Shown here: piece after piece, positions 1-64,000 of the stretch
Numbering within the stretch: the stretch's first letter is position 1
Layout: each line of letters starts with the position of its first letter
DNA from: Bacillota bacterium
GTDB taxonomy: Bacteria; Bacillota; Clostridia; Christensenellales; SZUA-584
Direction: 5' to 3'
Length of the DNA stretch: 64,000 bases
NCBI GenBank assembly: GCA_023459495.1
Contig: JAEWTL010000038.1
Span: forward strand, 113,321-177,320
Program-made: the position numbers and the translations under genes
The notes under the pieces: generated by a model
What the model was told of the DNA's origin: nothing
Database searches by the model: none
What the model saw: only the letters and a program-made list of their open reading frames with translations

Positions 1-875
1 AGTACAGAAAAGTGCTTCTCGACAGGCGCTTTTTCCATGGCAAAGGCGTACCGTCCGCCCTGAAAATGCTCGTGGGACAGGATGCTGCCGCCCACGATAG
101 GCAGATCGGCATTGGACCCTACAAAGTAATGCGGAAATTGCTCCACAAAGGAAAACAGCTTTTCAAATACCCGCCGGTCGATTACCATGGGCACATGCTT
201 TTGGTTGAGCACGATGCAATGCTCGTTGTAATACACATAAGGCGAATACTGAAAACCCCAAGCTTCGCCCGCTATCTCAATGGGGACGATACGCAAGCTC
301 TGCCGCGCCGGAAAATCGATGCGTCCGGCATAACCCTCATTCTCAACGCAGAGCAGGCAAGCGGGATAACCGCCCTGCTTCGCAAGCCTTGCCGCCGCAA
401 TATCCCGCGGATCCTTTTCCGGTTTGGCCAGGTTGATTGAGATATCCAGCTCGCCGTATTCCGTTTTCGTTTTCCAGTGTACATCCTTTGCGATGCGGTC
501 CCGGCGGATATAGTTGCTGTCCTGACAGAAGGCATAAAACCAGTCGGTCGCCGTTTGAGGCGACTCTTCATAAAGCAAACGGAAGTGCTCGTTTACGCGG
601 CTCGGGTAGGGCAAAAGCAGTCCCATCAGAGCGGTATCGAAGAGGTCACGGCTGGCGGCACTGTTCGTAATGCGCTTTGTGTCCACCGCATATTCCGTCA
701 GTGCAGACAGCGTCTCGGCCAGACTTCCGCCAAACGGAACGTCCGGCGCATGATAAGCCTCCAGCCCCAGCTTGTCCAGAATGAGGTTGCGGACAAAAAC
801 CGCATCCTCCGGTTCAATCCATTGGCGGTTGATTCCGTAAGCTACCAGCCTGTCAATATACGCCGCCTCAATCAT
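1..875 (-). CDS. galT: UDP-glucose--hexose-1-phosphate uridylyltransferase, type 2 (Firmicutes-type GalT). N-terminal part only; the 3' end runs off the left edge.
   Basis: Absent from the ORF track because it is open to the window edge. My reverse-strand translation from the ATG at 875-873 reads MIEAAYIDRLVAYGINRQW...GYPACLLCVENEGYAGR...YSPYVYYNEHCIVLN...GGSILSHEHFQGGR, which is the type-2 GalT pattern. Its start overlaps the galE stop as ATGA. Confidence 0.85.
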   Translation of the reverse strand, partial: MIEAAYIDRLVAYGINRQWIEPEDAVFVRNLILDKLGLEAYHAPDVPFGGSLAETLSALTEYAVDTKRITNSAASRDLFDTALMGLLLPYPSRVNEHFRLLYEESPQTATDWFYAFCQDSNYIRRDRIAKDVHWKTKTEYGELDISINLAKPEKDPRDIAAARLAKQGGYPACLLCVENEGYAGRIDFPARQSLRIVPIEIAGEAWGFQYSPYVYYNEHCIVLNQKHVPMVIDRRVFEKLFSFVEQFPHYFVGSNADLPIVGGSILSHEHFQGGRYAFAMEKAPVEKHFSV

Positions 876-1873
876 AATACGTTGTCCTCATAGCCATTCG
901 GATGCGTCCGGTGCCATTCCCACGCGGAGGCGATAATCGTATGGATGCCATCGCGGCTGGGTCTCCATCCGAGAATGCGTCGGGCCTTCTCACTGGACGC
1001 CACCAGCTGCGCCGGGTCACCCGGGCGGTACGGTACGATCTTTACGGCAATTGGCTTTCCCACCACCGCTTCCGCTGCTGAGATGACCTCTTTTACCGTA
1101 AAACCCACGCCGTTGCCAAGGTTAAACACGTCGCTCTCATTCCCTGCCAGCAGGTATTTTGCCGCCAGCACATGCGCGTCGGCCAAGTCCATTACATGAA
1201 TATAATCCCGTACACACGTACCATCCCGTGTTGGATAATCACCGCCAAAGACACTAACGAACGGCCTGCGTCCATTGGGCACCTGCAGGATGATCGGAAT
1301 GAGATGTGACTCTGGGTTGTGCGCTTCGCCGATCCTCCCGTTCTCATGCGCGCCGCAGGCGTTAAAGTATCGGAGCGCCACATATTTCAGGCCGCTGGTA
1401 GAGGCGCACCACCGCATCATATTCTCCATTGCCAGCTTCGTCTCGCCGTAAACATTGGTGGGCTTTGTTGCGTCGCTTTCCAGAATGGGGATGCCCGCCG
1501 GTTCGCCATAGACCGCTGCCGTAGAAGAAAAAACGATGCGGGATACGCCGTTCCGCAGCAGGGCGGAGAGCAGCGTCCGCGTACCGCCTACATTATTGTC
1601 ATAGTATTTCAACGGATTGGTCATACTTTCACCCACCTGTGAGTAAGCGGCAAAATGAACGACCGCGTCGATTTTCTCCTTTTGGAGGACGCTGTCCAGA
1701 AAGGCTTCGTCCCGGATGTCACCCTCATAAAGCCGTGCGTCCGGATGTACGGCTTGCCGGAAGCCGGTCTCCAGGTTGTCGATCACCACCACGTCCATAC
1801 CGCTTTCCAGCAAAGCATACACCGTATGCGAACCGATATATCCCGCGCCGCCAGTCACTAAAATTGTACTCAT
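872..1873 (-). CDS. galE: UDP-glucose 4-epimerase
   Basis: 333 aa. N-terminal Rossmann motif VTGGAGYIGSH and catalytic YxxxK (NVYGETKLAME). Sits between galK and galT. Confidence 0.93.
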   Translation of the reverse strand: MSTILVTGGAGYIGSHTVYALLESGMDVVVIDNLETGFRQAVHPDARLYEGDIRDEAFLDSVLQKEKIDAVVHFAAYSQVGESMTNPLKYYDNNVGGTRTLLSALLRNGVSRIVFSSTAAVYGEPAGIPILESDATKPTNVYGETKLAMENMMRWCASTSGLKYVALRYFNACGAHENGRIGEAHNPESHLIPIILQVPNGRRPFVSVFGGDYPTRDGTCVRDYIHVMDLADAHVLAAKYLLAGNESDVFNLGNGVGFTVKEVISAAEAVVGKPIAVKIVPYRPGDPAQLVASSEKARRILGWRPSRDGIHTIIASAWEWHRTHPNGYEDNVL

Positions 1874-1891
1874 TCTCAGCCTTTCTATTAG

Positions 1892-3172
1892 CTATTTCTT
1901 TGTCAGCTCATACCCGCCCACGGGCCGGATATTCAGCTTTTGGCAGGCGTTTTGACCAAATATCCCTCGCATGGTCTGCTCATATTTTTGACACAAGGGC
2001 TGGGGGACGAGCGCCTGTATGGTTCCTGCAAAGCCGCCGCCGTGAATGCGCCACGCGCCTTGACCTTTCAGAATGCGCGCGCTCATCGCCAATGCCAGCG
2101 CAACGCTCCGTTCTCCGGCATCCCCCGGCCACACATTCTGCAGCAGTTCCATGCTGGAACTGCCCGAAGCGTGCATCGCGGCCTTATAGCGTTCCACATC
2201 ATGCGCGCGTAGCGCGTCAGCCGCCGCTTCCACATGTCCATTCTCCGCAAAGAAGTGCATTGCGCGCAAAAGCGCCCGGTCGCTCACCTGTCCGCGCAGC
2301 GCTTTGACACCCGCATAAAAGGCTTCGGGCTCCACGCCGCGCAGCGCATCCTGTCCGAAGCGTGCCGCCACCGCGCGCATCTCAGCGGGTATAGCTGCAT
2401 ATTCGTCCGTCAGCTCCGCATGGCTACCGCCCGCGTCCACGACGTACAGGCTATGCCCCATCGCGCCAAAATCGCAGGCAATTGCATTCAACCCGGGTTT
2501 TGCCGGATCGAAAAAATCGATCTCCACCGCGCCGCCCACGGCGCATGCCGTCTGATCCATCAGGCCGCACGGCTTGCCAAAATAGACGTTTTCCGCGTAT
2601 TGTCCCGCCTGCGCCAGCACAATGGGCGGAATTTTGCCGCCGTTATAAAATCGGTTGAAAAGCTCCCCTATCAACACCTCAAAGGATGCGGAGGACGAAA
2701 GTCCGCTTCCCGCCGGGACGTCGGAAACGATGTACGCATCAAAACCCGCAACGGTATAGCCCAGTGAAGAAAGCCGCGATGCGACACCGCGCACCAAGGC
2801 GGCAGTTTTACCCACTTCTTCCGGACAGATGGAAAGGTCGGCAAACGAAATCTCCGTGTCCCCATATCCCGCGGAATGCATGCGGATGCAAGAAGTTCCG
2901 TTGGGCGCAGCAGCCGCCAGCATGTCCAGCATAACTGCGGCCGCCAGCACCCGGCCGCGCTGATGGTCGGTATGGTTGCCGCAAAGCTCCGTGCGTCCCG
3001 GCACGCTGATGATACGCGCAGGCTGTTCGCCAAAGCAGGCCTCAAAGGCCTTCACCGCCTTCGCGTAGCGCTTCGCCTGCCTGCTCGTTTTCCCCGCATA
3101 GAGCCAAGCCAGTTCCGCTTCCAGAGCGCCGCTTTCCAGTTGGGCGATCCACGCCTTGTTCTCGCTTTGCAT
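1892..3172 (-). CDS. galK: Galactokinase (GHMP kinase family)
   Basis: GRTELCGNHTDHQ is a galactokinase-signature variant and PAGSGLSSSAS is the GHMP ATP motif. I place the start at the internal Met (MQSENKAWIAQ, ATG at 3172) because GGAGG lies 9 nt upstream. The track start at 3271 would overlap the upstream ATPase gene. Confidence 0.88.
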   Translation of the reverse strand: MQSENKAWIAQLESGALEAELAWLYAGKTSRQAKRYAKAVKAFEACFGEQPARIISVPGRTELCGNHTDHQRGRVLAAAVMLDMLAAAAPNGTSCIRMHSAGYGDTEISFADLSICPEEVGKTAALVRGVASRLSSLGYTVAGFDAYIVSDVPAGSGLSSSASFEVLIGELFNRFYNGGKIPPIVLAQAGQYAENVYFGKPCGLMDQTACAVGGAVEIDFFDPAKPGLNAIACDFGAMGHSLYVVDAGGSHAELTDEYAAIPAEMRAVAARFGQDALRGVEPEAFYAGVKALRGQVSDRALLRAMHFFAENGHVEAAADALRAHDVERYKAAMHASGSSSMELLQNVWPGDAGERSVALALAMSARILKGQGAWRIHGGGFAGTIQALVPQPLCQKYEQTMRGIFGQNACQKLNIRPVGGYELTKK

Positions 3173-3267
3173 AACTTTCTGCCTCCAGGCTTTAAAATAA
3201 AAGGGATCCCCATGCTTTCCTGAACAGCGGTCAGCACGCCGGATCCCCTGGAATCCCTTGGGATCAT

Positions 3268-4461
3268 TCATCCAATCAAATTTGCGCCGCTGTGTTTATC
3301 AAACAAATGGATTGCATTGCCGCTGAAGGTGAATCCAGCCTTTGCGCCGTAAGCAAAGCGCCCCTGATGCGCGCCGGAAAGCTCCAGCGTCGGTACGATG
3401 ACGACCATATCCTTGCCCGCGGCGTTCACGTGCAGATGGATGGAGCTGCCCATCATCTCAGACACGTCGACCGTGGCGACAATGTCCGCCCGCGCTTCGT
3501 CCTCGCACAGTATGATATGCTCCGGACGGATGCCCAGCGTGATATCCTGCGGCTGCACCCCGCGTTCCGCCAGTGCCTGCTGCTTCTCCGCCGAAACAGT
3601 TATCTTTGAGCTGTTCAGCAGCACATAGCAGCCCGAGCCGTCCTTCTCCAGCCGCGCGTCAAAAAAGTTCATCTGCGGCGAACCGATGAACCCAGCCACA
3701 AACAGGTTCGCCGGATGGTTGAACACCTCCTGCGGCGTGCCGATCTGCTGAATAAACCCATCCTTCATGACCACAATACGGTCGCCCAAAGTCATGGCCT
3801 CTGTCTGGTCGTGCGTCACATAGATGAACGTCGTATCCACCTTTTGCCGCAGCTTGATGATCTCTGCGCGCATCTGGTTCCGGAGCTTTGCATCCAGATT
3901 GGAAAGCGGCTCATCCATCAAAAACACCTTCGGATGGCGGACGATGGCCCGGCCGATCGCCACGCGCTGCCGCTGCCCGCCCGAAAGCGCCTTGGGCTTG
4001 CGATTCAGATAGGGCGTTATGTCCAAGGTCTCCGCCGCCTCACGCACCTTTCGGTCCACTTCGTCCTTGGGTGTTTTATGCAGCTTAAGCGCAAACGCCA
4101 TGTTTTCATATACGGTCATATGAGGATACAGCGCATAATTCTGAAAAACCATCGCAATATCCCGGTCCTTGGGAGCGACATCGTTCATCACGTGGTCATC
4201 AATATATAAGTCCCCCTCGGATATTTCCTCCAAGCCCGCGATCATGCGCAGGGTGGTGGATTTGCCGCAGCCGGACGGCCCGACCAGCACGATGAATTCC
4301 TTATCGGCGATTTCCAGATTGAATTCCTGCACGGCGACCACGCCCTGCTCCGTAACCTGCAGATTGGCCTTGCCCTCGGAGTCTGTCATGCCCTTCTTAC
4401 GCTTGGCCTCTCCGGCAAGGGGATAGATCTTTTTAACGTTTTTCAGTATTACATTCGCCAT
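3268..4461 (-). CDS. Carbohydrate ABC transporter ATP-binding protein (MsmK/MsmX/UgpC-like)
   Basis: Walker A GPSGCGKST, signature LSGGQRQRVAIGRA, Walker B FLMDEPLSNLD, and a MalK-like C-terminal regulatory domain. Start set at MANVILKNV (ATG at 4461), which has AGGAAGG upstream. Confidence 0.9.
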   Translation of the reverse strand: MANVILKNVKKIYPLAGEAKRKKGMTDSEGKANLQVTEQGVVAVQEFNLEIADKEFIVLVGPSGCGKSTTLRMIAGLEEISEGDLYIDDHVMNDVAPKDRDIAMVFQNYALYPHMTVYENMAFALKLHKTPKDEVDRKVREAAETLDITPYLNRKPKALSGGQRQRVAIGRAIVRHPKVFLMDEPLSNLDAKLRNQMRAEIIKLRQKVDTTFIYVTHDQTEAMTLGDRIVVMKDGFIQQIGTPQEVFNHPANLFVAGFIGSPQMNFFDARLEKDGSGCYVLLNSSKITVSAEKQQALAERGVQPQDITLGIRPEHIILCEDEARADIVATVDVSEMMGSSIHLHVNAAGKDMVVIVPTLELSGAHQGRFAYGAKAGFTFSGNAIHLFDKHSGANLIG

Positions 4462-4508
4462 GTCACTAAGCCTTCCTGTCCGATTATTCATTCAAATGCC
4501 GCATGCCC

Positions 4509-5174
4509 TCATTGGCGCAGCAAAAACGCACCGATTTTGTCCGCCAGTATTTCATGTCCCGCGTCGTTGGGATGCAGTCCGTCCGGGCAGTATCGCTGTT
4601 TGATCACAGGCACCCTGGTCTGCAGGCCGCTCTGCGCAAACAGATCCAGCACCGGCAGGGAATAATACTCTGCAACCTGCCGGATGATGCCGACATACGT
4701 GCTCAGCGGAGCGCCCGGGAATGCCTTGTTTCCATCGCCACGTGGATCATCCTCGTTTTCCCGATGAAGCGGGGTCAATATCACGATCAGCGCACCGGGA
4801 TAGCGCTCAATCAGCCGGGTATACAGCACATGGCATGCGCCGTAAAATGTATCGCTGGTCCGATCCGAAAACGATCCCAGCGACGCGTCCCCGTGGCCAA
4901 AGTCATTGGTTCCACCAAACACGACGACGATATCGGCGTTGGCCTCCATCTCGCACACGCGCGAACAAAAGTCGCGGTCGCATCGTGGGTCCTCCGAGGG
5001 CTGCGATTGCCGGGCATACCGCGTGCCGCCGATTCCGTAGTTCCGCGCTGCCGCAAGCCCTAACCGCCGCTTAAGGATATCCGTGAAGCGCTGTTTGTCG
5101 CTGCTGGTCCCCACACCTTCCGTAATGCTGTCCCCAAGAAAATTGATTCTTTTCCCGTTAAGCTCCATTCCCAT
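4509..5174 (-). CDS. SGNH/GDSL-family hydrolase (probable carbohydrate esterase)
   Basis: Block I FLGDSITEG, block III GGTNDF, block V DGLHPN. No signal peptide. The exact start is uncertain (Met1 or Met3). Confidence 0.8.
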   Translation of the reverse strand: MGMELNGKRINFLGDSITEGVGTSSDKQRFTDILKRRLGLAAARNYGIGGTRYARQSQPSEDPRCDRDFCSRVCEMEANADIVVVFGGTNDFGHGDASLGSFSDRTSDTFYGACHVLYTRLIERYPGALIVILTPLHRENEDDPRGDGNKAFPGAPLSTYVGIIRQVAEYYSLPVLDLFAQSGLQTRVPVIKQRYCPDGLHPNDAGHEILADKIGAFLLRQ

Positions 5175-5880
5175 CTCCCTTTACGTCCCGATCGTTCAGC
5201 AGGATATATGATGCGGTCATGCGCACCACCGCCGGCATACCCAATAAGATGGCAAACACCGCTACATACGGATACGCCATGCAGGCAAGAAGCCAAACTG
5301 CCTGCAGTAGCCCCGCAAAGAAGCTGGCTTTTCCACCACGCAGCGCATTGACTGCGGATTTTTGCAGCAAACCGCCTCGTTCTCCGGATATCAGCAAAGA
5401 TGAAAGGTGCGGCAACAAGCTGCACAACAGCAACGCTGCGGCCATCGCGCAGGCCATAATCACTGCCTTCATCGCACTGTTTGTCACCAGCGCAAAATAC
5501 GCGGGATACACCACGACAATGCCGACAACGATCAGCGCGAATGAGAGGGCGAGGCCGCGCCGCCAGTGCTTCCGGTACGTTGGAAAAAAGCGGGGAAGCT
5601 CAGCGCGGGCACATCCGGCGGCGACTTTGTCTGTCACTTCATATAACGCCAGCATGGCAGGCCCAACGGGGATCAAAAGCATCAGCCACGCCAGCAAAAA
5701 CAGCCATGCGTTGAAAATAAAGAATATAACAATGCAAACGTACGCCGGAAGCACCACCGGCAGATAACCCAGGTTCGTCTTAAAAAGCTCCCAGCTGTAG
5801 TCCGTCAGCCGGGCCCACCAGCCCAGAAACGATTTCTCCTGCTTACCATTGCCGTCATACGTTTGCCCTGTGTCCTTCAT
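5158..5880 (-). CDS. DUF624/YesL-like integral membrane protein
   Basis: 240 aa with several hydrophobic helices. Its ATGA overlap with the GH2 stop and its position inside a sugar ABC locus are typical of YesL-type proteins. Confidence 0.6.
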   Translation of the reverse strand: MKDTGQTYDGNGKQEKSFLGWWARLTDYSWELFKTNLGYLPVVLPAYVCIVIFFIFNAWLFLLAWLMLLIPVGPAMLALYEVTDKVAAGCARAELPRFFPTYRKHWRRGLALSFALIVVGIVVVYPAYFALVTNSAMKAVIMACAMAAALLLCSLLPHLSSLLISGERGGLLQKSAVNALRGGKASFFAGLLQAVWLLACMAYPYVAVFAILLGMPAVVRMTASYILLNDRDVKGDGNGA

Positions 5881-7634
5881 ACCTTCTCCGCTTTGATGGA
5901 TCTGGACGGCTTGCCGTCGTTGATTTCTTTGATCATGGCCAAGGGGATTTTGGGTTCGTGCTCATAGGTGAGCAGCCCATTTTGCTCCGTACCGACATCG
6001 GCCAGCTGGGTATAGCAATACCCCTGAACATAGCCGGAGCTGTGCAGCGCATGGACAAGCCCCTTAAAATGGGCCACAAAGCTATCCAACGTCTTGTCTT
6101 CAGAGTACCCCCAGGAATTTTCTCTGGAGTCACCCTGTGCAAAGCGTATGCCGCCGAACTCGCTTACGATGATGGGTTCGCTGCCGTACTCGCCGCCGCC
6201 TACATACAGCTTCTTACCATTGGGCAGGAATTCCATTATGCTCTTCAGGTTGGCATAGCGTTCCTCAATCACCGCCGCAACCGCCGCATAATCGTGAATG
6301 GTCAGCACATCGCTGCAGGTATGCTCCCACCCATCGTTATCAATCACCACGCGCGTGCTGTCCAGTGATTTTGTAATGTGATAAAGCGCCCGGCTGTGTC
6401 CCTGCTGCAATTTACTCTTGTGGATCTCCTGTACGCCCCACGATTCGTTCAGCGGAACCCATGCCACGATACAAGGATGATTATAATCCCGCTGAACAGC
6501 AGCCGTCCACTCCCTGTACATCCTTATCGCGTACTCTTCCGAATACAGATAGGCGGCTCCAATCTCACCCCAGACCAGCAGACCCATGCGGTCGGCATGG
6601 TAAAGGAAACGAGGGTCTTCCACCTTCTGATGCTTGCGGACGCCGTTAAAGCCCATTGCCTTCACCGCTTCAATATCCTTGATAAAAGCGTCGTCCGTGG
6701 GCGCGGTCATCAGCGACTCCGGCCAGTAACCCTGATCCAGCACCAGCTTTTGATAATATGGCCGGTTATTGAGCATGAACACATTATTCTCCACCGATAC
6801 CTTGCGCATGCCGAAATAAGAACCTACCGTATCCTCCTTTCGCCCTTCGCTGTAGACGTTGAACACGACGTCAAACAGCCGCGGGGTTTCCGGAGCCCAC
6901 GCGAGATCCTCGTAGAAGTTCCACGCCAGCAGCGCAGGCTGGTCGAGGTTAACCGTCAGCGAACCCTTGGGGCTTTGCGGTTGCACGGAAACGCTGGTCA
7001 CCGAAACGCCCTGAAAGGATATCTGGATTTCCAGCGTAAGGCCTTTGCCGCCGCAAAGCCTATAGTCAAATTTGATCGCTTTTTCGTCGAACAGCGGCGT
7101 CATCCGCACAGAATGCAGATGCGTAGTCGGCACGGCCTCCAACCAAACGCTCTGCCATATGCCGGTCGTATGCGTATAGAATATACTGCGGGGCTTTTCC
7201 TCCCAAAACTGCTTGCCCCGCGGCATTTCCAGGTCGGAGTGGTCGTCCTCCGCCTTCACCACCAGAACGTTGCTTTTATCGAAGTGCGCCGCGCCGGTGA
7301 TATCCGCGGAAAACCCGGTTTGTCCGCCGGTATGCTCCGCAACCAGCGCGCCGTTGACCCACACCTTGCAGGAATAATCCACCGCGCCGAAGTGCAACAG
7401 CAAAAGGTCTCCCTGCATGGCGGATGGAATATCAAATTCCTTCCGGTACCATACCGTACGGTGAAATTCGCTGTTGCCCAGCCCGGACAGCTTGCTTTCA
7501 TAGGAAAACGGTACATTTATTTTTTTATCGAACCCGTCATTGTCGAATGAGAAGTCCCATTCCCCGTTCAGCGATAGCCAGCTGTCTCGCACAAAGTCCG
7601 GCCTCGGGTATTCATTCCTGCTGATGTTGGTCAT
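5877..7634 (-). CDS. Glycoside hydrolase family 2 (beta-galactosidase-like), cytoplasmic
   Basis: 585 aa. GH2 sugar-binding region (WYRKEF, VWVNGALVAEHTGGQTGFSADIT), acid/base region NHPCIVAWVPLNESWG, nucleophile region IIVSEFGG. No signal peptide. Confidence 0.85.
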   Translation of the reverse strand: MTNISRNEYPRPDFVRDSWLSLNGEWDFSFDNDGFDKKINVPFSYESKLSGLGNSEFHRTVWYRKEFDIPSAMQGDLLLLHFGAVDYSCKVWVNGALVAEHTGGQTGFSADITGAAHFDKSNVLVVKAEDDHSDLEMPRGKQFWEEKPRSIFYTHTTGIWQSVWLEAVPTTHLHSVRMTPLFDEKAIKFDYRLCGGKGLTLEIQISFQGVSVTSVSVQPQSPKGSLTVNLDQPALLAWNFYEDLAWAPETPRLFDVVFNVYSEGRKEDTVGSYFGMRKVSVENNVFMLNNRPYYQKLVLDQGYWPESLMTAPTDDAFIKDIEAVKAMGFNGVRKHQKVEDPRFLYHADRMGLLVWGEIGAAYLYSEEYAIRMYREWTAAVQRDYNHPCIVAWVPLNESWGVQEIHKSKLQQGHSRALYHITKSLDSTRVVIDNDGWEHTCSDVLTIHDYAAVAAVIEERYANLKSIMEFLPNGKKLYVGGGEYGSEPIIVSEFGGIRFAQGDSRENSWGYSEDKTLDSFVAHFKGLVHALHSSGYVQGYCYTQLADVGTEQNGLLTYEHEPKIPLAMIKEINDGKPSRSIKAEKV

Positions 7635-7662
7635 TTTGCCCTCCGATGTAGTATTCTTAAAT

Positions 7663-9687
7663 TTATTGATACGTCATGATAAACGTAGCATCCGCCTGGT
7701 CCAGCGCTGTCGATATCTGCGAGATGATGAGATAGCTGTTGTAATGACGCATGTAGATACCGCTAAAATTGTATGTCTCAAAGGACACGCCGCTGGAGCT
7801 GGCAAGGCCGGTGTGCATTCTCCAGGTAGCGTCCTCCCAGAATACCTGTGTGCCATTGTTTTGCGATATGATGACATTTCCATTGTAATGGCGCAGGTAG
7901 TAGCCCGGATTATCCACCGACTCAAATGAGATGCAGCTCGAATCCGCAAGCCCCGGTACGATGCGCCACTGTGAACTGAAAAGCGACATCGTGGTGGAAG
8001 CGTTGGCAATCAGCGCGCTGCCCGAAGAGTTATGGTATATATGGCAGTCGCTGATGTTGTAGGAACGGATCCGGGCGATCTCGTAGATCCTTTCCAGGGT
8101 CCATTTCTGCGTATTGCTGGCGCTCGATGCATTCTGAACAACATATGTGTGCAGTGCCGTAGACTGGTTCTCCGTGTCGAGATAGAGCCCACTGCTTTCA
8201 TTCTGTATCTTGAAATGGCCGCTCCCGTCCGGAATGAACTTCCACCGCTGTGCCGCGGAATAGTTTTTATCCCACTGCACAATTCTAGTACCGCTCTGCT
8301 GCGACCCGTTGGGGTTATCGAGTGCCAGATCGCTGAAATTGCAGATCAGCGAGAAGTATTCACCCGTTATATTTTTGGTATGCCAGCTTTGAGTATGGTA
8401 CCCGTTATCACTCCACAGGATCATTTCGTTTCCCCAATCCATGGAGCCGCCGGCATCGTCAATACAGTAACCTGATGCAACATTGACAAGCTTATAATCA
8501 GCGCCGTCGATGATCAGCTGACTTCCATACAGCATCCCTGTGCCGCAGCGAATCTCGTTATAGGAACCGTTGTAATAGTTGTTGACCTCAATCAGCCTGC
8601 TGCCGTCAGCCACAAACGTTCCGCTCCAGCTGCTCGCCACCGATTCCTTCCTGACAGCGGTCAGCGGTGCATCGATCAGCTGCCACGTCTGGCCCGCATC
8701 CGTAGACGTATAGCACAGGCTGGGAGAGCAGGTGTCGTTCATGCCGCGCAGGAAGATGCGGCCATACGTGCTGCCGTCATCAATACAGGCGATTTCCGGG
8801 CATTGATACGCCGATGTGCCGGATGCCGCAACCGTGTTGCCCAGCGTCGTGATGCTGCCCCAATTGATGCCGTCCGAAGAAGTCCGGCAGGAGATGATGC
8901 CGCCGTGCCCGCCCGCGATGTTCTCATACGCCATAAAGTATGTGCCGTTGCTTAGCTGCCTGACGCGGGGCATGCCGGGCCGCCATAGCGATGGGTCCAC
9001 GCCGCGCACCCAATCCGCATCATATTCGCCCGCAATGATCGTATAGTTGCCCCAGGTCACTCCCCCATCCGACGAGGTCTCCAGCGCAATACACTGGTCA
9101 TACCCCGCCTGCCGCTCATCTGAGTAATAGCAGACCAGCTGTCCGGTACTGCTGATTGCAAATTCGGGTTCCCATACGCTCTGGCTTCCTCCTCTTGCCG
9201 CCAGATTGCTGTGGAGCGTCCACGTCGCGCCGTTGTCGGTGCTTTTCCATATGTGAATGCAGTAAGTCGCGTTGACGTCCCAATCGGAGGTCGCAAAGAG
9301 CACCGTGCCTGCCGAGAGATTCCCCAAAGACTGGGTAAGCACGAACATGCCCGGCATTCCCATTTTGTTTCTTGAGAGCCCTGCGTAATTGGAGGGATCC
9401 AGTTCGCTGACATAGGACCATGTTTTCCCCTGATCGGAGCTTTTATAAAAATAGAAGCTCTTCATTCCGGTCCAGTTCGTGGTGATCGGAAATTCCCGCT
9501 GCCATGTGGCCAGCAGGTCTCCGTTGGGCAACTGGACAACCCGCTCATAGAAGCACTGGTCGTCCGTGGTGTTTCCATAGATCGTCATACCATCCGCATC
9601 ATCAGCCAAAGCGGAAGTTAAGGGCAGCGTCGCAAGCATCACTAAGGTGACGAGCATCGAGAGAAGCCTTTTTGCACGTGGTTTCAT
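7663..9687 (-). CDS. Secreted BNR/Asp-box beta-propeller glycosidase-like protein with ricin-B (CBM13) and AbfB (CBM42) lectin domains
   Basis: Signal peptide MKPRAKRLLSMLVTLVMLATLPLTSALA. Five Asp-box repeats (SSDQGKTW, STDNGATW, SSDGGVTW, SSDGINW, STDAGQTW). QxW motifs (AQRWKF, TQKWTL). C-terminal AbfB-like segment (WRIVPGLADSSCISFESVDNPGYYLRHYNGNV...SGVSFETYNFSGIYMRHYNSYL). Confidence 0.75.
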   Translation of the reverse strand: MKPRAKRLLSMLVTLVMLATLPLTSALADDADGMTIYGNTTDDQCFYERVVQLPNGDLLATWQREFPITTNWTGMKSFYFYKSSDQGKTWSYVSELDPSNYAGLSRNKMGMPGMFVLTQSLGNLSAGTVLFATSDWDVNATYCIHIWKSTDNGATWTLHSNLAARGGSQSVWEPEFAISSTGQLVCYYSDERQAGYDQCIALETSSDGGVTWGNYTIIAGEYDADWVRGVDPSLWRPGMPRVRQLSNGTYFMAYENIAGGHGGIISCRTSSDGINWGSITTLGNTVAASGTSAYQCPEIACIDDGSTYGRIFLRGMNDTCSPSLCYTSTDAGQTWQLIDAPLTAVRKESVASSWSGTFVADGSRLIEVNNYYNGSYNEIRCGTGMLYGSQLIIDGADYKLVNVASGYCIDDAGGSMDWGNEMILWSDNGYHTQSWHTKNITGEYFSLICNFSDLALDNPNGSQQSGTRIVQWDKNYSAAQRWKFIPDGSGHFKIQNESSGLYLDTENQSTALHTYVVQNASSASNTQKWTLERIYEIARIRSYNISDCHIYHNSSGSALIANASTTMSLFSSQWRIVPGLADSSCISFESVDNPGYYLRHYNGNVIISQNNGTQVFWEDATWRMHTGLASSSGVSFETYNFSGIYMRHYNSYLIISQISTALDQADATFIMTYQ

Positions 9688-9702
9688 TTTGTATACCTCC
9701 TT

Positions 9703-11784
9703 TTATAATGGTTTTTTATAAAACTTGGCATAACCAATACTTTGGCCTTTTACGCGCATTCCTGTCCGTCCGGACAGTATCGGCGACGGATCGTAAGATT
9801 CCAGCACCGCAACCTTATCATCGTTCAAATATACCCGGATATCGTTTACGTCCATGCTCACGCGGAGCCTGCAAACACCCGTTGTGTCAATACTCGCGCT
9901 GCACAGTTCCTGCTCGTCATACCGGTGCCTGGTGAGCACCACCCGGCCCCGCTCCAGCGAAACGCAATAGCCAATAAAGAAGTTGATCCCCAGCTCCTTA
10001 TCGTCGCCTTCGCCGCCCTCGGACAGCTCGCTTGCCCGGAATATGATCCCGACAGCCGCATCATCAGCTTTTGGCTCAGGCTGAAGCTCCAGTCCCGCTT
10101 CAAAGGCAGCAGAGTCAAAGCCGCCCCAGCAGCGCTTGTCATACGGCCCGAAGCCACTGACCTCCGCCGCTATCGGTTCTTCGTTTCCAGCCTCAAAAAC
10201 CGAAAGTGTCTCGGGAGCACTCAGGCCGCCTTCCATTTCAACCGAAACCTCATGCAGCCCCTGCGGTAGCGTAAGCGTATACATAGCGATGTCCCTGCTG
10301 GCCGCTGACAGTACAGCCTTCACACCACTGCCATCGACGGTTACGGCAAGGTCTGCCTGAGCACGATCAACGGAGCTACAAGCCACTGCAAATATATAAT
10401 CCGTTGTCTTTGCAAGGTTAAGATACAGCTTTTCCTGCGCCCCTCCGCTGAGCGGTATCCGGCAGGGCACCGGAACAAACAGCTTGGCGGCAGCGGTTTG
10501 GGTATCCCCCGAATGGAACGCCGTATAGCCGATACCGACAGTAGGTCCCTCCGAAAAATAACCGATCCGGTCTCCGGGGCAAATGCAGACATCGCATTTC
10601 CCTGCCCTTATGCCATCCACATATATCTCAACCTCGCTCGTGCCATAACGGAGCTGCAGGCTGTGCAGCTCGCCATGCGCATACTCCCATGGAATCGCAC
10701 ATTCGGCCAGGAGCGTCCCGGCTGCATCGAACAGTCTGATATTGTTTGAAGCGGTATCGAGGATAAGCCGGAAACCGCCGACGCTGACGCCGTAAGATCC
10801 CGCGCCATCCAGCACGCGCAGGTTGAATTCCACAATGCCCGGAGCAGCGGTCAATGCACATCTGCAAAGGCACAGAAAATCTCCGAGCGATACGCGCAAG
10901 CCGCCCCGCGCTTCCCACTTTCCTTTCAGCACATCCCAATTATCGCCCAAGACCATGTTGTCCGAGAAGTCCGGCAAGGTCGGAGTAAACTGCGGAAAGT
11001 TTGCAGGCCCGAGCACGCGCATGTTTCCGTCCAGTACCACCGCGTCAATGTTCAGATCCCGCGTCCGGTCCGGATTGATATTATGGTACACGATGTACCG
11101 TGTCAGCATATCCGGGCCGTAAACCGTGGAGCTGTGTCCCAGCCCCACCCACGGTTCCTCTGTATGCACGATGATGGGGTTATTCTCGCAATCCACATAC
11201 CCGGTCAGCGGATGCCTGCTCGTCGCGGCATTGATGCGGTATCCTTTGGAGAGATAATGATTACCGGTATAGGTCATGTAGTAAATGCCGTTTCCCTTGA
11301 TGACCAGCGGGCCCTCCGTCCAGCCGTGCATGAAAGCGCCGGTATTTACCGGCGGGCCGAATTCGGCAGGCGAGTTCATCTCACAGCCCATTATGCCGCT
11401 GTCGTCCGCCCAATAGAAATACCATTTTCCATCGTCATCGATGAATACGGAACCGTCGATGCTGTGGCCGATATTGTCGGTGATCTTGCGGAAGGGCCCC
11501 GTGGGCCGCTCACTTTTCAGCACATAATGCCCCAGCCCGTGGGGAGACGTGTACATATAAAACGCGCCGTTCCAATACACCACCTCCGGTGCAAACGGCA
11601 CCAGCCCCGGGAAGGTGTCTGGCTCGATCGCGGGGCCTTCCAGCTGCCATGTGACGAGGTCATCCGAGCTCCAGCACCGAATATCCGGGTTGGTGGCGTA
11701 CAAATAATACTTTCCGTTGTGCCGTAGCACAAAGGGATCCGCAAAATCGCCCTGTTTTTTGATCGGGTTGCAGTAGAACTTCAT
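9703..11784 (-). CDS. Glycoside hydrolase family 43 with a large C-terminal beta-sandwich region, cytoplasmic
   Basis: 693 aa. The N-terminus DFADPFVLRHNGKYYLYATN carries the GH43 catalytic Asp region, and HGWTEGPLVIK carries the catalytic Glu region. No signal peptide. Confidence 0.85.
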   Translation of the reverse strand: MKFYCNPIKKQGDFADPFVLRHNGKYYLYATNPDIRCWSSDDLVTWQLEGPAIEPDTFPGLVPFAPEVVYWNGAFYMYTSPHGLGHYVLKSERPTGPFRKITDNIGHSIDGSVFIDDDGKWYFYWADDSGIMGCEMNSPAEFGPPVNTGAFMHGWTEGPLVIKGNGIYYMTYTGNHYLSKGYRINAATSRHPLTGYVDCENNPIIVHTEEPWVGLGHSSTVYGPDMLTRYIVYHNINPDRTRDLNIDAVVLDGNMRVLGPANFPQFTPTLPDFSDNMVLGDNWDVLKGKWEARGGLRVSLGDFLCLCRCALTAAPGIVEFNLRVLDGAGSYGVSVGGFRLILDTASNNIRLFDAAGTLLAECAIPWEYAHGELHSLQLRYGTSEVEIYVDGIRAGKCDVCICPGDRIGYFSEGPTVGIGYTAFHSGDTQTAAAKLFVPVPCRIPLSGGAQEKLYLNLAKTTDYIFAVACSSVDRAQADLAVTVDGSGVKAVLSAASRDIAMYTLTLPQGLHEVSVEMEGGLSAPETLSVFEAGNEEPIAAEVSGFGPYDKRCWGGFDSAAFEAGLELQPEPKADDAAVGIIFRASELSEGGEGDDKELGINFFIGYCVSLERGRVVLTRHRYDEQELCSASIDTTGVCRLRVSMDVNDIRVYLNDDKVAVLESYDPSPILSGRTGMRVKGQSIGYAKFYKKPL

Positions 11785-11786
11785 CC

Positions 11787-12623
11787 TTACCCCTTAATGC
11801 CGGTCATGGCAAACGATTCGGTAAAATACTTCTGGCAGACAATAAACAGGATCAGCACGGGCAGTATCGCGATCAGCGAGGCCGTCATCATCAACGGGAT
11901 ATCCGTCTGTTGAATATAGTGCGAGTTCAGCATGGCAATGGCCACCTGGATGGTCTGTTTGGACTCGCTGTTCGTGAATACCAGCGGGCCGAAATAATCG
12001 TTCCATGTCGCCATGAACAGCATGATCACGTTCGCCACAATAGCGGGCTTGCTGAGCGGCAGATAGATCCGCCAATATGCGCCGAAGTATCCGCAACCAT
12101 CAATTTTCGCCGCGTCCAGCAGGTCCCGGGGAAGCCCGGTCATATACTGGCGCAGGAAGAAGATGATGTTGATGTTGCACAGCGAGGCAGGCACGATCAT
12201 AGGAAGCAGTGTGTCGATCCATCCGATTTTGGTATAGATAATAAACAGCGGAACCAGCAGCACAACCAAAGGAACCATCATCGTGGTGAGCAGCATGACG
12301 AATATGGTGTTTTTGAATCGGAAGTTCAGCTTGGAGAACGCAAACGCAGCCATGCTGGAAGTGAGCGTACAGAACACCAGAACTGAAGCGCTAATGATAC
12401 AGCTGTTCTTGATGCCGGTCAGCAGGTTGGATGACGTCCATATCTTCACATAGTTCTGCCAGTTCACCGGATTGGGTATCCACTGCGGCGGAATGGTATA
12501 AACCAGATTGGCTTCCTTCAGAGAAGTGCTGATCATCCACAGAAAGGGAAGCACCATTGTGGCCGCGCCAATCAGCAATATAATAAATACGATGACCCTC
12601 GCCGGACTTGTCTTTTTCTTCAT
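11787..12623 (-). CDS. Carbohydrate ABC transporter permease
   Basis: 278 aa, multi-pass membrane protein. EAA-loop LLDAAKIDGCGYFGAYWRIYLPLSKP. Confidence 0.9.
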   Translation of the reverse strand: MKKKTSPARVIVFIILLIGAATMVLPFLWMISTSLKEANLVYTIPPQWIPNPVNWQNYVKIWTSSNLLTGIKNSCIISASVLVFCTLTSSMAAFAFSKLNFRFKNTIFVMLLTTMMVPLVVLLVPLFIIYTKIGWIDTLLPMIVPASLCNINIIFFLRQYMTGLPRDLLDAAKIDGCGYFGAYWRIYLPLSKPAIVANVIMLFMATWNDYFGPLVFTNSESKQTIQVAIAMLNSHYIQQTDIPLMMTASLIAILPVLILFIVCQKYFTESFAMTGIKG

Positions 12624-12626
12624 CGC

Positions 12627-13526
12627 TCATTCCCCCTCATAGACCCATTTGCGCGACACGACAAACTGAACGACCGTGAGCCCCAGTATGAACAGGCCAA
12701 ACACCGTAGCAGTCGCGCAGGCATACCCCATCTGGCTGCTGGCAAACGCTTTCTGCCATATGTAAAAAACAATCGTTCCCACGCCAAACCCGCGCCCGCC
12801 ATCCGGGGCGAACATCTGCACCTCCACGAAGGTTTGCAGTGAACCGATCATTCCGACGATCATCAGGTAGAAGGTCGTGGGCGTCAGCAGCGGCAGGGTG
12901 ATCTTAAAAAACTGCTGTCTGGGCGTGGCGCCGTCGATCTGCGCAGCCTCGTAATAAGTTTTGGGGACCGACTTGAGCGCGGCAATATAGTAAATCGATA
13001 TGATACCGATCATTTTCCAAGATATCATGATAACGATCATCCGTTTCGTCCAAACGGGATCGCTCAGCCAACTGGGCGGATCAGTTACGCCAAACAGCGC
13101 AAGGAAATTGTTTACTAATCCATACTGGGAATTGAACAGCCACATCCAGATCAGTGTCAGCGCCACCACCGAGGATATAAACGGCAGGTAATAAATCGCG
13201 CGAAACACCTTTTGACCTAAGATGTTTTTGTGGCAGGCATATCCGAACAGCAACGCAAAGGTGATATATATCGGGATTGGGATCAGCATATACAGCGTAT
13301 TTTTCAGTGCAATCCAAAACTTCGGGTCCGCTAGCAGCTTTTCGTAATTACGAATACCGACATCTTTAACATTGGGGGACAGTATGTTCCAATTGGTGAA
13401 GCTCGCGTAAACGCACACGGCGAGTGGCAGCAGGAAAAATACAACGAAGTATAGTAAGGAAGGAGATACAAACAGCAACCCCGCAATCCCTTCCCGCCGT
13501 CTCAGTTTGCTTACTCTTCTTTTCAT
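12627..13526 (-). CDS. Carbohydrate ABC transporter permease
   Basis: 299 aa. EAA-loop YYEAAQIDGATPRQQFFKITLPLLTP. Confidence 0.9.
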   Translation of the reverse strand: MKRRVSKLRRREGIAGLLFVSPSLLYFVVFFLLPLAVCVYASFTNWNILSPNVKDVGIRNYEKLLADPKFWIALKNTLYMLIPIPIYITFALLFGYACHKNILGQKVFRAIYYLPFISSVVALTLIWMWLFNSQYGLVNNFLALFGVTDPPSWLSDPVWTKRMIVIMISWKMIGIISIYYIAALKSVPKTYYEAAQIDGATPRQQFFKITLPLLTPTTFYLMIVGMIGSLQTFVEVQMFAPDGGRGFGVGTIVFYIWQKAFASSQMGYACATATVFGLFILGLTVVQFVVSRKWVYEGE

Positions 13527-13570
13527 AATTGCCTCCTGCGCCGATGTCTGCCATTATAGAAATTTCTTGA

Positions 13571-13606
13571 ATATATCGGCAGGTATCATGATACCTGCCG
13601 ATATAT
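13571..13606 (-). promoter_or_regulatory. Perfect 36-nt palindrome between the binding-protein gene and the first permease gene (intercistronic stem-loop)
   Basis: ATATATCGGCAGGTATCATGATACCTGCCGATATAT is its own reverse complement. It lies 30 nt downstream of the binding-protein stop. Confidence 0.7.
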
Positions 13607-13636
13607 CAGAAGTACAGTCTTTTGGCTTTGTCTGCT

Positions 13637-15019
13637 TCAGCTCATGTATTCCTGCTTCTGTGCGATACTGTCGTCCAGAAGCTGCTGAACCGTTTCATTG
13701 ATGGATTCGCAATATTCAGCAGCGGTCATTTCGCCGGTAAACACCGCAGCTGTGTTGGAGTTGAATTCGGCAAACCACTCCTGATTAAATGTACGGGACT
13801 GCGTTGCAAGGCGGGCATGGTTCTCCAGAATATCGAAGAGCACGTCCTTGCTCGCGGGTCCTTTATCAAACTGAGAGTATTCACCAAGCGCCATGTCCTT
13901 AAGCATCGGAATGGCCTGGCCCATCGTGTAGGCCGTGCGCTGCGCATCCTCATTGAAAGAGAGGAAGGCGGCCAGATTACAGGCGGCTTCAGCATGGGCG
14001 GTGGTAGCGGATACTCCAAGGCCCGCGCTGCCGAACCATATCTCGCTCTTGCCCGTGTTCGGGCTGACCGGCCAGTTCATAACATCCCATTCAAAGTCGC
14101 AGTTTTCCCAGAAATCTGCAAGGCTCCATGTACCAGCACCCACCATTGCGAGCTTACCCTGCTTAAAGCGGTCGTAGTCGCTGAGGGCTTCCGTTTCAGA
14201 AGCGCTGGGCGCAACGCCATGAACCAGGCGAAGGTCCGCGCACCACTGAATAGCTTCGGTAAAGGCGGGATCGGTGATCTCGACCTGCGAGAGCGTCTCG
14301 GGATCGACCCATTCCCCACCGTTGGACCACACCGCGGATTCGAGGGAGTATGCGCCGGTTCCATAGATCTTGTCATCGCCTTCGCCGGTGGTCAGTTTCT
14401 GGGCGGCAGCGAGATAGTCGTTCCAATCCCACGGATCGTCAATGGTCGGAGGCGTTATGCCAGCGGCCTTAAACAGGTCTACATTGTAGAAGACCGGGAA
14501 TACGCTGACGTCTTTGGGCAGCGCGTAGATGCTTCCGGAGCCCTGGTTCTCACCGTCAAAGCGGTACAGGTTAAGGAGGCAATCCCAAACGTTGCTGGCA
14601 TCGAAAATTTCATTATTGGCTACGTAATCGGTCAAGTCGTAAAGATTGCCGGTCGCCGCATATTTCATCATGCTGTCGACGGGGCAATAGAATACGTCGG
14701 GGCATTGATCGGCGCCGATCATGGCCTGCAGCTTGGTATCAAACTCGTTGTCGGCCACGACGATGTAATCCACCTCGACATCAGGATACGCTGCTTCATA
14801 CTGTTCGATCATCGCCTTGTAAGTGGCGATCTCTGCATCCGTTCCCCAGCCCATGAAGCTGATTTTGGTTTTCTCCCCTGCGGATTCGGTTTCAGACGTC
14901 CCCGTTGACGCCGAGGCTGTCGTCGAGCTGCTTTCTCCGGCCTGCTGGCACCCAGTTAAACCAACAGTGCTGAGCACAAAAACCAGGCACATGATAACAA
15001 CCAGGATCTTTGTTTTCAT
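13637..15019 (-). CDS. Extracellular sugar-binding lipoprotein of the ABC transporter
   Basis: 460 aa. Lipobox LTGCQ after a hydrophobic signal sequence, a Ser/Thr-rich linker, and family-1 solute-binding-like sequence. Confidence 0.88.
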   Translation of the reverse strand: MKTKILVVIMCLVFVLSTVGLTGCQQAGESSSTTASASTGTSETESAGEKTKISFMGWGTDAEIATYKAMIEQYEAAYPDVEVDYIVVADNEFDTKLQAMIGADQCPDVFYCPVDSMMKYAATGNLYDLTDYVANNEIFDASNVWDCLLNLYRFDGENQGSGSIYALPKDVSVFPVFYNVDLFKAAGITPPTIDDPWDWNDYLAAAQKLTTGEGDDKIYGTGAYSLESAVWSNGGEWVDPETLSQVEITDPAFTEAIQWCADLRLVHGVAPSASETEALSDYDRFKQGKLAMVGAGTWSLADFWENCDFEWDVMNWPVSPNTGKSEIWFGSAGLGVSATTAHAEAACNLAAFLSFNEDAQRTAYTMGQAIPMLKDMALGEYSQFDKGPASKDVLFDILENHARLATQSRTFNQEWFAEFNSNTAAVFTGEMTAAEYCESINETVQQLLDDSIAQKQEYMS

Positions 15020-15328
15020 TTCCTTCCTCCTTTTTTATTCCCTTTTGATTAAATGGTGTTCCTGAAACAAACCTGTTAAATTAAAACATTAGGTTTGTTT
15101 TATTTGTGGCTATATAATATCAGTGTTGTTTTTAAAAGTCAACATTTCAGCCCATTTTGCTGATATTTTTTTATTTTAGGCTATATTTAAATATGTTTTA
15201 TGTCTCTTTTAATTCTTTTATTCTATATTTTATGTTTTATTCTTTTGCATCCGACCAAAAACTCTATCTGGACGCTGATGGGCCACCGTGTTATAATTCT
15301 ATATTATATAGAGAAAAGGGTATCCGTC

Positions 15329-16249
15329 ATGTCAAAGATACTGGAATTAATGGCAGATAATGAAGATGGGCTGTGCAAAGCCGGAAAAGCACTATCATCT
15401 GAAACACGCATACAAATTTTGAAGCTGCTTTATTACAACAGTTACAACGTCAAGGAAATTGCAGAGAAGCTGAACATTCCAGCATCCAGCGCGGCGCTGC
15501 ACATCCGCGTCCTGGAGGATGCCGATCTGATCCAGATTAAACAAAAGCCCGGCAGCCGGGGATCGATGAAAGTCTGCAGCCGCAAATTCGACTATCTGCA
15601 CATCCGCTTGTCAGGCAACGATCCGGACGTCAATCAGGTCGCCACGGTTTCAATGCCGGTTGGCGCCTATACGGATTACCGCGTTACCCCCACGTGCGGC
15701 ATTGCAACCAGCACCGCCCTGGTCGGATACGAAGACAGGCCAAACGATTTCTATATGCCCGAACGGATCAACGCGCAGATACTGTGGTCTTCAAGCGGGT
15801 ATGTGGAGTATAAGTTCCCGTTCCCCTTAAACCACAACGACGTACCAAACCGTTTGATACTGTCATTTGAAGCTTGTTCCGAAGCGCCTAATTTTAAAGA
15901 GGATTGGAAATCCGATATTACCATATGGATCAACGGCAGGGAGTGTGGCACCTGGCGCAGCCCCGGAGACTTTGGAAGCCGCAGAGGAAGGCTCAACCCC
16001 TCATGGTGGGACAACGGAGTCTCCCAATATGGTCAAATGGTGACTGTTGAGATTACTGACGCTGAGACGATTGTCAACTCAAAAAAATCTTCCGATATTG
16101 GCCTTAAGGATATCGCGTTGGACCCTCAGGCTCCCATCACGATCCGAATCGGAAATAAGGAGGACGCCGAATATGTGGGCGGATTCAATCTCTTCGGCGC
16201 TCAGTTTGGCGATTATGCGCAGGATATCCTGCTGTCGTTCGTATACTAA
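15329..16249 (+). CDS. ArsR-type winged-helix transcription regulator with a roughly 200-aa C-terminal domain
   Basis: MSKILELMADNEDGLCKAGKALSSETRIQILKLLYYNSYNVKEIAEKLNIPASSAALHIRVLEDADLI is an ArsR HTH. It is divergent from the glycan locus. Start moved to the ATG at 15329, because the track start at 15200 adds an AT-rich, implausible N-terminus. Confidence 0.75.
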   Translation: MSKILELMADNEDGLCKAGKALSSETRIQILKLLYYNSYNVKEIAEKLNIPASSAALHIRVLEDADLIQIKQKPGSRGSMKVCSRKFDYLHIRLSGNDPDVNQVATVSMPVGAYTDYRVTPTCGIATSTALVGYEDRPNDFYMPERINAQILWSSSGYVEYKFPFPLNHNDVPNRLILSFEACSEAPNFKEDWKSDITIWINGRECGTWRSPGDFGSRRGRLNPSWWDNGVSQYGQMVTVEITDAETIVNSKKSSDIGLKDIALDPQAPITIRIGNKEDAEYVGGFNLFGAQFGDYAQDILLSFVY

Positions 16250-16292
16250 AAGGGCTATAATCCGGTGATTTGACAACCTCTATAGCCCTTTT
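16248..16292. terminator. Bidirectional stem-loop between the convergent regulator and ackA genes
   Basis: AAAAGGGCTATA (16248-16259) pairs with TATAGCCCTTTT (16281-16292). A/T runs flank both sides. The loop is long (21 nt). Confidence 0.6.
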
Positions 16293-16322
16293 AAAAATAT
16301 TAATCAATACCTTAGAAAGCTT

Positions 16323-17537
16323 TTAAACCACCATAGATTCTTCACTTTCGCATATTTCAAGTGTATCTTTGGCTATCATCAGCTCTTCATTCGTACGTAC
16401 CACCATAACAAACACCCTGGAATCGGTTGTTGAAATGGCCTTTTGAACGCCCTTCTCCTTGTTCTGCTCCAGGTCGATTTCAACTCCCAGGTATTCCATC
16501 CCCTCGGTGACCATCGCCCTCACCATGTTATCATTTTCTCCTACACCGCCTGCGAATGCAATCGCATCAACCCCGCCCATTGCGGCCGCGTAAGCGCCAA
16601 TGTATTTTTTGACCCGATAGCAGAATACCTCAATCGCTGTTTTGGACCACTCATCACCTTTATTCGCATAATCCCAAAGATCTCTGAAATCGCTGGACTT
16701 TCCGGACAAGCCCTGCATTCCGCATTGACCGTTCAGATACGCCATGACTTCCTCAATCGTCATGTCCATCTTACGCATGAGGAACTGTATAATGGACGGG
16801 TCAATATCGCCGCAGCGCGTACCCATCACCAAACCTTCAAGCGGGGTAAACCCCATGGACGTATCTATGGACTGCCCGTTTTTTATGGCCGCGACACTGG
16901 CACCATTCCCCAAATGGCAGGTGATGATCTTCAGCTCTTTCACATCTTTGCCCATTACCTTGGCCGTCTGCATCGCAATATACTTATGAGATGTTCCGTG
17001 AAATCCATACCGGCGAATCTTCAGCTCCGTGTTCGCTTTATTGGAAAGCCCATATAAATACGCGGCTTTGGGCAGCGTCTGGTGAAACGCGGTATCAAAC
17101 ACCGCGACCATAGGCGTATCGGGCATTACTTTTTTACAGGCTTCAATGCCCGTAATATTAGCCGGATTGTGCAGCGGCGCAAGCTCGATATTTTCCTTGA
17201 TTGCCTGCATCACCTGCCCGTCAATCAGCGTGGAGCTGGAGAACCGGTCACCGCCATGCGCGATTCTGTGCCCCACTGCGCCAATCTCGCTGACATCGGA
17301 GATCACGCCATAGTCCCTGTCAGTCAACGTTTCAACCACCACCTTGATTGCTCCGCTGTGATCGGTAATATCAAATTTTTGAACCAGCTTGTCCTTGCCA
17401 ACTGCCTGATGCTTTAGTGTTGCATCCTTAATTCCGATCCGTTCAACCATACCCGATGCCAAAACGCTTTCATCATTCATGTCAATCAGCTGATATTTCA
17501 CCGAAGAACTGCCTGCGTTAATGACTAAAATGTTCAT
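16323..17537 (-). CDS. ackA: Acetate (short-chain acyl) kinase
   Basis: 404 aa. N-terminus MNILVINAGSSSVKYQLIDM and the ASKHA fold pattern typical of AckA. Confidence 0.9.
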   Translation of the reverse strand: MNILVINAGSSSVKYQLIDMNDESVLASGMVERIGIKDATLKHQAVGKDKLVQKFDITDHSGAIKVVVETLTDRDYGVISDVSEIGAVGHRIAHGGDRFSSSTLIDGQVMQAIKENIELAPLHNPANITGIEACKKVMPDTPMVAVFDTAFHQTLPKAAYLYGLSNKANTELKIRRYGFHGTSHKYIAMQTAKVMGKDVKELKIITCHLGNGASVAAIKNGQSIDTSMGFTPLEGLVMGTRCGDIDPSIIQFLMRKMDMTIEEVMAYLNGQCGMQGLSGKSSDFRDLWDYANKGDEWSKTAIEVFCYRVKKYIGAYAAAMGGVDAIAFAGGVGENDNMVRAMVTEGMEYLGVEIDLEQNKEKGVQKAISTTDSRVFVMVVRTNEELMIAKDTLEICESEESMVV

Positions 17538-17712
17538 ATGTATTGCTCCTGTCCTTGTAATTGAACGGCTGCCTCAAGCACTTGGCCAAGCTCAAACCGC
17601 TTTTTTCGTACACCAAATAACAAGCAAGGAATTACGCAAAAGTGTAACATTAATAAAAGCACAGTACGCATCCTGCTAAATTATTCTATATTCAGCTTGT
17701 TTGCTTTTTCGC

Positions 17713-19395
17713 TTATCTCTTTTTTGGCGGAAGATGCAGGCACTCACCGAGACTGTCCGCAGCCGCTTCCATGAACGCTTCGGCAAACGTAGGATGCCCG
17801 TGAATGATACCGGCGATCTCATTCGCCGTCACCTCCATGGCCATCAGGCTTGCCGCCTCATTGATCAGTTCCGCTGCCGCCGGGCCGACGATATGCACGC
17901 CCAGCACCTCGCCGTGCCGTTTATCGGTGATGACCTTGATGAAGCCTTCCGTTTCACCGGATGCCAGCGCGCGCCCGTTCGCGGAGAACGGGAACCGCCC
18001 CACGCTGATGTCATACTTTTCGCTGGCCTTCTGCTCCGTCAGGCCCACGCTGCCGATCTCGGGCATGGTATACACACAGGACGGCACGTACTTGAGGTCC
18101 GCCTTTTTGCTATGTCCCATCGTGTTCTCAGCTGCCGTCTCGCCCATCTTAAATGCCGCATGCGCAAGCATACATCTGCCATTGATATCGCCCGGTGCGT
18201 AAATCCAATCGATGCTCGACCTCATCATATCGTCTACCTTGACGCGTCCGCGGTCCAGCTCGATATCCAGCCCGGCCACAGCGGAAACATCCGGCACACG
18301 TCCGATTGACAGCAGCGCATATTCCGCCTTGACCGGCTTCTGCTTATCTGTATATACCGCCACGCCGCTGCCCGTCTCTTCAATCCTCTCAAGCTTCGTG
18401 CCGGTGTAGATCGTGATGCCTTTCTTCGTCAGCGCTTTGCGGATTACGTCTGAAACGTCGTTGTCCATCATGGGCAGCACGTTATCCATTAGCTCGATCA
18501 CGGTGACCTTGCTGCCGAATGCCGCAAACACCGACGCCATCTCCACGCCAATCACGCCGCCGCCGATGATCACAAGGCTGTCCGGCACATGGTCCATATC
18601 GAGAATCTCGTCGCTGGTCAGTACGTGCGGCGATTCCATGCCGGGCAGCTTTAACTTTGCAGCCTTTGAGCCGCCCGCAAAGATCAGCTTATCAGCCGAT
18701 ATCTTAACATCACCCGCGGACACCGTCTTATCGGGATGAATCTGAGCCTCGCCGTTATAAACGTCGACGCCGTTGCTTTTAAGCAGGGCCGCGACACCGC
18801 CGGTCAGCTGCTTCACGACCTTGTTCTTTTCTGCGACCGCTTTGGGCATATCGATCTTAATCTTATCGTCCGCGATCATGACGCCGCGCTGGGCGGCGTG
18901 CCGAAGATGTTCAATCATCTCGGCGGTTTTCAAATATGTCTTGGTCGGTATGCATCCTCGGTTGAGGCATGTGCCGCCCACAACCGACTTTTCGACCAGC
19001 GCCGTTTTGGCTCCCAGCCGGGCCGCTTTGATGGCCGCGACATACCCCGCGGGCCCTCCGCCGACTACCACGACATCGTACTTTTTAATGCTTTCGTCCG
19101 TACCGGCGACCGGCTGCACTGCTTCGCTTGCGGGTTTATCCTCTTCAATCGATTCACCCGGTTCACCGATATATCCAATCGTCGTGATGACGGGAAACGT
19201 CTCCCCTTCTTGGGCCAGTATCTTCAGGAGGGTACCGGAGTTCATCGCTTCCACTTCCATGTTGACCTTGTCGGTCTCAATCTCAAGCAGCGGCTCACCG
19301 GTCTCCACCTTCTCGCCCTCGGCCTTCAGCCATCGGACGATCTTTCCCGTCTCCATCGCCATGCCCGCTTTGGGCATGATCACTCTGTATGCCAT
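17713..19395 (-). CDS. Dihydrolipoyl dehydrogenase (E3) with an N-terminal lipoyl domain
   Basis: 560 aa. Lipoyl motif EIETDKVNMEV, then FAD motif VVVGGGPAGY and redox disulfide GGTCLNRGCIPTK. Confidence 0.9.
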   Translation of the reverse strand: MAYRVIMPKAGMAMETGKIVRWLKAEGEKVETGEPLLEIETDKVNMEVEAMNSGTLLKILAQEGETFPVITTIGYIGEPGESIEEDKPASEAVQPVAGTDESIKKYDVVVVGGGPAGYVAAIKAARLGAKTALVEKSVVGGTCLNRGCIPTKTYLKTAEMIEHLRHAAQRGVMIADDKIKIDMPKAVAEKNKVVKQLTGGVAALLKSNGVDVYNGEAQIHPDKTVSAGDVKISADKLIFAGGSKAAKLKLPGMESPHVLTSDEILDMDHVPDSLVIIGGGVIGVEMASVFAAFGSKVTVIELMDNVLPMMDNDVSDVIRKALTKKGITIYTGTKLERIEETGSGVAVYTDKQKPVKAEYALLSIGRVPDVSAVAGLDIELDRGRVKVDDMMRSSIDWIYAPGDINGRCMLAHAAFKMGETAAENTMGHSKKADLKYVPSCVYTMPEIGSVGLTEQKASEKYDISVGRFPFSANGRALASGETEGFIKVITDKRHGEVLGVHIVGPAAAELINEAASLMAMEVTANEIAGIIHGHPTFAEAFMEAAADSLGECLHLPPKKR

Positions 19396-19403
19396 TGCGC
19401 CTC

Positions 19404-20711
19404 CTAAACCAGCATCATCACCGGGTTCTCAAGCAGCTGTGTGACGCGGTTCGAGAAAACCGCCGCCTGTGCCCCGTCGATGCACCGGTGGTCGTATGTC
19501 AGGGAAAGCCCCATCTTCAGATGTTTTTCGATCTTCCCATCGTCGTTCATCTCCAGCTTCTGCTCAACCGCGCACACGCCGAGTATCGCGATTTCCGGCT
19601 GGTTGATGATCGGCGTAAAGGACGTGACGCCCATCATCCCGAGGTTACTGATCGTAAACGTACCGCCCGAAAACTCGTCGGGCATGAGCTTACCTTCCTT
19701 GGCCTTTGTGGATAGGGTCTTCGCCTGCTGCGAAATCTGCGACAGCGTCAGCGTATCCGCATCCTTGATAACAGGCACGATGAGCCCTTCCGGAAGCGCA
19801 ACCGCAACTCCGATGTTGATCTGTTTCTTCACGAGCAGCCCTTCTTCGGTAAACGTCGCGTTGATGCGCGGCTGCTCCTTCAGCGTCTTCGTGACCGCCA
19901 TGATAATAAAGTCATTAACAGAGATGCGTACATCGCCCGTATTGATCTGGCTGCGTAGCGCCATCAGCTCTGTCACATCCACGACGCAGTTCTGCGTAAC
20001 GGGCGGAATCTCAAGATGGCTCCCCAGCATCCGCTTTGCAATCACCTTGCGCATGGCCGTATGCGGGATGAACTCGTCCCCGCCTGCCGCCACTGCCGCA
20101 GGCGTAGCAGCCGACGATACGCCCGAAACTGCCAGTACATCCGCGCTGGTCACCTTGCCCGCAAAGCCGCTTCCCGTCACGTCATTCAGATTCAAGCCTT
20201 TGTCCGCAGCAATTGCCTTCGCAAGCGGAGTCACTTTTACCTCGGTCCTTATCCCCTCTACATCGGCCGCTTTGATCTGTCCGCGGCTGCCGCTCGGCGT
20301 AACGCTTTTAAGGTCAATCCCCTTCTCTTTCGCGATACGCTTTGCAGCGGGCGTAGCCGGCACACCTTCTCCGTTTACTGTCCTCAACACTTCTGTCTGA
20401 TGTACCGGCTCGCTCTTTGCCTCTACGCTGCCATCCCCCACCAGCTGCGCTTCATCAGCGGGAAGCGCTTCGCCCTTCTCGCCGATATAGCCAATCGTCT
20501 GAACCACCGGAACCTCGTCGCCTTCATTTGCAAGAATCTTCAGAAGGATTCCGGAGTTCATCGCCTCGACTTCCATATTCACTTTGTCTGTCTCAATCTC
20601 CAGCAAGGGCTCGCCCGTTTCGACCGGGTCTCCCTCTGCCTTCAACCATCTGACAACTTTGCCCGTTTCCATAGCCATCCCGGCCTTGGGCATGACCACC
20701 TTATATGCCAT
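19404..20711 (-). CDS. Dihydrolipoamide acyltransferase (E2)
   Basis: 435 aa. Lipoyl domain ([11 protein letters not shown]), E3/E1-binding segment ([31 protein letters not shown]), catalytic [11 protein letters not shown]. Confidence 0.9.
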   Translation of the reverse strand: [435 protein letters not shown]

Positions 20712-20720
20712 AGCGCTCCC

Positions 20721-21704
20721 CTAACCGCGTACCAGCTCGACAACCTTTTTCTTCACGTTATCGAGGGTAGGCACGACGTTTTTCTCCAGTTCCGGGCAGT
20801 AGGGTATCGGCACATCCATGCCACCATAGCGCTTGATCGGCGCGTCCAAATAGAAGAACGCGTCGCTGTCCGCAATGACCGCCGCGATTTCGCCGCCGAA
20901 GCCGCCGGTCTGGCACGCCTCGTGCACGATCAATACCCGGCCTGTCTTCTTTGCCGACGCAATGATTGTTTCCTTATCGAGCGGCACCAGCGTACGCGGG
21001 TCCACGACCTCAACGCTGATTCCTTCCTCTTTTTCCAGCGCTTCCGCCGCCTGCAGGCACATGGGCAGCATCCGGCCATACGTGATGATCGTCACATCCT
21101 TGCCTTCCCTTTGCACCTTTGCTTTGCCGATTGGCACGATGTAATCGCCCTCCGGAACATCACCCTTGGTGCGGTACAGCAGCTTCTGCTCAAGGAACAG
21201 CACCGGGTTGTCGTCGCGGATGGCCGCAATCAGCAGGCCCTTTGCATCTGCCGGGGTGGACGGGATTACAACCTTGAGACCGGGCGCATTGCAAAACCAC
21301 GCCTCAGGGCTCTGGCTGTGCTGTGCCGCCGCGCCCGTACCCGAGCCCGCCGGTGCGCGCAGCACCATCGGCACCTTGGCTTTGCCGCCAAACATATAGC
21401 GCATCTTCGCTGCTTGATTGACGAGCTGGTCCATCGATATCGTGATGAAGTCGGAGAACATGATCTCCGCGATGGGGCGCATACCGGTCACCGCTGCTCC
21501 CGCCGCCGCTCCCGCGATGACCGCTTCGGATATCGGTGTGTCGCGAACGCGGTCCGGCCCAAACTCATTAAACATGCCGACGGATACGCCGAAAGCGCCG
21601 CCGTAAAGACCTACGTCCTCACCCATTAAAAATACGTTCTCGTCGCGGCGCATCTCCTGGCTCATCGCCTCGTTGATCGCCTGTGCGTATGTCAATTCTC
21701 TCAT
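20721..21704 (-). CDS. 2-oxoacid (acetoin/pyruvate-type) dehydrogenase E1 beta subunit
   Basis: Start set at [14 protein letters not shown] (ATG at 21704), with GGGAGGA upstream. The track start at 21773 would overlap E1 alpha. Confidence 0.88.
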
Positions 21705-21714
21705 GCTGTCCTCC

Positions 21715-22674
21715 CTATGCGTACACATCGTCCATGATGGTATCGATGGACGGGTACGGGCTGCTCTCCGCAAACTTCACGGCATCCTCAATGGTTTGCT
21801 TCGCGCGCGCTTCAATGTTGTTGATCTGGCTTTCCGTGTATACCTTGTTCACCAGCAGATATTCCCGCATGCGCTTGATCGGCCCTTTGGACTTCCAGTC
21901 GGCGATCTCTTCCTTGGTGCGGTATACGTTCGCGTCGCTCTTGGAATGCCCCAGGAAACGGTAGGTATCGCATACAAGCAGCATCGGCCCGTTCTCCAGC
22001 ACATACTTGCGGGCCTTTTTGGTTTCCTCGTATACGGCGACCGCGTCATTGCCGTCAATCGTCTTGCCCGGTATGCCGTAGCTGCTTGCGCGAACGGAGA
22101 TATCTTCGATGCTCATGGACTTATAACGGCTCATCGACATGCCGTACTTGTTGTCCTCGCAGACAAAGAGCACGGGCAGCTTCCAAATTGCTGCCAGGTT
22201 CAGCGACTCATGGAAGGACCCTTCATTCGTCGCGCCGTCTCCAAAGAAGCCCACCACGATGCGGTCGATCTTCTTCATCTGTGTGGTCAGCGCCGCACCG
22301 ACTGCCAGCGGGATTCCGCCGCCAACCACGCCGTTTGCGCCGAGGTTGCCACCGTCCAGGTCGGCAATGTGCATCGAGCCGCCCTTGCCCTTGCAGTATC
22401 CGGCTTCCTTGCCCAGAAACTCGGCCATCATCCGGTTGATATCGATCCCTTTGGAGATACATTGGCCGTGTCCCCTGTGCGTGCTGGCGATCAGGTCCTC
22501 AGGCTCAAGCGCGCAACACACGCCCGCCGCCGCGGCTTCCTCACCCACGTACAGGTGAGTCGTGCCGTGCACCATGCCCATCGAGAAAAAGTAAGCAACT
22601 TTTTCTTCGAAATAACGCGTCAGCAGCATCTTTTCGTACATCTCTGTGAGTTTTTGCTTTGGAATTTTCATCAA
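21715..22674 (-). CDS. 2-oxoacid (acetoin/pyruvate-type) dehydrogenase E1 alpha subunit, TPP-dependent
   Basis: 319 aa. TPP motif [18 protein letters not shown]. The short AcoA-like length and sequence ([14 protein letters not shown]) also fit. Confidence 0.88.
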
Positions 22675-22736
22675 ATCACTATCCTTAAATTTTTAGTAAA
22701 CTTCATCAAGCTGCAAAAACAAACCAGCTTATCGAA

Positions 22737-23681
22737 CTATTCAACATTGCACTTCTTCAGCAGCGCCTGCCACTTCTTATCGACCGCAGTCTGGATATCC
22801 GCTACCAGCTGCTCATTTCCTTTTTTGAAGAGGTGCTTGAACCGGCCCTGAGCTTTCAGGAAATCCTCCACCGGGCGCTTGTTCTTCGGCATATAGTTCA
22901 GCGTCCACTTGCCGTCCTGAACTTCGTAGAGCGGCCAGAAGCAGGTCTCCACCGCCATCTTGCATATTTCCATGATATCGGCGGAATCGTACCGCCATCC
23001 GCGGGGGCACGGCGCCATAATATTCAGGAACGACGCGCCGGGGGTGTAGATCGCTTTCTCCGCTTTCTCATGCAGGTCCTTGAAGTTGCCGACGAATGTG
23101 GTCTGACCGACGTACGCCACGTTGTGCGCCGCGATGATTTCCGTTAAGTCCTTACCCTGCTGCGCCTTGCCTGGGCTGTTCTTGCCCGCGGCTGACGTGG
23201 TCGTGTCAGCGTACATCGGTGTGCCGGAGGAGCGCTGGATACCCGTGTTCATGTAAGCGCCGTTGTCGTAGCAGACATACACCATGTCGTGGCCGCGTTC
23301 CATCGCGCCGGAGAGCGACTGAAAGCCGATATCATACGTACCACCGTCGCCGCCGAAGGCAATGAATTTGTAGTCTTCGTTGATCTTGCCCTGTTTTTTC
23401 AAAGCGCGATACGCCGCTTCCGCGCCGCTGATGGTCGCCCCCGCGTTTTCAAACGCGCTGTGGATAAAAGAATCGTTCCATGCCGTGTACGGATACAGGC
23501 AGGTGGATACCTCCAGACAGCCGGTGGCGCTGCAGATGACCGCTTTATCCTCAGGCTTCAGCGCCCTCAAGACGCCCCGAACTGCAATACCCGCTCCGCA
23601 GCCTGCGCACAGCCTGTGTCCGCCGCTGAGGCGCTCGGGTTTACTCATTTGTTCTTTAAAATTATAGGCCACTTGTGACAC
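22737..23681 (-). CDS. porB: 2-oxoacid:ferredoxin oxidoreductase beta (TPP-binding) subunit
   Basis: 314 aa. N-terminal Cys cluster (CAGCGAG...C) and TPP motif GGDGGTYDIG. Confidence 0.88.
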   Translation of the reverse strand: MSQVAYNFKEQMSKPERLSGGHRLCAGCGAGIAVRGVLRALKPEDKAVICSATGCLEVSTCLYPYTAWNDSFIHSAFENAGATISGAEAAYRALKKQGKINEDYKFIAFGGDGGTYDIGFQSLSGAMERGHDMVYVCYDNGAYMNTGIQRSSGTPMYADTTTSAAGKNSPGKAQQGKDLTEIIAAHNVAYVGQTTFVGNFKDLHEKAEKAIYTPGASFLNIMAPCPRGWRYDSADIMEICKMAVETCFWPLYEVQDGKWTLNYMPKNKRPVEDFLKAQGRFKHLFKKGNEQLVADIQTAVDKKWQALLKKCNVE

Positions 23682-23684
23682 CCC

Positions 23685-24866
23685 CTATTTCCTTAATCCC
23701 ACGTATTGATAGTGCGACGGCACATTGCCCGTCTTGTCCATTTCGATCAGGCTCTCAAATACCGCCTTGATGCTCTCAATCTTTACGTCGCGTCCGCCCA
23801 GGCCATAGACAAAGTTCGCAGCCTTGACTCCCGGGGTTTTACCAAAAAGCGCTGCTTTCACTTCCGCGCCGACCGGTCCGCCGTTATTGGAATAGCCTTC
23901 AGACTTATCCATGAGGCCAACCGCCTTTACATTCTTCAGTGCGTCTGCGATCTCTTCCGCCGGGAAGGGGCGGTATACGCGAATCTTCACGAGCCCCGCT
24001 TTCATGCCCTCGCTGCGCAGCTCGTCCACCGCGTCCTTGGCAGTTCCCGCTGACGATCCAATGATCACGACGGCGAATTGCGCATCGTCCATGCGATACT
24101 GCTCGATGAAGCCGTATTTGCGGCCCGAAACCTTCTCATATTCTTCCGCGATTTCAGCGATTACCCGCTTCGCGTTCTCCATGGCAACCGCCTGCTGATA
24201 CTTGTGCTCCATGTAATAGGCGCTGGTGTCGTACGGCCCCATGGACATATTCTCCTGCTCGTGCAGCAGATACTGCTCCGGGCGGTATGTGCCAACGAAA
24301 CCTTTAACCTTTTCAGCCTCGAGAATCTCGATATTCTCGACCGCGTGGCTCGTGATAAACCCGTCCTGACAGGCCATCACCGGCAGCTGCACGTCCTTGT
24401 GCTCACCGATCCTCACGCACTGTATGAAATTGTCGTACGCTTCCTGCGCGTTCTCCGCGTATATCTGAATCCAGCCCGCGTCCCGCGCGCCCATGGAATC
24501 GCTATGGTCGTTGTTGATGTTGATCGGGCCGGACAGCGCGCGGTTGACAACCGCCATCGTGACGGGCAGTCTGGATGAAGCCGCGACATAGAGCATTTCC
24601 CACATCAGCGCGAGGCCGCAGGAGGATGTCGCCGTCATGCTCCGGGCGCCGGCTGCCTGCGCGCCAATGCACGCGGACATGGAACTGTGCTCGGACTCGA
24701 CCGCGACAAATTCCGTATCGATCTCTCCGTTTGCCACATAGGTGGATATAAACTGCGGAATCTCCGTAGACGGAGTAATCGGAAAAGCCGCGATGACATC
24801 CGGGTTGATCTGTTTGATGGCGATCGCAACCGCCTCGTTTCCTGAAAACCGTTCTCTTATTGCCAT
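23685..24866 (-). CDS. porA: 2-oxoacid:ferredoxin oxidoreductase alpha subunit
   Basis: 393 aa. MAIRERFSGNEAVAIAIKQINPDVIAAFPITPSTE is a typical POR/VOR alpha N-terminus. Confidence 0.88.
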   Translation of the reverse strand: MAIRERFSGNEAVAIAIKQINPDVIAAFPITPSTEIPQFISTYVANGEIDTEFVAVESEHSSMSACIGAQAAGARSMTATSSCGLALMWEMLYVAASSRLPVTMAVVNRALSGPININNDHSDSMGARDAGWIQIYAENAQEAYDNFIQCVRIGEHKDVQLPVMACQDGFITSHAVENIEILEAEKVKGFVGTYRPEQYLLHEQENMSMGPYDTSAYYMEHKYQQAVAMENAKRVIAEIAEEYEKVSGRKYGFIEQYRMDDAQFAVVIIGSSAGTAKDAVDELRSEGMKAGLVKIRVYRPFPAEEIADALKNVKAVGLMDKSEGYSNNGGPVGAEVKAALFGKTPGVKAANFVYGLGGRDVKIESIKAVFESLIEMDKTGNVPSHYQYVGLRK

Positions 24867-24878
24867 TTGCGTCTCCTC

Positions 24879-25187
24879 CTATTCTCCGACTTTCGTGTAC
24901 GAAATCGCCTTGAATGGGCATACCTTAAAGCAGATGCCGCATCCCTTGCAATGTTCAAAATCAAACTCCTGGCGCTTGCCGTTCTCTACCGGGATGGAGC
25001 TGTCCGGGCATACCGGCACGCACAGCAGGCACTGCTTGCAGTTTTCGGGGTGCCATGCCGGAATCGCGGTCCGCCAGTCACCGGTATTGAAGTCTCGGGA
25101 ATTGCCCGCCGCATAGATCATGCCGCCCGGGGTCATCTGCTCATACGTGCTTTCCGGCGTGATGTTCTTCATCTTATTATCTTTCAT
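24879..25187 (-). CDS. porD: 2-oxoacid:ferredoxin oxidoreductase delta subunit (2x[4Fe-4S])
   Basis: CKQCLLCVPVCP and CKGCGICFKVCP motifs. Start set at MKDNKMKNI (ATG at 25187), 9 nt after GGAGG. Confidence 0.85.
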   Translation of the reverse strand: MKDNKMKNITPESTYEQMTPGGMIYAAGNSRDFNTGDWRTAIPAWHPENCKQCLLCVPVCPDSSIPVENGKRQEFDFEHCKGCGICFKVCPFKAISYTKVGE

Positions 25188-25761
25188 ATAAGCGAACCCC
25201 CTCCATAGACCTTTCAAGCGCTTTCATATTGCCTTCGATGACCTCGGGCTTCGTCGCAAACTTATGCTTGAACGAGTTCCTCATGTTATCAAAGAATATG
25301 TCCTTGTCCATCGCGCCGCTGATTTTTACCACCGCGGCCAGCATGGGCGTGTTCGGTATATTTCTGCCGATGGTTTCGGTCGCGATCTTGCCTGCGTCCA
25401 CGGTATAGACCTTCCCTTTATAACCGCCCAAAGCCGCAGCGATTTCACCCGGTTCTTTGCTGCTGTTGACTACGATAGCGCCGTCTTCCTTCAGGCCCGC
25501 TGTGACATCGACTGTACCGACGAGTGTTTCGTCCATCACGGCCACATAATCGGGTTCATAGATATTCGAGTGAACGCGTATGGGCTGATCGCTCAGGCGG
25601 GTATAGGCCGTAATCGGCGCGCCCATTCTTTCCGGGCCATACTCCGGAAACCCCTGCACGTAAAGGCCTTGGCTGAAAGCCACATCCGCCAGCAGCAGCG
25701 ATGCGGTTTTTGCGCCCTGTCCTCCCCTTCCGTGCCAGCGGATTTCGATTCGTTTATTCAT
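25177..25761 (-). CDS. porG: 2-oxoacid:ferredoxin oxidoreductase gamma subunit
   Basis: 194 aa. IRWHGRGGQGAKTASLLLA is the canonical gamma-subunit motif. Confidence 0.88.
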   Translation of the reverse strand: MNKRIEIRWHGRGGQGAKTASLLLADVAFSQGLYVQGFPEYGPERMGAPITAYTRLSDQPIRVHSNIYEPDYVAVMDETLVGTVDVTAGLKEDGAIVVNSSKEPGEIAAALGGYKGKVYTVDAGKIATETIGRNIPNTPMLAAVVKISGAMDKDIFFDNMRNSFKHKFATKPEVIEGNMKALERSMEGVRLYER

Positions 25762-25860
25762 AATCTTTTATCCTCCAGATAGATTTTTCGATTCAATGGA
25801 GAGCCTTCAAAGGGGTAAATCCCCAGCAGTTCTGATTAAGAACGCGGCTCCCGCTGCTCA

Positions 25861-26808
25861 TTAAGCAAATCTTTTCCAAGCGGCTTTTGCCTTTTCCGCA
25901 ATGACCTCAGCCGTCATACCGTAGGCCTCCATAATCTCAGGCAGCGGGCCGGAACGTCCAAACATATCGTTCACACCATGCCGAATCACAGGAACGGGGC
26001 AGTTCTCGCTGATGAACTCGGAGACCGCAGCGCCCAGCCCGCCAATCACGTTATGATCCTCTGAGGTGATGATCAGCTTGGTTTCGGTGGCTGCCTTGTG
26101 CAGAATATCGGTATCAAGGGGCTTGATCGTATGCATATCGATCACGCGGGCGGAGATCCCCGCCGCAGCCAGCATTTGCGCGGCTTTGAGCGATTCCTGC
26201 ACCATCACGCCCGTCGCGACGATGGTGATGTCGCTTCCGTCCCGCAGCGTGACGCCCTTGCCAAGTTCAAACTGATAACCGTTAATCGCCTCCGTTACGT
26301 TTTCGACGGCTGAGCGCCCAAGTCGCATGTATACCGGGCCTTCGTAATCGATCATCGCCTTCAACGCGGCTTGCGTCTCGTTCGCGTCACAGGGGCTCAA
26401 AACCGTCATTCCCGGTATAACGCGCATCAGTGCAATGTCCTCAATACACTGGTGGGTTGCCCCGTCCTCCCCCGCGCTGAGTCCCGAATGGGTTCCGACA
26501 ATCTTAACGTTCAGGTGCGGATAGCAGACGGAGTTGCGAACCTGATCGTAGATGCGGCCCGTGCTGAACATGGCAAACGAGTTGATGATCGGTATCTTTC
26601 CGCACGTCGCTGTACCTGCGGCGTAACCGGCCATATTGCATTCTGAAATGCCCATGTTGAAGAACCGTTCCGGACATACCGCCTGAAACTCGCAGGATTG
26701 CGTGGCGCACGCAAGGTCCGCATCGAACACGATAACCCGCTCGTTTTCTTTGCCGTATTGGGCGAGCGCTTTGCCATAAGCCACCCTTGTGGATATCATT
26801 TCACCCAT
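25861..26808 (-). CDS. Transketolase, C-terminal (pyrimidine-binding) subunit
   Basis: The split-TK B subunit begins MGEMISTRVAYGKAL. Its start overlaps the stop of the A subunit as TGATG. Confidence 0.88.
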   Translation of the reverse strand: MGEMISTRVAYGKALAQYGKENERVIVFDADLACATQSCEFQAVCPERFFNMGISECNMAGYAAGTATCGKIPIINSFAMFSTGRIYDQVRNSVCYPHLNVKIVGTHSGLSAGEDGATHQCIEDIALMRVIPGMTVLSPCDANETQAALKAMIDYEGPVYMRLGRSAVENVTEAINGYQFELGKGVTLRDGSDITIVATGVMVQESLKAAQMLAAAGISARVIDMHTIKPLDTDILHKAATETKLIITSEDHNVIGGLGAAVSEFISENCPVPVIRHGVNDMFGRSGPLPEIMEAYGMTAEVIAEKAKAAWKRFA

Positions 26809-27647
26809 CACTTCGCCTCCAACTCTTCCAGGGAACACAGCAATTCGGCCTTCGCAAGGCAGTACTGCTGCTCATCAGGCGTATGCCCGTGCCATTGCAC
26901 GTCGTTTTCCATAAAAGAAACGCCTTTTCCCTTGGCGGTTTTGGCGAGGATCATGGTCGGCTTCCCCTTGCAGGCCTCGGCCGCGTCCAGCGCCCGGATA
27001 ATCGCTTCATAGTCGTGCCCGTCGATCACAATCACGTTCCAGCCGAACGCTTCCCATTTCTTATCCAGCGGTTCGATTGGCATAACCTCGGCGGTCGTGC
27101 CGTCAATCTGCAGTCCGTTTACATCGATAAACCCGCACAGATTGTCTAGCTTGTATTTGGCGGCAGCCATCGCCGCCTCCCAAATCTGGCCTTCCTGTAT
27201 TTCACCGTCTCCCATGATGGCATAGACGCGATACGGCCTGTTGTCGAGCTTTCCCGCAAGCGCCATGCCGCTCGCGGCAGACAGCCCCTGTCCAAGCGAA
27301 CCTGCGGACATGTCAACGCCCTTGATATGCGTCATCTCCACGTGGCCGGACATACGCCCCTTTGCGCTGCGAAACAGCTTAAGATCATCTTCCGGGAAAA
27401 AACCCTTGAGCGCCAGCACCGGATACAACGCGGGCGTACAATGCCCTTTGGAAAGGACCAGCCGGTCGCGGTCCAGGTTCTTTGGGTCTTTGGGGTCCAC
27501 AACCATTCGTTCAAAATAGAGAACAGTCAGAATATCCAATACGGAGAACGAGCCGCCTATATGTCCGGAATGACAGCAGTTTATTGTTTCCAGACCCATC
27601 AATCGCAGTTTGGCCGCCGTTTTGGCCAGACTTTTCACATCGTGCAC
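26808..27647 (-). CDS. Transketolase, N-terminal (TPP-binding) subunit
   Basis: 279 aa. CHSGHIGGSFS and the TPP motif GDGEIQEGQIWEA. Confidence 0.88.
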   Translation of the reverse strand: MHDVKSLAKTAAKLRLMGLETINCCHSGHIGGSFSVLDILTVLYFERMVVDPKDPKNLDRDRLVLSKGHCTPALYPVLALKGFFPEDDLKLFRSAKGRMSGHVEMTHIKGVDMSAGSLGQGLSAASGMALAGKLDNRPYRVYAIMGDGEIQEGQIWEAAMAAAKYKLDNLCGFIDVNGLQIDGTTAEVMPIEPLDKKWEAFGWNVIVIDGHDYEAIIRALDAAEACKGKPTMILAKTAKGKGVSFMENDVQWHGHTPDEQQYCLAKAELLCSLEELEAK

Positions 27648-27781
27648 TGCTCATGCTTCCTTTCAAAAACGCTTGCACGGACTTTTACGGTATACAAACT
27701 AAGAGCGGCAGGCATAATCGTTCAAAACGATCGAATATGCCTCACCACGATACTAAAAATCCGTTCTATTTCTAAAGCAAC

Positions 27782-27803
27782 GAAGGTGCGTTTTGCACCT
27801 TCC
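27782..27803 (-). terminator. Stem-loop immediately after the aldolase-like gene (possible terminator or processing site)
   Basis: GAAGGTGC-GTTT-TGCACCTTC inverted repeat directly downstream of the stop at 27805. The T-tract is only modest (GTTGCTTTAG on the transcribed strand). Confidence 0.45.
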
Positions 27804-27804
27804 C

Positions 27805-28485
27805 CTACCTTTTACGCGTTACCTCTTCCGGCATGGGGGCTTTCCCCTGGCCGTAGTATTTGAATACGTCAACCGCCTGCTCAACCTGTGCGGGCGTCAG
27901 CTGTGCGACCTGGTCGCTCATGCTCCGCGCGTATACATAGGTCTTCGCCGCTTCCTCAAGGTACACACACGCATAAAGGGCTTCTTTCAGCGTGGTACCC
28001 AGCGCGATTACGCCATGGTTCTTGAGTATGACGGCAAGCTGGTCTCCGGCATGTTCAACCGTATGGATTCCCATATCGATGCTGGCGGCGGATGCGAACG
28101 GGAGCACCTTAACCGGGCCCTTTGTCGCATTCGGCAGCGTCGTTACAATGCAGGGCAGCTCGTCTGCTACAAGGCCCACCGCGGTCGCAACCGGCTGATG
28201 CGTATGGATCACGGCATTGATGTGCGGCATGTGCTTGTAGATATATAACAAAGCCCCGGTGTCAACCGAAGCGGACCGGGTCCCCTCTATCACGTTGCCT
28301 TCAATATCGACCACCAGAATATCTTCCGCGACCATATCCTCATAGATCATGCCGGACGGTGTAACCAGTATTTCACCGGTGCTCATCCGGGCGCTGACGT
28401 TGCCGCCGGACAATGCGATCAGTCCGTACCGGTCAAGCTTCAAAGCCGCATGGATAACTTGCTTTCTTTCATTCTCGAATTTCAT
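27805..28485 (-). CDS. Class II aldolase/adducin-family protein (L-ribulose-5-P 4-epimerase or fuculose/deoxy-sugar-1-P aldolase-like)
   Basis: 226 aa. SGGNVSAR, the metal-binding HTHQP, and NHGVIALG. Confidence 0.8.
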   Translation of the reverse strand: MKFENERKQVIHAALKLDRYGLIALSGGNVSARMSTGEILVTPSGMIYEDMVAEDILVVDIEGNVIEGTRSASVDTGALLYIYKHMPHINAVIHTHQPVATAVGLVADELPCIVTTLPNATKGPVKVLPFASAASIDMGIHTVEHAGDQLAVILKNHGVIALGTTLKEALYACVYLEEAAKTYVYARSMSDQVAQLTPAQVEQAVDVFKYYGQGKAPMPEEVTRKR

Positions 28486-28536
28486 CGAGCATCATCCTTT
28501 CACTTTTGATAACGCATCGCGCTATCACGCTTATCC

Positions 28537-28574
28537 GCCGCGGCAGCGGAACTGCGGAAGCCAGCTGCCGCGGC
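28537..28574 (-). promoter_or_regulatory. GC-rich intercistronic stem-loop between the PLP-enzyme and aldolase-like genes
   Basis: GCCGCGGCAGC (28537-28547) pairs with GCTGCCGCGGC (28564-28574). 16-nt loop, no clear U-tract. Confidence 0.5.
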
Positions 28575-28589
28575 AAATAAACGAACGTT

Positions 28590-29783
28590 TTACTTAATCA
28601 GACTGAGCGCGTGCTTCAGGCTGTCGATGATATCCTCCACGTCCTCGATACCCACGGAAAGGCGTACCAGGCCGTCGTCAATGCCCATCTTCGCGCGGTC
28701 TTCGGGCTTTAGCATACCGTGCGTCATGAGCGGCGGCTGCTGAATCATGGTGTCGCAATCGCCGAGGCTGACGCAGTACTTGGCGATTTCCACGTTGTCC
28801 GAGAACGTGGTGGCGTTTTTAAGGCCGCCCTTGACGATGAACGACATCATGCCGCCGAAGCCGCTGTCGCCGAACATCCGCTTCGCAAGCTCATGATCGG
28901 GATGACTCTCGAGGCCCGGATACGCGACGCTCTCGATTTGCGGCTGCTGCTGCAGCCACTTGGCGACGGTGAGCGCGTTTGCCGAATGCTCGCGCATGCG
29001 CAGATGCAGCGTCTTCAGACCACGCAGCATCAGCCAGCAGCTGAACGGGCTGGGAACCGGGCCGAGCTCCTGATAGATGGACGCGCGGATCTTGTCCACA
29101 TAGCTTGCCTTGCCCGCGATGGCTCCGCCGATGAGGTCCCCGTGTCCGTTGATGTACTTCGTGGTGCTGTGCACAACCACGTCCACGCCATGCTCAATAG
29201 GACGGACCATGTACGGGGTCGTAAACGTGCTGTCCACGATGGAAAGCAGGTTGAACTTCTTTGCGCAGGCCGAAAAGGCATCCAGATCCAGCACCTTCAT
29301 GGTCGGGTTCGCAACGGTTTCTGCGTACAGGACCTTCGTGTTGGGTCTTATCGCTTTCTGAACCGTGGCTTCCGAGAAATCTTCCACGAACGTGACTTCG
29401 ATCTTGAACTCTTCAAATATCTGAGTAAACAGCTTGAACGAACCGCTGTAGATCGTCTTGTACGCGATTACGTGGTCGCCTGTCTGCGCCGCGTTCAGCA
29501 CGGCAAGCGAGATGGCCGCCATACCCGAAGCGGTTACAAGGCAGCGCTCCGCGCCTTCAAGGCTCGCGATCTTGGCTTGGAGGTCGTTCTGCGTTGGGTT
29601 TCTGGAACGTCCATACGTGAAGATCCCTTCCTTGTCGCCGGAAAGATAGCGATCCCGTGTTTCCGGATCCCAGCAATACGTGCTGGTCATATGCATAGGC
29701 GCCAAAAGGGCTCCCGTAGCCGGATCAATCGCCTGACCCGCATGGACCGCTCTGGTTCCAAACTTCGCATTCTCCATGTTCAT
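28590..29783 (-). CDS. Cys/Met-metabolism PLP-dependent enzyme (methionine gamma-lyase / cystathionine gamma-lyase/synthase family)
   Basis: 397 aa. FGTRAVHAG, YGRSRNPT, and the PLP-lysine motif HSTTKYINGHGD. Confidence 0.85.
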   Translation of the reverse strand: MNMENAKFGTRAVHAGQAIDPATGALLAPMHMTSTYCWDPETRDRYLSGDKEGIFTYGRSRNPTQNDLQAKIASLEGAERCLVTASGMAAISLAVLNAAQTGDHVIAYKTIYSGSFKLFTQIFEEFKIEVTFVEDFSEATVQKAIRPNTKVLYAETVANPTMKVLDLDAFSACAKKFNLLSIVDSTFTTPYMVRPIEHGVDVVVHSTTKYINGHGDLIGGAIAGKASYVDKIRASIYQELGPVPSPFSCWLMLRGLKTLHLRMREHSANALTVAKWLQQQPQIESVAYPGLESHPDHELAKRMFGDSGFGGMMSFIVKGGLKNATTFSDNVEIAKYCVSLGDCDTMIQQPPLMTHGMLKPEDRAKMGIDDGLVRLSVGIEDVEDIIDSLKHALSLIK

Positions 29784-29793
29784 TGTAAAAACC

Positions 29794-30849
29794 TCACTTA
29801 TCGTTAATTTTAATTACAACTTTAATGTGCTTCGGGCCGTTCTTGATCAGCTCTTCAAAGCCGTCCTCCACAAGCGTATCCAGCGTAACCTCACGCGTAA
29901 TCAGCTCGTCCGCATCGATAAGCCCGCGCGATATGTAATCCAACGCAACGCCGATCTCGTCGACATGTGCCTGAGAGGTATACATCTTGCGCTCGCCTTC
30001 CTGAAAGTCATTCATGGGGAACACCGGCGGCTTTTCAAATACGCCCATCACCATGAGCTTTGCACCCGGCTTCATCACGCTGATGGAGCTGTCCAGCGTA
30101 CGCTGCGAACCCACACACTCGTAAACCACGCCCGCCATCTTGCTATCCGACCATGCCGCCACGGCTTCTTTGAGATCGGTTTTCGCGACATCAATGTACG
30201 TTCCGCCGTAACGCTCGATAAGTTCCTTGCGGTCTTCGCCCACACCTCCAACCAACACCTTACCGGCTCCCGCAAGCTTTGCGGCGAGGAAGCAGCCAAG
30301 CCCGATGATCCCGGGGCCGACAACCACGACATCTTCGCCGGTGATATCGCCCATCAGCCGCGTTGAGTGAATGCCGCACGCGATGGGTTCCGCCAGCGCC
30401 GCCTGCCGAAGCGTCACGTTATCCGGGATTTTGAACAGCCTTGCGGCCTCCACCTCGACATATTCAGCAAACGCGCCGTCGAGGCCTACGCCGAGGAAAC
30501 CCAGCTTCTCGCAGACGTTGTAGCGTCCGCTGCGGCACATTTCGCATTTCCCGCAGCACAGCGTGCCGTTTGCCGTCACACGGTCCGATACCTTCCAGTC
30601 GGTGACGCCTTCGCCTATCGCGCTGATCACGCCGGAGAATTCGTGGCCGATGGTAAGCGGCGCGGTCTTTCCGGTTAAGCGGTGCGGCTTGGTGACAGGT
30701 ATAAAATTCGGGCCGGTATATTCATGGCGGTCCGTTCCGCAGATTCCAGCCCATGCGACGGCAATTACAACGTGGCCGGGCTTCGGCTGGGGAGCCGGAA
30801 CATCACTGATTCGTATATCCTTGTATCCGTGCCATACTGCAGCTTTCAT
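29794..30849 (-). CDS. Zn-dependent medium-chain dehydrogenase (butanediol/polyol dehydrogenase-like)
   Basis: 351 aa. GICGTDRHE, GHEFSG, and structural-Zn cysteines CGKCEMCRSGRYNVC. Confidence 0.85.
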   Translation of the reverse strand: MKAAVWHGYKDIRISDVPAPQPKPGHVVIAVAWAGICGTDRHEYTGPNFIPVTKPHRLTGKTAPLTIGHEFSGVISAIGEGVTDWKVSDRVTANGTLCCGKCEMCRSGRYNVCEKLGFLGVGLDGAFAEYVEVEAARLFKIPDNVTLRQAALAEPIACGIHSTRLMGDITGEDVVVVGPGIIGLGCFLAAKLAGAGKVLVGGVGEDRKELIERYGGTYIDVAKTDLKEAVAAWSDSKMAGVVYECVGSQRTLDSSISVMKPGAKLMVMGVFEKPPVFPMNDFQEGERKMYTSQAHVDEIGVALDYISRGLIDADELITREVTLDTLVEDGFEELIKNGPKHIKVVIKINDK

Positions 30850-31829
30850 CAGCAGCCTCCTTCGAAAAACAGCTTGAACAGCCTGTTCAATATATTGCTG
30901 GGCTTGGCTTCTGTGCCCGTAACAAAATCCTTGGGCAGCTTATCGGTGACGAATTTAAGCACAGCATTGATAAATGTGATGGAGGCTTCGCAAGCCGCGT
31001 CCGGATCGTCACGGTACGGGTAAATATCGAGCGAATACCAGCCATCGTAGCCCAGACGTTCCATCCAGTAGAAAAACTCGATATACTGCGCCCAGTGCAC
31101 ACTGCCCACGGGCATATCATCGTCCGCGATGCGGTAGTTATCGTTCAGATGCACATGAAAGAGCCGCTTCTGTGAATGCAGGATTGCAGCGACTTCGGCG
31201 ATGTTCTCCCCGGCGTTCATCGCATGCCCCACGTCGAGTGTAACGCCGACATTCGCACAGCCCGTAGCCTGAGACACCGCCAGCGCCATGCCTGCGTTTT
31301 TGATCATGCAGCTGAGCTTGGGTTCGGAAACCTTGTACTCCAGGCCAAGGTTCACGTTCGGGTTGTAGCTTGCGCACTCCTTAAGTGTTTCCACGAGATA
31401 ATCGTACGCTTTGACGTAATCGTTCTGAAACAGGTAATCGAACCCGTCCTGACCGAGCCACAGGCTGACGGTTTTAACACCGATGCTCTGCGCAAAATCC
31501 ATCGCCTTTTTCACAAGGCTTACCGACTTCGCCCTTCTGGCGGAGTCCATGGCGGACAGCGAACCGTCTTTCCATTCCTTATCGCAAACCAGCTCCACGC
31601 CCATGCCGATGATACTAAGGCCACCTTCTGCTAATATCGGCTTGATATTTTCGTAGGTATCTTCGTTGCAGTCGCAGGGATAGGTGATTTCCACACCGCT
31701 GATACCGCTGAGCTTGCCGATAGCGCGCAGCCGGTCTTCAAATTTCATATAGGGCTTATATCCCTCGCCGACGTAGCGGTCGGTACCCATGCCGTAATCC
31801 CAAACGCCCACGCTCAACTTGTTATTCAC
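30849..31829 (-). CDS. Xylose-isomerase-like TIM-barrel sugar (phosphate) isomerase/epimerase
   Basis: 326 aa. GLEYKVSEP, TLDVGH and HVHLNDN metal-ligand-like motifs of the AP-endonuclease-2/xylose-isomerase-like fold. Confidence 0.7.
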   Translation of the reverse strand: MNNKLSVGVWDYGMGTDRYVGEGYKPYMKFEDRLRAIGKLSGISGVEITYPCDCNEDTYENIKPILAEGGLSIIGMGVELVCDKEWKDGSLSAMDSARRAKSVSLVKKAMDFAQSIGVKTVSLWLGQDGFDYLFQNDYVKAYDYLVETLKECASYNPNVNLGLEYKVSEPKLSCMIKNAGMALAVSQATGCANVGVTLDVGHAMNAGENIAEVAAILHSQKRLFHVHLNDNYRIADDDMPVGSVHWAQYIEFFYWMERLGYDGWYSLDIYPYRDDPDAACEASITFINAVLKFVTDKLPKDFVTGTEAKPSNILNRLFKLFFEGGC

Positions 31830-31844
31830 GTAAAATCCCCCCAG

Positions 31845-33485
31845 CTATTTAATCGTTATCGAGTATGTCTTCCATCCGCCGGTCATGTTTTTGACTTTGT
31901 AGCCGTGCTGTGCAAAAATGCGTTCGGCGATATGGCCTCGCAGCCCAACCTGGCAGTACTCAATGACCTCTTTGTTTTTGTCGATCTCACCGAGCCTACC
32001 CCGAAGCTCGTCAACCGGAATATTGATGGCTCCCTCAATGTGACCGCGAGAGAACTCGTCCGGTGTCCGGACGTCAATCAGGACGGTGTTTTCCTCATCA
32101 CGGCCTGCCACATCGTTATAGTCCACAACCTCGCTTTGTCCCTCTAATATGTTCTGAGCAATATACCCCAGCATATTAACAGGATCCTTTGCAGAGGAGA
32201 ACGGCGGCGCATACGCAAGCTCAAGCTCGCACAGGTCGTAAACGGTTCCGCCCAGACGAATGACCGTTGCAATAACGTCGATGCGCTTGTCCGCACCTTC
32301 CCCGCCAACAATCTGGCAGCCAAGTATCTTTCCATCCGGCGCAAACAACAGCTTGCACGACATCTGCACCGCTCCCGGATAGTAAGTCGCATGCGAGAAC
32401 GGATGCGAATATATGGCCGTATACGGTATACCAAGCCGCTTAATGGTTCTCTCATTCGCGCCTGTAGACGCTGCAGCTAAACCAAACACCTTGATAATCG
32501 CCGTACCCTGTGTTCCGTTATAATGGCGTTCAATACCGCAGATGTTATCCGCAGCGATGCGCCCCTGCTTATTCGCGGGCCCTGCCAATGGGATCGCTGT
32601 ACGCTGGCCCGTTACAAAATCCACAACCTCAACAGCATCTCCCACCGCATATACGCCCTCTGCATTTGTCTGCATCCGGTCGTTAACAACGATGTGGCCC
32701 TTTGGCCCCAAAGCAATGCCGCTGTCCTTAAGGAATCCGGTAGCCGGAGTGACGCCGATGGCACTCAATACAAGCTCGGCTTTAATCACAGTGCCACTCT
32801 TCAGCTTAAGGGCTGCCAGTCCGTCATCCTCTTCCACAGCTTCCAGCATGTCATTCAGCACAACCTTTACGCCATGCTTCTCTAATTCTTTCTCCACCAG
32901 GATAGAGAATTCGCTGTCAAAAGGCGCGAGGATATGCGGTGCGGCTTCCACCAGGGTTACTTCTACGCCAATTTCGCGTAAATTCTCCGCGGTCTCTACA
33001 CCGATATAGCCTCCGCCAATAATTGCGGCAGACTTAATCTGGCCTTTGCCAACCTCCGCTTTAATCCTGTCCATGTCGGGTATTGTTCTCAGCGACAGCA
33101 TGCGTTCGGGGCATGTATTTTTGATCTGCGGAACGATTGGTTCTACGCCGGGCGCTAATACAAGGGTGTCGTAGCTTTCGGTGTACTCGCCCGCTTGCGC
33201 GCTGTATACTTTTACGGTCTTGGCAGCGGTATCAACACTTACAACCTTGCTGTTGGTGCGAATGTCGATGTCAAACCGGCTTTTCATAGCCGCAGGCGTC
33301 TGTACGATCAGCTTGCTGCGCTCCGTAATCGTTTCTCCGATATAATAGGGCAGACCACAGTTTGCAAACGAGATATACTCGTCTTTTTCAAACAGGATGA
33401 TCTTAGCTTCTTCATCGAGCCTTCGTAAACGTGCAGCAGCGGAAGCACCGCCCGCCACACCGCCTACAATTACTATTTTTCTCAT
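31845..33485 (-). CDS. CoA-disulfide/persulfide reductase-like FAD oxidoreductase fused to a rhodanese domain (CoADR-RHD)
   Basis: 546 aa. IVIVGGVAGGASAAARL, the active-site Cys in SFANCGLPYY, and a C-terminal rhodanese with YCQVGLRG. Confidence 0.85.
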   Translation of the reverse strand: MRKIVIVGGVAGGASAAARLRRLDEEAKIILFEKDEYISFANCGLPYYIGETITERSKLIVQTPAAMKSRFDIDIRTNSKVVSVDTAAKTVKVYSAQAGEYTESYDTLVLAPGVEPIVPQIKNTCPERMLSLRTIPDMDRIKAEVGKGQIKSAAIIGGGYIGVETAENLREIGVEVTLVEAAPHILAPFDSEFSILVEKELEKHGVKVVLNDMLEAVEEDDGLAALKLKSGTVIKAELVLSAIGVTPATGFLKDSGIALGPKGHIVVNDRMQTNAEGVYAVGDAVEVVDFVTGQRTAIPLAGPANKQGRIAADNICGIERHYNGTQGTAIIKVFGLAAASTGANERTIKRLGIPYTAIYSHPFSHATYYPGAVQMSCKLLFAPDGKILGCQIVGGEGADKRIDVIATVIRLGGTVYDLCELELAYAPPFSSAKDPVNMLGYIAQNILEGQSEVVDYNDVAGRDEENTVLIDVRTPDEFSRGHIEGAINIPVDELRGRLGEIDKNKEVIEYCQVGLRGHIAERIFAQHGYKVKNMTGGWKTYSITIK

Positions 33486-34423
33486 TTGTCTGTCCCCGCT
33501 TCTGCGGCAAGAAATCCCTCATCGTAGAGTATTTCCGCTACCCACGCAGCGCTTGTTCCCACAACAGCCGGACATTTGTCCAGCTTGTGCGCGCCTGCCA
33601 GTTCAAAGGCTTCCTTATCCTCGGGCCTTGTAATATGAAACGCGCGTCCGAAAATATCCCTATGAATGTCATGGCAAATCACACTGCCGTAGGTATCGAT
33701 AAACTTCTGGTGCAGCTTGCCGACCAGCTTTGTGCACATATCCTTTTCCTGCTTATCGCCGTCAAAGAACTCTCTCCGCCTGCCCGCAAACAGCCCCAGG
33801 GATAGAATCCCGCCGCTGTAACCGCCGCAGGCGCCGTCGCCCAGCAATCCCATCCCAGCCGCAAGCCCGTTCGCCGCGCGGAACATGACCAGATCTTCCT
33901 TGCCTGTCACATCCGATACCGCTGCCATGTGGCACTGCGCACAGCCGCGATATACTTTCTCGTAGTGGTCACCTTGGCGATACGCTTCTTTCATGAGCGC
34001 AATCTTCTCATCATTATCGATGCGAAGATCCGGAAGCGCTTCGAAAGACTCCACGATCATCTGGATCCATTCGCGCTCAAATTCGATGCCGCAGAATTTG
34101 CGCACAGCGGCTTTAATGCCATTGTCAGCAATGAAGCCCGCGACCTCACCCTGCTGCACTGCAAACCACACGGCAATCACGGTTGCAATGTAATACGGGT
34201 ACTCGCCTGCAAGGCGGACTGCCTTTGCCGCTGCCGTAAGCCTTTTTTGCAAATCCAGAGAAGCATCCGCTGTAAACAGGCCTTCTTTGTTCACCAAGAG
34301 GCTGATCTCTTCGTTCGCATGGCTCATGAGACGATCGATTGCTGTCGAGTCATATTGATCCGGCAAAAGGACAGCCTCTTGAATATCGCTCTTTATTTTT
34401 TCAACATCTGCTTTTGCAGTCAT
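33482..34423 (-). CDS. C_GCAxxG_C_C-family putative redox protein with a roughly 140-aa N-terminal extension
   Basis: The C-terminal half carries YRGCAQCHMAA, GDGACGGYSGG and YGSVICHDI in the family's order. Its stop overlaps the CoADR-RHD start as ATGA. Confidence 0.6.
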   Translation of the reverse strand: MTAKADVEKIKSDIQEAVLLPDQYDSTAIDRLMSHANEEISLLVNKEGLFTADASLDLQKRLTAAAKAVRLAGEYPYYIATVIAVWFAVQQGEVAGFIADNGIKAAVRKFCGIEFEREWIQMIVESFEALPDLRIDNDEKIALMKEAYRQGDHYEKVYRGCAQCHMAAVSDVTGKEDLVMFRAANGLAAGMGLLGDGACGGYSGGILSLGLFAGRRREFFDGDKQEKDMCTKLVGKLHQKFIDTYGSVICHDIHRDIFGRAFHITRPEDKEAFELAGAHKLDKCPAVVGTSAAWVAEILYDEGFLAAEAGTDK

Positions 34424-34446
34424 TTCTATCGAGAACCCTTCTTTAG

Positions 34447-35481
34447 CTATCTTTCAGGATCGAGCAGTACTTTCAATCCAGTCCTGTCGGAAACCGTCTT
34501 CAGCGCTTCTTCCCACTGGGTCAGCGGGAACACATGGGACACTATGGCATCCGTATTGATCTTTCCGAGCTGAACCAAACGGATGGCTTTCTCCCAGGAG
34601 GTCGGAATCTGCGCATGCGAACCATGCACGTCGAGTTCTTTCTTTTTGATATTGTGAAAATCCACCGAGATGTCAGAATTGAAAATGCCCATGGGGATAA
34701 AGGTTCCCCGGCGGGCAACGATCTCCATCGCCATCGCCACAGCCGAACGTGCGCCTGTTGCTTCCACCACAACGTCCGCGCCATAGTTCTCCGTCGCATC
34801 TTTCACGATCTTCATCACATCGTCCGTCTGCACATCGGCCACCTGATCGATTCCAAGTGAAAGCGCGATATCCAAACGCGGCTTATCCGCGGTCGTACCG
34901 CAAAGGATGACATATGCGCCCTGCGCCTTGGCAACCTGCGCCGCAAACAATCCAATGGGCCCCGGCCCAAGGATTACAACCACGCTGCCCACGTTAACGC
35001 AGGTGCGCTCGGTAAGCGCGTGCACGCCGCATGCCAGCGGCTCAATGCAGGCACCCTGATCAAACGTCAGGTCGTCCGGCAGATGCATGACGCTCTCGGC
35101 ACGATTCACAACATACTCGGCAAAACCGCCATTGGCCGCCGAGCCGATTCCCTTGCGCTCCGGGCAATGGTTCAATTCGCCCCGTCTGCAAAAGCGGCAT
35201 TTCCCGCAAACATGATAGGTGGTCTGCGTAACGACGCGCTCCCCGATTGTAAAGCCCGTTACACCTTCGCCGATCGCATCGATGACGCCCGCCACCTCGT
35301 GTCCCAAGACTACTGGCGGTTTGAGCGCGAAACCGCCCTCATTGATATACACATTATCGGTTTGGCAGATGCCTGCGCGTTTAATTTTGATCCTTACCTG
35401 GCCAGGCGCTGGCTCCGGAGTCGGTATTTCGGTAAAAATGATATTACCGGGTTCAATTTTCGTCTTTACTAATGCTCGCAT
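34447..35481 (-). CDS. Zn-dependent medium-chain dehydrogenase (sorbitol/arabinitol/threonine dehydrogenase-like)
   Basis: 344 aa. GICQTD, GHEVAG, CGKCRFCRRGELNHC, and Rossmann motif ILGPGPIG. Confidence 0.85.
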   Translation of the reverse strand: MRALVKTKIEPGNIIFTEIPTPEPAPGQVRIKIKRAGICQTDNVYINEGGFALKPPVVLGHEVAGVIDAIGEGVTGFTIGERVVTQTTYHVCGKCRFCRRGELNHCPERKGIGSAANGGFAEYVVNRAESVMHLPDDLTFDQGACIEPLACGVHALTERTCVNVGSVVVILGPGPIGLFAAQVAKAQGAYVILCGTTADKPRLDIALSLGIDQVADVQTDDVMKIVKDATENYGADVVVEATGARSAVAMAMEIVARRGTFIPMGIFNSDISVDFHNIKKKELDVHGSHAQIPTSWEKAIRLVQLGKINTDAIVSHVFPLTQWEEALKTVSDRTGLKVLLDPER

Positions 35482-35532
35482 GGTGTAGTTCCTTTCTTGT
35501 AGGGTTAAATCTTAAAACTTTCATTTTTGGCA

Positions 35533-37011
35533 TCATCGCTCAAGCGAACGCCAATTCCAAAAATCCAGCATGTTATCTTTTAAGGCAATAAACTGCTCGT
35601 ACATCGCTTCAAACTTCTCGCTCTCCGTCGGTTCGGGAATGAACACATCCGCTTCCTCGGCACACCGTATGGGATCTGGGCTCATATTGAGTCCAATCTT
35701 CACCGCTTCGACTATGCCTCTTGCCGCAAGCTCCTCATGGTTAGGCCGTACAACCTCCTTGCGCAGGGCATTTGCGATCAGCTGGCAGAGGAGATCGCTT
35801 TTGGAGCCTCCTCCGGACAGATAGACCTTACCATCGGTTTTGGGAAGCGCATTGTAGCAATCCTTGAGCGAGAGTACCATGCCTTCGTAAACTGCTCGCA
35901 TCATTTCGATGCGGGTATGACGCGCGGTCAGCCCATAGAAGCCGCCGCAGGCGAAAGAGTTCCGAAAGGGAGCCCTCTCTCCGCAAATGTATGGATGATA
36001 GATGATACCGTTGCTTCCGGTTTTAATCGTGCTGAGCTGCTGATTCAGTTCAGCGAAACTCATATCAGGCGCGAGTATCCTCTTTGCCCAGTCGATTGTG
36101 GAACTGCCGCTCAATGCCGCCATTACGCGCACGAACTTGCCGTCATACACGCTGCACAGCGCGCTGCCGTTCCGGTCATGGATATCCACCTGTGACGCGT
36201 CGATCAATATCTCGTTGCAAAGCGTCGTTCCCAGTATCGCGCAGCCGTCACCCACATGGGTCACGCCAGCGCCTAGCGTTGTAATGACCACATCGATGCC
36301 CCCCGCGATGAGCGGAACACCCTCCGGTATGCCGCTTTGCTCGCTTCCGGCTGGACTGACCGTACCGATTATATCGGTCGGGGCAATCAGGCGAGGCATC
36401 ATGGCTTTCGCTTCCGGGATGTCCAGAAAGTCAAACAGCTCCTGGACATACTCATGAGTGAACACGTTAATTCCGCAGGTTGAAAAATCCGTGTAGTCAC
36501 TCGCAATGACTCCAGTCAGCTTGAAATTGAGCCAATCTTTGCAGCGAAAGACCGTACCGAAACGCGCATACCGTTCAGGTTCTCTAAGCTTATTCCATTT
36601 TAATATCAGAGGGAAAGCACCAGCAAAAAGCGCTGTAGAGGAGTGCTTAACAAGAAGGTCGTTGAGCGCATCCTCGTTGATGCCTTCCAATACTCTGGTT
36701 CTCGTATCATTCCATAAAATTGCGTTGCCCACGGGCCGGCCCTGCTTGTCAATCGCCCACATGCCGTCGCCCTGGGCTGATATCCCGGCGCCTTCTATCT
36801 GTTTCCAGGCATCCGGGTTCCGCAATTTCAGCTGTTTCGTCAAACAGCAAAGCTTATCCCAAAGTGCATCCATATCCATCTCGGATGCGCCGTCAAACGG
36901 CATTTGCACCTCGGTTGCACAACTCTCCACGTCGAGAATCGTACCGCAGGAATCGGCCAAAACAGCCTTGACGTTGGTTGTGCCAACGTCCATTCCCAAG
37001 AGTATTGCCAT
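35533..37011 (-). CDS. FGGY-family carbohydrate kinase (xylulokinase/L-xylulose-kinase-like)
   Basis: 492 aa. N-terminus LGMDVGTTNVKAV and the FGGY C-terminal motif YLSGGGSKSDL. Confidence 0.85.
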   Translation of the reverse strand: MAILLGMDVGTTNVKAVLADSCGTILDVESCATEVQMPFDGASEMDMDALWDKLCCLTKQLKLRNPDAWKQIEGAGISAQGDGMWAIDKQGRPVGNAILWNDTRTRVLEGINEDALNDLLVKHSSTALFAGAFPLILKWNKLREPERYARFGTVFRCKDWLNFKLTGVIASDYTDFSTCGINVFTHEYVQELFDFLDIPEAKAMMPRLIAPTDIIGTVSPAGSEQSGIPEGVPLIAGGIDVVITTLGAGVTHVGDGCAILGTTLCNEILIDASQVDIHDRNGSALCSVYDGKFVRVMAALSGSSTIDWAKRILAPDMSFAELNQQLSTIKTGSNGIIYHPYICGERAPFRNSFACGGFYGLTARHTRIEMMRAVYEGMVLSLKDCYNALPKTDGKVYLSGGGSKSDLLCQLIANALRKEVVRPNHEELAARGIVEAVKIGLNMSPDPIRCAEEADVFIPEPTESEKFEAMYEQFIALKDNMLDFWNWRSLER

Positions 37012-37017
37012 TTTAAT

Positions 37018-37719
37018 TTAATCTCCCAAATACGCTTTACCTAACGAATCATCCGCGAGAATCTCTTCCCGTGTACCGGATTTTTCAATTAATCCAACCG
37101 AAAGTATGTAAGCCCGGTGGCATATCGAAAGCGCTTTGAACGCGTTCTGCTCCACGATCATGATCGCAGTTCCGGCTTTGTTGATCTCCGTAATGATCTC
37201 AAAGATCTGGTTCACGATGATCGGGGCAAGACCCAAAGACGGTTCGTCAAGCATCATCAGCTTCGGGCGGGCCATGATGCCGCGGCTGATCGCCAGCATC
37301 TGCTGCTCACCGCCGCTCAGGTGCCCTCCATACTGGTGTTCACGCTCCTTCAAACGGGGAAAAAGGGTGTACACTTTTTCGAGGTCCTCTTTTATCCCTT
37401 TTATGTCTTTCCGCAAAAAAGCGCCGACCATAAGGTTGTCGTAAACCGTAAGGTGGGTAAATATCTGCCGTCCCTCCGGAACATGTACAAGGCCCATTCC
37501 CACCACGTCGTACTCATGCTTCGGAACCGGACTCCCGAGGAATTCGATGCTGCCCGATGTCGGCTTGACCACCGAAGAAATACTCTTCAAAAGGGTGGAC
37601 TTTCCGGCACCGTTTGATCCGAGAACGGCGACCACTTCGCCTTCGTTCACTTCCAGAGAAACGCCTTTGAGCGCCTTGATTCCGCCATAGGCGGCATGCA
37701 GATCCGTGATTTTAAGCAT
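37018..37719 (-). CDS. Branched-chain-amino-acid-type ABC transporter ATP-binding protein (LivF-like)
   Basis: 233 aa. GSNGAGKST, LSGGEQQMLAISRG, MLDEPSLGLAP. Confidence 0.88.
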   Translation of the reverse strand: MLKITDLHAAYGGIKALKGVSLEVNEGEVVAVLGSNGAGKSTLLKSISSVVKPTSGSIEFLGSPVPKHEYDVVGMGLVHVPEGRQIFTHLTVYDNLMVGAFLRKDIKGIKEDLEKVYTLFPRLKEREHQYGGHLSGGEQQMLAISRGIMARPKLMMLDEPSLGLAPIIVNQIFEIITEINKAGTAIMIVEQNAFKALSICHRAYILSVGLIEKSGTREEILADDSLGKAYLGD

Positions 37720-38485
37720 GCTCTACACCTCCCAGATAAGCCTCGATTACAATCGGGTTGCTTTTTACCTCAGCAGGTGAACCCGAAGCGATGGTCTTGC
37801 CAAAATTCAGAACCGTCACGGAGTCGCAAAGGTTTGTCACAACGTCCATATGATGCTCGATCATCAGAATCGTCAGTTTAAAATGCTCCTTAATTTTCGT
37901 CACGAACTCCACCAGTTCCGCTGATTCGTCTGCATTCATGCCTGCAGCGGGTTCATCCAGCAGCAGCAGCTTAGGATTAAGCGCAATTGCCCTTGCGATT
38001 TCCAGCTTGCGCTGATGGCCATATGGCAGCTTACACGCGGTTTCGTCCCGGTTATCTTCCAGACCGACCGCTTTGAGCAGCACCATTGCCTTCTCAACGA
38101 TTTGCTTTTCTGTCCGGCGGTAGCGCGGTGTTCTCAAGAGCGCATCCAACATGTTATATTTGGCGTCCATGTTGCTGGCCAGTACCACGTTTTGCAGTAC
38201 ATTCATGTTGGAAAACAAGCGGATATTCTGGAATGTACGCCCGATACCCATCTGCGCGATGGTATGCGGTTTCTTACCGGTAATATTGTGTCCGTTAAAT
38301 GTAATGGTCCCGCTGTCAGGCGTCAAAATGCCTGTAATATTGTTGAATATTGTGGTCTTGCCCGCACCGTTAGGACCGATTAACCCATGCACTTTTCCCG
38401 GTTCAATCTGGACACTGAAATCATCGATTGCTTTAACACCGCCAAAGTTTTTGCAGACATTTTTGATCTCTAATACCGGTGTCAT
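37712..38485 (-). CDS. Branched-chain-amino-acid-type ABC transporter ATP-binding protein (LivG-like)
   Basis: 257 aa. GPNGAGKTT, LPYGHQRKLEIARA, LLDEPAAGMN. Confidence 0.88.
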   Translation of the reverse strand: MTPVLEIKNVCKNFGGVKAIDDFSVQIEPGKVHGLIGPNGAGKTTIFNNITGILTPDSGTITFNGHNITGKKPHTIAQMGIGRTFQNIRLFSNMNVLQNVVLASNMDAKYNMLDALLRTPRYRRTEKQIVEKAMVLLKAVGLEDNRDETACKLPYGHQRKLEIARAIALNPKLLLLDEPAAGMNADESAELVEFVTKIKEHFKLTILMIEHHMDVVTNLCDSVTVLNFGKTIASGSPAEVKSNPIVIEAYLGGVEHA

Positions 38486-39369
38486 TTCTGCACCCCCTTA
38501 GCATTATCGCGTGATAGCTTCTTTTTCAGGAATGCGTAAATCTTCTTTACGGAAAATTCCTTATAACCCAGCAAACCCGAGGGACGTAGAATGATGATGA
38601 GCACAACGGCCAGGCCGTAGAAAAACATTCGATAGTTCGCAAGGGACCGGAAAATTTCCGGCAATATCGTAACCACCAGCGAACCCAGAATGGACCCGGT
38701 CAAACTGCCCAGTCCGCCGATAACCACCGTAATGGTGAGCTCTGCCGATTTGGGAAGGTTAAACATCACGGGAGAAAGGAACATCAGGTTGTGCGCATAC
38801 AGCGCGCCTGCCCAGCCGGCAAACATTGCGCTGAACACGAACGCCATCTTCTTGCTCCTTGTAATGTTGATACCGACTGACTCTGCAGCAATTTCCTGCT
38901 CTCTGATCGCAGTAAAGTTACGGCCATACTTTGAGTGCACCAATGTCCACGCAATGATGATGGCCAGCACAAGGCTGATGAGCGCTACGGGCAGCGTTGT
39001 GTAATTGGGAATTCCCGACAGCCCCTGTGATCCGCCTGTGACCGGCGTAATATAATTGAAGAGCACGCGGATACATTCTCCGAAACCTAAGGTCGTAATT
39101 AAAAAGTAGTCACCTTTTAACTTCAAGGTCAGGGAGCCCAGCAGGTAACTGATAAAGCCCGCTGCGAAAATACCCGCTAAGATCGCCACAACGAACGGTA
39201 CACCCAACCGTGTGGTTAAAAGCGCCGAGGTGTACGCACCGATAGACATGAATCCAGCATTGCCGAAGGAAAATAACCGGGTAAAGCCTGTTAATACGGA
39301 AATACCTAATACGGCGATAATATTGATGCAGATTACTATGATAATACCCTGAGTATAATCAGAAAACAT
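38482..39369 (-). CDS. LivM-type ABC permease
   Basis: 295 aa, polytopic. BPD_transp_2-type sequence (FGNAGFMSIGAYT). Confidence 0.85.
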   Translation of the reverse strand: MFSDYTQGIIIVICINIIAVLGISVLTGFTRLFSFGNAGFMSIGAYTSALLTTRLGVPFVVAILAGIFAAGFISYLLGSLTLKLKGDYFLITTLGFGECIRVLFNYITPVTGGSQGLSGIPNYTTLPVALISLVLAIIIAWTLVHSKYGRNFTAIREQEIAAESVGINITRSKKMAFVFSAMFAGWAGALYAHNLMFLSPVMFNLPKSAELTITVVIGGLGSLTGSILGSLVVTILPEIFRSLANYRMFFYGLAVVLIIILRPSGLLGYKEFSVKKIYAFLKKKLSRDNAKGVQK

Positions 39370-39386
39370 CGATCTGGTTCTCCTTT

Positions 39387-40259
39387 CTAGGCTTTCTCTT
39401 CTACATCAACACCCATCAAGCCGCTAGGTTTGATCAAAAGGATCGCAATGAGTAAGGTAAATGTGATCAGATCACGCAATCCGGAGTTGAGGTAACCGGA
39501 AACCATTACCTCGATAACGCCGATTATGATTGCACCGACAATTGCTCCCCGAACGCTGCCCAGGCCGCCAAATACGGAAGCAATGAACGCTTTGAGTCCG
39601 ATATTGCCCATCGTCGGATATACATTGTACTTTAGGCCCAGCAGAACACCCGCTACACCGGCAAGCGCACCGGCAATCATGAACACTGCAGCAAACGTCT
39701 TGTTAACATTTATTCCTAATAATCCGGCAGTCGAGCTGTTTGAAGCAATTGCCCGTACGCCAAGACCAAACTTTGACTTTGTAATAACGATCTCAAGTAT
39801 AATCAGCGCTACCGCTGCAACCCCTAATGTAATCAGATCCAAGAGACCAATACGCAGGTCTCCGATGCTGATTGAAGAAAGGGGCAGAACCGGCGGGAAC
39901 TGCTGAAATTTTGCGCCAAACAGAAGCATTGCTCCGTTTTGAAACACGATGGAAATGCCCATCGCCGCAATCATCAGAAACATGGTTGGAGATTTATTTT
40001 CACGAATTCGCCGATATCCCAGTCTCTCGTTCAAAAAGCTGATAACGCCCGCGCCCAATATGCCTATGATCGCTGCCACTATAAAAGGCAGTTTTAATGA
40101 TGCTACGAATAGCAATGAGATGTACGCACCCGCCATCGCAACCTCACCGTGTGCCCAGTTGGAAAAACCCAGCAAACTGTAGATGAGCGCATATCCGGAC
40201 GCAATCAAAGCATAAACACCGCCGACTGAAATCCCGTTAATAAGCTGTTGTAGAAACAT
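39387..40259 (-). CDS. LivH-type ABC permease
   Basis: 290 aa. MFLQQLINGISVGGVYALIASGYALIY is the classic LivH N-terminus. Confidence 0.88.
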   Translation of the reverse strand: MFLQQLINGISVGGVYALIASGYALIYSLLGFSNWAHGEVAMAGAYISLLFVASLKLPFIVAAIIGILGAGVISFLNERLGYRRIRENKSPTMFLMIAAMGISIVFQNGAMLLFGAKFQQFPPVLPLSSISIGDLRIGLLDLITLGVAAVALIILEIVITKSKFGLGVRAIASNSSTAGLLGINVNKTFAAVFMIAGALAGVAGVLLGLKYNVYPTMGNIGLKAFIASVFGGLGSVRGAIVGAIIIGVIEVMVSGYLNSGLRDLITFTLLIAILLIKPSGLMGVDVEEKA

Positions 40260-40277
40260 ATTCTTACCCCTCGTGTT

Positions 40278-40320
40278 AACAAGGGTGGGGGGGAGGAATA
40301 AATCCCCCCTGCCCTTTGTT
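40278..40320 (-). promoter_or_regulatory. Imperfect G/C-rich stem-loop after the binding-protein gene
   Basis: AACAAGGGTGGGGGGG...CCCCCCTGCCCTTTGTT, with a few mismatches. It lies between the binding-protein stop and the livH-like start. Confidence 0.5.
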
Positions 40321-40357
40321 ACTAGACCCTACTGAGTCAGTTTATCGTATCAGCCGA

Positions 40358-41575
40358 TTACTGATACATTTCAACGTATACTTCGTTTTCGCCTTCGATC
40401 GTGAAGATCGCAAGCTCTCTCTGCGGGTTGTGAGTTGCCGGATCAATCGACATTTCGCCAATCAGACCCTTGAAGGAAGTGGTGTTTTCCAGTGCGTCAC
40501 GGAGAACTTCAGGATCCGTGGAACCAGTCTGCTCGATGCACTGAACGATCCAGAGGAGGCCATCGTTTCCAAAGAGGCATTCGCCTTCCAGAGCGATGTT
40601 ATACTCAGCCTGATATTCTTCGCCGTAAGCTTTGGCTTCCGGTGTGTTAAATCCAGGACGCGAGCAGAAGATTGCACCTTCCAGCGCACCGCCGGCCAGG
40701 GTGGGCAGTTCCATGGAATCCCAACCGTCGAAGCCGACAAACTGACAGGTCAGACCGAGCTCTCTCGCCTGCTTGGCAATCAGGGCCACATCGCTGTAAA
40801 TCCAGGGGATGAACAGGACTTCAGGATCAGCCTGAGCGATCTTGGAAAGCTGCGCACGGTAATCGTTGTCGCCAGAGTTCGCTTCTTCGCTCGCAACGAT
40901 CGTGCCGCCGCCCGCTTCGAAAGCATCCACAGCATACTTGGAAACGCCCACGGAGTAAGAGTCGCCAATGTTCGTCAGGATCGCAGCCGATTTAACGCCC
41001 TTATCCAGCATGTACTGAGCCATCTTCGTTCCCTGGAAGGAATCGATGAAGCACAGACGGAAGGAATACGGATGCAGGTTTCCGTTTTCGTCCACAGTCA
41101 CCAGCTCGTTGGAGCAAGCCGTGCCGATGAGCGGAATCTTTTTAACATCCGCAACAGCCGCCATGGGGATGTTGCAGCTTGAGAAGTTCGTGCCGACAAC
41201 CGCGATGACATTGTACTCGTCAACGAGCTTGTTGTAAGCATTAACGGAGTCCTGCGGATCGCCGCGTCCGTCGAGACCGATGACTTCAATCTGTCTTCCC
41301 AGCACACCACCAGCCGCATTGATCTTCTTTGCGGTTAAAAGCATGCCGTTAAGTCCAGCCTGGCCCCAAAGTGCGGTATCGCCGGAGAGGGCAGAAACAT
41401 AACCGATTTTAATGGTTTCTGTATCTGCGGAGGCCGAAGAGTCAGCGGGTGCCGAAGCCTCAGTTGAGGTTGAAACTTCCGTGCCGGACGTATTCGACGA
41501 AGCAGCCGAATTACAACCCGCAAACAGAGACACAACCAAGGACAGGATTGCAATAATAGCAATCATTTTTTTCAT
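40358..41575 (-). CDS. Liv-type (Peripla_BP_6-like) substrate-binding lipoprotein
   Basis: 405 aa. Lipobox LFAGCN, a Ser/Thr-rich linker, and IKIGYVSALSGDTALWG, typical of LivJ/K-like binding proteins. Confidence 0.85.
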   Translation of the reverse strand: MKKMIAIIAILSLVVSLFAGCNSAASSNTSGTEVSTSTEASAPADSSASADTETIKIGYVSALSGDTALWGQAGLNGMLLTAKKINAAGGVLGRQIEVIGLDGRGDPQDSVNAYNKLVDEYNVIAVVGTNFSSCNIPMAAVADVKKIPLIGTACSNELVTVDENGNLHPYSFRLCFIDSFQGTKMAQYMLDKGVKSAAILTNIGDSYSVGVSKYAVDAFEAGGGTIVASEEANSGDNDYRAQLSKIAQADPEVLFIPWIYSDVALIAKQARELGLTCQFVGFDGWDSMELPTLAGGALEGAIFCSRPGFNTPEAKAYGEEYQAEYNIALEGECLFGNDGLLWIVQCIEQTGSTDPEVLRDALENTTSFKGLIGEMSIDPATHNPQRELAIFTIEGENEVYVEMYQ

Positions 41576-41634
41576 AGGGTTCTTTCCTCCTCATTTTTTA
41601 TAAGAAGTGTTAATACACTTCAGACTGAATTCAA

Positions 41635-42576
41635 TTACTCGGATGCCAACCTTTTTTCCAGCTCTTTGGCTATTGAAGTATCGATCACAAGAATATCGAT
41701 ACAGCCCGTTTTAAGGGCGCCATACACTGCATCCGATTTTCCCTTTTCACCTGCAATTGCGACAACGGTCGGTATCTTCTGGAGCGTATCCATATCAACT
41801 CCCACCACGCGGTCCTGCAATTGAAGCGTGCCAAAGTCGCCATCTTTCTTGAAATGATTGAAGCATATATCCCCTATATATCCTGCCTCAATCAACCTGC
41901 TGCGGTCATCATCGCTTAAAAAGCCTTCGGCTACAATCGTTGACTTGTCGCTAAGCTCGCCGACACCCATAATGGCGATGTTGCATTCCTTGATTCTTTC
42001 AAAAGCCTGTTTATAGAAATCTTCTTTGGCCATCTCTTTGACCAGTTCACTGCTCATGGTGGCAGGCGCATAGAGTATGCTGTAATCGCATCCAAGCTTC
42101 ATTGCAAGCATGCGCGTAATTTCATCCGGTTTGATGGAGTGGTTGGAGGTGTTGACTCCGCCAACCAGTTGAACGACATGGCTGTTGGCCTTATTGGCCG
42201 GGCGCATATACCGTATGGTTTCACCCAGCGTGATTCCCCAGGAGACGCCGATTTTATCGCCATCCTGAATAAAATCATCCAGAAACTCCCCGGCCTTCTT
42301 TCCGAGTACATTCAATACGGGCAGATCGCTTTGTTCGGTATCAGCAATGATAACCTGCTTAAGGGAAAACCGCTGTTCGATCAAGCTTTCTAAAACTACA
42401 TCTTCGCTTTCTAAACCGTTAATGGTAATGCTGACAATGCCGTCCTCAATAAGTGAATTAACAAGCTTATTAACCCTTTGGCGGGACATGTGAAGCTTAT
42501 TTGCAATCTGTTCCTGGGTCATACCCACTTTGTAGTACCAGTATGCAATTTTGACCAGCGTCTTTCTTTCAAGCAT
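41635..42576 (-). CDS. SorC/DeoR(CggR)-family sugar-binding transcriptional regulator
   Basis: 313 aa. N-terminal HTH (GMTQEQIANKLHMSRQRVNKLV) plus a sugar-phosphate-binding-type domain. It is the first gene of the minus-strand string. Confidence 0.82.
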   Translation of the reverse strand: MLERKTLVKIAYWYYKVGMTQEQIANKLHMSRQRVNKLVNSLIEDGIVSITINGLESEDVVLESLIEQRFSLKQVIIADTEQSDLPVLNVLGKKAGEFLDDFIQDGDKIGVSWGITLGETIRYMRPANKANSHVVQLVGGVNTSNHSIKPDEITRMLAMKLGCDYSILYAPATMSSELVKEMAKEDFYKQAFERIKECNIAIMGVGELSDKSTIVAEGFLSDDDRSRLIEAGYIGDICFNHFKKDGDFGTLQLQDRVVGVDMDTLQKIPTVVAIAGEKGKSDAVYGALKTGCIDILVIDTSIAKELEKRLASE

Positions 42577-42602
42577 CTCTTACATCATCCTTTGCTAAGA
42601 AA

Positions 42603-42748
42603 TTACCTTTGTCAATCTACCTTACATTTGTCGCCATATGGTTGTTTTAATATATCTTCGTTCAATGGTCTGCTCATAAATAATTAACTAAATTAAACTA
42701 TTCGGGAATTACTTGGTACATTTGTCGTCTTGCCTTACATTTGTCACC
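42603..42748. promoter_or_regulatory. Four direct copies of TAC(A/C)TTTGTC in the divergent intergenic region (candidate operator array)
   Basis: TTACCTTTGTCA (about 42603-42614), CCTTACATTTGTCGCC (42620-42635), TACATTTGTCG (42717-42727), CCTTACATTTGTCACC (42733-42748). All are immediately upstream of the SorC-family gene. Confidence 0.55.
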
Positions 42749-42826
42749 CATCGCGTAACATGTATATTATAATATCACGCTTTAACCAAAGTCAATATAT
42801 AAATTTTATTGTTTTATCCCCGGCAC

Positions 42827-42855
42827 TTGACAGTATATACATGATGAAATAATAT
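42827..42855 (+). promoter_or_regulatory. Sigma-70/SigA-type promoter for ilvB
   Basis: TTGACA (42827-42832), a 17-nt spacer, then TAATAT (42850-42855). It sits about 190 nt upstream of the ilvB ATG. Confidence 0.6.
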
Positions 42856-43045
42856 ATTAAAAACTTGAAGAAGGGGTAGCAGGCACTCCGCACCCGCAGA
42901 TAATACAGTGCCTTATTACCGAAAATAAGTTATAAAAGTCGGGATAACAAGGAAATAATTTACCCAACAATTGATATCTGATTATTTGAATTTATTATTC
43001 GCAGTCAGGTGCTTAATCAATAATAAAATGATTGGAGTAGCTCAC

Positions 43046-44665
43046 ATGAATGGTGCGAATGCGTTAATCAAAATTCTGGAGGACGAAGGGGTCGAGATCA
43101 TATTCGGGTATCCGGGCGGAGCTGTTCTTCCTTTATATGATGCGTTGCTTCACTCAAAAATAAAGCATGTCCTGACACGGACCGAACAGTCTGCCGCACA
43201 TGCCGCTTGCAGCTACGCCAGAAGCTCGAACCACGTCGGTGTTTGTTTAGCCACATCCGGCCCCGGCGCAACCAACCTGATCACCGGCATCGCAAACGCA
43301 TATTTGGATTCGACGCCGCTTGTGGCCATTACAGGCCAGGTGGCAACGGACTTGATCGGACATGATGTTTTTCAGGAAGTGGATATCGTCGGCGCGACCA
43401 CTCCTTTCACAAAACAGAATTATCTTGTTAAGGACGCCGCAGATATCCCCCGTATTGTAAAGGAAGCATTTTATATCGCTTCGACAGGACGCAAGGGGCC
43501 GGTGCTTATCGATTTCCCCATCGACGTGCAGAAGAAAGTCAAGAATTTCAATTTTGATGTGGAAACTCAATTGCGCAGCTATAAACCGAATACTGAGCCG
43601 AACTTTAAACAGCTGAAAAAGCTGGAGGAAGCGATTAAGAGCAGCTCCCGGCCGCTCCTGTGCGTCGGGGGTGGCTGCATGCTGTCGAACGTTTCCGATA
43701 AGATATTGGCACTGTCAAATAGAATACACGCGCCGTTCGTTACAACGTTGCTGGGTATCGGCGCGGTCCCCACAGATCATGAGAGCTGTTTGGGAATGAT
43801 CGGCCAGAGCGGGTTGTATGCGGCGAACAATGCGGTGGAAGCTGCTGACCTGGTTATTGTACTTGGCGCAAGGCTGGGCGACAGGGCGACCGGTAAATCA
43901 AACACCTTTGCCAAAAAAGCGAAGATCGTACATATCGACATTGACCCCGCTGAGATCGGGAAAAACCATGATACCTACATTCCAATCGTGGGAGACCTGA
44001 ATATTACATTGTCCAGATTGCTGGATATGGATATCGACAAAGAGACTTCGGCATGGGCTGCAGATATTCAGGAATGGAAACAATACGAGGAGTCCACGGG
44101 GGCTAACTGCGATTATGCGATCGATCCGAAAGCGATATTGGATCGCCTGTCCGACAAAGCCAATGAGAACGTGATATTGACGACCGATGTGGGCCAGCAC
44201 CAGATTTGGGCGGGACGGTTTTATAAAACAAAGGGGCCCGGCGCGTTTATTACAAGCGGTGGGCTGGGAACGATGGCGTTCTCACTTCCATCCGCGATCG
44301 GTGCAAAATTGGCAAATCCGGACAAAAGGGTGGTTACCATCGCGGGTGACGGCGGTTTCCAGATGTGTCTGAACGAGCTGGCCACCATCAGGCAGGAAGA
44401 CCTCAAGATCGGCATTGCTCTTTTTAACAACAACCGCCTGGGTATGGTGAGGGAGCTGCAGCAGATGTACTGCGAGTCCAGATACAGCCAGATCGAGCTG
44501 AGATGCAATCCCGATTTCTCCATGATTGCGGCGGCTTACGGTATTGATTATTATAAGGTAACAAGCTTGGATCAAATCGAGGTGGCAATTGACCACTTGC
44601 TGAATCCCGCGGAGCTGGTTATCGTAGAGTTTGCCGTCGACCCGAATGCCAATGTAAATCCATAA
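43046..44665 (+). CDS. ilvB: Acetolactate synthase large subunit
   Basis: MNGANALIKILEDEGVEIIFGYPGGAVLPLYDA and the TPP motif GDGGFQM. Start set at the ATG at 43046, with GGAG 8 nt upstream. Confidence 0.92.
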   Translation: MNGANALIKILEDEGVEIIFGYPGGAVLPLYDALLHSKIKHVLTRTEQSAAHAACSYARSSNHVGVCLATSGPGATNLITGIANAYLDSTPLVAITGQVATDLIGHDVFQEVDIVGATTPFTKQNYLVKDAADIPRIVKEAFYIASTGRKGPVLIDFPIDVQKKVKNFNFDVETQLRSYKPNTEPNFKQLKKLEEAIKSSSRPLLCVGGGCMLSNVSDKILALSNRIHAPFVTTLLGIGAVPTDHESCLGMIGQSGLYAANNAVEAADLVIVLGARLGDRATGKSNTFAKKAKIVHIDIDPAEIGKNHDTYIPIVGDLNITLSRLLDMDIDKETSAWAADIQEWKQYEESTGANCDYAIDPKAILDRLSDKANENVILTTDVGQHQIWAGRFYKTKGPGAFITSGGLGTMAFSLPSAIGAKLANPDKRVVTIAGDGGFQMCLNELATIRQEDLKIGIALFNNNRLGMVRELQQMYCESRYSQIELRCNPDFSMIAAAYGIDYYKVTSLDQIEVAIDHLLNPAELVIVEFAVDPNANVNP

Positions 44666-44681
44666 AGGAAGGTTTAAAGTC

Positions 44682-45170
44682 ATGAAGCATATACTTTCCG
44701 TGTTAGTTGAAAACAGAGCAGGCGTTTTGTATAAAGTGGCCGGAATGTTTGGCCGGCGCGCTTTTAACATCGAGTCGCTTGTTGTCGGCGTCACCCAGGA
44801 CCCTATGGTCTCAAGAATGACCATCGTGGTAGATGGGGATGACAACAATGTGGAGCAGATGACAAAGCAGCTTCACAAATTGATTGACGTAATTAAGATC
44901 AGTGATATATCCAAAACTGCTATCTCTCGTCAGTTTGCCTTTATCAAAATTCGATGCACTCCGGAAAAGCGCAATGAAATCGTGCTTCTGGCCAACATCG
45001 TTGACGCAAAGGTCGTGGATATCACCCCGGAAACGATTACTCTGGAGATTACCGGGGATGAAGAAAAGCTCGGGAATATGAAAACCCTGTTTGAAAAATA
45101 TAATGTAGCTGAAATGGTTCAGACGGGTATTGTTTCAATTGAAAAAGGAACCAATTCGCTAAGGGTGTAA
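44682..45170 (+). CDS. ilvN: Acetolactate synthase small (regulatory, ACT-domain) subunit
   Basis: 162 aa. MKHILSVLVENRAGVLYKVAGMFGRRAFNIESL. Confidence 0.92.
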   Translation: MKHILSVLVENRAGVLYKVAGMFGRRAFNIESLVVGVTQDPMVSRMTIVVDGDDNNVEQMTKQLHKLIDVIKISDISKTAISRQFAFIKIRCTPEKRNEIVLLANIVDAKVVDITPETITLEITGDEEKLGNMKTLFEKYNVAEMVQTGIVSIEKGTNSLRV

Positions 45171-45205
45171 CCCGAAAGACCATAACTATATTGGAGGACG
45201 TACTA

Positions 45206-45589
45206 ATGAATAAAGAAACCGTAAATACAAGTTCGGCGCCAGCCGCTATCGGGCCATATTCACAAGCGATAACAGTGGGCGGCATGGTTTTCACATCCGG
45301 GCAAATATCGATCAATCCGGCAAATGGCGAGGTGGAGCGCGGAGATATCCGTTCGCAAACAACACGCGTGCTGGAGAATCTCAGTGCAGTGCTGGCCGCA
45401 GCGGGCGCATCCTTGGAAACGGTCGTTAAAACCACTGTTTTCCTGAAGTCAATGGATGACTTTGCCGAGATGAACAGCGTCTACAGCGGATTTTTCAGTA
45501 ATCAACCACCGGCCAGATCCTGCGTACAGATCTCCATGCTGCCCAAGGATGTGCTTGTAGAGATTGAGGCTGTTGCCTATCAAAATTGA
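45206..45589 (+). CDS. ridA: RidA/YjgF-family reactive enamine/imine deaminase
   Basis: APAAIGPYSQA and the family C-terminal motif (ARSCVQISMLPKDVLVEIEAVA). Start at the ATG at 45206, after GGAGGA. Confidence 0.88.
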   Translation: MNKETVNTSSAPAAIGPYSQAITVGGMVFTSGQISINPANGEVERGDIRSQTTRVLENLSAVLAAAGASLETVVKTTVFLKSMDDFAEMNSVYSGFFSNQPPARSCVQISMLPKDVLVEIEAVAYQN

Positions 45590-45679
45590 TAAATAGGAAT
45601 CATGCTTATTTGCAATAACTTTGAATTGGATTACAGGATTACTTTTGAATGTTACTAAAAATAACAAGGAGTAATTAAA

Positions 45680-46156
45680 ATGGAGATTAAAGATTGGGTA
45701 TTACTGTTGATTCCAATTCTTTTTAATGGAATCATTATTTACTTTATTCAAGCATATTTTCAGAGAAAGCTCAAACAAGATGAACATAAACATGAAATAA
45801 AAAGGAAGATTAACAATAAATTTTTTTCATTATTGCTTGAAGTAAAAAATAATTTTAGACGGTTGGGATACCTACTGCAAGAGAATCCAAATTACACCAA
45901 GCTTTTTGAGGAGTATCTTTCAGAATTTAATCAGAGTATTCGAAAGTCATTAGATTACTATGGTGACTATAAACTATATTTAAATGATTTTTCTTCAGAA
46001 ATAGTAACCTTAGACTCTACTTTCGAAGAATATATAAGCTATGGTCTCATGCACCAACAACTTGATAACATAAGCAGAAAAAAGCTTCAGGATTATATAA
46101 ACAGATTGTTTCAATTAATATGCCATGCTTCTGATCGGCATCTTGAAAACATTTAG
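45680..46156 (+). CDS. Hypothetical protein with one N-terminal transmembrane helix, encoded in an AT-rich islet
   Basis: 158 aa. AAGGAG RBS upstream. N-terminal helix WVLLLIPILFNGIIIYFIQAYF, followed by a Lys/Glu/Asn-rich helical region. I recognise no family. Confidence 0.55.
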   Translation: MEIKDWVLLLIPILFNGIIIYFIQAYFQRKLKQDEHKHEIKRKINNKFFSLLLEVKNNFRRLGYLLQENPNYTKLFEEYLSEFNQSIRKSLDYYGDYKLYLNDFSSEIVTLDSTFEEYISYGLMHQQLDNISRKKLQDYINRLFQLICHASDRHLENI

Positions 46157-46261
46157 CTACATAACTTTTTAAGTACTACTTACCGACCGTAAACCATTCA
46201 TATAACTGGATTTCACCCAGTCCTATAATTTCACTCCGGCCAACCGATTGGTCATATTCAC

Positions 46262-47122
46262 TTACGATATAAAATATCCGTGGACGCTTTCCACCTCCTG
46301 CGGAAGCGCAGCGGCCACGGCCTGCGCATCGGTTTCCGTGACACCCGCAAGGCTCAGAATATGCGGACTGATGGTGTGGCTTGTGCTCAAGCCCAGCAGC
46401 TTCTCGTAATACATCGTGCTGATGGTATCGGCAACGTGGATGAGGCGGACCTCAGCAGCATTCGGCCCCGCGAGAAACGGAGCATGATGGTGCTCGACGA
46501 TACCCGTTATATCCTCCCGGATACCCCACCGCCGGCACAGCCACGCGCCCACCTCGGCATGCGTCAGCCCACCCAGCAGGGAACGTTCCGCCACGAGCTG
46601 ATGGATGCCGTCCGACACCCTGACAGCGATCTCGTCAATCAGGTCCGGCAGGCAGGCGTCCAGCAGCGCAATGCCGATATCGTGGATGAGGCCGTAGGTG
46701 AAGAATTTATACCGATCCCCCTGTTTGGTCCGCGCAGACAGCATGCTGCCCGCTACAGATGTGCCGATAACGTGCTTCCAGTAGCGGGGCATATCGAACG
46801 ACCGCTTTTTTCCGCGCGGCCCGTCAGGAAACAGCAGGCGGGATATGAAGAACACAGTGAGGTTCTGCACCGCCTGCATGCCGAGATAAACCACCGCTTC
46901 CCGGACGGAGGCGAGCTTCTTGTTGATATGATAATAACCGGAGTTGAGGTTGGCGAGCATCAACGCATTGAGCTGCTCGTTTTGGGAGACCTTTTCCGCC
47001 AGCACGTCAATATCGGTTTCCAAAGGGTTTTTCAGCATGGCCAGAATCTCGCTGATGCTTTGGGGAAGCTCTGGAAGCGAGCCTGAGTTCTCCAATAGTT
47101 TGAACAGTGTGTCCTTATCCAT
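46262..47122 (-). CDS. HDOD-domain signalling protein
   Basis: 286 aa. LPELPQSISEILAML, GLIHDIGIALL, VEHHHAP. Confidence 0.75.
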   Translation of the reverse strand: MDKDTLFKLLENSGSLPELPQSISEILAMLKNPLETDIDVLAEKVSQNEQLNALMLANLNSGYYHINKKLASVREAVVYLGMQAVQNLTVFFISRLLFPDGPRGKKRSFDMPRYWKHVIGTSVAGSMLSARTKQGDRYKFFTYGLIHDIGIALLDACLPDLIDEIAVRVSDGIHQLVAERSLLGGLTHAEVGAWLCRRWGIREDITGIVEHHHAPFLAGPNAAEVRLIHVADTISTMYYEKLLGLSTSHTISPHILSLAGVTETDAQAVAAALPQEVESVHGYFIS

Positions 47123-47333
47123 GCGTTGTCCTCCCGAGTGCAGTTGTCAGGGATACAAGCCCATTATAGCCGAATATTCCCGGTCATACAATCGTACAGC
47201 CATCTTCCGGTATAGAATACCACCTCCGTTGGACATCGACTTCCCCCTTTGAATATGCTAAAATCGAAAAGGCGATTCTATTTCATGGGGACGTATTTGC
47301 AGCGGGCCGCTGCATAAAACGGAGGGTTGATCC

Positions 47334-48212
47334 ATGAAGCATATCTTGGCCAGTAAAAAGGATTTTCTGCTGATCAATCTGGGCCTTTTGATTGTGGCAC
47401 TGGGCGTGCATTTCTTCAAAACGCCCAACCACTTTGCCATCGGCGGCACCACAGGCGTATCCATCATTCTGTCCGCGTTCTTCCCGCAGCTCAACGTGGG
47501 CACGTTTATGTTCATCATCAACGCGCTGCTCATTGTCGTCGGCTTCATCTTTCTCGGCAAAAACTTTACCGTGGGCACCATCTACTCCTCGATGGCGCTG
47601 TCGTTATTTATCTGGCTGCTGGAGGTGCTGGTGCCGATAACCAAACCGCTGACGGACGACAAATTTCTGGAGCTGTGCTTCGCGGTGATCCTGCCTGCGC
47701 TCGGCAGCGGCATCGTGTTTAATCTCGGCGCGTCCACGGGCGGCACGGATATCGTGGCTATGATCCTTTCCAAGCACACCAGCCTCGAGATCGGCAAAGC
47801 TTTGCTCGTCAGCGATTTTGTCATTACCATCGCCGCGGGCCTCACCTACAGCGCAGCCGCAGGCCTCACCTACGACATCCCCACGGCTCTGTACTGCGTG
47901 CTCGGCCTGCTGTTCAAGGCGCTGCTATTGGACAACGTGATCGAGAGCATCAACATTCGCAAGCTGGTCACCATCGTTTCCAAGGAGAGCAAGGCCATCG
48001 AGGCGTTCATCATCGGCGAGCTGCACCGCGGCGCGACCATCTCACAGGCTTGCGGCGCGTACACCGGTGAATGCCGGGAGGTCATCACCACAGTGCTGAA
48101 CCGCAGACAGGCCGTAGCGCTGCGCAACTACATTCGCACGGTCGACAAGGACGCGTTCATCACCATCGTCAATTCAAGCGAGACCGTGGGCAAGGGCTTC
48201 CGCGCGGTATAG
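47334..48212 (+). CDS. YitT-family membrane protein (with C-terminal DUF2179)
   Basis: 292 aa. LLINLGLLIVALGVHFFKTPNHFAIGGTTGVSIIL and the C-terminus AFITIVNSSETVGKGF. Confidence 0.82.
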   Translation: MKHILASKKDFLLINLGLLIVALGVHFFKTPNHFAIGGTTGVSIILSAFFPQLNVGTFMFIINALLIVVGFIFLGKNFTVGTIYSSMALSLFIWLLEVLVPITKPLTDDKFLELCFAVILPALGSGIVFNLGASTGGTDIVAMILSKHTSLEIGKALLVSDFVITIAAGLTYSAAAGLTYDIPTALYCVLGLLFKALLLDNVIESINIRKLVTIVSKESKAIEAFIIGELHRGATISQACGAYTGECREVITTVLNRRQAVALRNYIRTVDKDAFITIVNSSETVGKGFRAV

Positions 48213-48220
48213 AGCCGCGT

Positions 48221-48249
48221 TTGACACCACTTTGCTGTAAGTGTATAAT
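48221..48249 (+). promoter_or_regulatory. Consensus SigA-type promoter upstream of the ABC-F gene leader
   Basis: TTGACA (48221-48226), a 17-nt spacer, then TATAAT (48244-48249). Both hexamers match consensus exactly. Confidence 0.75.
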
Positions 48250-48274
48250 TAAGAAAAAACCGAAGGAGCGGCCG

Positions 48275-48286
48275 ATGCGCAAATAG
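48275..48286 (+). promoter_or_regulatory. Three-codon leader ORF (Met-Arg-Lys-stop) with its own RBS in the ABC-F leader
   Basis: AAGGAG (48263-48268), 6 nt, then ATG CGC AAA TAG. Downstream are nested hairpins (TCCATGTT/AACATGGA, CCCGC/GCGGG) and a T-run (CTCCTTTTTTG). Confidence 0.5.
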
Positions 48287-48432
48287 TTCCATGTTTCTCA
48301 GCAACCCAGACGACCATCCCGCAGACGCGGGAGGCTTATCGTTGCCGGAACATGGATGCGCGAGAGAGGGCTCCTTTTTTGTTGGCCTCTTTTGACCCCT
48401 GTCCGGCGGCATAAGCTTTATTAGGAGGCTAT

Positions 48433-49965
48433 ATGCTGCAAATCAATCAACTGTCCATATATCGAAAATCCACCGGGCAGGCGCTGCTGCGTGACTTCAC
48501 GTTCGCGCTGAACGCGGGCGAACGCATTGCCGTGGTGGGCGAGGAAGGCAACGGCAAAAGCACGCTCTTAAAGCTGCTCTATGACCCCTCTCTTGTGGAG
48601 CCTTACGCCGAGTGGGAGGGTGATATCCGCCGCGACGGTAAAACCGGCTACCTGTTTCAGGAGCTTTCCGAAGCGGACCGCTGCCTCACCATCTATGAAT
48701 ATCTTTTTCATGCGGGCGTATTCGACGTGGCGGACGCGGGCGAAGTCGCGCAGTTAACCGTCGAACTCGGGCTACCCGCGGAGCTGCCCTACGATGATCG
48801 GTCGGTCGGGACGCTGTCCGGCGGGGAGAAGATCAAGCTCCAGCTGCTGCGCATCCTCGCGCACCGGCCGGACACCCTGCTGCTCGACGAACCCACGAAC
48901 GACATCGACATCGAAACGCTGGAATGGATGGAGCGCTTTTTGCTCTCGTGCCGCGTGCCGGTGCTCTACATCTCGCACGACGAGACGCTGCTGGAGCGCA
49001 CGGCCACGGGCATCATCCACATCGAACAGCTGCGCAGCAAAACCGAGTGCCGTTACACGATCAGCCGCGTGCCGTACCGCACCTATGTGGACGAGCGGCT
49101 GCGCAGCCTGTCCCATCAGGCGCAGATGGCCCGCAAGGAAAAGGCGGAATACGACGGGCAGATGGATCGCTACCGGCAGATCTATGAACGCGTGCACCAC
49201 GAGCAGAATGCCATCTCGCGCGGCAACCCGTCGGGCGGACGACTGCTGAAAAAGAAAATGCACGCGGTGAAATCCATGGGCCGCCGTTTTGAGCGCGAGA
49301 AGCAGGACATGACGCAAAAGCCCGTCACAGAGGACACGATCCTGTTGTCTCTGCTCGAAGTCTCCCTGCCCTCCGGCAAGGAAATACTGCGCTTCTCGCT
49401 GCCGGAGCTGGCCGTGGGCGGCAACGTGCTGGCGCGGGGCGTAACACTTGATATCACGGGCGCGGAGCATATCGGCATCATCGGGCGCAACGGGGCGGGC
49501 AAGACTACGCTGCTCGCCGCCATCGCGGAGCAGTTGCTCTCCCGTACCGATATCCACGCGTTCTACATGCCGCAGGATTACGCGGCACTGCTGCCCGCAG
49601 ACATGACCCCGGTCGAATTTCTTGCGCCTTCCGGCACCAAGGAGGATGTAACCGCAGCGCGCACCTACATGGGCAGCGTGCGCTACACCCCCGAGGAGAT
49701 GATTTGCCCGGTGCCCTCACTGTCGGGTGGGCAAAAGGCCAAGCTGTGTTTCCTGAAGATGGCGCTTGAAGGATACGATGTGCTGATCCTCGACGAACCG
49801 ACGCGCAACTTCAGTGCGCTGTCCGGCCCAGTGGTGCGCGACGCATTGGAAAGCTTCGGCGGCGCGATCATCAGCGTCAGCCACGACCGCAAGTACTTAA
49901 GCGAAGTGTGCGAAACCATATACCAACTCACGCCTTTCGGTCTGATTGCGGAGCGTGGAATATAG
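48433..49965 (+). CDS. ABC-F family ATPase (two ABC domains, no membrane domain); possible ribosome-protection type
   Basis: 510 aa. First domain: GEEGNGKST / LSGGEKIKLQL / LLLDEPTNDID. Second domain: GRNGAGKTT / LSGGQKAKLCF / LILDEPTRNF. A charged helical interdomain linker separates them. Confidence 0.85.
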   Translation: MLQINQLSIYRKSTGQALLRDFTFALNAGERIAVVGEEGNGKSTLLKLLYDPSLVEPYAEWEGDIRRDGKTGYLFQELSEADRCLTIYEYLFHAGVFDVADAGEVAQLTVELGLPAELPYDDRSVGTLSGGEKIKLQLLRILAHRPDTLLLDEPTNDIDIETLEWMERFLLSCRVPVLYISHDETLLERTATGIIHIEQLRSKTECRYTISRVPYRTYVDERLRSLSHQAQMARKEKAEYDGQMDRYRQIYERVHHEQNAISRGNPSGGRLLKKKMHAVKSMGRRFEREKQDMTQKPVTEDTILLSLLEVSLPSGKEILRFSLPELAVGGNVLARGVTLDITGAEHIGIIGRNGAGKTTLLAAIAEQLLSRTDIHAFYMPQDYAALLPADMTPVEFLAPSGTKEDVTAARTYMGSVRYTPEEMICPVPSLSGGQKAKLCFLKMALEGYDVLILDEPTRNFSALSGPVVRDALESFGGAIISVSHDRKYLSEVCETIYQLTPFGLIAERGI

Positions 49966-50076
49966 AGTATACGTAGCGATATCCAACTGTGATATAATCA
50001 TGGATACAAACATCCCTTTACGGCAGACTGCGTTCCGCATTGCCGGAAAAAGGGCGTTTATTGGGGGGCAAAACAG

Positions 50077-50628
50077 ATGCAAAAGACATATTTCACCGAG
50101 CGCCTTGTGCTACGCACACTGGATGCGAACGGTGCAGAGGCCGTGCGGGCGTACTTTGACCGGAACCGCGCGTTTCTGGAGCCGTGGGAGCCGGACCGCG
50201 ACGTGACGTTCTTTACGCGCGAATATCAGGCTGAGATGCTCGAAGCAGAACAGACTGAAATGGACGCGGAACGTATGCTCCGGCTGTGGATATTTGAAAA
50301 AAGCGATGCGCAGCGCGTCATCGGCTCCATTTCGTTTGGCAGCATCGTACGCGGCTGCTTTCTCTCGTGCTTTTTGGGCTACCGGCTGGATGAAAAGGAG
50401 ACCCGCAAAGGCTATATGACCGAGGCAGTGCGCAAAGGCGTAGAGGTGATGTTCGGCGAATACGGTCTGCACCGCATCGAAGCCAACATCATCCCGCGCA
50501 ACGCGGCGTCGATGCGCGTGGCGGAAAAGGCAGGGTTTACGCCGGAAGGCCTCGCAAAGCAGTACTTGAAGATCCATGGCGTGTGGGAGGACCATATCCA
50601 TATGGTACGCCTGAACGATGCATTATAA
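50077..50628 (+). CDS. GNAT N-acetyltransferase (RimJ/RimL-like)
   Basis: 183 aa. YRLDEKETRKGYMTEAV and HRIEANIIPRNAASMRVAEKAGF. Confidence 0.82.
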   Translation: MQKTYFTERLVLRTLDANGAEAVRAYFDRNRAFLEPWEPDRDVTFFTREYQAEMLEAEQTEMDAERMLRLWIFEKSDAQRVIGSISFGSIVRGCFLSCFLGYRLDEKETRKGYMTEAVRKGVEVMFGEYGLHRIEANIIPRNAASMRVAEKAGFTPEGLAKQYLKIHGVWEDHIHMVRLNDAL

Positions 50629-50716
50629 CGACTTCATCAGGTAACGAAACCATGCCGGCAATAGCTTTCCGGCTCACGCCCTCAGCGATGTCCCCCTGTA
50701 AAGTCTACAGACGGAA

Positions 50717-50745
50717 AAATACCGGCCAAGGCCGGTATTTTCGGG
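50717..50745 (+). terminator. Rho-independent terminator after the GNAT gene
   Basis: AAATACCGGCC-AA-GGCCGGTATTT followed by TTC. Confidence 0.75.
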
Positions 50746-51038
50746 AAATGGTATATAAAAATTTCTCGTATACTTTGTAATCCGGGTAACCTCTGTCAAT
50801 CTTCCCTGTCAGCATTTTCGGTTCCCCTTGTTTATGCACTAATAATACCGCATAATAATGACAAGTCAATGAAAAACTAATGAACAAATTGGGAAATTTA
50901 CGCCTTATGTCATCAGTTTTATGTTTTTTGAGCGGATCTTCCATCTTTTTTTATTCCATGCCTTGCGAATACCGCTGCAAGTGATGTAATATAATTTCTG
51001 TATAGTCTCATCTTATCCATACCAAAGGAGGATATCTC

Positions 51039-51905
51039 ATGTCTCCGTATCAAAAATTCCTGGCTGCGGTCAAAGAATTTTTCAGCAGTCATCCGGCACT
51101 GAAGGTCGTTTTTTCACTGTACCTCGTGATATTTGCGGCTGGCGGTTTCTTCTTTCTGCTTGGCACCTTTTTCATTGGGGGCTGGGGTGAAATGTCGATC
51201 TGTATCGGCACCTTCCTGATGCTCATTGGTCTTCTGCTGACCTTGTTTAATGAAGATATGATGGCGCTTGTCTTCACAAGCGGCGTTATTGCGTTGGTCA
51301 GTCTGGTTTCCTGGGTGCTCAATCTCGTAGGCGTGCTGTACGTGGGTGGATATGGTTATGTGTATATCAATTTCACGCTGACCCCGCTGTTCTACGCCGG
51401 GCTGTTCGGCTTTGTCGCAATCATTACGTCCATCAAGTCCAAGAAGTTCCACGCGTCGTTTTCCGCGATGGGCAAGCCCTCCGGCGTGCCCTGTCCGAAG
51501 TGCGGTGCCACCATCGTTCCCGGTGCGGCCTTCTGCCCGCAGTGCGGCGCACCCGCTCCGGCTCCCGTGCAGTATGCGCCTCCGGTTCCCCCGCAGTACG
51601 GTGCTCCGTACGCGCCGCAGCCTGCACCTCAGGCCGCCCCGCAGTATGCGCCTCCGGTTCCTCCGCAGCCCGTATACGCACCGCAGCCCGCTCCGCAGTA
51701 TGCGCCTCCGGTTCCCCCGCAGTACGCTCCGCAACCCGCTCCGCAGCCTGTGCCGCAGCCCGTTGCGCCCGAAGCCTCTGAGCCTGCGCTGAGCGAACCC
51801 GCAGCTACGGATTCCGCACCCGCAACCAAACCCTGCGTCAACTGCGGCGCAGAGCTTCCCGCAGGCGCCATGTTCTGCGGCAAGTGTGGTTCAAAGCAAC
51901 AGTAA
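51039..51905 (+). CDS. Membrane protein with two zinc-ribbon motifs and a proline-rich repeat region
   Basis: 288 aa. About four N-terminal hydrophobic helices, then CPKCGATIVPGAAFCPQCG, three QYAPPVPPQ repeats, and CVNCGAELPAGAMFCGKCG. Confidence 0.75.
   Translation: MSPYQKFLAAVKEFFSSHPALKVVFSLYLVIFAAGGFFFLLGTFFIGGWGEMSICIGTFLMLIGLLLTLFNEDMMALVFTSGVIALVSLVSWVLNLVGVLYVGGYGYVYINFTLTPLFYAGLFGFVAIITSIKSKKFHASFSAMGKPSGVPCPKCGATIVPGAAFCPQCGAPAPAPVQYAPPVPPQYGAPYAPQPAPQAAPQYAPPVPPQPVYAPQPAPQYAPPVPPQYAPQPAPQPVPQPVAPEASEPALSEPAATDSAPATKPCVNCGAELPAGAMFCGKCGSKQQ
51570..51722 (+). repeat. Three in-frame copies of a 27-nt repeat CAGTATGCGCCTCCGGTTCC(C/T)CCGCAG
   Basis: Copies at 51570-51596, 51642-51668 and 51696-51722, each encoding QYAPPVPPQ. 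Confidence 0.85.
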
Positions 51906-51919
51906 TATAAAAGATTAGA

Positions 51920-51980
51920 ACGGGGGCGGCCACATGGCAACCCCCGTCTTTGTTACCCCGAAAAACACCGTTTTTGGGGA
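51920..51980. terminator. Two adjacent stem-loops between convergent genes (zinc-ribbon gene and cinA)
   Basis: ACGGGGG...CCCCCGT followed by CTTTGTT, then CCCCGAAAAAC-ACC-GTTTTTGGGG. Confidence 0.55.
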
Positions 51981-51991
51981 TATGGTTATGA

Positions 51992-53254
51992 TCAATAGCA
52001 GGGCGGCCAAGCCTTACGGGCGGCGGTCCTGATCAGAGAGAGCGCGTTCAGCACCGCCGAGCTGCGGATAAAGCTGCGCTCTTTTTTATGCCCGCGTGAA
52101 AGCCGAAGCTCCTTCACCTCGCTGTACGCGTCGCTGCTGACTGCGATATAGACCAGCCCCACAGGCTTTTCCACGCTGCCGCCGTCCGGCCCCGCAATGC
52201 CCGTCACACCGATCCCGATATCCGCACCCGTCGCGGCGCGTGCGCCTGCCGCCATCTCTCTTGCGGTCTGCTCCGATACCGCGCCATACGCTTCCAGCGT
52301 CGCCATCTGCACACCCAAAAGCTTTACTTTGATTTCGTTGGCGTAGGCACAGATGCCGCCACGAAACACCGCCGAAGAACCCGGCACATCGGTGATGGCC
52401 TGCGATACGCCGCCGCCTGTACAGCTCTCCGCCGTAGCCACAGTCAGCCGTTTTTCCTTCAGCGCTTCCACAACCGCGTTCTGCAGGCTGCCGATATCAA
52501 CGCCATATACCACATCGCCCAGCCGTTCCTGGATCTCTGCCACCACCGGGCGGATCATCGCTTCGGCTTCGTCCGCGCTTCCCGCCTTGGCGGATACCCG
52601 CACCTGCACCTCACCCTGCTTGGCATACGGCGCAATGGTGGGGTTGGTATACGAGGTCATTATGTCGCGCAGCGTATCCTCCACCTTGGATTCGCCCATG
52701 CCAAAAATGAAAAGCGTATGTGAGAGGATCGTTGCGTGCTCTTTCTTCATCAGGTACGGCACCACATGGTCCCGAACCATAGGCTCCATCTCTCCCGGCG
52801 GACCGGGCAGCATGATCACAATCTTCCCCTCCTGCTCCACCGCGATGCCGGGCGCAAAGCCCTCGTCGTTGAAAAACACCGTAGCTCCAAAGGGCACCCT
52901 GGCCTGCAGCAGGTTGTTGGGCGTCATCGTCCCACCGCGTGATGCGTTCAGGGCCTCTATCTTTTTTACCGACGGCTCATGCATCTCCAGTCCCAGCCTA
53001 AAATAGTCCGCTACAGTCTGCTTGGTCAGATCGTCATAGGTGGGCCCAAGGCCCCCGGTGGTGATAACGAGGTCCGCACGCGACAGGGAAAGCGCAAGGC
53101 TCTCCTTCAATCGCTCCGCGTTGTCGCCCACAACGGCTTGATGGTAGGTGTCGATGCCGAGCACCGCCAGCTCGCGCGCCAGAAACGCCGCGTTGGTGTT
53201 GACGATATCCCCCAGCAGCAGCTCTGTTCCCACGCAAATGATTTCCGCTTTCAT
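51992..53254 (-). CDS. cinA: CinA-family protein (MoCF-type domain plus NMN deamidase PncC domain)
   Basis: 420 aa. MKAEIICVGTELLLGDIVNTNAAFLA and the C-terminal segment TAESCTGG. Confidence 0.9.
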   Translation of the reverse strand: MKAEIICVGTELLLGDIVNTNAAFLARELAVLGIDTYHQAVVGDNAERLKESLALSLSRADLVITTGGLGPTYDDLTKQTVADYFRLGLEMHEPSVKKIEALNASRGGTMTPNNLLQARVPFGATVFFNDEGFAPGIAVEQEGKIVIMLPGPPGEMEPMVRDHVVPYLMKKEHATILSHTLFIFGMGESKVEDTLRDIMTSYTNPTIAPYAKQGEVQVRVSAKAGSADEAEAMIRPVVAEIQERLGDVVYGVDIGSLQNAVVEALKEKRLTVATAESCTGGGVSQAITDVPGSSAVFRGGICAYANEIKVKLLGVQMATLEAYGAVSEQTAREMAAGARAATGADIGIGVTGIAGPDGGSVEKPVGLVYIAVSSDAYSEVKELRLSRGHKKERSFIRSSAVLNALSLIRTAARKAWPPCY

Positions 53255-53410
53255 GTCTTATCCTCACCTTATCCAGTCAGGAAGATCGCTCCTCCGCATG
53301 AAAGGTATTATATCACAGCGGCCGCCGGATATCCAAAGCCCTTCGTTTTGGGTTGCGGGGCCCTGTCCCGTATGATATGATTCCTGCATGTTCCAGTTTC
53401 GGAGGCATTT

Positions 53411-54703
53411 ATGAAAAGCGGCATCGTTATCCTGTCATCGTTTTTGATTATCGCTCTGTTGTGCGCATGCACGGTCGGCGGTGAGTCTGAGGCTCCATTC
53501 ACCTCTTCGTCGCCTACTGCCACGGTCACACCGGAGCCTGCCCCTTTGGCTGTAACGCGCACTGATCTTCCGGCGTACTTTGCGCCGGGACTTGACGCGC
53601 CTGGCGCGATTCCCGCAGAGCCGTACCGGATTGGCGTAGTCGTTGGGGACAACTTCAAGGATGCGGCGCTGCGCGGCGAATTTGAAAACCTTTGTACCCA
53701 ATATGCGGATGCTTTCAGCCTCGATATCTCTTTCCAGCTTTCCGTGACCGAAGCGTCGCAGCAGACCATTGTCCGGAACCTGCTGACCTCCGGCATCGAC
53801 CTTTTGATACTTTCCACCGGTGGGGATGCCCCCGCTTTGGGTGCACTGTGCGAGGAAGCCGGTGTGCCATACATCACAATGGACTGCCGTGCAGGGACGC
53901 CCGGACAGGGCCAGTACGTCTGCACTGTCGAGCGGGACGAATACCTGGTCGGCCTGCTGACGGGCTTTTCCATCATCGACACCCTGACCACGGCAAACGG
54001 CAAGCCTGAGGGCAGTATTGCCGAGATTGTGGGCGATGTGACCGCCTCGGCATCCATCCTGCGCTCCGCGGGGCTGCGGCGAGCGCTGGCCGCCTGCCCC
54101 GATATCCATGTGGTCTGCAGCGTCACTACCGCGGACGATACCGCGTATTACGCAGCGACTAACGTGATGAAAGCGTACCGGCAGGGTGAGCTGGACGGCA
54201 TCGTGATCTACAGCGATGAAGCCGCACTGGAAGTATTGCAGGCTGTCGTCAACTATGAGCGGAACGATCTACGCGGACGCATCTGGTCGGTTGGAGGCAC
54301 AAAGGACGGGCTCACCGGTGTTTGGTACGGCGAGCTTGCGCAGACCGTGGAACTGACCGCACAGACCGGCATGCTGGCGCTTGAATATGCCGTTCAGTAT
54401 TTAAACGGCAGCGGCAATATACCGCCCGTAGTTTGCAGCGTAACGCGCGCTTTTTCCGCTTCCTCTCAGGAGCAGAAGGATGAACTCGCGCGGATCATCG
54501 CGCAGATGGAAGAGTCCGGGTTCCACTCCTGCATGGAGAATCAGGGCAGCTACGATTTATTCATGCCCGATGAGCGGTTGACCTTGATCTATCCGCAGCA
54601 TTATTATGAATACGACGATATTCAGGCCTATATTGATGAGTTCCCTCCCTATACTACGCAGGATGCTGGTTATGAGTCGGAACCAATGGATGCGGCGGGC
54701 TAA
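53411..54703 (+). CDS. Type-I periplasmic-binding-protein-like lipoprotein (sugar-binding-domain-like) with no adjacent transporter genes
   Basis: 430 aa. Lipobox LLCACT, a Pro/Thr linker, then an alternating beta-alpha pattern (YRIGVVVGD, IDLLILSTGG, LDGIVIYSDEAA) reminiscent of Peripla_BP_1/4. Confidence 0.6.
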   Translation: MKSGIVILSSFLIIALLCACTVGGESEAPFTSSSPTATVTPEPAPLAVTRTDLPAYFAPGLDAPGAIPAEPYRIGVVVGDNFKDAALRGEFENLCTQYADAFSLDISFQLSVTEASQQTIVRNLLTSGIDLLILSTGGDAPALGALCEEAGVPYITMDCRAGTPGQGQYVCTVERDEYLVGLLTGFSIIDTLTTANGKPEGSIAEIVGDVTASASILRSAGLRRALAACPDIHVVCSVTTADDTAYYAATNVMKAYRQGELDGIVIYSDEAALEVLQAVVNYERNDLRGRIWSVGGTKDGLTGVWYGELAQTVELTAQTGMLALEYAVQYLNGSGNIPPVVCSVTRAFSASSQEQKDELARIIAQMEESGFHSCMENQGSYDLFMPDERLTLIYPQHYYEYDDIQAYIDEFPPYTTQDAGYESEPMDAAG

Positions 54704-54792
54704 AAAAACATAAAACGTTGTCACAATTCCTCATCTTATAGTATAATGAATCGCGTGTGGTGGAATAACCTTGAAGGGACCGAGTTAAAAAA

Positions 54793-56658
54793 ATGAACTA
54801 CGCAAGGCGGCGAAAGGTACGTCGTACCGCCCAGACGCGGTTTTATATTATTATCGCGGCGCTCGCGGTGGCATTGGCAGTTGGCATATTCTTCATCGTC
54901 CAGGCCATAAACGATCAACCGGGCACAGGCGAATCCCCCATCACATCTGTGGCAATCTCCCCGCCTGATGCTTCCGACATACCATCTTATACGATCACGC
55001 CCACAGAGGAGCCGACGCCTACTCCGGCACCGTCGCTTTCGTTTGATCTTGTCCCAACAGCGGTTGAGGGGAAGACTGATCCCGCGACATTTGAGTTTGA
55101 GACGGATATCATGGTGGGCGACCAGATCGTGGAGACCTACCAGCGCCCCAACCCGATCAGCTTCGGTTCGGGCGACGAATACACGGCGCTTGAGGGCGTC
55201 ACCACGTTCCGCGGCAACAACTATCGGGATACCGCGAGCTGGGGTACGGCGGAGATTACAGATGAACAACTGGCTGTAATCAACACCAAGCATAACGGCG
55301 CAATCGGTACTTGGGGCGGCTTTGCGTGGACAGGCCAGCCGCTTGTCGTCAAGTGGCCGGACGAGTTGCGCGCCCACATGACCTCGCTCTACGACGAATT
55401 CAGGAATAAGCAGGGTTTTACAGAAGTCATCATCGCCGCGCTCGACGGTTATATCTACTTTGAGGAATTGGATACCGGAGAAAAGACGCGCGACCCGATC
55501 AACGTCGGCGCGCCCATCAAGGGTTCCCCCACCCTTGACCCGCGTGGCTACCCGATACTCTACGCGGGTCAGGGTGTCGGCCCGACGGGCGGGACGACGG
55601 ACGATCACATGTATTTCAGGGCTTTCAACCTTATCGACAACACGCTGCTGTACAAGTGGGGCTACGACTCCGCCGATCCGTTTGCGTACCGTGGCTGGCA
55701 GGCATATGACTCCTCCCCGCTGATCAGCGCGGACGCAGATACACTGATCCAGCCGGGCGAGAACGGCGTGCTGTATACGATCCGGCTGAATACGAGCTAC
55801 GACCCGGCCACCGGATCGGTATCCATGAACCCCGAACCGGTCGTCAAATATCGCTACACCTCCCCGATGAACCGTACGCGTGAAGCAAATGCGGGCGGTC
55901 GCTGGGGCACCGAAGACTCCATTGTGGCGTGGCGCAACTACATCATATTCACCGACAACGCGGGCGTGCTACAGTGCCTCGACCTGAATACCATGCAGCC
56001 TGTCTACGTCAACGACCTGCGCAACGACAGCGACGTCTCCATGGTGCTGGAGGAAGATCCGGAGAACAACACCTTTTACCTGTACGCGGCGTGCGAATAT
56101 GACGATGACGTGGCTAACGTGGATCCCGGACAGGGCACGTGTTATGCGTACAAGATCAACGGACTCACCGGCGAAATTATCCATGAGGTATCCTATACCG
56201 TCGATTCCTCCAATACAAGTGTAGACGGCGGTATCCTCGCCTCTCCGATCCTCGGCAAGGAAGGCACGAGCCTCGAAGGGCTCATCATCTACAACGTCAC
56301 GGCGGAGGTAAAGGGCAACTCCACCACAAGCCGCCTTGTGGCCCTGAACAAGGACACCTTCGAGGAGGTCTGGAGCTACGACATGGATGTACCCGGATGG
56401 TCGCCCTCCTCACCCGTACCCGTATATACGGCGGACGGACAAGGCTATATCGTACAGTGCGACCGGAATGGCGATGTGGCGCTGATCAAGGCGGACGGCA
56501 CGTCATGCGAGGAAGTGTACCGGCTGGAGCTCGAGAAGACGGACAGCGAAGGCAAGGTAACCGAACAGAATAACTTTGAAGCAACGCCAGTAGTCTATGG
56601 CAATATGATCGTCGTGGGTTCGCGAAGCAGGAACCTGTTCTTTATCAAAATATCATAG
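54793..56658 (+). CDS. Membrane-anchored PQQ-like (BamB-like) beta-propeller repeat protein, paralog 1
   Basis: 621 aa. Arg-rich stub MNYARRRKVRRTAQTR, one TM helix, a Thr/Pro linker, and propeller-type motifs (LVALNKDTFEEVW, VDGGILASPILGKEGT, FEATPVVYGNMIVVGSRS). Confidence 0.75.
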   Translation: MNYARRRKVRRTAQTRFYIIIAALAVALAVGIFFIVQAINDQPGTGESPITSVAISPPDASDIPSYTITPTEEPTPTPAPSLSFDLVPTAVEGKTDPATFEFETDIMVGDQIVETYQRPNPISFGSGDEYTALEGVTTFRGNNYRDTASWGTAEITDEQLAVINTKHNGAIGTWGGFAWTGQPLVVKWPDELRAHMTSLYDEFRNKQGFTEVIIAALDGYIYFEELDTGEKTRDPINVGAPIKGSPTLDPRGYPILYAGQGVGPTGGTTDDHMYFRAFNLIDNTLLYKWGYDSADPFAYRGWQAYDSSPLISADADTLIQPGENGVLYTIRLNTSYDPATGSVSMNPEPVVKYRYTSPMNRTREANAGGRWGTEDSIVAWRNYIIFTDNAGVLQCLDLNTMQPVYVNDLRNDSDVSMVLEEDPENNTFYLYAACEYDDDVANVDPGQGTCYAYKINGLTGEIIHEVSYTVDSSNTSVDGGILASPILGKEGTSLEGLIIYNVTAEVKGNSTTSRLVALNKDTFEEVWSYDMDVPGWSPSSPVPVYTADGQGYIVQCDRNGDVALIKADGTSCEEVYRLELEKTDSEGKVTEQNNFEATPVVYGNMIVVGSRSRNLFFIKIS

Positions 56659-56769
56659 TTTACTTAAGTCTGGAGCACATACTTCGGGCTTTCCTCATAT
56701 GCAGCTGGCCGGGCTCAGGCGGTGGGCGATGCATGGTGGTGACGGAAAGGAATTGGAGAAGAAATCGAA

Positions 56770-58668
56770 ATGAAAAAAGCAAACTACGCAAGACGGCGCA
56801 AGGTACGTCGTACCGCCCAAACGAGATTTTATATTATTATTGCAGTGCTCGCAGTGGCATTGGCAGTCGGCATATTCTTTATTGTCAAGGCCGTAAACGA
56901 TCAGCCGGGTATAGGCGAGTCGCCCAGTTCATCCGCAACGATTACCCCGCCCGACGCTTCCGATATACCGTCGCAGACGGTCACGCCTACGGAGGAGCCG
57001 ACGCCCACTCCCGCACCGTCGCTCTCGCCCGACCTGATACCCACAGCTTCCGACAAGACCGATCCGTCGTTGTTCGGCTTTGAGACGCATATCTATGTGG
57101 ATGGCGTGGAGCAGGACAGCTATACACGCGAGGGTTCCATCAACTTTAGCTCCGGCGCGGAGTATACCGGACTGCCGGGCGTTACGACCTACCGCGGTAA
57201 CAACTACCGTGACGGCGCTTCCTCCTGGGGCACGGCTGAGATTACAAACGAAACGTTGACGCTGCTCGATATTGATAAAACCACGAGCGCCATTGGGCGC
57301 TGGCGCGGCAGCGCGTGCACCGGCCAGCCGCTCATCGTAACCTGGCCCGATTCCACGCGCAAGATCATGACCTCATTGTACGATGAGTTCCGCAACAGCA
57401 CGCAATACCACGACGACTTTACCGAGGTCATCATCGCTTCGGTGGATGGTAACGTCTATTTCATGGAGCTTTCCACAGGCAAAAAGACCCGCGACCCCAT
57501 CAAGATCGGCTCACCCACCAAAGGTACGCCCTCGCTCGATCCGCGCGGCTGGCCCATCATCTACGTGGGACAAGGCCTCAATCCGGAAGGCAGCGTTACG
57601 GCATGTGATAACATGTATTTCCGTGCGTACAGCCTGATCGACTATACAGAACTGCTGGAAGTGGGCGCGGTCAGCGCAGACCCCACGGCTTACCGCAACT
57701 GGCAGGCCTATGACGCGAGCCCGCTCGTTGATGCGGGGACTGATACGCTCATCTGGCCGGGTGAAAGCGGTGTGCTCTATACCGTCAAGATGAATACGCA
57801 GTATGACGAAGCGGCTGGAACGCTGACGGTGAATCCCGACCCGACCGTCAAATACACGTATACTTCGACCCGAAACCAGGCGACGAAGATCTACGGCATG
57901 GAGAACTCCCCGGTGGGCTGGCGCAACTACCTGTTCTTCACGGACAACATCGGCATGCTGCAATGCGTAAACCTCAACACGATGGAGCTGGTATACGGGA
58001 ACAATCTGGAGAATGACAGTGACGTCTCCATGGTGCTGGAGGAGGATCCAACGGCCCAGCGCGTCTACCTTTACACCGGCTGTGAATACGACGACTCAGC
58101 GGCCCAGTCGGATCAAAGCCACGGCGAATGCTACGCGCGCAAGCTCGACGCCATGACAGGCGATATCATCTGGACCACGCCCTTCCCCATATACACCGCG
58201 ATCGGGGGCAGCGTGGACGGCGGCATCCTTGCCTCGCCTATCCTGGGCAAAGAAGGCACGACGATGGAGGGGCTCATCATCTATACGATATCTTCCGTGA
58301 TCAAGGATGACGGCAAGACGACTGCGATGATGGTCGCTTTGGACAAGAACGACGGCCACATCGTGTGGCAGATCGACCTGTATGAGGATATTCCCGACGA
58401 TGCGGGCTGGACGCCCTCTTCCGCCGCTGCCGTATATACCGCGGACGGCAAAGGCTACATCGTGCAGTGCCTGTTCAAGGGCTACATTAAGCTGATCCGC
58501 GTGGACGGCGCCACGGCAGACGGCGCTGCGGTTGTGGATTCCATTAATGTCAGCGAGGAGTTAGGCACCGACGAGCCCAACAGCTTTGAGGCAACGCCTG
58601 CCGTTTTCGGCAACACCATCGTGGTGGGATCGCGAAGCGGACACTTCTTCTTCCTGACGATAGGCTGA
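56770..58668 (+). CDS. Membrane-anchored PQQ-like beta-propeller repeat protein, paralog 2
   Basis: 632 aa with the same architecture. MKKANYARRRKVRRTAQTR, MVALDKNDGHIVW, FEATPAVFGNTIVVGSRS. Confidence 0.75.
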   Translation: MKKANYARRRKVRRTAQTRFYIIIAVLAVALAVGIFFIVKAVNDQPGIGESPSSSATITPPDASDIPSQTVTPTEEPTPTPAPSLSPDLIPTASDKTDPSLFGFETHIYVDGVEQDSYTREGSINFSSGAEYTGLPGVTTYRGNNYRDGASSWGTAEITNETLTLLDIDKTTSAIGRWRGSACTGQPLIVTWPDSTRKIMTSLYDEFRNSTQYHDDFTEVIIASVDGNVYFMELSTGKKTRDPIKIGSPTKGTPSLDPRGWPIIYVGQGLNPEGSVTACDNMYFRAYSLIDYTELLEVGAVSADPTAYRNWQAYDASPLVDAGTDTLIWPGESGVLYTVKMNTQYDEAAGTLTVNPDPTVKYTYTSTRNQATKIYGMENSPVGWRNYLFFTDNIGMLQCVNLNTMELVYGNNLENDSDVSMVLEEDPTAQRVYLYTGCEYDDSAAQSDQSHGECYARKLDAMTGDIIWTTPFPIYTAIGGSVDGGILASPILGKEGTTMEGLIIYTISSVIKDDGKTTAMMVALDKNDGHIVWQIDLYEDIPDDAGWTPSSAAAVYTADGKGYIVQCLFKGYIKLIRVDGATADGAAVVDSINVSEELGTDEPNSFEATPAVFGNTIVVGSRSGHFFFLTIG

Positions 58669-58678
58669 CCAAACGACG

Positions 58679-58705
58679 AGCCTCCGGCAGGTCCGGGGGC
58701 TTTTT
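58679..58705 (+). terminator. Rho-independent terminator after paralog 2
   Basis: AGCCTCCGG-CAGGT-CCGGGGGCT (one G-U pair) followed by TTTTT. Confidence 0.7.
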
Positions 58706-58801
58706 CTTACGGGCCCCCGAAAAGCGAGCTTTTTGGGCTTACATCCGGAGCATTTCAGGCTAAATATCCGGCGTGATGGCAATACTGCTGAAAGGATCAA
58801 C

Positions 58802-60667
58802 ATGAGGAGAAGGAACTACCACTTGAGAAGACGCCATAAACGAAACCACAGAAGCTACGGGCGCAGAAATCGCGGCCCTGTCATCGCACTGGCAGCGGTG
58901 CTGATTGTTGCGGCTGCAGTCGGCATATTCTTTCTCGTCCGGGCGCTGGGTCCCGGCGGAAACAGCGGCGAGACCGCGTCACAAACCACCGCCTCCGCAC
59001 CGCCCACGCCCACACCCGTACCCTCGCTTGCGCTGAGCCTCGTTCCGCGGGCCACCGATAAGACTGACCCCGCACTGTTCAGCTTCGAGACAGGCATCAT
59101 GGTCGGTACGCAGGAGGTAGACTCGTATACGCGCGAAGAACCTATCAGCTTCGGCTCGGGCGATGAATATACCACGCTACCCGGCATCATCACGTTCCGC
59201 GGCAACAACTACCGCGACATGTCCAGCTACGGCACCGCGACGATTACGGATGAAACGCTTTCGCTGATGCTGACGAAGAATACCATTAATATCGGCAACT
59301 ACGGCGGCTCCGGCTGGACAGGCCAGCCGCTTGTCGTCCAGTGGCCCAAAGAGCTCCGCGAAAAGATGACCACGCTTAAAGAGCCATATCGTTCGCAGGA
59401 TGGCTTCACCGAGGTCATCCTCTGCTCGTTGGACGGCCGCATTTATTTTATGGACCTTGCGACAGGTGACAAGACGCGTGATTTCATTACCATCGGCGCG
59501 CCTACAAAAGGCACGGCCTCGCTCGACCCGCGCGGCTACCCCATCATCTACGTAGGACAGGGGCTGCAGTCGGACGGAAATGCCGATAACTGCAAGAACA
59601 TGTACATGCGCGCCTACAGCCTGATCGACGGCAGCAAGCTCATGGAGATCGGTTATGAGGATGCCGACCCGTTCGCATACCGTTACTGGCAGGCGTACGA
59701 TTCCAGCCCGCTCGTGGACGCCAAGACGGATACTTTGATCTGGCCGGGCGAGAACGGAATACTGTATACCTTTAAGCTGAACTCCAGCTACGACCCCACG
59801 ACGGGCATTGTTGCCATGGCAGCCAACCCGGCCGTGGTGAAATACCGCTATACCTCCCCGCTCAACACCTCGCGCGAAACCGACAAGGGCGGGCGCTGGG
59901 GCACGGAGGACTCCGCCGTGGCGTGGCGCAACTACCTGATGTACACCGACAACGCGGGTGTGCTGCAATGCGTGGATCTGAACACGATGCAGCTCGTTTA
60001 CGCGAATGACCTCGGCAATGACAGCGATGTATCCATGGTACTTGAGGAGGTGCCGGAGGAGCAGCGCGTGTACCTTTATGCGGGCTGCGAGTACGACGAC
60101 GATGTGATGAACACACAGCCGGGCACCGGCCCGTGCTACGCGTACAAGATCGACGCCATGACGGGTGAAATCCTCTGGAAAGTCGCTTTTACCGTGGATT
60201 CAGGCAACTCCAGCGTGGACGGCGGCATCCTTGCCTCCCCCGTGCTGGGCCGCGAAGGCACCACGCTTGAAGGATTAGTGATCTACAACGTTACTCAGGT
60301 GATTTCGGGCGACACCAATACAAGCATACTGGTTGCGATCAACAAGGATACCGGCGAGATTGTCTGGCAATACAGCATGGGAGTTTCGGGGTGGTCGTGC
60401 TCGTCGCCCGTGGCGGTATATTCCGACCGCAAGGATGCCAGCGGCAAAACCATCGCCTACCTCGTGCAGTGCGATATTAGCAGTACGGTCGCGCTGATCC
60501 GCGTGGACGGCGCTGTTGAGAACGGCTACACCCAGGTAGCCAGATTGAACTTAAACGATGAGATCAACGAAACAGGCAATAAATTTGAGGCTACGCCCGC
60601 CATATACGGCAACACAATCGTCATTGCCTCACGAGGCAACCACGTATTCTTTATCAAGATAAACTGA
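58802..60667 (+). CDS. Membrane-anchored PQQ-like beta-propeller repeat protein, paralog 3
   Basis: Start set at MRRRNYHLRRRHKRNHRSYGRRNRGPV (ATG at 58802, AAAGGA upstream), because the track start at 58733 lies in the terminator region. LVAINKDTGEIVW, FEATPAIYGNTIVIASRG. Confidence 0.75.
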   Translation: MRRRNYHLRRRHKRNHRSYGRRNRGPVIALAAVLIVAAAVGIFFLVRALGPGGNSGETASQTTASAPPTPTPVPSLALSLVPRATDKTDPALFSFETGIMVGTQEVDSYTREEPISFGSGDEYTTLPGIITFRGNNYRDMSSYGTATITDETLSLMLTKNTINIGNYGGSGWTGQPLVVQWPKELREKMTTLKEPYRSQDGFTEVILCSLDGRIYFMDLATGDKTRDFITIGAPTKGTASLDPRGYPIIYVGQGLQSDGNADNCKNMYMRAYSLIDGSKLMEIGYEDADPFAYRYWQAYDSSPLVDAKTDTLIWPGENGILYTFKLNSSYDPTTGIVAMAANPAVVKYRYTSPLNTSRETDKGGRWGTEDSAVAWRNYLMYTDNAGVLQCVDLNTMQLVYANDLGNDSDVSMVLEEVPEEQRVYLYAGCEYDDDVMNTQPGTGPCYAYKIDAMTGEILWKVAFTVDSGNSSVDGGILASPVLGREGTTLEGLVIYNVTQVISGDTNTSILVAINKDTGEIVWQYSMGVSGWSCSSPVAVYSDRKDASGKTIAYLVQCDISSTVALIRVDGAVENGYTQVARLNLNDEINETGNKFEATPAIYGNTIVIASRGNHVFFIKIN

Positions 60668-60672
60668 GCCTG

Positions 60673-60701
60673 AAGCCCTCGCAAAAGCGGGGGCTTTTTT
60701 T
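60673..60701 (+). terminator. Rho-independent terminator after paralog 3
   Basis: AAGCCCTCGC-AAAA-GCGGGGGCTT followed by a T-run. Confidence 0.7.
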
Positions 60702-60764
60702 GTATAGCGTGATAAAGTCACGGAAAAACACACAGGATGGTTGTAGGATAGATATTGTGAAAAA

Positions 60765-60980
60765 ATGATCGAAATGGAGAACCTGTCAGTGAAGTTGAAT
60801 GTCATTACACACCGGTGTCCGCAGAACCATCCGTGCCCGTCGTTGCGCGTTTGCCCTACAGGCGCGCTCACGCAGCATGGTTATGATGCGCCGGTGGTGG
60901 ATCAGGAGAAGTGCATCGCCTGCGGGAAGTGTGTACGGTTTTGCCCGATGCAGGCGTTACAATTAGAAGAGGAGAGGTAA
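60765..60980 (+). CDS. Small 4Fe-4S ferredoxin-domain protein
   Basis: 71 aa. CIACGKCVRFCP plus a degenerate first cluster, CPQNHPCPSLRVCP. Its stop lies 4 nt before the next ATG. The RBS is weak, so the start is uncertain. Confidence 0.6.
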   Translation: MIEMENLSVKLNVITHRCPQNHPCPSLRVCPTGALTQHGYDAPVVDQEKCIACGKCVRFCPMQALQLEEER

Positions 60981-60984
60981 TTTT

Positions 60985-63450
60985 ATGCCAAAAAAAGTGG
61001 TCATCGTAGGCGGCGTGGCGGGCGGCGCGAGCTGCGCGGCGCGTCTGAGAAGGCTCGACGAAAGCGCCGAGATCATCATGCTCGAACGGGGGCCGTACAT
61101 ATCCTTTGCCAACTGCGGCTTGCCCTATCACATCGGCGGCGTGATCGGCCAGCGTGAACAGCTGCTGCTGCAGACGCCCGGCTCGTTCCACGCACGCTTT
61201 GGCGTGGATGTGCGCGTAAACAGCGAAGTCACGGCCATCGACCACGAGAAAAAGACCGTCACGGTCAAAAACGAAAGCGGAACGTATACGGAAAGCTACG
61301 ATACGCTCGTACTGTCCACCGGCTCGTCCCCCATCGTGCCGAAGCTGCCCGGCTCGGACGATCCCAGAGTGATGCAGCTGTGGACCATTCCCGACATGGA
61401 CAACATCATCAAAACCATCAACGATAACCATGCGCAGCGCGCTGTGGTGGTGGGCGGTGGTTTCATCGGCATTGAGATGGCAGAGAACCTCGTGGACGCG
61501 GGCCTGTCCGTGACGCTGGTGGAGATGCTCGATCAGGTGATGCCCCCCATTGATTATGAGATGGCGCAGATGCTGCACAAGCACATGGCGGACGCGGGCG
61601 TGGGCCTTGCGCTGGGCGAAGGCGTGGAGCGCTTTGAGGATACCGGCAAGGGGCTTCGCGTCGTCACCTCCAAGCGGAGCATCGAAACCGACCTCGTAAT
61701 ACTCGCCATCGGCGTTCGGCCCAACTCGCAGCTGGCTAAAGACGCCGGGCTTAACCTCAACGCGCGGGGCGGCATCGTGGTCGACGAGTACCTGAAGACC
61801 AGCGACGAGAACATCTATGCCGTGGGCGACGCGGTGGAGACCGAGAATTTTGTGACGCATGAGCGCACCATGATCCCGCTTGCCGGGCCGGCCAACAAGA
61901 TGGGCCGCATGGCGGCGGACAACATCAGCGGCATGAACCGCACCTACAAAGGCACGCAGGGCGCATCGGTCGCCAAGGTGTTCGATATGACCGTGGCCAG
62001 CGTGGGCCTCAATGAGAAGCAGCTGCGCGCCGCGGGCAAGAAGATCAACGAAGACTACAAGGTGACGGTAATGCACCCGCTGTCCAACGCGGGCTACTAC
62101 CCGGGCGGCATGCCGCTGACCTTGAAGGTCATTTTCGACAAGAAGGATGGGCGTATCCTGGGTGCGCAGTCCGTGGGCTACAAGGGTGTGGAGAAGCGCA
62201 TCGACGTAATCTCCACCGCCATGCGTTTTAACGCCACCATATACGACCTTGAGGAGACGGAGCTGTGCTACGCGCCGCCGTATTCCTCCGCGAAGGACCC
62301 GGTCAACATGGCGGGCTTCTCCGGTGCGAACGTGCTGGAAGGAACGGTGGACAACATCACGTTTGGCGAGCTGGCCGACCTGCCCAAGGACACGGTTTTC
62401 CTCGATGTACGCACCGCGCCCGAGGTGCAAATGGGCGCGATCCCCGGCAGCGTGCATGTCCCGGTGGACAGCATGCGCGAGCAGCTTGTCAATCTGGATA
62501 AGAGCAAATCGTACGTGGTCTACTGCGCCGTGGGTATCCGCGCGTACATCGCGTGCCGCATCATGAAGCAGAACGGCTTCAACAACGTGCGCAACCTCGC
62601 GGGCGGTTACACCACCTACCGCGCGGCTTCCGGCAACTACACGCTGAAAACCGCAGAACCCGAAGCGCCCAAGGCTGACAAGAGCAAGCCCATGTCAGCC
62701 GCGGACGACGCGGGCAACACCATCACGGTCAACGCGTGCGGCTTGCAGTGCCCCGGCCCGGTCATCAAGCTCTACGAGGCCATGACGAACGCGGAAAACG
62801 GCGATGTGATCCACATCACGTCCACCGATCCCGGCTTCTTCGCAGACGCGGCGGCATGGTGCTCCCGCACGAAGAACACCTATATGAAGGGTGAAAAGCA
62901 GGAAGACGGCTTCTCGGTCTGGATCAAAAAGGGCTGCGAAGGCGAAAGTGCCACGGCAGGATCGTGTGGCGTGGGCGGCGGCACCGATAAGTCGATGGTC
63001 GTGTTCAGCGGCGACCTTGACAAGGCGCTCGCGAGCTTCATCATTGCCAACGGCGCGGCGGCGATGGGCCGCAAGGTGACGATGTTCTTTACCTTCTGGG
63101 GCCTCAACATCCTGCGGCGGCACGAAAAGGTAAAGGTGCAAAAGTCGTTCATCGAGAAGATGTTCGGCGCGATGATGCCGCGCGGCACAAGCAAGCTCAC
63201 GCTCTCCAAGATGAACATGATGGGCATGGGCTCCGCCATGATGAAGGGCATCATGAAGAAGAAGAACGTGGCGGCGCTGGATGAACTGATTGCGCAGGCC
63301 AAGAAGAACGGCGTGCGGATGGTGGCGTGCACCATGTCCATGGACGTGATGGGCATCCACAAGGAAGAACTGATCGACGGCGTGGACCTGGCGGGCGTGG
63401 CATCCTACCTCGCCGCAGCGGAGAACTCCGACACGAATCTGTTTATATAG
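60985..63450 (+). CDS. Four-domain fusion: CoA-disulfide/persulfide-reductase-like FAD oxidoreductase, rhodanese, TusA/SirA-like and DsrE/DsrF-like domains
   Basis: 821 aa. VVIVGGVAGGASCAARL, SFANCGLPYH, rhodanese YCAVGIRAY, TusA motif CGLQCPGPVIKL, and a DsrE-like tail (MVVFSGDLDKALASFIIANGAAAMG...MVACTMSMDVMGI). Confidence 0.82.
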   Translation: MPKKVVIVGGVAGGASCAARLRRLDESAEIIMLERGPYISFANCGLPYHIGGVIGQREQLLLQTPGSFHARFGVDVRVNSEVTAIDHEKKTVTVKNESGTYTESYDTLVLSTGSSPIVPKLPGSDDPRVMQLWTIPDMDNIIKTINDNHAQRAVVVGGGFIGIEMAENLVDAGLSVTLVEMLDQVMPPIDYEMAQMLHKHMADAGVGLALGEGVERFEDTGKGLRVVTSKRSIETDLVILAIGVRPNSQLAKDAGLNLNARGGIVVDEYLKTSDENIYAVGDAVETENFVTHERTMIPLAGPANKMGRMAADNISGMNRTYKGTQGASVAKVFDMTVASVGLNEKQLRAAGKKINEDYKVTVMHPLSNAGYYPGGMPLTLKVIFDKKDGRILGAQSVGYKGVEKRIDVISTAMRFNATIYDLEETELCYAPPYSSAKDPVNMAGFSGANVLEGTVDNITFGELADLPKDTVFLDVRTAPEVQMGAIPGSVHVPVDSMREQLVNLDKSKSYVVYCAVGIRAYIACRIMKQNGFNNVRNLAGGYTTYRAASGNYTLKTAEPEAPKADKSKPMSAADDAGNTITVNACGLQCPGPVIKLYEAMTNAENGDVIHITSTDPGFFADAAAWCSRTKNTYMKGEKQEDGFSVWIKKGCEGESATAGSCGVGGGTDKSMVVFSGDLDKALASFIIANGAAAMGRKVTMFFTFWGLNILRRHEKVKVQKSFIEKMFGAMMPRGTSKLTLSKMNMMGMGSAMMKGIMKKKNVAALDELIAQAKKNGVRMVACTMSMDVMGIHKEELIDGVDLAGVASYLAAAENSDTNLFI

Positions 63451-63477
63451 CACTAGGGGTATTGGGATAAAGACAGG

Positions 63478-63511
63478 CAGGGCCTCCGGAAATCCGGAGG
63501 CCCTGTTTTTT
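63478..63511. terminator. Strong bidirectional rho-independent terminator
   Basis: CAGGGCCTCCGGA-AA-TCCGGAGGCCCTG followed by TTTTTT, with an A-rich stretch on the other side. It lies between convergent genes. Confidence 0.85.
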
Positions 63512-63527
63512 CGCTAACGAATAAGTA

Positions 63528-64000
63528 TTAATCATTAACTATATTAAGCACTCGTCTATAGCTAGGATGTATTTCCCATTTTTGTGTTAAGTCCAAATTT
63601 ATATCGTTTTCGAGAAAATCAGGTCTATCTTCAAATCTTAGAAAGCTTCCATTTGGGCTATCTTTTGTAGAAATAAACCCGATACGAAATAGAAAATTTG
63701 CTACACCCAAATTATTAACATTCGTTTTAACTCCGTCTATCTGTAGATTTTCTATTTTATTTATTATATTAATATTGATAAATTCCAATAAATCTTTTAG
63801 TGAGTAGGTAGTTCTACCATGAGCAAACGTATGGATTAATTTCTCCAATGCATTACATTGATGATTATGTTCATTATATAAATCCTTTAGCCGCTCTGTT
63901 CCATAATTGAACATAGAACCATTAATATCTTTTACATCTATAACTTCTTTATCGTTTTTGCTGGCATGCTGAGCCGCTAGTTTACATAATACAGTAGCCC
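63528..64000 (-). CDS. Hypothetical protein, C-terminal part only, AT-rich; the reading frame stays open to the right window edge
   Basis: The track lists 63528..63914 from an internal Met. My translation upstream of it (…ATVLCKLAAQHASKNDKEVIDVKDINGS-MFNYG…) has no stop up to position 64000. I recognise no family. Confidence 0.5.
   Translation of the reverse strand, partial: ATVLCKLAAQHASKNDKEVIDVKDINGSMFNYGTERLKDLYNEHNHQCNALEKLIHTFAHGRTTYSLKDLLEFININIINKIENLQIDGVKTNVNNLGVANFLFRIGFISTKDSPNGSFLRFEDRPDFLENDINLDLTQKWEIHPSYRRVLNIVND

What the first reader, a model, noticed from the sequence alone, without database searches (positions are those of the whole stretch)
25861..42576. SorC-headed hybrid operon: amino-acid-type ABC importer, pentitol/pentulose enzymes, a C-S-lyase-family PLP enzyme and a persulfide-reductase module
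Seen in sequence: 16 same-strand genes. From 41575 to 28590 the gaps are very short or the genes overlap (ATGA/TGATG). The order is SorC regulator, Liv-type binding lipoprotein, LivH/M/G/F, FGGY kinase, Zn-dehydrogenase, C_GCAxxG_C_C protein, CoADR-rhodanese, TIM-barrel isomerase/epimerase, second Zn-dehydrogenase, Cys/Met-family PLP enzyme, class II aldolase/epimerase, split transketolase.

Established knowledge: the set FGGY kinase + xylose-isomerase-like TIM barrel + class II aldolase-family epimerase + polyol dehydrogenase matches the known L-xylulose/pentitol logic (LyxK, SgbU/UlaE, SgbE/UlaF) feeding xylulose-5-P to transketolase. SorC regulators and FGGY kinases also head the erythritol and AI-2 loci. 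A split transketolase also occurs in the D-apiose, sulfoquinovose (sulfo-TK) and 5-deoxyribose variant pathways.

Not explained by any of these: a LivJHMGF-type importer in place of a sugar-type one; a methionine/cystathionine gamma-lyase-family enzyme; and a CoA-persulfide-reductase-like enzyme with a rhodanese domain and a Cys-rich partner, placed mid-operon.

Inference (speculative): the substrate may be a sulfur-containing sugar or polyol, or a sugar-amino-acid thioether conjugate (S-ribosylhomocysteine-like compounds are one conceivable class). In that scheme the carbon skeleton enters the pentose phosphate pathway, a thiol or persulfide is released and detoxified, and a 2-oxoacid passes to the downstream oxidoreductases. 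I cannot name a described pathway with this gene set.
Basis: partly seen in the sequence, partly recalled or inferred. Interest (0 to 1): 0.8.

Follow-up and report, generated by a model that had tools for sequence, protein, structure and literature searches.

The report
Conserved operon for a sugar–amino-acid conjugate
This is a real gene cluster, conserved across six bacterial phyla and not described in the papers I could search, that most likely imports an amino acid carrying a sugar (best guess: S-ribosylhomocysteine, a by-product of cellular methylation) and breaks it down to glycolytic carbon, a 2-oxoacid, ammonia and a sulfur compound.

Summary
The 16 same-strand genes are there as described, and the run continues for about ten more genes.

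**Conservation.** In 45 related loci from Spirochaetota, Bacillota, Chloroflexota, Acidobacteriota, Synergistota and Planctomycetota, one core recurs: SorC regulator, Liv-type importer, xylose/rhamnose-isomerase-like TIM barrel, Zn-dehydrogenase, Cys/Met-family PLP enzyme and FGGY kinase. The isomerase, dehydrogenase and PLP genes are contiguous wherever all three are present. The PLP gene is therefore part of the sugar pathway, not a neighbour.

**Accessory parts.** The C_GCAxxG_C_C/second-dehydrogenase pair (21 loci), CoADR-rhodanese (15) and split transketolase (2, plus the window) are optional.

**Substrate clues.**
- The binding protein keeps the amino-acid head-group residues but has an invariant polar side-chain pocket.
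- In 11 loci the class II aldolase is 47–59% identical to DrdA, the 5-deoxyribulose-1-phosphate aldolase.
- One relative puts the same importer, isomerase and transketolase next to an mtnK–mtnA operon.
- 2-oxoacid enzymes flank most loci.

**Best reading (inferred, about 0.45).** A DHAP-shunt-like route for imported S-ribosyl-L-homocysteine or a close analogue. No such pathway appeared in the literature I could search.

The conjugate idea holds. The L-xylulose/pentitol logic and an integral persulfide module do not.

The parts
42604..42745 (-). Four GACAAATGTA boxes in two pairs, each pair 19 bp apart. Candidate SorC operator sites between the promoter-like site and the SorC start codon.
   Evidence: all 3 exact copies in the 64-kb window, plus one 1-mismatch copy, lie in this 142-bp stretch; similar ACAAATGT-core pairs, 18-20 bp apart, lie upstream of SorC in L004, L019, L021, L022, L035, L034/L036/L048 and L038/L039. 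Function is inferred.
42766..42795 (-). Sigma-70-like promoter match (TTGACT, 18 nt, TATAAT; 11 of 12) upstream of SorC.
   Evidence: best match in the 18-kb region scanned. The total number of matches is not above the shuffled controls, so this is a consensus match only.
41635..42576 (-). SorC/DeoR(Bsu)-type regulator: HTH plus sugar-phosphate-binding domain.
   Evidence: Sugar-bind 205 bits. DeoR model 208 bits (cut-off 420) and LsrR model 131 bits (cut-off 486), both below cut-off. Found next to the cluster in 25 of 45 loci.
40358..41575 (-). Substrate-binding lipoprotein of the HAAT (Liv-type) family. The amino-acid head-group site is kept; the side-chain pocket is polar.
   Evidence: Peripla_BP_6 204 bits; lipobox LFAG|C. 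LivK Trp18, Ser79, Thr102(Ser), Tyr150 and Glu226(Asp) are conserved in all 37 orthologues. LivK Leu77 and Tyr276 are replaced by invariant Asn130 and Glu332. Trp258, Trp285 and Asp286 are also invariant.
37018..40259 (-). LivH-like and LivM-like permeases, LivG-like and LivF-like ATPases (39387-40259, 38482-39369, 37712-38485, 37018-37719).
   Evidence: 54-86% identical counterparts lie next to the cluster in 41 of 45 loci.
35533..37011 (-). FGGY sugar kinase of the xylulokinase-like branch; specificity unknown.
   Evidence: XylB model 278 bits, below the 380 cut-off; best solved relatives are gluconate kinase and xylulokinases at about 130 bits. Present in 41 of 45 loci.
34447..35481 (-). 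Zn-dependent dehydrogenase 1 (accessory; paired with the C_GCAxxG_C_C gene).
   Evidence: Present only together with the C_GCAxxG_C_C gene, in 21 of 45 loci. A threonine-dehydrogenase-type Zn-ADH and a C_GCAxxG_C_C protein (locus tags 04514 and 04510) are both acetone-induced in Desulfococcus biacutus (PMC4103992).
33482..34423 (-). C_GCAxxG_C_C protein with an extra 160-aa N-terminal region (accessory; function unknown).
   Evidence: some homologues carry a Mannitol_dh_C hit; a 39%-identical homologue lies in a sugar operon with a Zn-ADH and no sulfur-handling genes in that operon.
31845..33485 (-). CoADR-rhodanese fusion (CoA-persulfide / NADH-persulfide reductase type); accessory.
   Evidence: redox Cys in SFANCGLPY and rhodanese Cys in EYCQVGLRG; full-length matches of 580 bits to 3ICR, 555 to 3NTA and 517 to 8A56 (CoA-persulfide reductase). 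Present in 15 of 45 loci.
30849..31829 (-). Two-metal aldose-ketose isomerase of the xylose/rhamnose-isomerase class (core).
   Evidence: best model is L-rhamnose isomerase, 90 bits; invariant E164-Y-K166...E169-P, D199/H202, H227, D236/D238 and D268 line up with the xylose-isomerase residues E181/K183, E217/H220, D245 and D255/D257. Closest solved structure is 3KTC (175 bits).
29794..30849 (-). Zn-dependent dehydrogenase 2 (core). Its start shares one base with the isomerase stop.
   Evidence: best solved relative is (R,R)-butanediol dehydrogenase 6IE0, 226 bits. Follows the isomerase gene in 43 of 45 loci.
28590..29783 (-). Cys/Met-metabolism PLP enzyme (gamma/beta-lyase family), core. Not a canonical methionine gamma-lyase.
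   Evidence: 455 bits; met_gam_lyase model 416 bits, below the 549.7 cut-off; it keeps Tyr58/Arg60, Tyr113, Lys210, Ser339 and Arg374 of Citrobacter MGL, but the MGL-specific Cys115 is Gly (motif YSGS). Present in 41 of 45 loci.
27805..28485 (-). Class II aldolase/epimerase-fold protein of the 'Asp class' (motif SVDT, as in AraD).
   Evidence: 30% identical to DrdA. 71-78% identical counterparts occur only in L006 and L011. Other loci carry either an Asp-class or a DrdA-like Glu-class gene, or none within 10 kb.
25861..27647 (-). Split transketolase (N half 26808-27647; C half 25861-26808). Accessory.
   Evidence: 55-59% identical counterparts next to the cluster only in L011 and L028. A hairpin at 27802-27782, between the aldolase-fold gene and the transketolase, has a weak T tail.
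22737..25761 (-). Four-subunit 2-oxoacid:ferredoxin oxidoreductase (gamma 25177-25761, delta 24879-25187, alpha 23685-24866, beta 22737-23672). Probable sink for the 2-oxoacid.
   Evidence: 60-71% identical genes follow the PLP gene or the accessory module directly in L004, L007, L012-L015, L017, L018, L042 and L043.
16323..22671 (-). 2-oxoacid dehydrogenase complex (E1 alpha, E1 beta, E2, E3; 17713-22671) and an acetate/propionate-family kinase (16323-17537). Same strand; possibly associated.
   Evidence: E1 alpha homologues lie next to the cluster in L006, L024, L029 and L031. The association is inferred only.

Best explanation
The window holds one version of a conserved catabolic operon for an alpha-amino acid that carries a reducing sugar on its side chain through a bond that a PLP enzyme can eliminate. 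The most likely substrate is S-ribosyl-L-homocysteine (SRH, the product of S-adenosylhomocysteine nucleosidase) or a very close analogue.

**Proposed route. Every step is inferred; none is shown.**
1. The Liv-type lipoprotein binds the amino-acid head group and the sugar tail, and the ABC system imports the conjugate.
2. The xylose/rhamnose-isomerase-like enzyme converts the free aldose end to the ketose.
3. The FGGY kinase phosphorylates the ketose.
4. A class II aldolase-fold enzyme cleaves it to DHAP plus an aldehyde that still carries the amino acid. In many relatives this enzyme is DrdA-like. In this window it is an AraD-like form, and the split transketolase may provide a second carbon-carbon cleavage route.
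5. Zn-dehydrogenase 2 reduces that aldehyde.
6. The Cys/Met-family PLP enzyme performs gamma-elimination, giving 2-oxobutyrate, ammonia and a small thiol. The order could instead be lyase first.
7. The 2-oxoacid goes to the ferredoxin oxidoreductase or the 2-oxoacid dehydrogenase complex and then to the acyl kinase for ATP. In other lineages it goes to a D-2-hydroxyacid dehydrogenase.
8. In this lineage the CoADR-rhodanese enzyme, and perhaps the Zn-ADH/C_GCAxxG_C_C pair, deal with the reactive sulfur product.
9. SorC represses the operon at the GACAAATGTA boxes until a phosphosugar intermediate appears.

Confidence that this is one functional unit acting on a sugar-bearing amino acid is about 0.8. 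Confidence that the substrate is SRH or a close analogue is about 0.45.
For: **Synteny.**
- 45 loci with a TIM barrel at least 48% identical, from six phyla, carry the core.
- Isomerase, ADH2 and PLP genes are contiguous in all 41 loci that have all three.
- 35 loci with a more distant TIM barrel (under 46% identity) lack the context.

**Importer.**
- All 37 binding-protein orthologues keep the LivK residues that hold the alpha-amino and alpha-carboxylate groups.
- The hydrophobic pocket residues are replaced by invariant Asn, Glu, Asp and Trp.
- In Tepidanaerobacter the Liv-type system is replaced by an Opp-type system. The ligand is therefore amino-acid- or peptide-like rather than a plain sugar.
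- In L028 the importer is in one same-strand block with the isomerase and transketolase genes, without the PLP gene.

**Isomerase.** The two-metal and Lys motif of xylose/rhamnose isomerases is invariant. This implies a free reducing end, as in a 5-substituted ribose.

**PLP enzyme.** The catalytic Lys, the Tyr and the alpha-carboxylate Arg are kept.

**Link to 5-substituted ribose chemistry.**
- The Glu-class aldolase of 11 loci is 47-59% identical (ten at 54-59%) to PDB 6BTD, which is DrdA, the 5-deoxyribulose-1-phosphate aldolase. Identity to E. coli FucA is 35-45%.
- L028 places homologous importer, isomerase and transketolase genes beside DeoR-mtnK-mtnA.
- The full operon is visible in L090: MtnK, MtnA, D-2-hydroxyacid dehydrogenase, FGGY kinase, DrdA-like aldolase, Fe-ADH, methionine gamma-lyase. 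MtnK, MtnA, the aldolase and the lyase pass curated cut-offs. This maps almost one-to-one onto the core cluster.

**2-oxoacid product.** The clusters are flanked by a ferredoxin oxidoreductase (11 loci), E1 genes (4), a D-2-hydroxyacid dehydrogenase (15) or acetohydroxyacid synthase.

**Sulfur.** The window gene is a bona fide CoADR-rhodanese persulfide-reductase-type enzyme, translationally coupled mid-operon.
Against: - No enzyme or binding assay exists. The substrate is inferred from family membership and neighbourhood only.
- The window itself lacks the DrdA-like aldolase. Its aldolase-fold protein has the AraD-type Asp and is only 30% identical to DrdA. Fourteen of the fifteen closest loci (L004-L018, all but L006 and L011, plus L037) have no aldolase-fold gene within 10 kb.
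- The FGGY kinase is nearest to xylulokinases, which phosphorylate C5 (established knowledge). C5 is blocked in SRH-derived ketoses.
- The sulfur-handling gene is absent from 30 of 45 loci.
- In Tepidanaerobacter an Opp-type importer and a PepV-like dipeptidase accompany the cluster. That fits a peptide-derived modified amino acid better than SRH.
- The L028 adjacency to mtnK-mtnA is a single genome. In L090 the mtnK operon stands without the Liv-type importer.
- No LuxS, Pfs or riboswitch link was found.
Confidence: 0.45

Rival explanations
1. Same kind of operon, different conjugate. The substrate is another sugar- or polyol-bearing amino acid, for example an O- or S-glycosyl serine, threonine, cysteine or homoserine released from glycopeptides, or a lipoprotein-derived S-glycerylcysteine. 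In this scheme the PLP enzyme acts first, by beta- or gamma-elimination, and frees a sugar. The isomerase, the kinase and the aldolase/epimerase-fold enzyme then process that sugar as in the arabinose, xylose, fucose or rhamnose pathways.
For: - The kinase is xylulokinase-like.
- 15 loci and the window have an AraD-like Asp-class enzyme. Two of these (L026, L029) pass the 'L-ribulose-5-phosphate 4-epimerase' subfamily cut-off.
- The window adds a transketolase, as expected if xylulose-5-P is the exit.
- Tepidanaerobacter uses an Opp-type importer followed by a PepV/Sapep-type dipeptidase, which fits a peptide-derived modified residue.
Against: - It does not explain the DrdA-like aldolases.
- It does not explain the placement of the homologous importer, isomerase and transketolase beside mtnK-mtnA.
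- A glycoside has no free reducing end for the isomerase until the lyase has acted.
- It gives no role to the core Zn-dehydrogenase in a xylose- or arabinose-type route.
- No glycosidase or peptidase gene recurs in the 45 loci.
Confidence: 0.25
2. A regulon for two separate SAM-related nutrients rather than one conjugate. The Liv-type importer, the PLP lyase and the 2-oxoacid enzymes degrade methionine or homocysteine. The isomerase, kinase, aldolase and dehydrogenase degrade 5-methylthioribose or 5-deoxyribose by an alternative DHAP shunt.
For: - The L090 operon joins MtnK, MtnA and the aldolase with a methionine gamma-lyase that passes its equivalog cut-off.
- Exogenous 5-deoxypentoses are known growth substrates through the DHAP shunt (PMC10986504).
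- An Opp-type importer plus a dipeptidase could supply methionine from peptides.
Against: - The binding-protein pocket is invariantly polar where Leu/Ile/Val binders are hydrophobic.
- The PLP gene is always embedded between sugar genes.
- In L028 the importer is in one block with the isomerase and transketolase, without any lyase.
- No second, sugar-type importer recurs in the loci.
- The PLP enzyme lacks the MGL Cys and scores below the MGL cut-off.
Confidence: 0.12
3. One reading: an L-xylulose/pentitol-type pathway (kinase, 3-epimerase, 4-epimerase, polyol dehydrogenases) for a sulfur-containing polyol, feeding xylulose-5-P to transketolase, with an integral persulfide-detoxifying module.
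For: - The window has two polyol-type Zn-dehydrogenases, an Asp-class AraD-like protein and a split transketolase.
- CoADR-rhodanese sits mid-operon.
Against: - The TIM barrel is a xylose/rhamnose-isomerase-type enzyme, not a UlaE/SgbU-type epimerase: 29-31 bits against cut-offs of 200-317.
- Transketolase, CoADR-rhodanese, the second dehydrogenase and C_GCAxxG_C_C are all dispensable across relatives.
- The scheme does not need an amino-acid-type importer or an amino-acid lyase, yet both are core.
Confidence: 0.08
4. Chance juxtaposition of unrelated operons: an amino-acid importer, a sugar operon, a sulfur amino-acid lyase and a sulfide-stress gene.
For: There are larger gaps (104 and 157 nt) and a weak hairpin around the aldolase-fold and transketolase genes. 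The accessory genes vary between lineages.
Against: The core order is kept across six phyla with overlapping or near-abutting genes. A similar operator-like motif recurs upstream of SorC in several lineages.
Confidence: 0.03

Closest known systems
DHAP shunt for 5-deoxypentoses (MtnK/DrdK, MtnA/DrdI, Ald2/DrdA; then an aldehyde reductase)
   Same: - The logic is the same: a ribose blocked at C5 is turned into a ketose phosphate and split into DHAP plus an aldehyde that carries the C5 substituent, and the aldehyde is then reduced.
- The aldolase of 11 related loci is 47-59% identical to DrdA.
- A relative (L028/L090) encodes true MtnK and MtnA next to homologues of the importer, isomerase and transketolase.
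   Different: - There is no MtnK-family kinase and no MtnA-type isomerase. A xylose/rhamnose-isomerase-like enzyme and an FGGY kinase stand in their place, so the order would be isomerise then phosphorylate.
- An amino-acid-type ABC importer and a Cys/Met-family PLP lyase are core parts.
- The window's own aldolase-fold protein is of the AraD-like Asp class.
- The known shunt handles methylthioribose and 5-deoxyribose, not an amino-acid conjugate (PMC6079011, PMC10986504).
L-rhamnose / L-fucose catabolism (RhaA/FucI, RhaB/FucK, RhaD/FucA, lactaldehyde reductase)
   Same: Same enzyme families in the same order: metal-dependent aldose-ketose isomerase (best model hit of the TIM barrel is L-rhamnose isomerase), FGGY kinase, class II aldolase, then reduction of the aldehyde.
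   Different: - No equivalog cut-off is reached for any of these enzymes.
- The importer is Liv-type instead of a sugar permease or sugar-type ABC system.
- A PLP lyase and 2-oxoacid enzymes are added.
- The reductase is a Zn-ADH rather than an Fe-ADH.
Activated methyl cycle and AI-2 system (Pfs, LuxS; LsrR, LsrK, LsrACDB, LsrF, LsrG)
   Same: It would act on the same metabolite (S-ribosylhomocysteine). It also has a SorC-family regulator and an FGGY kinase.
   Different: - There is no LuxS or Pfs in the window or in any locus (a weak negative, because the query sequences were recalled from memory).
- LsrR and LsrK models score far below their cut-offs (131 against 486; 99 against 528).
- No LsrF or LsrG, and no sugar-type LsrB.
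- The predicted outcome is degradation to DHAP and 2-oxobutyrate, not recycling to methionine or signalling.
Sulfoglycolysis variants (sulfo-EMP aldolase route, sulfo-TK transketolase route)
   Same: A sugar with a non-metabolisable substituent at the distal carbon is isomerised and then cleaved either by an aldolase or by a split transketolase, and the substituted C2/C3 aldehyde is reduced. Aldolase and transketolase versions exist in different lineages, as they do here. This comparison rests on established knowledge and was not tested here.
   Different: The substituent there is a sulfonate, not an amino acid. No PLP enzyme is involved. The importers are sugar-type. No sequence comparison with Sqw/Yih proteins was made.
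CoADR-rhodanese persulfide reductases (B. anthracis CoADR-RHD, Shewanella Npsr, CoA-persulfide reductase 8A56)
   Same: The window protein aligns over its full length at 517-580 bits and has both the redox Cys and the rhodanese Cys.
   Different: Here it is embedded in a catabolic operon, between a C_GCAxxG_C_C gene and a sugar isomerase gene. Known examples, as I recall them, sit in sulfide-stress or sulfur-respiration contexts (not checked here). It scores below the NCBIfam CoA-disulfide reductase cut-off (478 against 578.8).

Membership tests
DHAP shunt (MtnK-MtnA-Ald2 / DrdK-DrdI-DrdA) | MtnK-family (APH-fold) 5-substituted-ribose 1-kinase | tested here: not met
   No APH-family protein among the 16 genes; the only kinase is FGGY. 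A true MtnK (361 and 366 bits; cut-off 275) occurs only in the neighbouring operon of L028 and in L090.
DHAP shunt (MtnK-MtnA-Ald2 / DrdK-DrdI-DrdA) | MtnA-type (eIF-2B-like) ribose-1-phosphate isomerase | tested here: not met
   Absent from the window cluster. The isomerase candidate is an AP_endonuc_2 TIM barrel of the xylose-isomerase type.
DHAP shunt (MtnK-MtnA-Ald2 / DrdK-DrdI-DrdA) | DrdA/Ald2-type class II aldolase giving DHAP plus an aldehyde | tested here: inconclusive
   The window protein is 30% identical to DrdA and has Asp where DrdA and FucA have the catalytic Glu. Orthologous clusters in 11 loci carry a Glu-class protein 47-59% identical to DrdA; L019 and L047 were scanned and pass the PRK06833 cut-off.
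L-xylulose / L-ascorbate branch (LyxK, SgbU/UlaE, SgbE/UlaF) | UlaE/SgbU-type L-xylulose-5-P 3-epimerase TIM barrel | tested here: not met
   The L-ribulose-5-P 3-epimerase models score 29-31 bits against cut-offs of 200-317. The xylose-isomerase metal and Lys motifs are invariant.
L-xylulose / L-ascorbate branch (LyxK, SgbU/UlaE, SgbE/UlaF) | AraD/SgbE/UlaF-type L-ribulose-5-P 4-epimerase | tested here: inconclusive
   The AraD-like Asp motif (SVDT) is present. The models score 92-177 bits against cut-offs of 251-489. The gene is absent from most of the closest relatives.
Lsr autoinducer-2 uptake and processing system | LsrR and LsrK equivalogs with an LsrB-type sugar binding protein, LsrF and LsrG | tested here: not met
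   LsrR 131 bits (cut-off 486) and LsrK 99 bits (cut-off 528). The binding protein is Peripla_BP_6. No LsrF or LsrG families were found.
HAAT (LivJHMGF-type) ABC importer | Peripla_BP_6 binding protein, two BPD_transp_2 permeases, LivG-type ATPase with the BCA_ABC_TP_C tail, LivF-type ATPase | tested here: met
   all five components are present and adjacent.
HAAT (LivJHMGF-type) ABC importer | Specificity for branched-chain amino acids (LivJ/LivK subfamily) | tested here: not met
   The subfamily model scores 129.5 bits against a cut-off of 477. The pocket residues Leu77 and Tyr276 are replaced by invariant Asn and Glu.
Methionine gamma-lyase | Equivalog-level similarity and the MGL-specific active-site Cys (Cys115 in Citrobacter, Cys116 in Pseudomonas) | tested here: not met
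   TIGR01328 scores 415.6 bits against a cut-off of 549.7. Cys115 is replaced by Gly. General Cys/Met-family features are met: Lys210, Tyr113, Arg374 and a Pfam score of 455 bits.
CoADR-rhodanese persulfide reductase | Fusion of a CoADR-type flavoprotein (single redox Cys) with a C-terminal rhodanese domain carrying its own Cys | tested here: met
   both domains, both Cys residues, and full-length alignment to 3ICR, 3NTA and 8A56. Activity is not testable here.
Xylose/rhamnose-isomerase class of AP_endonuc_2 TIM barrels | Two-metal site ligands plus the catalytic Lys of the E-x-K motif | tested here: met
   E164/K166, D199/H202, H227, D236/D238 and D268 are invariant in 26 homologues and line up with the xylose-isomerase residues. 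The E-x-K motif was aligned by eye, because HMMER placed a gap there.

The most novel reading that the evidence does not exclude
Anaerobes of at least six phyla have a dedicated route, independent of LuxS and SahH, for importing S-ribosylhomocysteine from their surroundings. They would use it as a source of carbon, nitrogen, sulfur and energy through an 'amino-acid DHAP shunt': isomerase, FGGY kinase, DrdA-like aldolase or transketolase, aldehyde reductase, then homocysteine-thioether gamma-lyase. This would make a universal methylation by-product a cross-fed community nutrient. It would also be the first catabolic fate described for it.
Probability: 0.4. Interest if true: 0.8.

Novelty: new variant of a known kind. 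Interest (0 to 1): 0.68.

Why it matters
S-adenosylhomocysteine and its ribosyl product are made by every cell. A recent review-level statement treats them as 'universally recycled' through the methyl cycle (PMC10986504).

A widespread operon that instead imports and burns such a compound would matter in four ways:
- It would add a third branch to the salvage and catabolism of SAM by-products, beside the routes for methylthioribose and 5-deoxyribose.
- It would show that Liv-type binding proteins can be specialised for sugar-bearing amino acids.
- It would assign a function to a large, uncharacterised subfamily of 'methionine-gamma-lyase-like' and 'sugar phosphate isomerase' annotations in digester, sediment and gut metagenomes.
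- It would bear on AI-2 signalling ecology, since SRH is the AI-2 precursor.

Even if the substrate turns out to be a different conjugate, the cluster is a clean and directly testable target. Four cultured or complete-genome carriers are available: Tepidanaerobacter acetatoxydans Re1, Thermovenabulum gondwanense, Ornatilinea apprima and Caproiciproducens sp. R1.

Tried and rejected
1. **Riboswitches.** Rfam at gathering thresholds on the whole window and 11 loci found no SAM, SAH or T-box element. The only hit was an unrelated c-di-GMP riboswitch in L019.
2. **LuxS and Pfs.** tblastn with E. coli sequences (recalled from memory) against the window and all loci gave no hits. This is a weak negative.
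3. **Literature.** Searches combining SRH with FGGY, gamma-lyase, binding protein, aldolase/isomerase/kinase, SorC plus MGL, and Tepidanaerobacter plus CGL found no description of this cluster. The apiose search gave no usable comparison.
4. **C_GCAxxG_C_C as a sulfur partner.** Not supported. Homologues occur alone (L084), in a sugar operon with a Zn-ADH (L086), and in acetone-grown D. biacutus beside a Zn-ADH. Its role stays unknown.
5. **L028 as one operon.** I first read L028 as a single operon that includes MtnK. The metagenome scan showed that MtnK starts a separate, divergently regulated operon, so the link is by neighbourhood, not co-transcription.
6. **Terminators and promoters.** Counts do not exceed the shuffled controls. 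Operon boundaries remain unproven.
7. **Further recurrent genes.** Clustering of all unassigned ORFs in the 45 loci gave only the D-2-hydroxyacid dehydrogenase, the cupin plus third Zn-ADH pair, the ferredoxin subunit and AHAS. No nucleosidase, glycosidase or peptidase recurred.
8. **Structure prediction.** Not used. Models are returned without coordinates, so they could not resolve the ligand.

Full report
**1. The observation.**

ORF listing shows 16 consecutive minus-strand ORFs from 42576 to 25861.
- SorC regulator
- Peripla_BP_6 binding protein
- two BPD_transp_2 permeases
- LivG-like and LivF-like ATPases
- FGGY kinase
- Zn-ADH (ADH1)
- C_GCAxxG_C_C protein
- CoADR with a C-terminal rhodanese domain
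- AP_endonuc_2 TIM barrel
- second Zn-ADH (ADH2)
- Cys_Met_Meta_PP enzyme
- Aldolase_II protein
- split transketolase

The binding protein has a lipoprotein signal, LFAG|C. Gaps between the binding-protein gene and the PLP gene run from -8 to +98 nt.

It passes through a four-subunit 2-oxoacid:ferredoxin oxidoreductase, a complete 2-oxoacid dehydrogenase complex and an acetate/propionate-family kinase, down to 16323. Biosynthetic acetohydroxyacid synthase genes lie divergently upstream (42971-45170).

None of the proteins reaches an NCBIfam equivalog cut-off. All are unassigned members of large families.

**2. Is the combination conserved?**

I seeded on the TIM barrel, which sits in the middle of the cluster. 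I found 842 homologues, aligned 26 of them and fetched 80 genomic loci with 10-kb flanks from one genome per species. I then ran tblastn with every window protein against these loci.

All 45 loci whose TIM barrel is at least 48% identical show the same core. They come from these groups:
- Spirochaetia
- many Bacillota lineages: Oscillospiraceae, Lachnospiraceae, Tepidanaerobacteraceae, Thermovenabulum, Tissierellales, Caproiciproducens
- Anaerolineae
- Holophagaceae
- Synergistaceae
- Phycisphaerales

Gene counts across the 45 loci:

| Gene | Loci |
|---|---|
| TIM barrel | 45 |
| ADH2 | 43 |
| PLP enzyme | 41 |
| FGGY kinase | 41 |
| Liv-type ATPase | 41 |
| Binding protein | 37 |
| SorC | 25 |

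Many of the loci that lack a gene are cut by a contig end (most of the closest ones for SorC). Three of the four loci without the PLP gene are truncated. Only L028 truly lacks it. TIM, ADH2 and PLP genes are contiguous and on the same strand in every locus that has all three.

The usual order is SorC, binding protein, LivHMGF, TIM, ADH2, PLP, FGGY. The 35 loci with TIM identity below 46% have none of this context.

The other parts are accessory:

| Accessory part | Loci (of 45) |
|---|---|
| ADH1 with C_GCAxxG_C_C | 21 |
| CoADR-rhodanese | 15 |
| Transketolase | 2 (L011, L028), plus the window |

**3. What the core proteins look like.**

*Binding protein.* Aligned with E. coli LivK, all 37 orthologues keep Trp18, Ser79, Thr102 (as Ser), Tyr150 and Glu226 (as Asp). 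By my recollection of the LivJ/LivK structures, these residues hold the alpha-amino and alpha-carboxylate groups. The hydrophobic side-chain pocket residues Leu77 and Tyr276 are replaced by invariant Asn130 and Glu332. Trp258, Trp285 and Asp286 are also invariant. This is what one expects for an amino acid with a polar, sugar-like side chain.

*TIM barrel.* Its closest solved structure is the uncharacterised 3KTC, followed by xylose and rhamnose isomerases. Invariant E164-Y-K166...E169-P, D199/H202, H227, D236/D238 and D268 match the two-metal site and catalytic Lys of xylose isomerase. It is therefore an aldose-ketose isomerase for a free reducing sugar, not a ketose-phosphate epimerase.

*PLP enzyme.* It keeps Tyr58/Arg60, Tyr113, Lys210, Ser339 and the carboxylate-binding Arg374 of Citrobacter methionine gamma-lyase. 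It has Gly in place of the MGL-specific Cys115, and it scores below the MGL cut-off.

*ADH2.* Its nearest solved relative is an (R,R)-butanediol dehydrogenase (226 bits).

*FGGY kinase.* It is nearest to xylulokinases and a gluconate kinase.

**4. Variable parts, and what they say.**

*Aldolase-fold gene.* It comes in two classes.
- An Asp class has the motif PS[VI]D, as in AraD epimerase. It is found in the window and 14 loci.
- A Glu class has the motif PSSE. It is found in 11 loci.
- The Glu class is 47-59% identical to PDB 6BTD (ten loci at 54-59%, L047 at 47%), against 35-45% to E. coli FucA.
- 6BTD is DrdA, the 5-deoxyribulose-1-phosphate aldolase of the 5-deoxyribose salvage pathway (PMC6079011).
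- Most of the closest loci (L004, L005, L007-L010, L012-L018) have no such gene within 10 kb.

*Other recurrent genes.* Clustering of all unassigned ORFs found the following further families:

| Gene | Where |
|---|---|
| D-2-hydroxyacid dehydrogenase, usually beside the aldolase | 15 loci; nearly exclusive with the ADH1/C_GCAxxG_C_C module |
| Cupin plus a third Zn-ADH | 8 Anaerolineae loci |
| Ferredoxin subunit of the oxidoreductase | 9 loci |
| AHAS | L012-L018 |

Most clusters therefore have an enzyme that consumes a 2-oxoacid next to them: a ferredoxin oxidoreductase (11 loci), E1 components (4) or a 2-hydroxyacid dehydrogenase (15). This fits a lyase that produces a 2-oxoacid.

*Importer swap.* In Tepidanaerobacter (L025, L087, L088) the Liv-type importer is replaced by an Opp-type system. 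A PepV/Sapep-type dipeptidase follows it.

**5. A link to 5-thioribose chemistry.**

L028, an Oscillospiraceae MAG, has TIM, both transketolase halves, the binding protein and LivHMGF in one block, 54-64% identical to the window proteins. It has no PLP or FGGY gene. Next to this block lie a divergent DeoR-type regulator and an MtnK equivalog (361 bits; cut-off 275).

A metagenome scan with that kinase recovered the full neighbouring operon in L090. Its genes are:
- an NhaC-like transporter
- MtnK (366 bits; cut-off 275)
- MtnA (336; cut-off 271)
- a D-2-hydroxyacid dehydrogenase
- an FGGY kinase
- a DrdA-like aldolase (269; cut-off 264)
- an Fe-ADH
- a true methionine gamma-lyase (585; cut-off 549.7)

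L028 continues with the same MtnA, 85% identical.

This operon maps almost one-to-one onto the core cluster:

| L090 operon | Core cluster |
|---|---|
| MtnK + MtnA | isomerase + FGGY kinase |
| Fe-ADH | ADH2 |
| Methionine gamma-lyase | PLP enzyme |
| DrdA-like aldolase | same family |
| D-2-hydroxyacid dehydrogenase | same family |

It shows that a Cys/Met lyase, a 2-hydroxyacid dehydrogenase and a DrdA-like aldolase are combined with bona fide 5-substituted-ribose enzymes elsewhere. It also shows that the homologous importer, isomerase and transketolase sit beside them in one genome.

**6. Mechanism: best-supported reading.**

*Shown:*
- A conserved unit joins an amino-acid-type importer with a polar pocket, a free-sugar isomerase, a sugar kinase, a Zn-dehydrogenase and an amino-acid beta/gamma-lyase-family enzyme.
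- There are frequent DrdA-like aldolases and 2-oxoacid enzymes.

*Inferred:*
- The substrate is an alpha-amino acid whose side chain ends in a reducing sugar blocked at its distal carbon.
- S-ribosyl-L-homocysteine is the only widespread natural compound I know with these properties.
- The route is: import; aldose to ketose; phosphorylation; cleavage to DHAP plus S-(2-oxoethyl)homocysteine, or a transketolase-type cleavage as in sulfo-TK sulfoglycolysis; reduction by ADH2; gamma-elimination to 2-oxobutyrate, ammonia and a small thiol; oxidation of 2-oxobutyrate with ATP gain through the acyl kinase, or its reduction to 2-hydroxybutyrate in other lineages.

The lyase could equally act first. 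In the window lineage, a genuine CoADR-rhodanese persulfide-reductase-type enzyme is translationally coupled mid-operon. It gives full-length matches of 517-580 bits to 3ICR, 3NTA and 8A56, and both Cys residues are present. This argues that reactive sulfur is produced.

*Regulation.* Four GACAAATGTA boxes, in two pairs spaced 19 bp apart, lie between a good promoter-like site and the SorC start. Similar ACAAATGT pairs occur upstream of SorC in Spirochaetia, Clostridia, Holophagaceae, Phycisphaerales and Anaerolineae loci. This suggests a conserved operator.

**7. Weak points.**
- Nothing was assayed.
- The window's own aldolase-fold protein is AraD-like, not DrdA-like.
- The kinase resembles C5 kinases.
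- Sulfur genes are missing from two-thirds of the loci.
- The Tepidanaerobacter Opp system plus dipeptidase hints at a peptide-derived residue.
- The mtnK adjacency rests on one genome.
- No riboswitch, LuxS or Pfs link was found.

For these reasons I put the general statement (one unit acting on a sugar-bearing amino acid) at about 0.8 and the SRH assignment at about 0.45. The rivals, with their probabilities, are:

| Rival | Probability |
|---|---|
| Another glycosyl or polyol amino acid | 0.25 |
| A two-substrate regulon: methionine plus 5-deoxypentose | 0.12 |
| Chance adjacency | 0.03 |

**8. Comparison with what is known.**

The cluster works like the DHAP shunt and like the rhamnose/fucose pathways, but it is not a member of either. 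MtnK and MtnA are absent. No RhaA, RhaB, RhaD or Fuc equivalog is reached.

It is not an Lsr system: the LsrR and LsrK scores are far below cut-off, and there is no LsrF, LsrG or LsrB.

It is not the L-xylulose/ascorbate branch: the TIM barrel is not UlaE-like.

The importer is a true HAAT system but not a Leu/Ile/Val binder. The PLP enzyme is a Cys/Met-family enzyme but not a canonical MGL. The CoADR-rhodanese meets its family's sequence-level definition.

The C_GCAxxG_C_C protein remains unexplained:
- Homologues with the long N-terminal region sometimes carry a Mannitol_dh_C hit.
- One lies in a sugar operon with a Zn-ADH.
- A Zn-ADH and a C_GCAxxG_C_C protein encoded a few genes apart are both acetone-induced in Desulfococcus biacutus (PMC4103992).

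It is therefore probably a partner of the dehydrogenase rather than a sulfur enzyme.

**9. Novelty.**

Full-text searches found no description of this gene set or of any SRH catabolic pathway. A 2024 paper on the DHAP shunt states that SAH is universally recycled by the methyl cycle (PMC10986504).

I classify the finding as a new variant of a known kind: a deoxy-sugar / DHAP-shunt logic extended to an amino-acid conjugate, with its own importer and lyase.

It is directly testable because four cultured or complete-genome carriers exist: Tepidanaerobacter acetatoxydans Re1, Thermovenabulum gondwanense, Ornatilinea apprima and Caproiciproducens sp. R1.

Noticed in passing
window 42604-42745: Four GACAAATGTA boxes in two pairs 19 bp apart, upstream of SorC. 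All three exact copies in the 64-kb window lie here. Similar ACAAATGT pairs, 18-20 bp apart, sit upstream of SorC in loci from five phyla. This may be a conserved SorC operator.
   Followed up: partly
window 42971-45170 (+), and L012-L018 downstream of the oxidoreductase genes: Biosynthetic acetohydroxyacid synthase large and small subunits lie divergently next to the operon. In another lineage they follow the oxidoreductase genes. AHAS uses 2-oxobutyrate, so this may be more than coincidence. The window stretch has lower G+C (0.44-0.45, against about 0.55 in the operon).
   Followed up: partly
window 16323-25761 (-): The same-strand run continues with a four-subunit 2-oxoacid:ferredoxin oxidoreductase, a complete 2-oxoacid dehydrogenase complex (unusual beside a ferredoxin-dependent enzyme in an apparent anaerobe) and an acetate/propionate-family kinase. 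No phosphotransacylase was seen among the genes scanned.
   Followed up: partly
L090 3668-13205 (and L028 18993-20966, L089): An operon that joins true MtnK and MtnA with a D-2-hydroxyacid dehydrogenase, an LsrK/XylB-like FGGY kinase, a DrdA-like aldolase, an Fe-ADH and a true methionine gamma-lyase, under a divergent DeoR regulator. This extended DHAP-shunt operon also seems undescribed. The role of its FGGY kinase is unexplained.
   Followed up: partly
L087 (Tepidanaerobacter acetatoxydans Re1, HF563609.2) 306-4874 and 12724-21191: Upstream of the cluster are selenium-related genes (SelD-like AIRS protein, TusA-like, class V aminotransferase, Se_S_carrier) and an ATC_hydrolase. Downstream are an Opp-type importer, a PepV/Sapep-type dipeptidase and a serine dehydratase subunit.
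   Followed up: no
window 33482-34423; P0162, P0173, P0189, P0193, P0204 and others: Long C_GCAxxG_C_C proteins have an N-terminal region that in some homologues hits Mannitol_dh_C (PF08125). They recur next to Zn-dependent dehydrogenases in unrelated contexts (L086 sugar operon; D. biacutus acetone-induced proteins). This may be a generic dehydrogenase partner of unknown role.
   Followed up: partly
L026-L032, L038, L039 (Anaerolineae): A Cupin_2 protein plus a third Zn-ADH accompany the cluster in 8 Chloroflexota loci. They are either inside it (L029, L031) or in a divergent unit with a second SorC-like gene.
   Followed up: no
L019 19691-19771: A c-di-GMP-I-GGC riboswitch (68.8 bits; gathering score 59) lies downstream of the Caproiciproducens cluster. 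It appears unrelated.
   Followed up: no
window 11787-16249 and 46262-47122: A sugar-type ABC system (SBP_bac_1 plus two BPD_transp_1 permeases), an ArsR-like HTH protein and an HDOD/HD-domain protein flank the region. None has an evident link to the operon.
   Followed up: no

Follow-up and report, generated by a model that had tools for sequence, protein, structure and literature searches.

Three consecutive plus-strand genes of the window, the whole 64-kb stretch of DNA analysed, are members of a large, previously uncharacterised Bacillota family whose domain is, in a confident structural model, an eight-bladed PQQ-like beta-propeller. The family comprises 959 clusters at 50% identity. Its hosts are Christensenellales and other Bacillota, and the named source organisms are all Bacillota save one MAG labelled Burkholderiales. 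Christensenella hongkongensis HKU16, Haloimpatiens massiliensis and Cohnella sp. AR92 are candidates for carriers that have been cultured. Searches of Pfam, NCBIfam and PDB sequences gave no match specific to the family, in line with the unknown function given to these propellers in the original prediction, and no functional characterisation of any member was found in the literature.

Architecture of the three proteins

Paralogs 1, 2 and 3 occupy positions 54793..56658 (621 aa), 56770..58668 (632 aa) and 58802..60667 (621 aa) of the plus strand. No other gene is interleaved on the ORF map of the window, and tblastn within the window finds exactly three propeller copies (E = 0 each). The mechanical ORF of paralog 3 starts at TTG 58733 and would give 644 aa; the ATG at 58802 has the Shine-Dalgarno-like sequence GAAAGGA 8 nt upstream, which supports the length of about 621 aa given originally. 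In all three proteins a stub rich in Arg and Lys precedes a single TM helix, which a Pro/Thr/Ser linker connects to a domain of about 530 aa. In paralog 1 the stub covers residues 1-17 and the TM helix residues 18-36; a disordered Pro/Thr linker (about 41-76) then leads to a pre-propeller hairpin and the propeller (residues about 95-621). The single TM segment of paralog 1, YIIIAALAVALAVGIFFIV (54844..54900, plus strand), is its best 19-aa hydrophobic window, with a mean Kyte-Doolittle value of 2.93 and with 7 Lys/Arg and zero acidic residues ahead of it. Each paralog has one strong window of this kind (mean about 3.0, runner-up at most 1.3); the stub ahead of it contains 7-12 Lys/Arg and zero Asp/Glu, and Pro, Thr and Ser make up 38-52% of the 60 aa behind it. 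A lipobox cysteine is absent from the three N-termini by sequence check, and neither the Pfam scan nor the sequence features revealed cell-wall anchoring or adhesin repeats in paralogs 1-3. From the positive-inside rule, the propeller domain is predicted to be extracytoplasmic. Hence the ORFs, hydrophobicity profile and composition bear out the architecture originally proposed for the three genes, the uninterrupted gene order and, as predicted topology, the placement outside the membrane.

Age of the paralogs and copy number of the family

In the three-way alignment the paralogs are about 61% identical to copy 1, and all the blocks listed in the original prediction are present (TFRGNNYRD, TGQPLxVxWP, LDPRGxPI, NDSDVSMVLEE, CEYDD, VDGGILASP, FEATP and others). 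Nei-Gojobori estimates between paralogs give a saturated dS of 1.38-1.48 and a dN/dS of 0.22-0.28; therefore, the duplications are old and the three genes have been subject to purifying selection, as had been judged by eye. Each copy has orthologs elsewhere (72-84%) that are closer than its neighbours at this locus. The closest to paralog 1 are found at loci L008 (84%) and L009 (80%), and those of paralog 3 are copy 2 of L008 (72%) and L014 (71%). Paralog 2 belongs to a separate old clade in the NJ tree. Its best relatives in other genomes reach 69-73%, against tblastn identities of about 59% with copy 1 and 52-54% with copy 3. Its divergence from copy 1 is uneven, with dS 0.81 and dN 0.08 in the first 100 alignment columns and dS 1.68 and dN 0.37 in the remainder.

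The GTDB species representatives yielded 74 loci, of which 45 have one copy, 28 have two and one has three. These counts, together with neighbours that vary by lineage, mean that the triplet has not been conserved as a system, contrary to the organised array first envisaged. Homologs standing singly in unrelated contexts had been named as what would speak against that array, and the loci show this in part. Several loci may coexist in one genome, since L009 and L012 come from the same MAG and L056 and L061 from another.

Fold and profile matches

The AF2 model of paralog 1 (pLDDT 87.6, pTM 0.83) contains a helix at residues 3-40, a stretch with pLDDT <50 at residues 41-76 and a propeller whose eight blades follow from our own grouping of the DSSP strands, the last blade being closed by strand 134-136. 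Foldseek relates the model to eight-bladed PQQ-like propellers with probability 1.0. These relatives (tetrathionate hydrolase, BamB, YxaL and PQQ dehydrogenases) are generic and share 10-15% identity with it. The Pfam profile PQQ_2 is matched by copy 3 with 30.6 bits (cutoff 27.6), copies 1 and 2 lying under the cutoff, and Beta-prop_ACSF4 is matched by copy 1 (E 5e-8) and copy 2 (E 1e-6); in the long relatives the latter profile is found in 50 of 50 and PQQ_2 in 49. Profile matches and blade count thus place the proteins in the PQQ-like eight-bladed beta-propeller superfamily, and the PQQ/BamB-like propeller originally read from the strands is recovered by model and Foldseek, with the blade number now read as eight.

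Databases use, for example, the names 'PQQ-binding-like beta-propeller repeat protein' or 'outer membrane protein assembly factor BamB', and Pfam PQQ/PQQ_2 match weakly. Taken at face value, this would make the proteins quinoproteins with PQQ-dependent dehydrogenase activity or genuine orthologs of BamB, a reading already largely refuted and left with next to no probability. Pfam PQQ (PF01011) does not match copy 1 and gives 13.6 and 25.9 bits with copies 2 and 3 (cutoff 26.7). The sole NCBIfam quinoprotein match, TIGR04528 'acido-empty-quinoprotein', scores 17.8 bits against 650, and the vicinal Cys-Cys of type I quinoproteins is absent, copies 1-3 containing no CC dipeptide. For BamB, NF008351 scores 13.8 bits against 423 and TIGR03300 10.8-12.9 against 285, and a TM anchor stands in place of the lipobox. 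Furthermore, Bacillota are mostly devoid of an outer membrane and of BAM, which counts against orthology with BamB.

The most conserved polar residues across 115 representatives at no more than 50% identity are R140, R145, Q182, D218, N324, S376, D388, D411 and S539/S540. Placed by DSSP strand order, they would ring the funnel top, within the D-to-A and B-to-C loops of more than one blade.

Genomic context

Directly upstream of paralog 1 lies a gene for an orphan solute-binding-fold lipoprotein of 430 aa (53411..54703, plus strand; Peripla_BP_4, Pfam PF13407, E 7.6e-19). It is distant kin of ribose/galactofuranose-binding proteins (PDB 2ioy, E 7e-13), scores far under the cutoffs of NCBIfam equivalogs, and has no adjoining ABC permease or ATPase gene among the ORFs and annotation of the window. 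In most of 19 related loci a homolog is encoded on the same strand at most two genes upstream. The lipoprotein is a possible partner of the propellers; the adjacency is limited to this closest clade, where it could be synteny retained from a common ancestor. A sigma-70-like promoter match, TTGTCA-18-TATAAT (54718..54747, plus strand; 11 of 12 consensus positions, by pattern only), separates the lipoprotein gene from copy 1. After paralog 2, a terminator-like hairpin (58678..58702, plus strand) with a 10-bp stem, 7 GC pairs and a following T-run suggests that copies 1 and 2 may form one transcript and copy 3 another.

Downstream of the array are a small ferredoxin gene and a sulfur-trafficking fusion (CoADR, rhodanese, TusA, DsrE2-like). 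This neighbourhood, together with tetrathionate hydrolase (6l8a, 7cqy) as the top Foldseek match (E 1.4e-14, about 550 aligned columns), would fit tetrathionate/polythionate-hydrolase-like enzymes acting with the ferredoxin and the CoADR-rhodanese-TusA-DsrE fusion in extracellular sulfur-compound metabolism, which we consider very improbable. In the hydrolase of Acidithiobacillus ferrooxidans the catalytic residue is Asp325. The structural match has 13-15% identity, an rmsd of 10.6-12 Å and TM-scores no better than those of BamB, and in PDB sequence searches at E up to 10 neither a single sequence nor a 40-sequence profile matched 6l8a or 7cqy. A strong terminator-like hairpin (60672..60697, plus strand; 11-bp stem, 7 GC pairs, then TTTTTTG) parts copy 3 from the ferredoxin and fusion genes. 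The 821- or 845-aa gene at the fusion position is limited to the window genome and L008, its nearest relative, where homology is assumed. Known tetrathionate hydrolases come from acidophilic sulfur oxidisers (PMC10859504), a further point against a sulfur enzyme. Neither the lipoprotein nor the CoADR fusion is thus the constant neighbour that had been considered at the outset, and other lineages have unrelated genes beside the propellers, encoding DUF1002, a rhomboid-like protein or YhfC, or have no conserved neighbour.

Some of those neighbours are protease-like. Envelope proteases or pseudoproteases adjoin propellers in three different clades: the YhfC intramembrane metalloprotease in one, a rhomboid-like membrane protein in the second (weak Pfam match, E 0.003) and an HtrA-like sequence, judged by eye alone, in the third. 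Since, in addition, the best TM-score matches are the scaffolds BamB, YxaL and a designer propeller (target-normalised TM 0.70-0.76), the proteins might have a structural or adhesive function at the surface, or act as chaperone-like scaffolds in folding and quality control of secreted proteins, with no specific link to peptidoglycan. We rate this as rather improbable: the protease neighbours are lineage-specific and could be due to chance, the sequence conservation is far above that usual for adhesins, and paralogs 1-3 lack wall-anchoring or adhesin repeats.

Fusions to penicillin-binding-type domains

The most informative functional clue, absent from the original prediction, is provided by fusions in relatives. 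Proteins 37-40% identical across the whole propeller bear penicillin-binding (PBP)-type domains. In P0140, a DacB-like Peptidase_S11 module with intact SxxK (STTK), SGN and KTG motifs (E 5e-33 against PDB DacB 3mfd) is followed by its own membrane anchor and then by a segment that aligns to copy 1 of the window from residue 4, spanning stub, TM, linker and propeller; such a layout would look like the product of two adjacent genes fusing. The S11-propeller fusion is present in at least three clusters, and the S11 domains are mutually just 29% identical. At least 36 clusters, formed at 90% identity, have a class-A beta-lactamase-like domain joined directly to the propeller, and identity between these domains drops to 26%. 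The AF2 model of one such fusion (pTM 0.79) has a confident inter-domain linker, suggesting that domain and propeller may be held in a fixed mutual orientation. Two members of one enzyme superfamily, fused in two different ways, argue for functional coupling. A PBP-type domain occurs in 7 of the 50 long relatives, and one fusion subgroup carries it without the SxxK lysine and the SDN motif.

A possible wall-facing adaptor

Taking into account (i) the PBP-type fusions, (ii) the orphan lipoprotein upstream and (iii) the precedent of Rv3035 with FecB, we infer a cell-wall role and a possible complex with the lipoprotein, and tentatively propose that the propellers face the wall and serve cell-envelope enzymes as an adaptor or as a module that binds a ligand. 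In the model, the charged stub would lie in the cytoplasm and a single membrane-spanning helix (N-in) would lead to a Pro/Thr-rich tether, flexible and about 50 residues long, which would keep the cofactor-less propeller on the outer side of the membrane, level with the cell wall. The conserved polar ring at the central funnel would bind either a partner enzyme or a ligand derived from the wall, and the bound propeller would position or regulate peptidoglycan or envelope enzymes, for example penicillin-binding-type DD-peptidases. It may also complex with the upstream lipoprotein, as Rv3035 does with FecB, and the paralogs would provide differing partner or ligand specificities. Topology and tether fit what is expected of a wall-facing protein, and hosts that are Bacillota, bar the Burkholderiales-labelled MAG, likewise count in favour. 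Several facts count against such an adaptor: the small share of long relatives with a PBP-type domain and the motif loss in one subgroup, the confinement of the lipoprotein to the closest clade and the promoter-like site after it, a solute-binding family other than that of FecB, and the unrelated neighbours in other lineages.

An enzyme family fits the several paralogs and loci per genome and the many conserved polar residues at least as well as a scaffold does. The main rival of an adaptor is a set of cofactor-free, membrane-tethered surface enzymes, for example lyases or hydrolases, with a glycan or another extracellular polymer as substrate for nutrient acquisition, with paralogs diverged in substrate and the sugar-binding-fold lipoprotein upstream capturing the product; we hold this to be unlikely. 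Many acidic and polar residues are invariant across a very wide family, which is commoner in active sites than in BamB-type scaffolds. The top Foldseek matches include tetrathionate hydrolase and PQQ dehydrogenases, tandem diverged paralogs with several loci per genome resemble substrate-diversified families, and the orphan lipoprotein is of the sugar-binding CUT2 type. However, related loci show no consistent linkage to carbohydrate-active enzymes, transporters or regulators. Similarity to lyases or glycosidases, a check called for by the original prediction, yielded no known propeller of either kind in the top 50 Foldseek matches or Pfam, and the recurrent fusion partners are PBP-type domains, not carbohydrate-binding or glycosidase modules.

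Returning to the adaptor, its wider form is doubtful: tethered wall-facing propellers throughout Bacillota would dock PBP-type DD-peptidases, solute-binding-fold lipoproteins or both, each paralog with distinct partner specificity. If true, they would be a Gram-positive counterpart of the envelope scaffolds Rv3035 and BamB or of the Lpo activators.

Comparison with known systems

The type I PQQ-dependent alcohol and methanol dehydrogenases share the fold superfamily and weak Pfam PQQ matches with the window proteins, which differ in falling under the Pfam cutoff and in having neither the Cys-Cys motif nor a quinoprotein equivalog. Tetrathionate hydrolase of A. ferrooxidans is likewise a decorated, cofactor-free eight-bladed propeller and gives the longest Foldseek alignments, but sequence identity is low, rmsd is high (values above) and the physiology of acidophilic sulfur oxidisers is different. 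BamB (YfgL), a lipoprotein of the Gram-negative beta-barrel assembly machine, has the eight-bladed PQQ-like fold (Foldseek E about 1e-12, target-normalised TM 0.63-0.74); at 12-14% identity, the window proteins differ from it in their TM-helix anchor without lipobox, a domain larger by about 150 residues and Bacillota hosts. YxaL of Bacillus subtilis/velezensis (PDB 7dxn) is a Bacillota extracytoplasmic eight-bladed PQQ-like propeller, also with no known cofactor (target-normalised TM 0.72-0.76). It is secreted and about 370-410 aa long (PMC6483160), whereas the window proteins are membrane-tethered and 15% identical to it, and the family profile did not match it in the PDB sequence search.

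Rv3035 of Mycobacterium tuberculosis is a membrane-anchored eight-bladed propeller with BamB, on the one hand, and tetrathionate hydrolase and PQQ dehydrogenases, on the other, as structural neighbours; it binds the solute-binding-fold lipoprotein FecB 1:1, bridging FecB to the wall enzyme AftB (PMC13041763). No mycobacterial chain is among the PDB sequence matches or the top 50 Foldseek matches of the window proteins. Rv3035 is a lipoprotein of different size from Actinomycetota, unlike the window family with its N-terminal TM helix, Pro/Thr tether and 1-3 paralogs, and FecB belongs to a solute-binding family different from the Peripla_BP_4 of the window lipoprotein. Nevertheless, the window propellers resemble Rv3035 in being membrane-anchored, predicted extracytoplasmic and eight-bladed and in sharing both of its classes of structural neighbours, and the Rv3035-FecB pair has its parallel, here as gene adjacency alone, in the solute-binding-fold lipoprotein encoded directly upstream.

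Organization of the propeller genes

Copy 1 (54793-56658) and copy 2 (56770-58668) are plus-strand open reading frames (ORFs) of 621 and 632 aa, and copy 3, on the same strand, extends from 58733 or 58802 to 60667. The second of these starts, an ATG preceded by the Shine-Dalgarno-like GAAAGGA, yields the 621 aa originally predicted for this copy. Over their full length the three proteins are 61% identical, all the sequence blocks quoted in the original prediction are present in the alignment, and tblastn detects exactly three copies in the window, so that the triplet of consecutive genes is confirmed. A near-consensus promoter was found by pattern matching upstream of copy 1, and terminator-like hairpins follow copies 2 and 3. 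Rfam and tRNA scans across the window gave no matches, and PADLOC found no match to a defence system.

Each copy begins with an N-terminal stub of 17-26 residues containing 7-12 Lys/Arg and no acidic residue, followed by a single hydrophobic segment of 19 aa (mean hydropathy about 3.0, the next best segment not exceeding 1.3); the 60 residues past this segment are 38-52% Pro/Thr/Ser. According to the positive-inside rule, a single-pass N-in anchor would hold the proteins in the membrane and leave the large domain on the outside. With a cytoplasmic stub of that length, the window proteins are unlikely to act as anti-sigma factors or in signalling.

Age of the paralogs

Synonymous divergence between the copies is saturated (dS 1.38-1.48) with dN/dS of 0.22-0.28, and a neighbour-joining tree places the three of them in three different clades. 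Other genomes hold relatives (84%, 73% and 72% identical to copies 1, 2 and 3) that are nearer to each copy than its neighbours in the window are. Taking into account both the saturated dS and the closer orthologs that each copy has elsewhere, a recent amplification is rejected, and the copies are old duplicates as had been proposed. At the nearest related locus, L008, only copies 1 and 3 have orthologs. In a distant Oscillospiraceae-like group the first and second genes of the pairs also form separate clades in the neighbour-joining tree.

The stub, transmembrane helix and linker of copies 1 and 2 (54793-55090 and 56770-57070) share 81% nucleotide identity over 275 nt; the dS between these copies is 0.81 in the 5′ 100 alignment columns and 1.68 in the remainder. 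This unusual 5′ similarity suggests a partial gene conversion between the neighbouring copies.

Fold of the propeller domain

The AlphaFold2 model, built on a 40-sequence alignment, is confident (pLDDT 87.6, pTM 0.83); in it the transmembrane helix spans residues 3-40 and residues 41-76 form a disordered tether. By our reading of the strands, the rest would consist of a short pre-propeller hairpin and eight four-stranded blades, with the N-terminal TFRGNN strand closing the ring. Foldseek matched more than 1000 propellers in the PDB, the top ones being tetrathionate hydrolase (E 1.4e-14), BamB, YxaL and PQQ dehydrogenases, at 10-15% identity and with query-normalised TM scores of at most 0.49.

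Pfam returned only weak, generic propeller matches (Beta-prop_ACSF4, E 1e-6 to 5e-8), PQQ_2 exceeding its cutoff in copy 3 alone, and an NCBIfam scan of the copies gave no meaningful family match. Searching PDB sequences with one protein as query matched no chain; with a 40-sequence profile the similarity was confined to single blades of the designer 'Cake' propellers, PQQ-ADH and BamB. That the copies are quinoprotein dehydrogenases or BamB is hardly credible, since the membership tests for both failed: Pfam PQQ stayed under its cutoff in the copies, and BamB models scored 11-14 bits against cutoffs of 285-423. The predicted fold is that of a decorated PQQ-like eight-bladed propeller claimed by no characterised family, and the model, Foldseek and the Pfam, NCBIfam and PDB searches uphold the original description in this respect. 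A literature search found no paper on this propeller family.

Copy number and genomic context

The 74 loci from GTDB species representatives comprise 45 with one propeller gene, 28 with a tandem pair and a single triplet; among loci flanked on either side by at least 2.5 kb of sequence, 29 have one gene and 23 a pair. Neighbourhoods were clustered for 80 genome or contig loci and 85 further, mostly metagenomic, loci. No family-wide partner gene emerged among them, the recurrent neighbours being all lineage-specific. The order in the closest clade is a Zn-ribbon membrane protein, CinA (opposite strand), an optional Peripla_BP_4 lipoprotein, an optional ARMT1-like protein, one to three propellers, an optional YhfC (opposite strand) and GltD/DHODB-type genes. 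Other clades present DUF1002, a weakly rhomboid-like membrane protein or no recurrent neighbour, and the contexts are unrelated in cultured Haloimpatiens, Cohnella and a 2.45-Mb MAG contig. As a system the triplet is not conserved, and the organised array originally proposed is not supported, given its occurrence at one of the 74 loci and the lineage-specific neighbours.

The lipoprotein encoded directly upstream of copy 1 (53411-54703, plus strand) is an orphan, CUT2-like protein of solute-binding fold. At 51039-51905 lies the gene of a 288-aa membrane protein with two zinc-ribbon motifs split by a Pro/Ala/Gln-rich repeat (PQYAPPVPPQ...), whose homologs adjoin CinA in 22 related loci. Further upstream, positions 42001-46000 have a GC content of 0.44-0.45, against 0.50-0.60 elsewhere, and the GC skew flips sign; this segment may be a foreign island.

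On the other side of the propellers, a 71-aa 4Fe-4S ferredoxin (60765-60980) precedes an 821-aa protein (60985-63450) in which CoA-disulfide reductase (CoADR), rhodanese, TusA and DsrE2-like domains are fused; together they look like a persulfide- or polysulfide-handling module. This neighbour and the top Foldseek match would both agree with a sulfur enzyme of the tetrathionate hydrolase kind. However, the fold match is generic, and the CoADR fusion lies beyond a terminator-like hairpin and is not conserved, L008 being the one locus besides the window to have a gene of 821 or 845 aa there; such an activity is therefore very improbable.

Family size and hosts

At 90% identity, copy 1 has matches in more than 3300 clusters. 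An exhaustive profile search against clusters at 50% identity retrieved 959 of them when E was allowed up to 1e-3, and 371 at up to 1e-30. Databases name these proteins 'PQQ-binding-like beta-propeller repeat protein', 'BamB' or 'hypothetical'. For these organisms the labels 'BamB' and 'PQQ-binding' mislead, and the family merits a profile model of its own even without a function. Named hosts in Clostridia include Christensenellales, Oscillospiraceae and Faecousia, among others, with Christensenella hongkongensis HKU16 and Haloimpatiens massiliensis among the cultured carriers; in Bacilli they are Cohnella sp. AR92, Anaerobacillus alkaliphilus and Bacillus sp. B190/17. A tandem pair 70% identical to a window copy occurs in a MAG labelled Burkholderiales (L011, JBLNCA010000005.1), probably a binning error since all other named hosts are Bacillota.

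Fusions to penicillin-binding-type domains

Among 50 long relatives surveyed (753-1317 aa), five carry a Beta-lactamase2 domain N-terminal to the propeller and two a Peptidase_S11 domain, the remainder having long disordered cytoplasmic tails or unassigned segments. The beta-lactamase-like fusion, usually a lipoprotein annotated as 'serine hydrolase', is a robust architecture that recurs in 36 or more clusters (90% identity), the identity of the domain dropping as low as 26%; the AlphaFold2 model of one such protein has a pTM of 0.79 and a confident linker. One subgroup, that of P0153, keeps the STSK, SDN and K-I/T-G triad. In the subgroup of P0289, P0295 and P0300 the class-A beta-lactamase-like domain is probably a pseudoenzyme, since the SxxK lysine and the SDN are lost.

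The S11-propeller fusion is present in at least three clusters, with S11 domains 29% identical. In P0140, the STTK, SGN and KTG motifs are all intact in the S11 module, which matches DacB of B. subtilis (3mfd) with E 5e-33; this DacB-like module is followed by its own anchor and then by a segment 37% identical to copy 1 from residue 4 on, through stub, transmembrane helix, linker and propeller. This layout would be the signature of two adjacent genes that became fused.

At locus L089 a beta-lactamase-propeller fusion gene (6666-10565) overlaps the stop of a DUF212 gene, itself placed after nusB, xseA, xseB and a polyprenyl synthase gene; this single observation may indicate an operon link to polyprenyl-phosphate metabolism. 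Many distant relatives (P0150, P0174, P0222, L072, L083) have cytoplasmic N-terminal tails of 100-780 residues, of low complexity, with Gly/Ser/Tyr/Arg repeats or Pro/Gln/Ala-rich or acid-rich stretches, and some have additional unassigned extracellular segments ahead of the propeller.

Proposed function and comparison with known systems

In a conservation ranking across 115 distant representatives, the best-conserved polar residues, R140, R145, Q182, D218, N324, S376, D388, D411 and S539/S540, would sit, judging by strand order in the model, in loops forming the top of the funnel. We tentatively favour the view that the propellers face the wall and serve as adaptors or ligand-binding modules when the cell envelope is assembled or remodelled. 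The main rival, that they are tethered surface enzymes with an external substrate, we consider unlikely, and a generic scaffold or adhesin is more doubtful still. Were the envelope role true, the assembly or remodelling of the wall would have an accessory layer that has so far gone unrecognised, made up of at least 959 clusters (50% identity) and of thousands of proteins from Clostridia of gut and digester and from some Bacilli; it would bear on susceptibility to beta-lactams and lysozyme, and also on the physiology of Christensenellales, a poorly studied group. The DacB-like and beta-lactamase-like fusions, together with the cultured carriers (C. hongkongensis, H. massiliensis and Cohnella sp.), make the hypothesis directly testable. 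What gives the finding its value is that a large Bacillota family, at present mis-named, has a link to penicillin-binding-type enzymes that can be tested.

The family is uncharacterised, its fold being of a known kind. Rv3035 of M. tuberculosis offers a precedent: this membrane-anchored eight-bladed propeller binds FecB, a lipoprotein of solute-binding fold, tightly as a heterodimer, and links it to AftB, an arabinofuranosyltransferase of the wall (PMC13041763). Rv3035 and the window propellers are both membrane-anchored, eight-bladed in the model of the latter, and share the same classes of structural neighbours. Rv3035 has FecB as its partner; in the window, the solute-binding-fold lipoprotein encoded directly upstream is a possible partner of the propellers.
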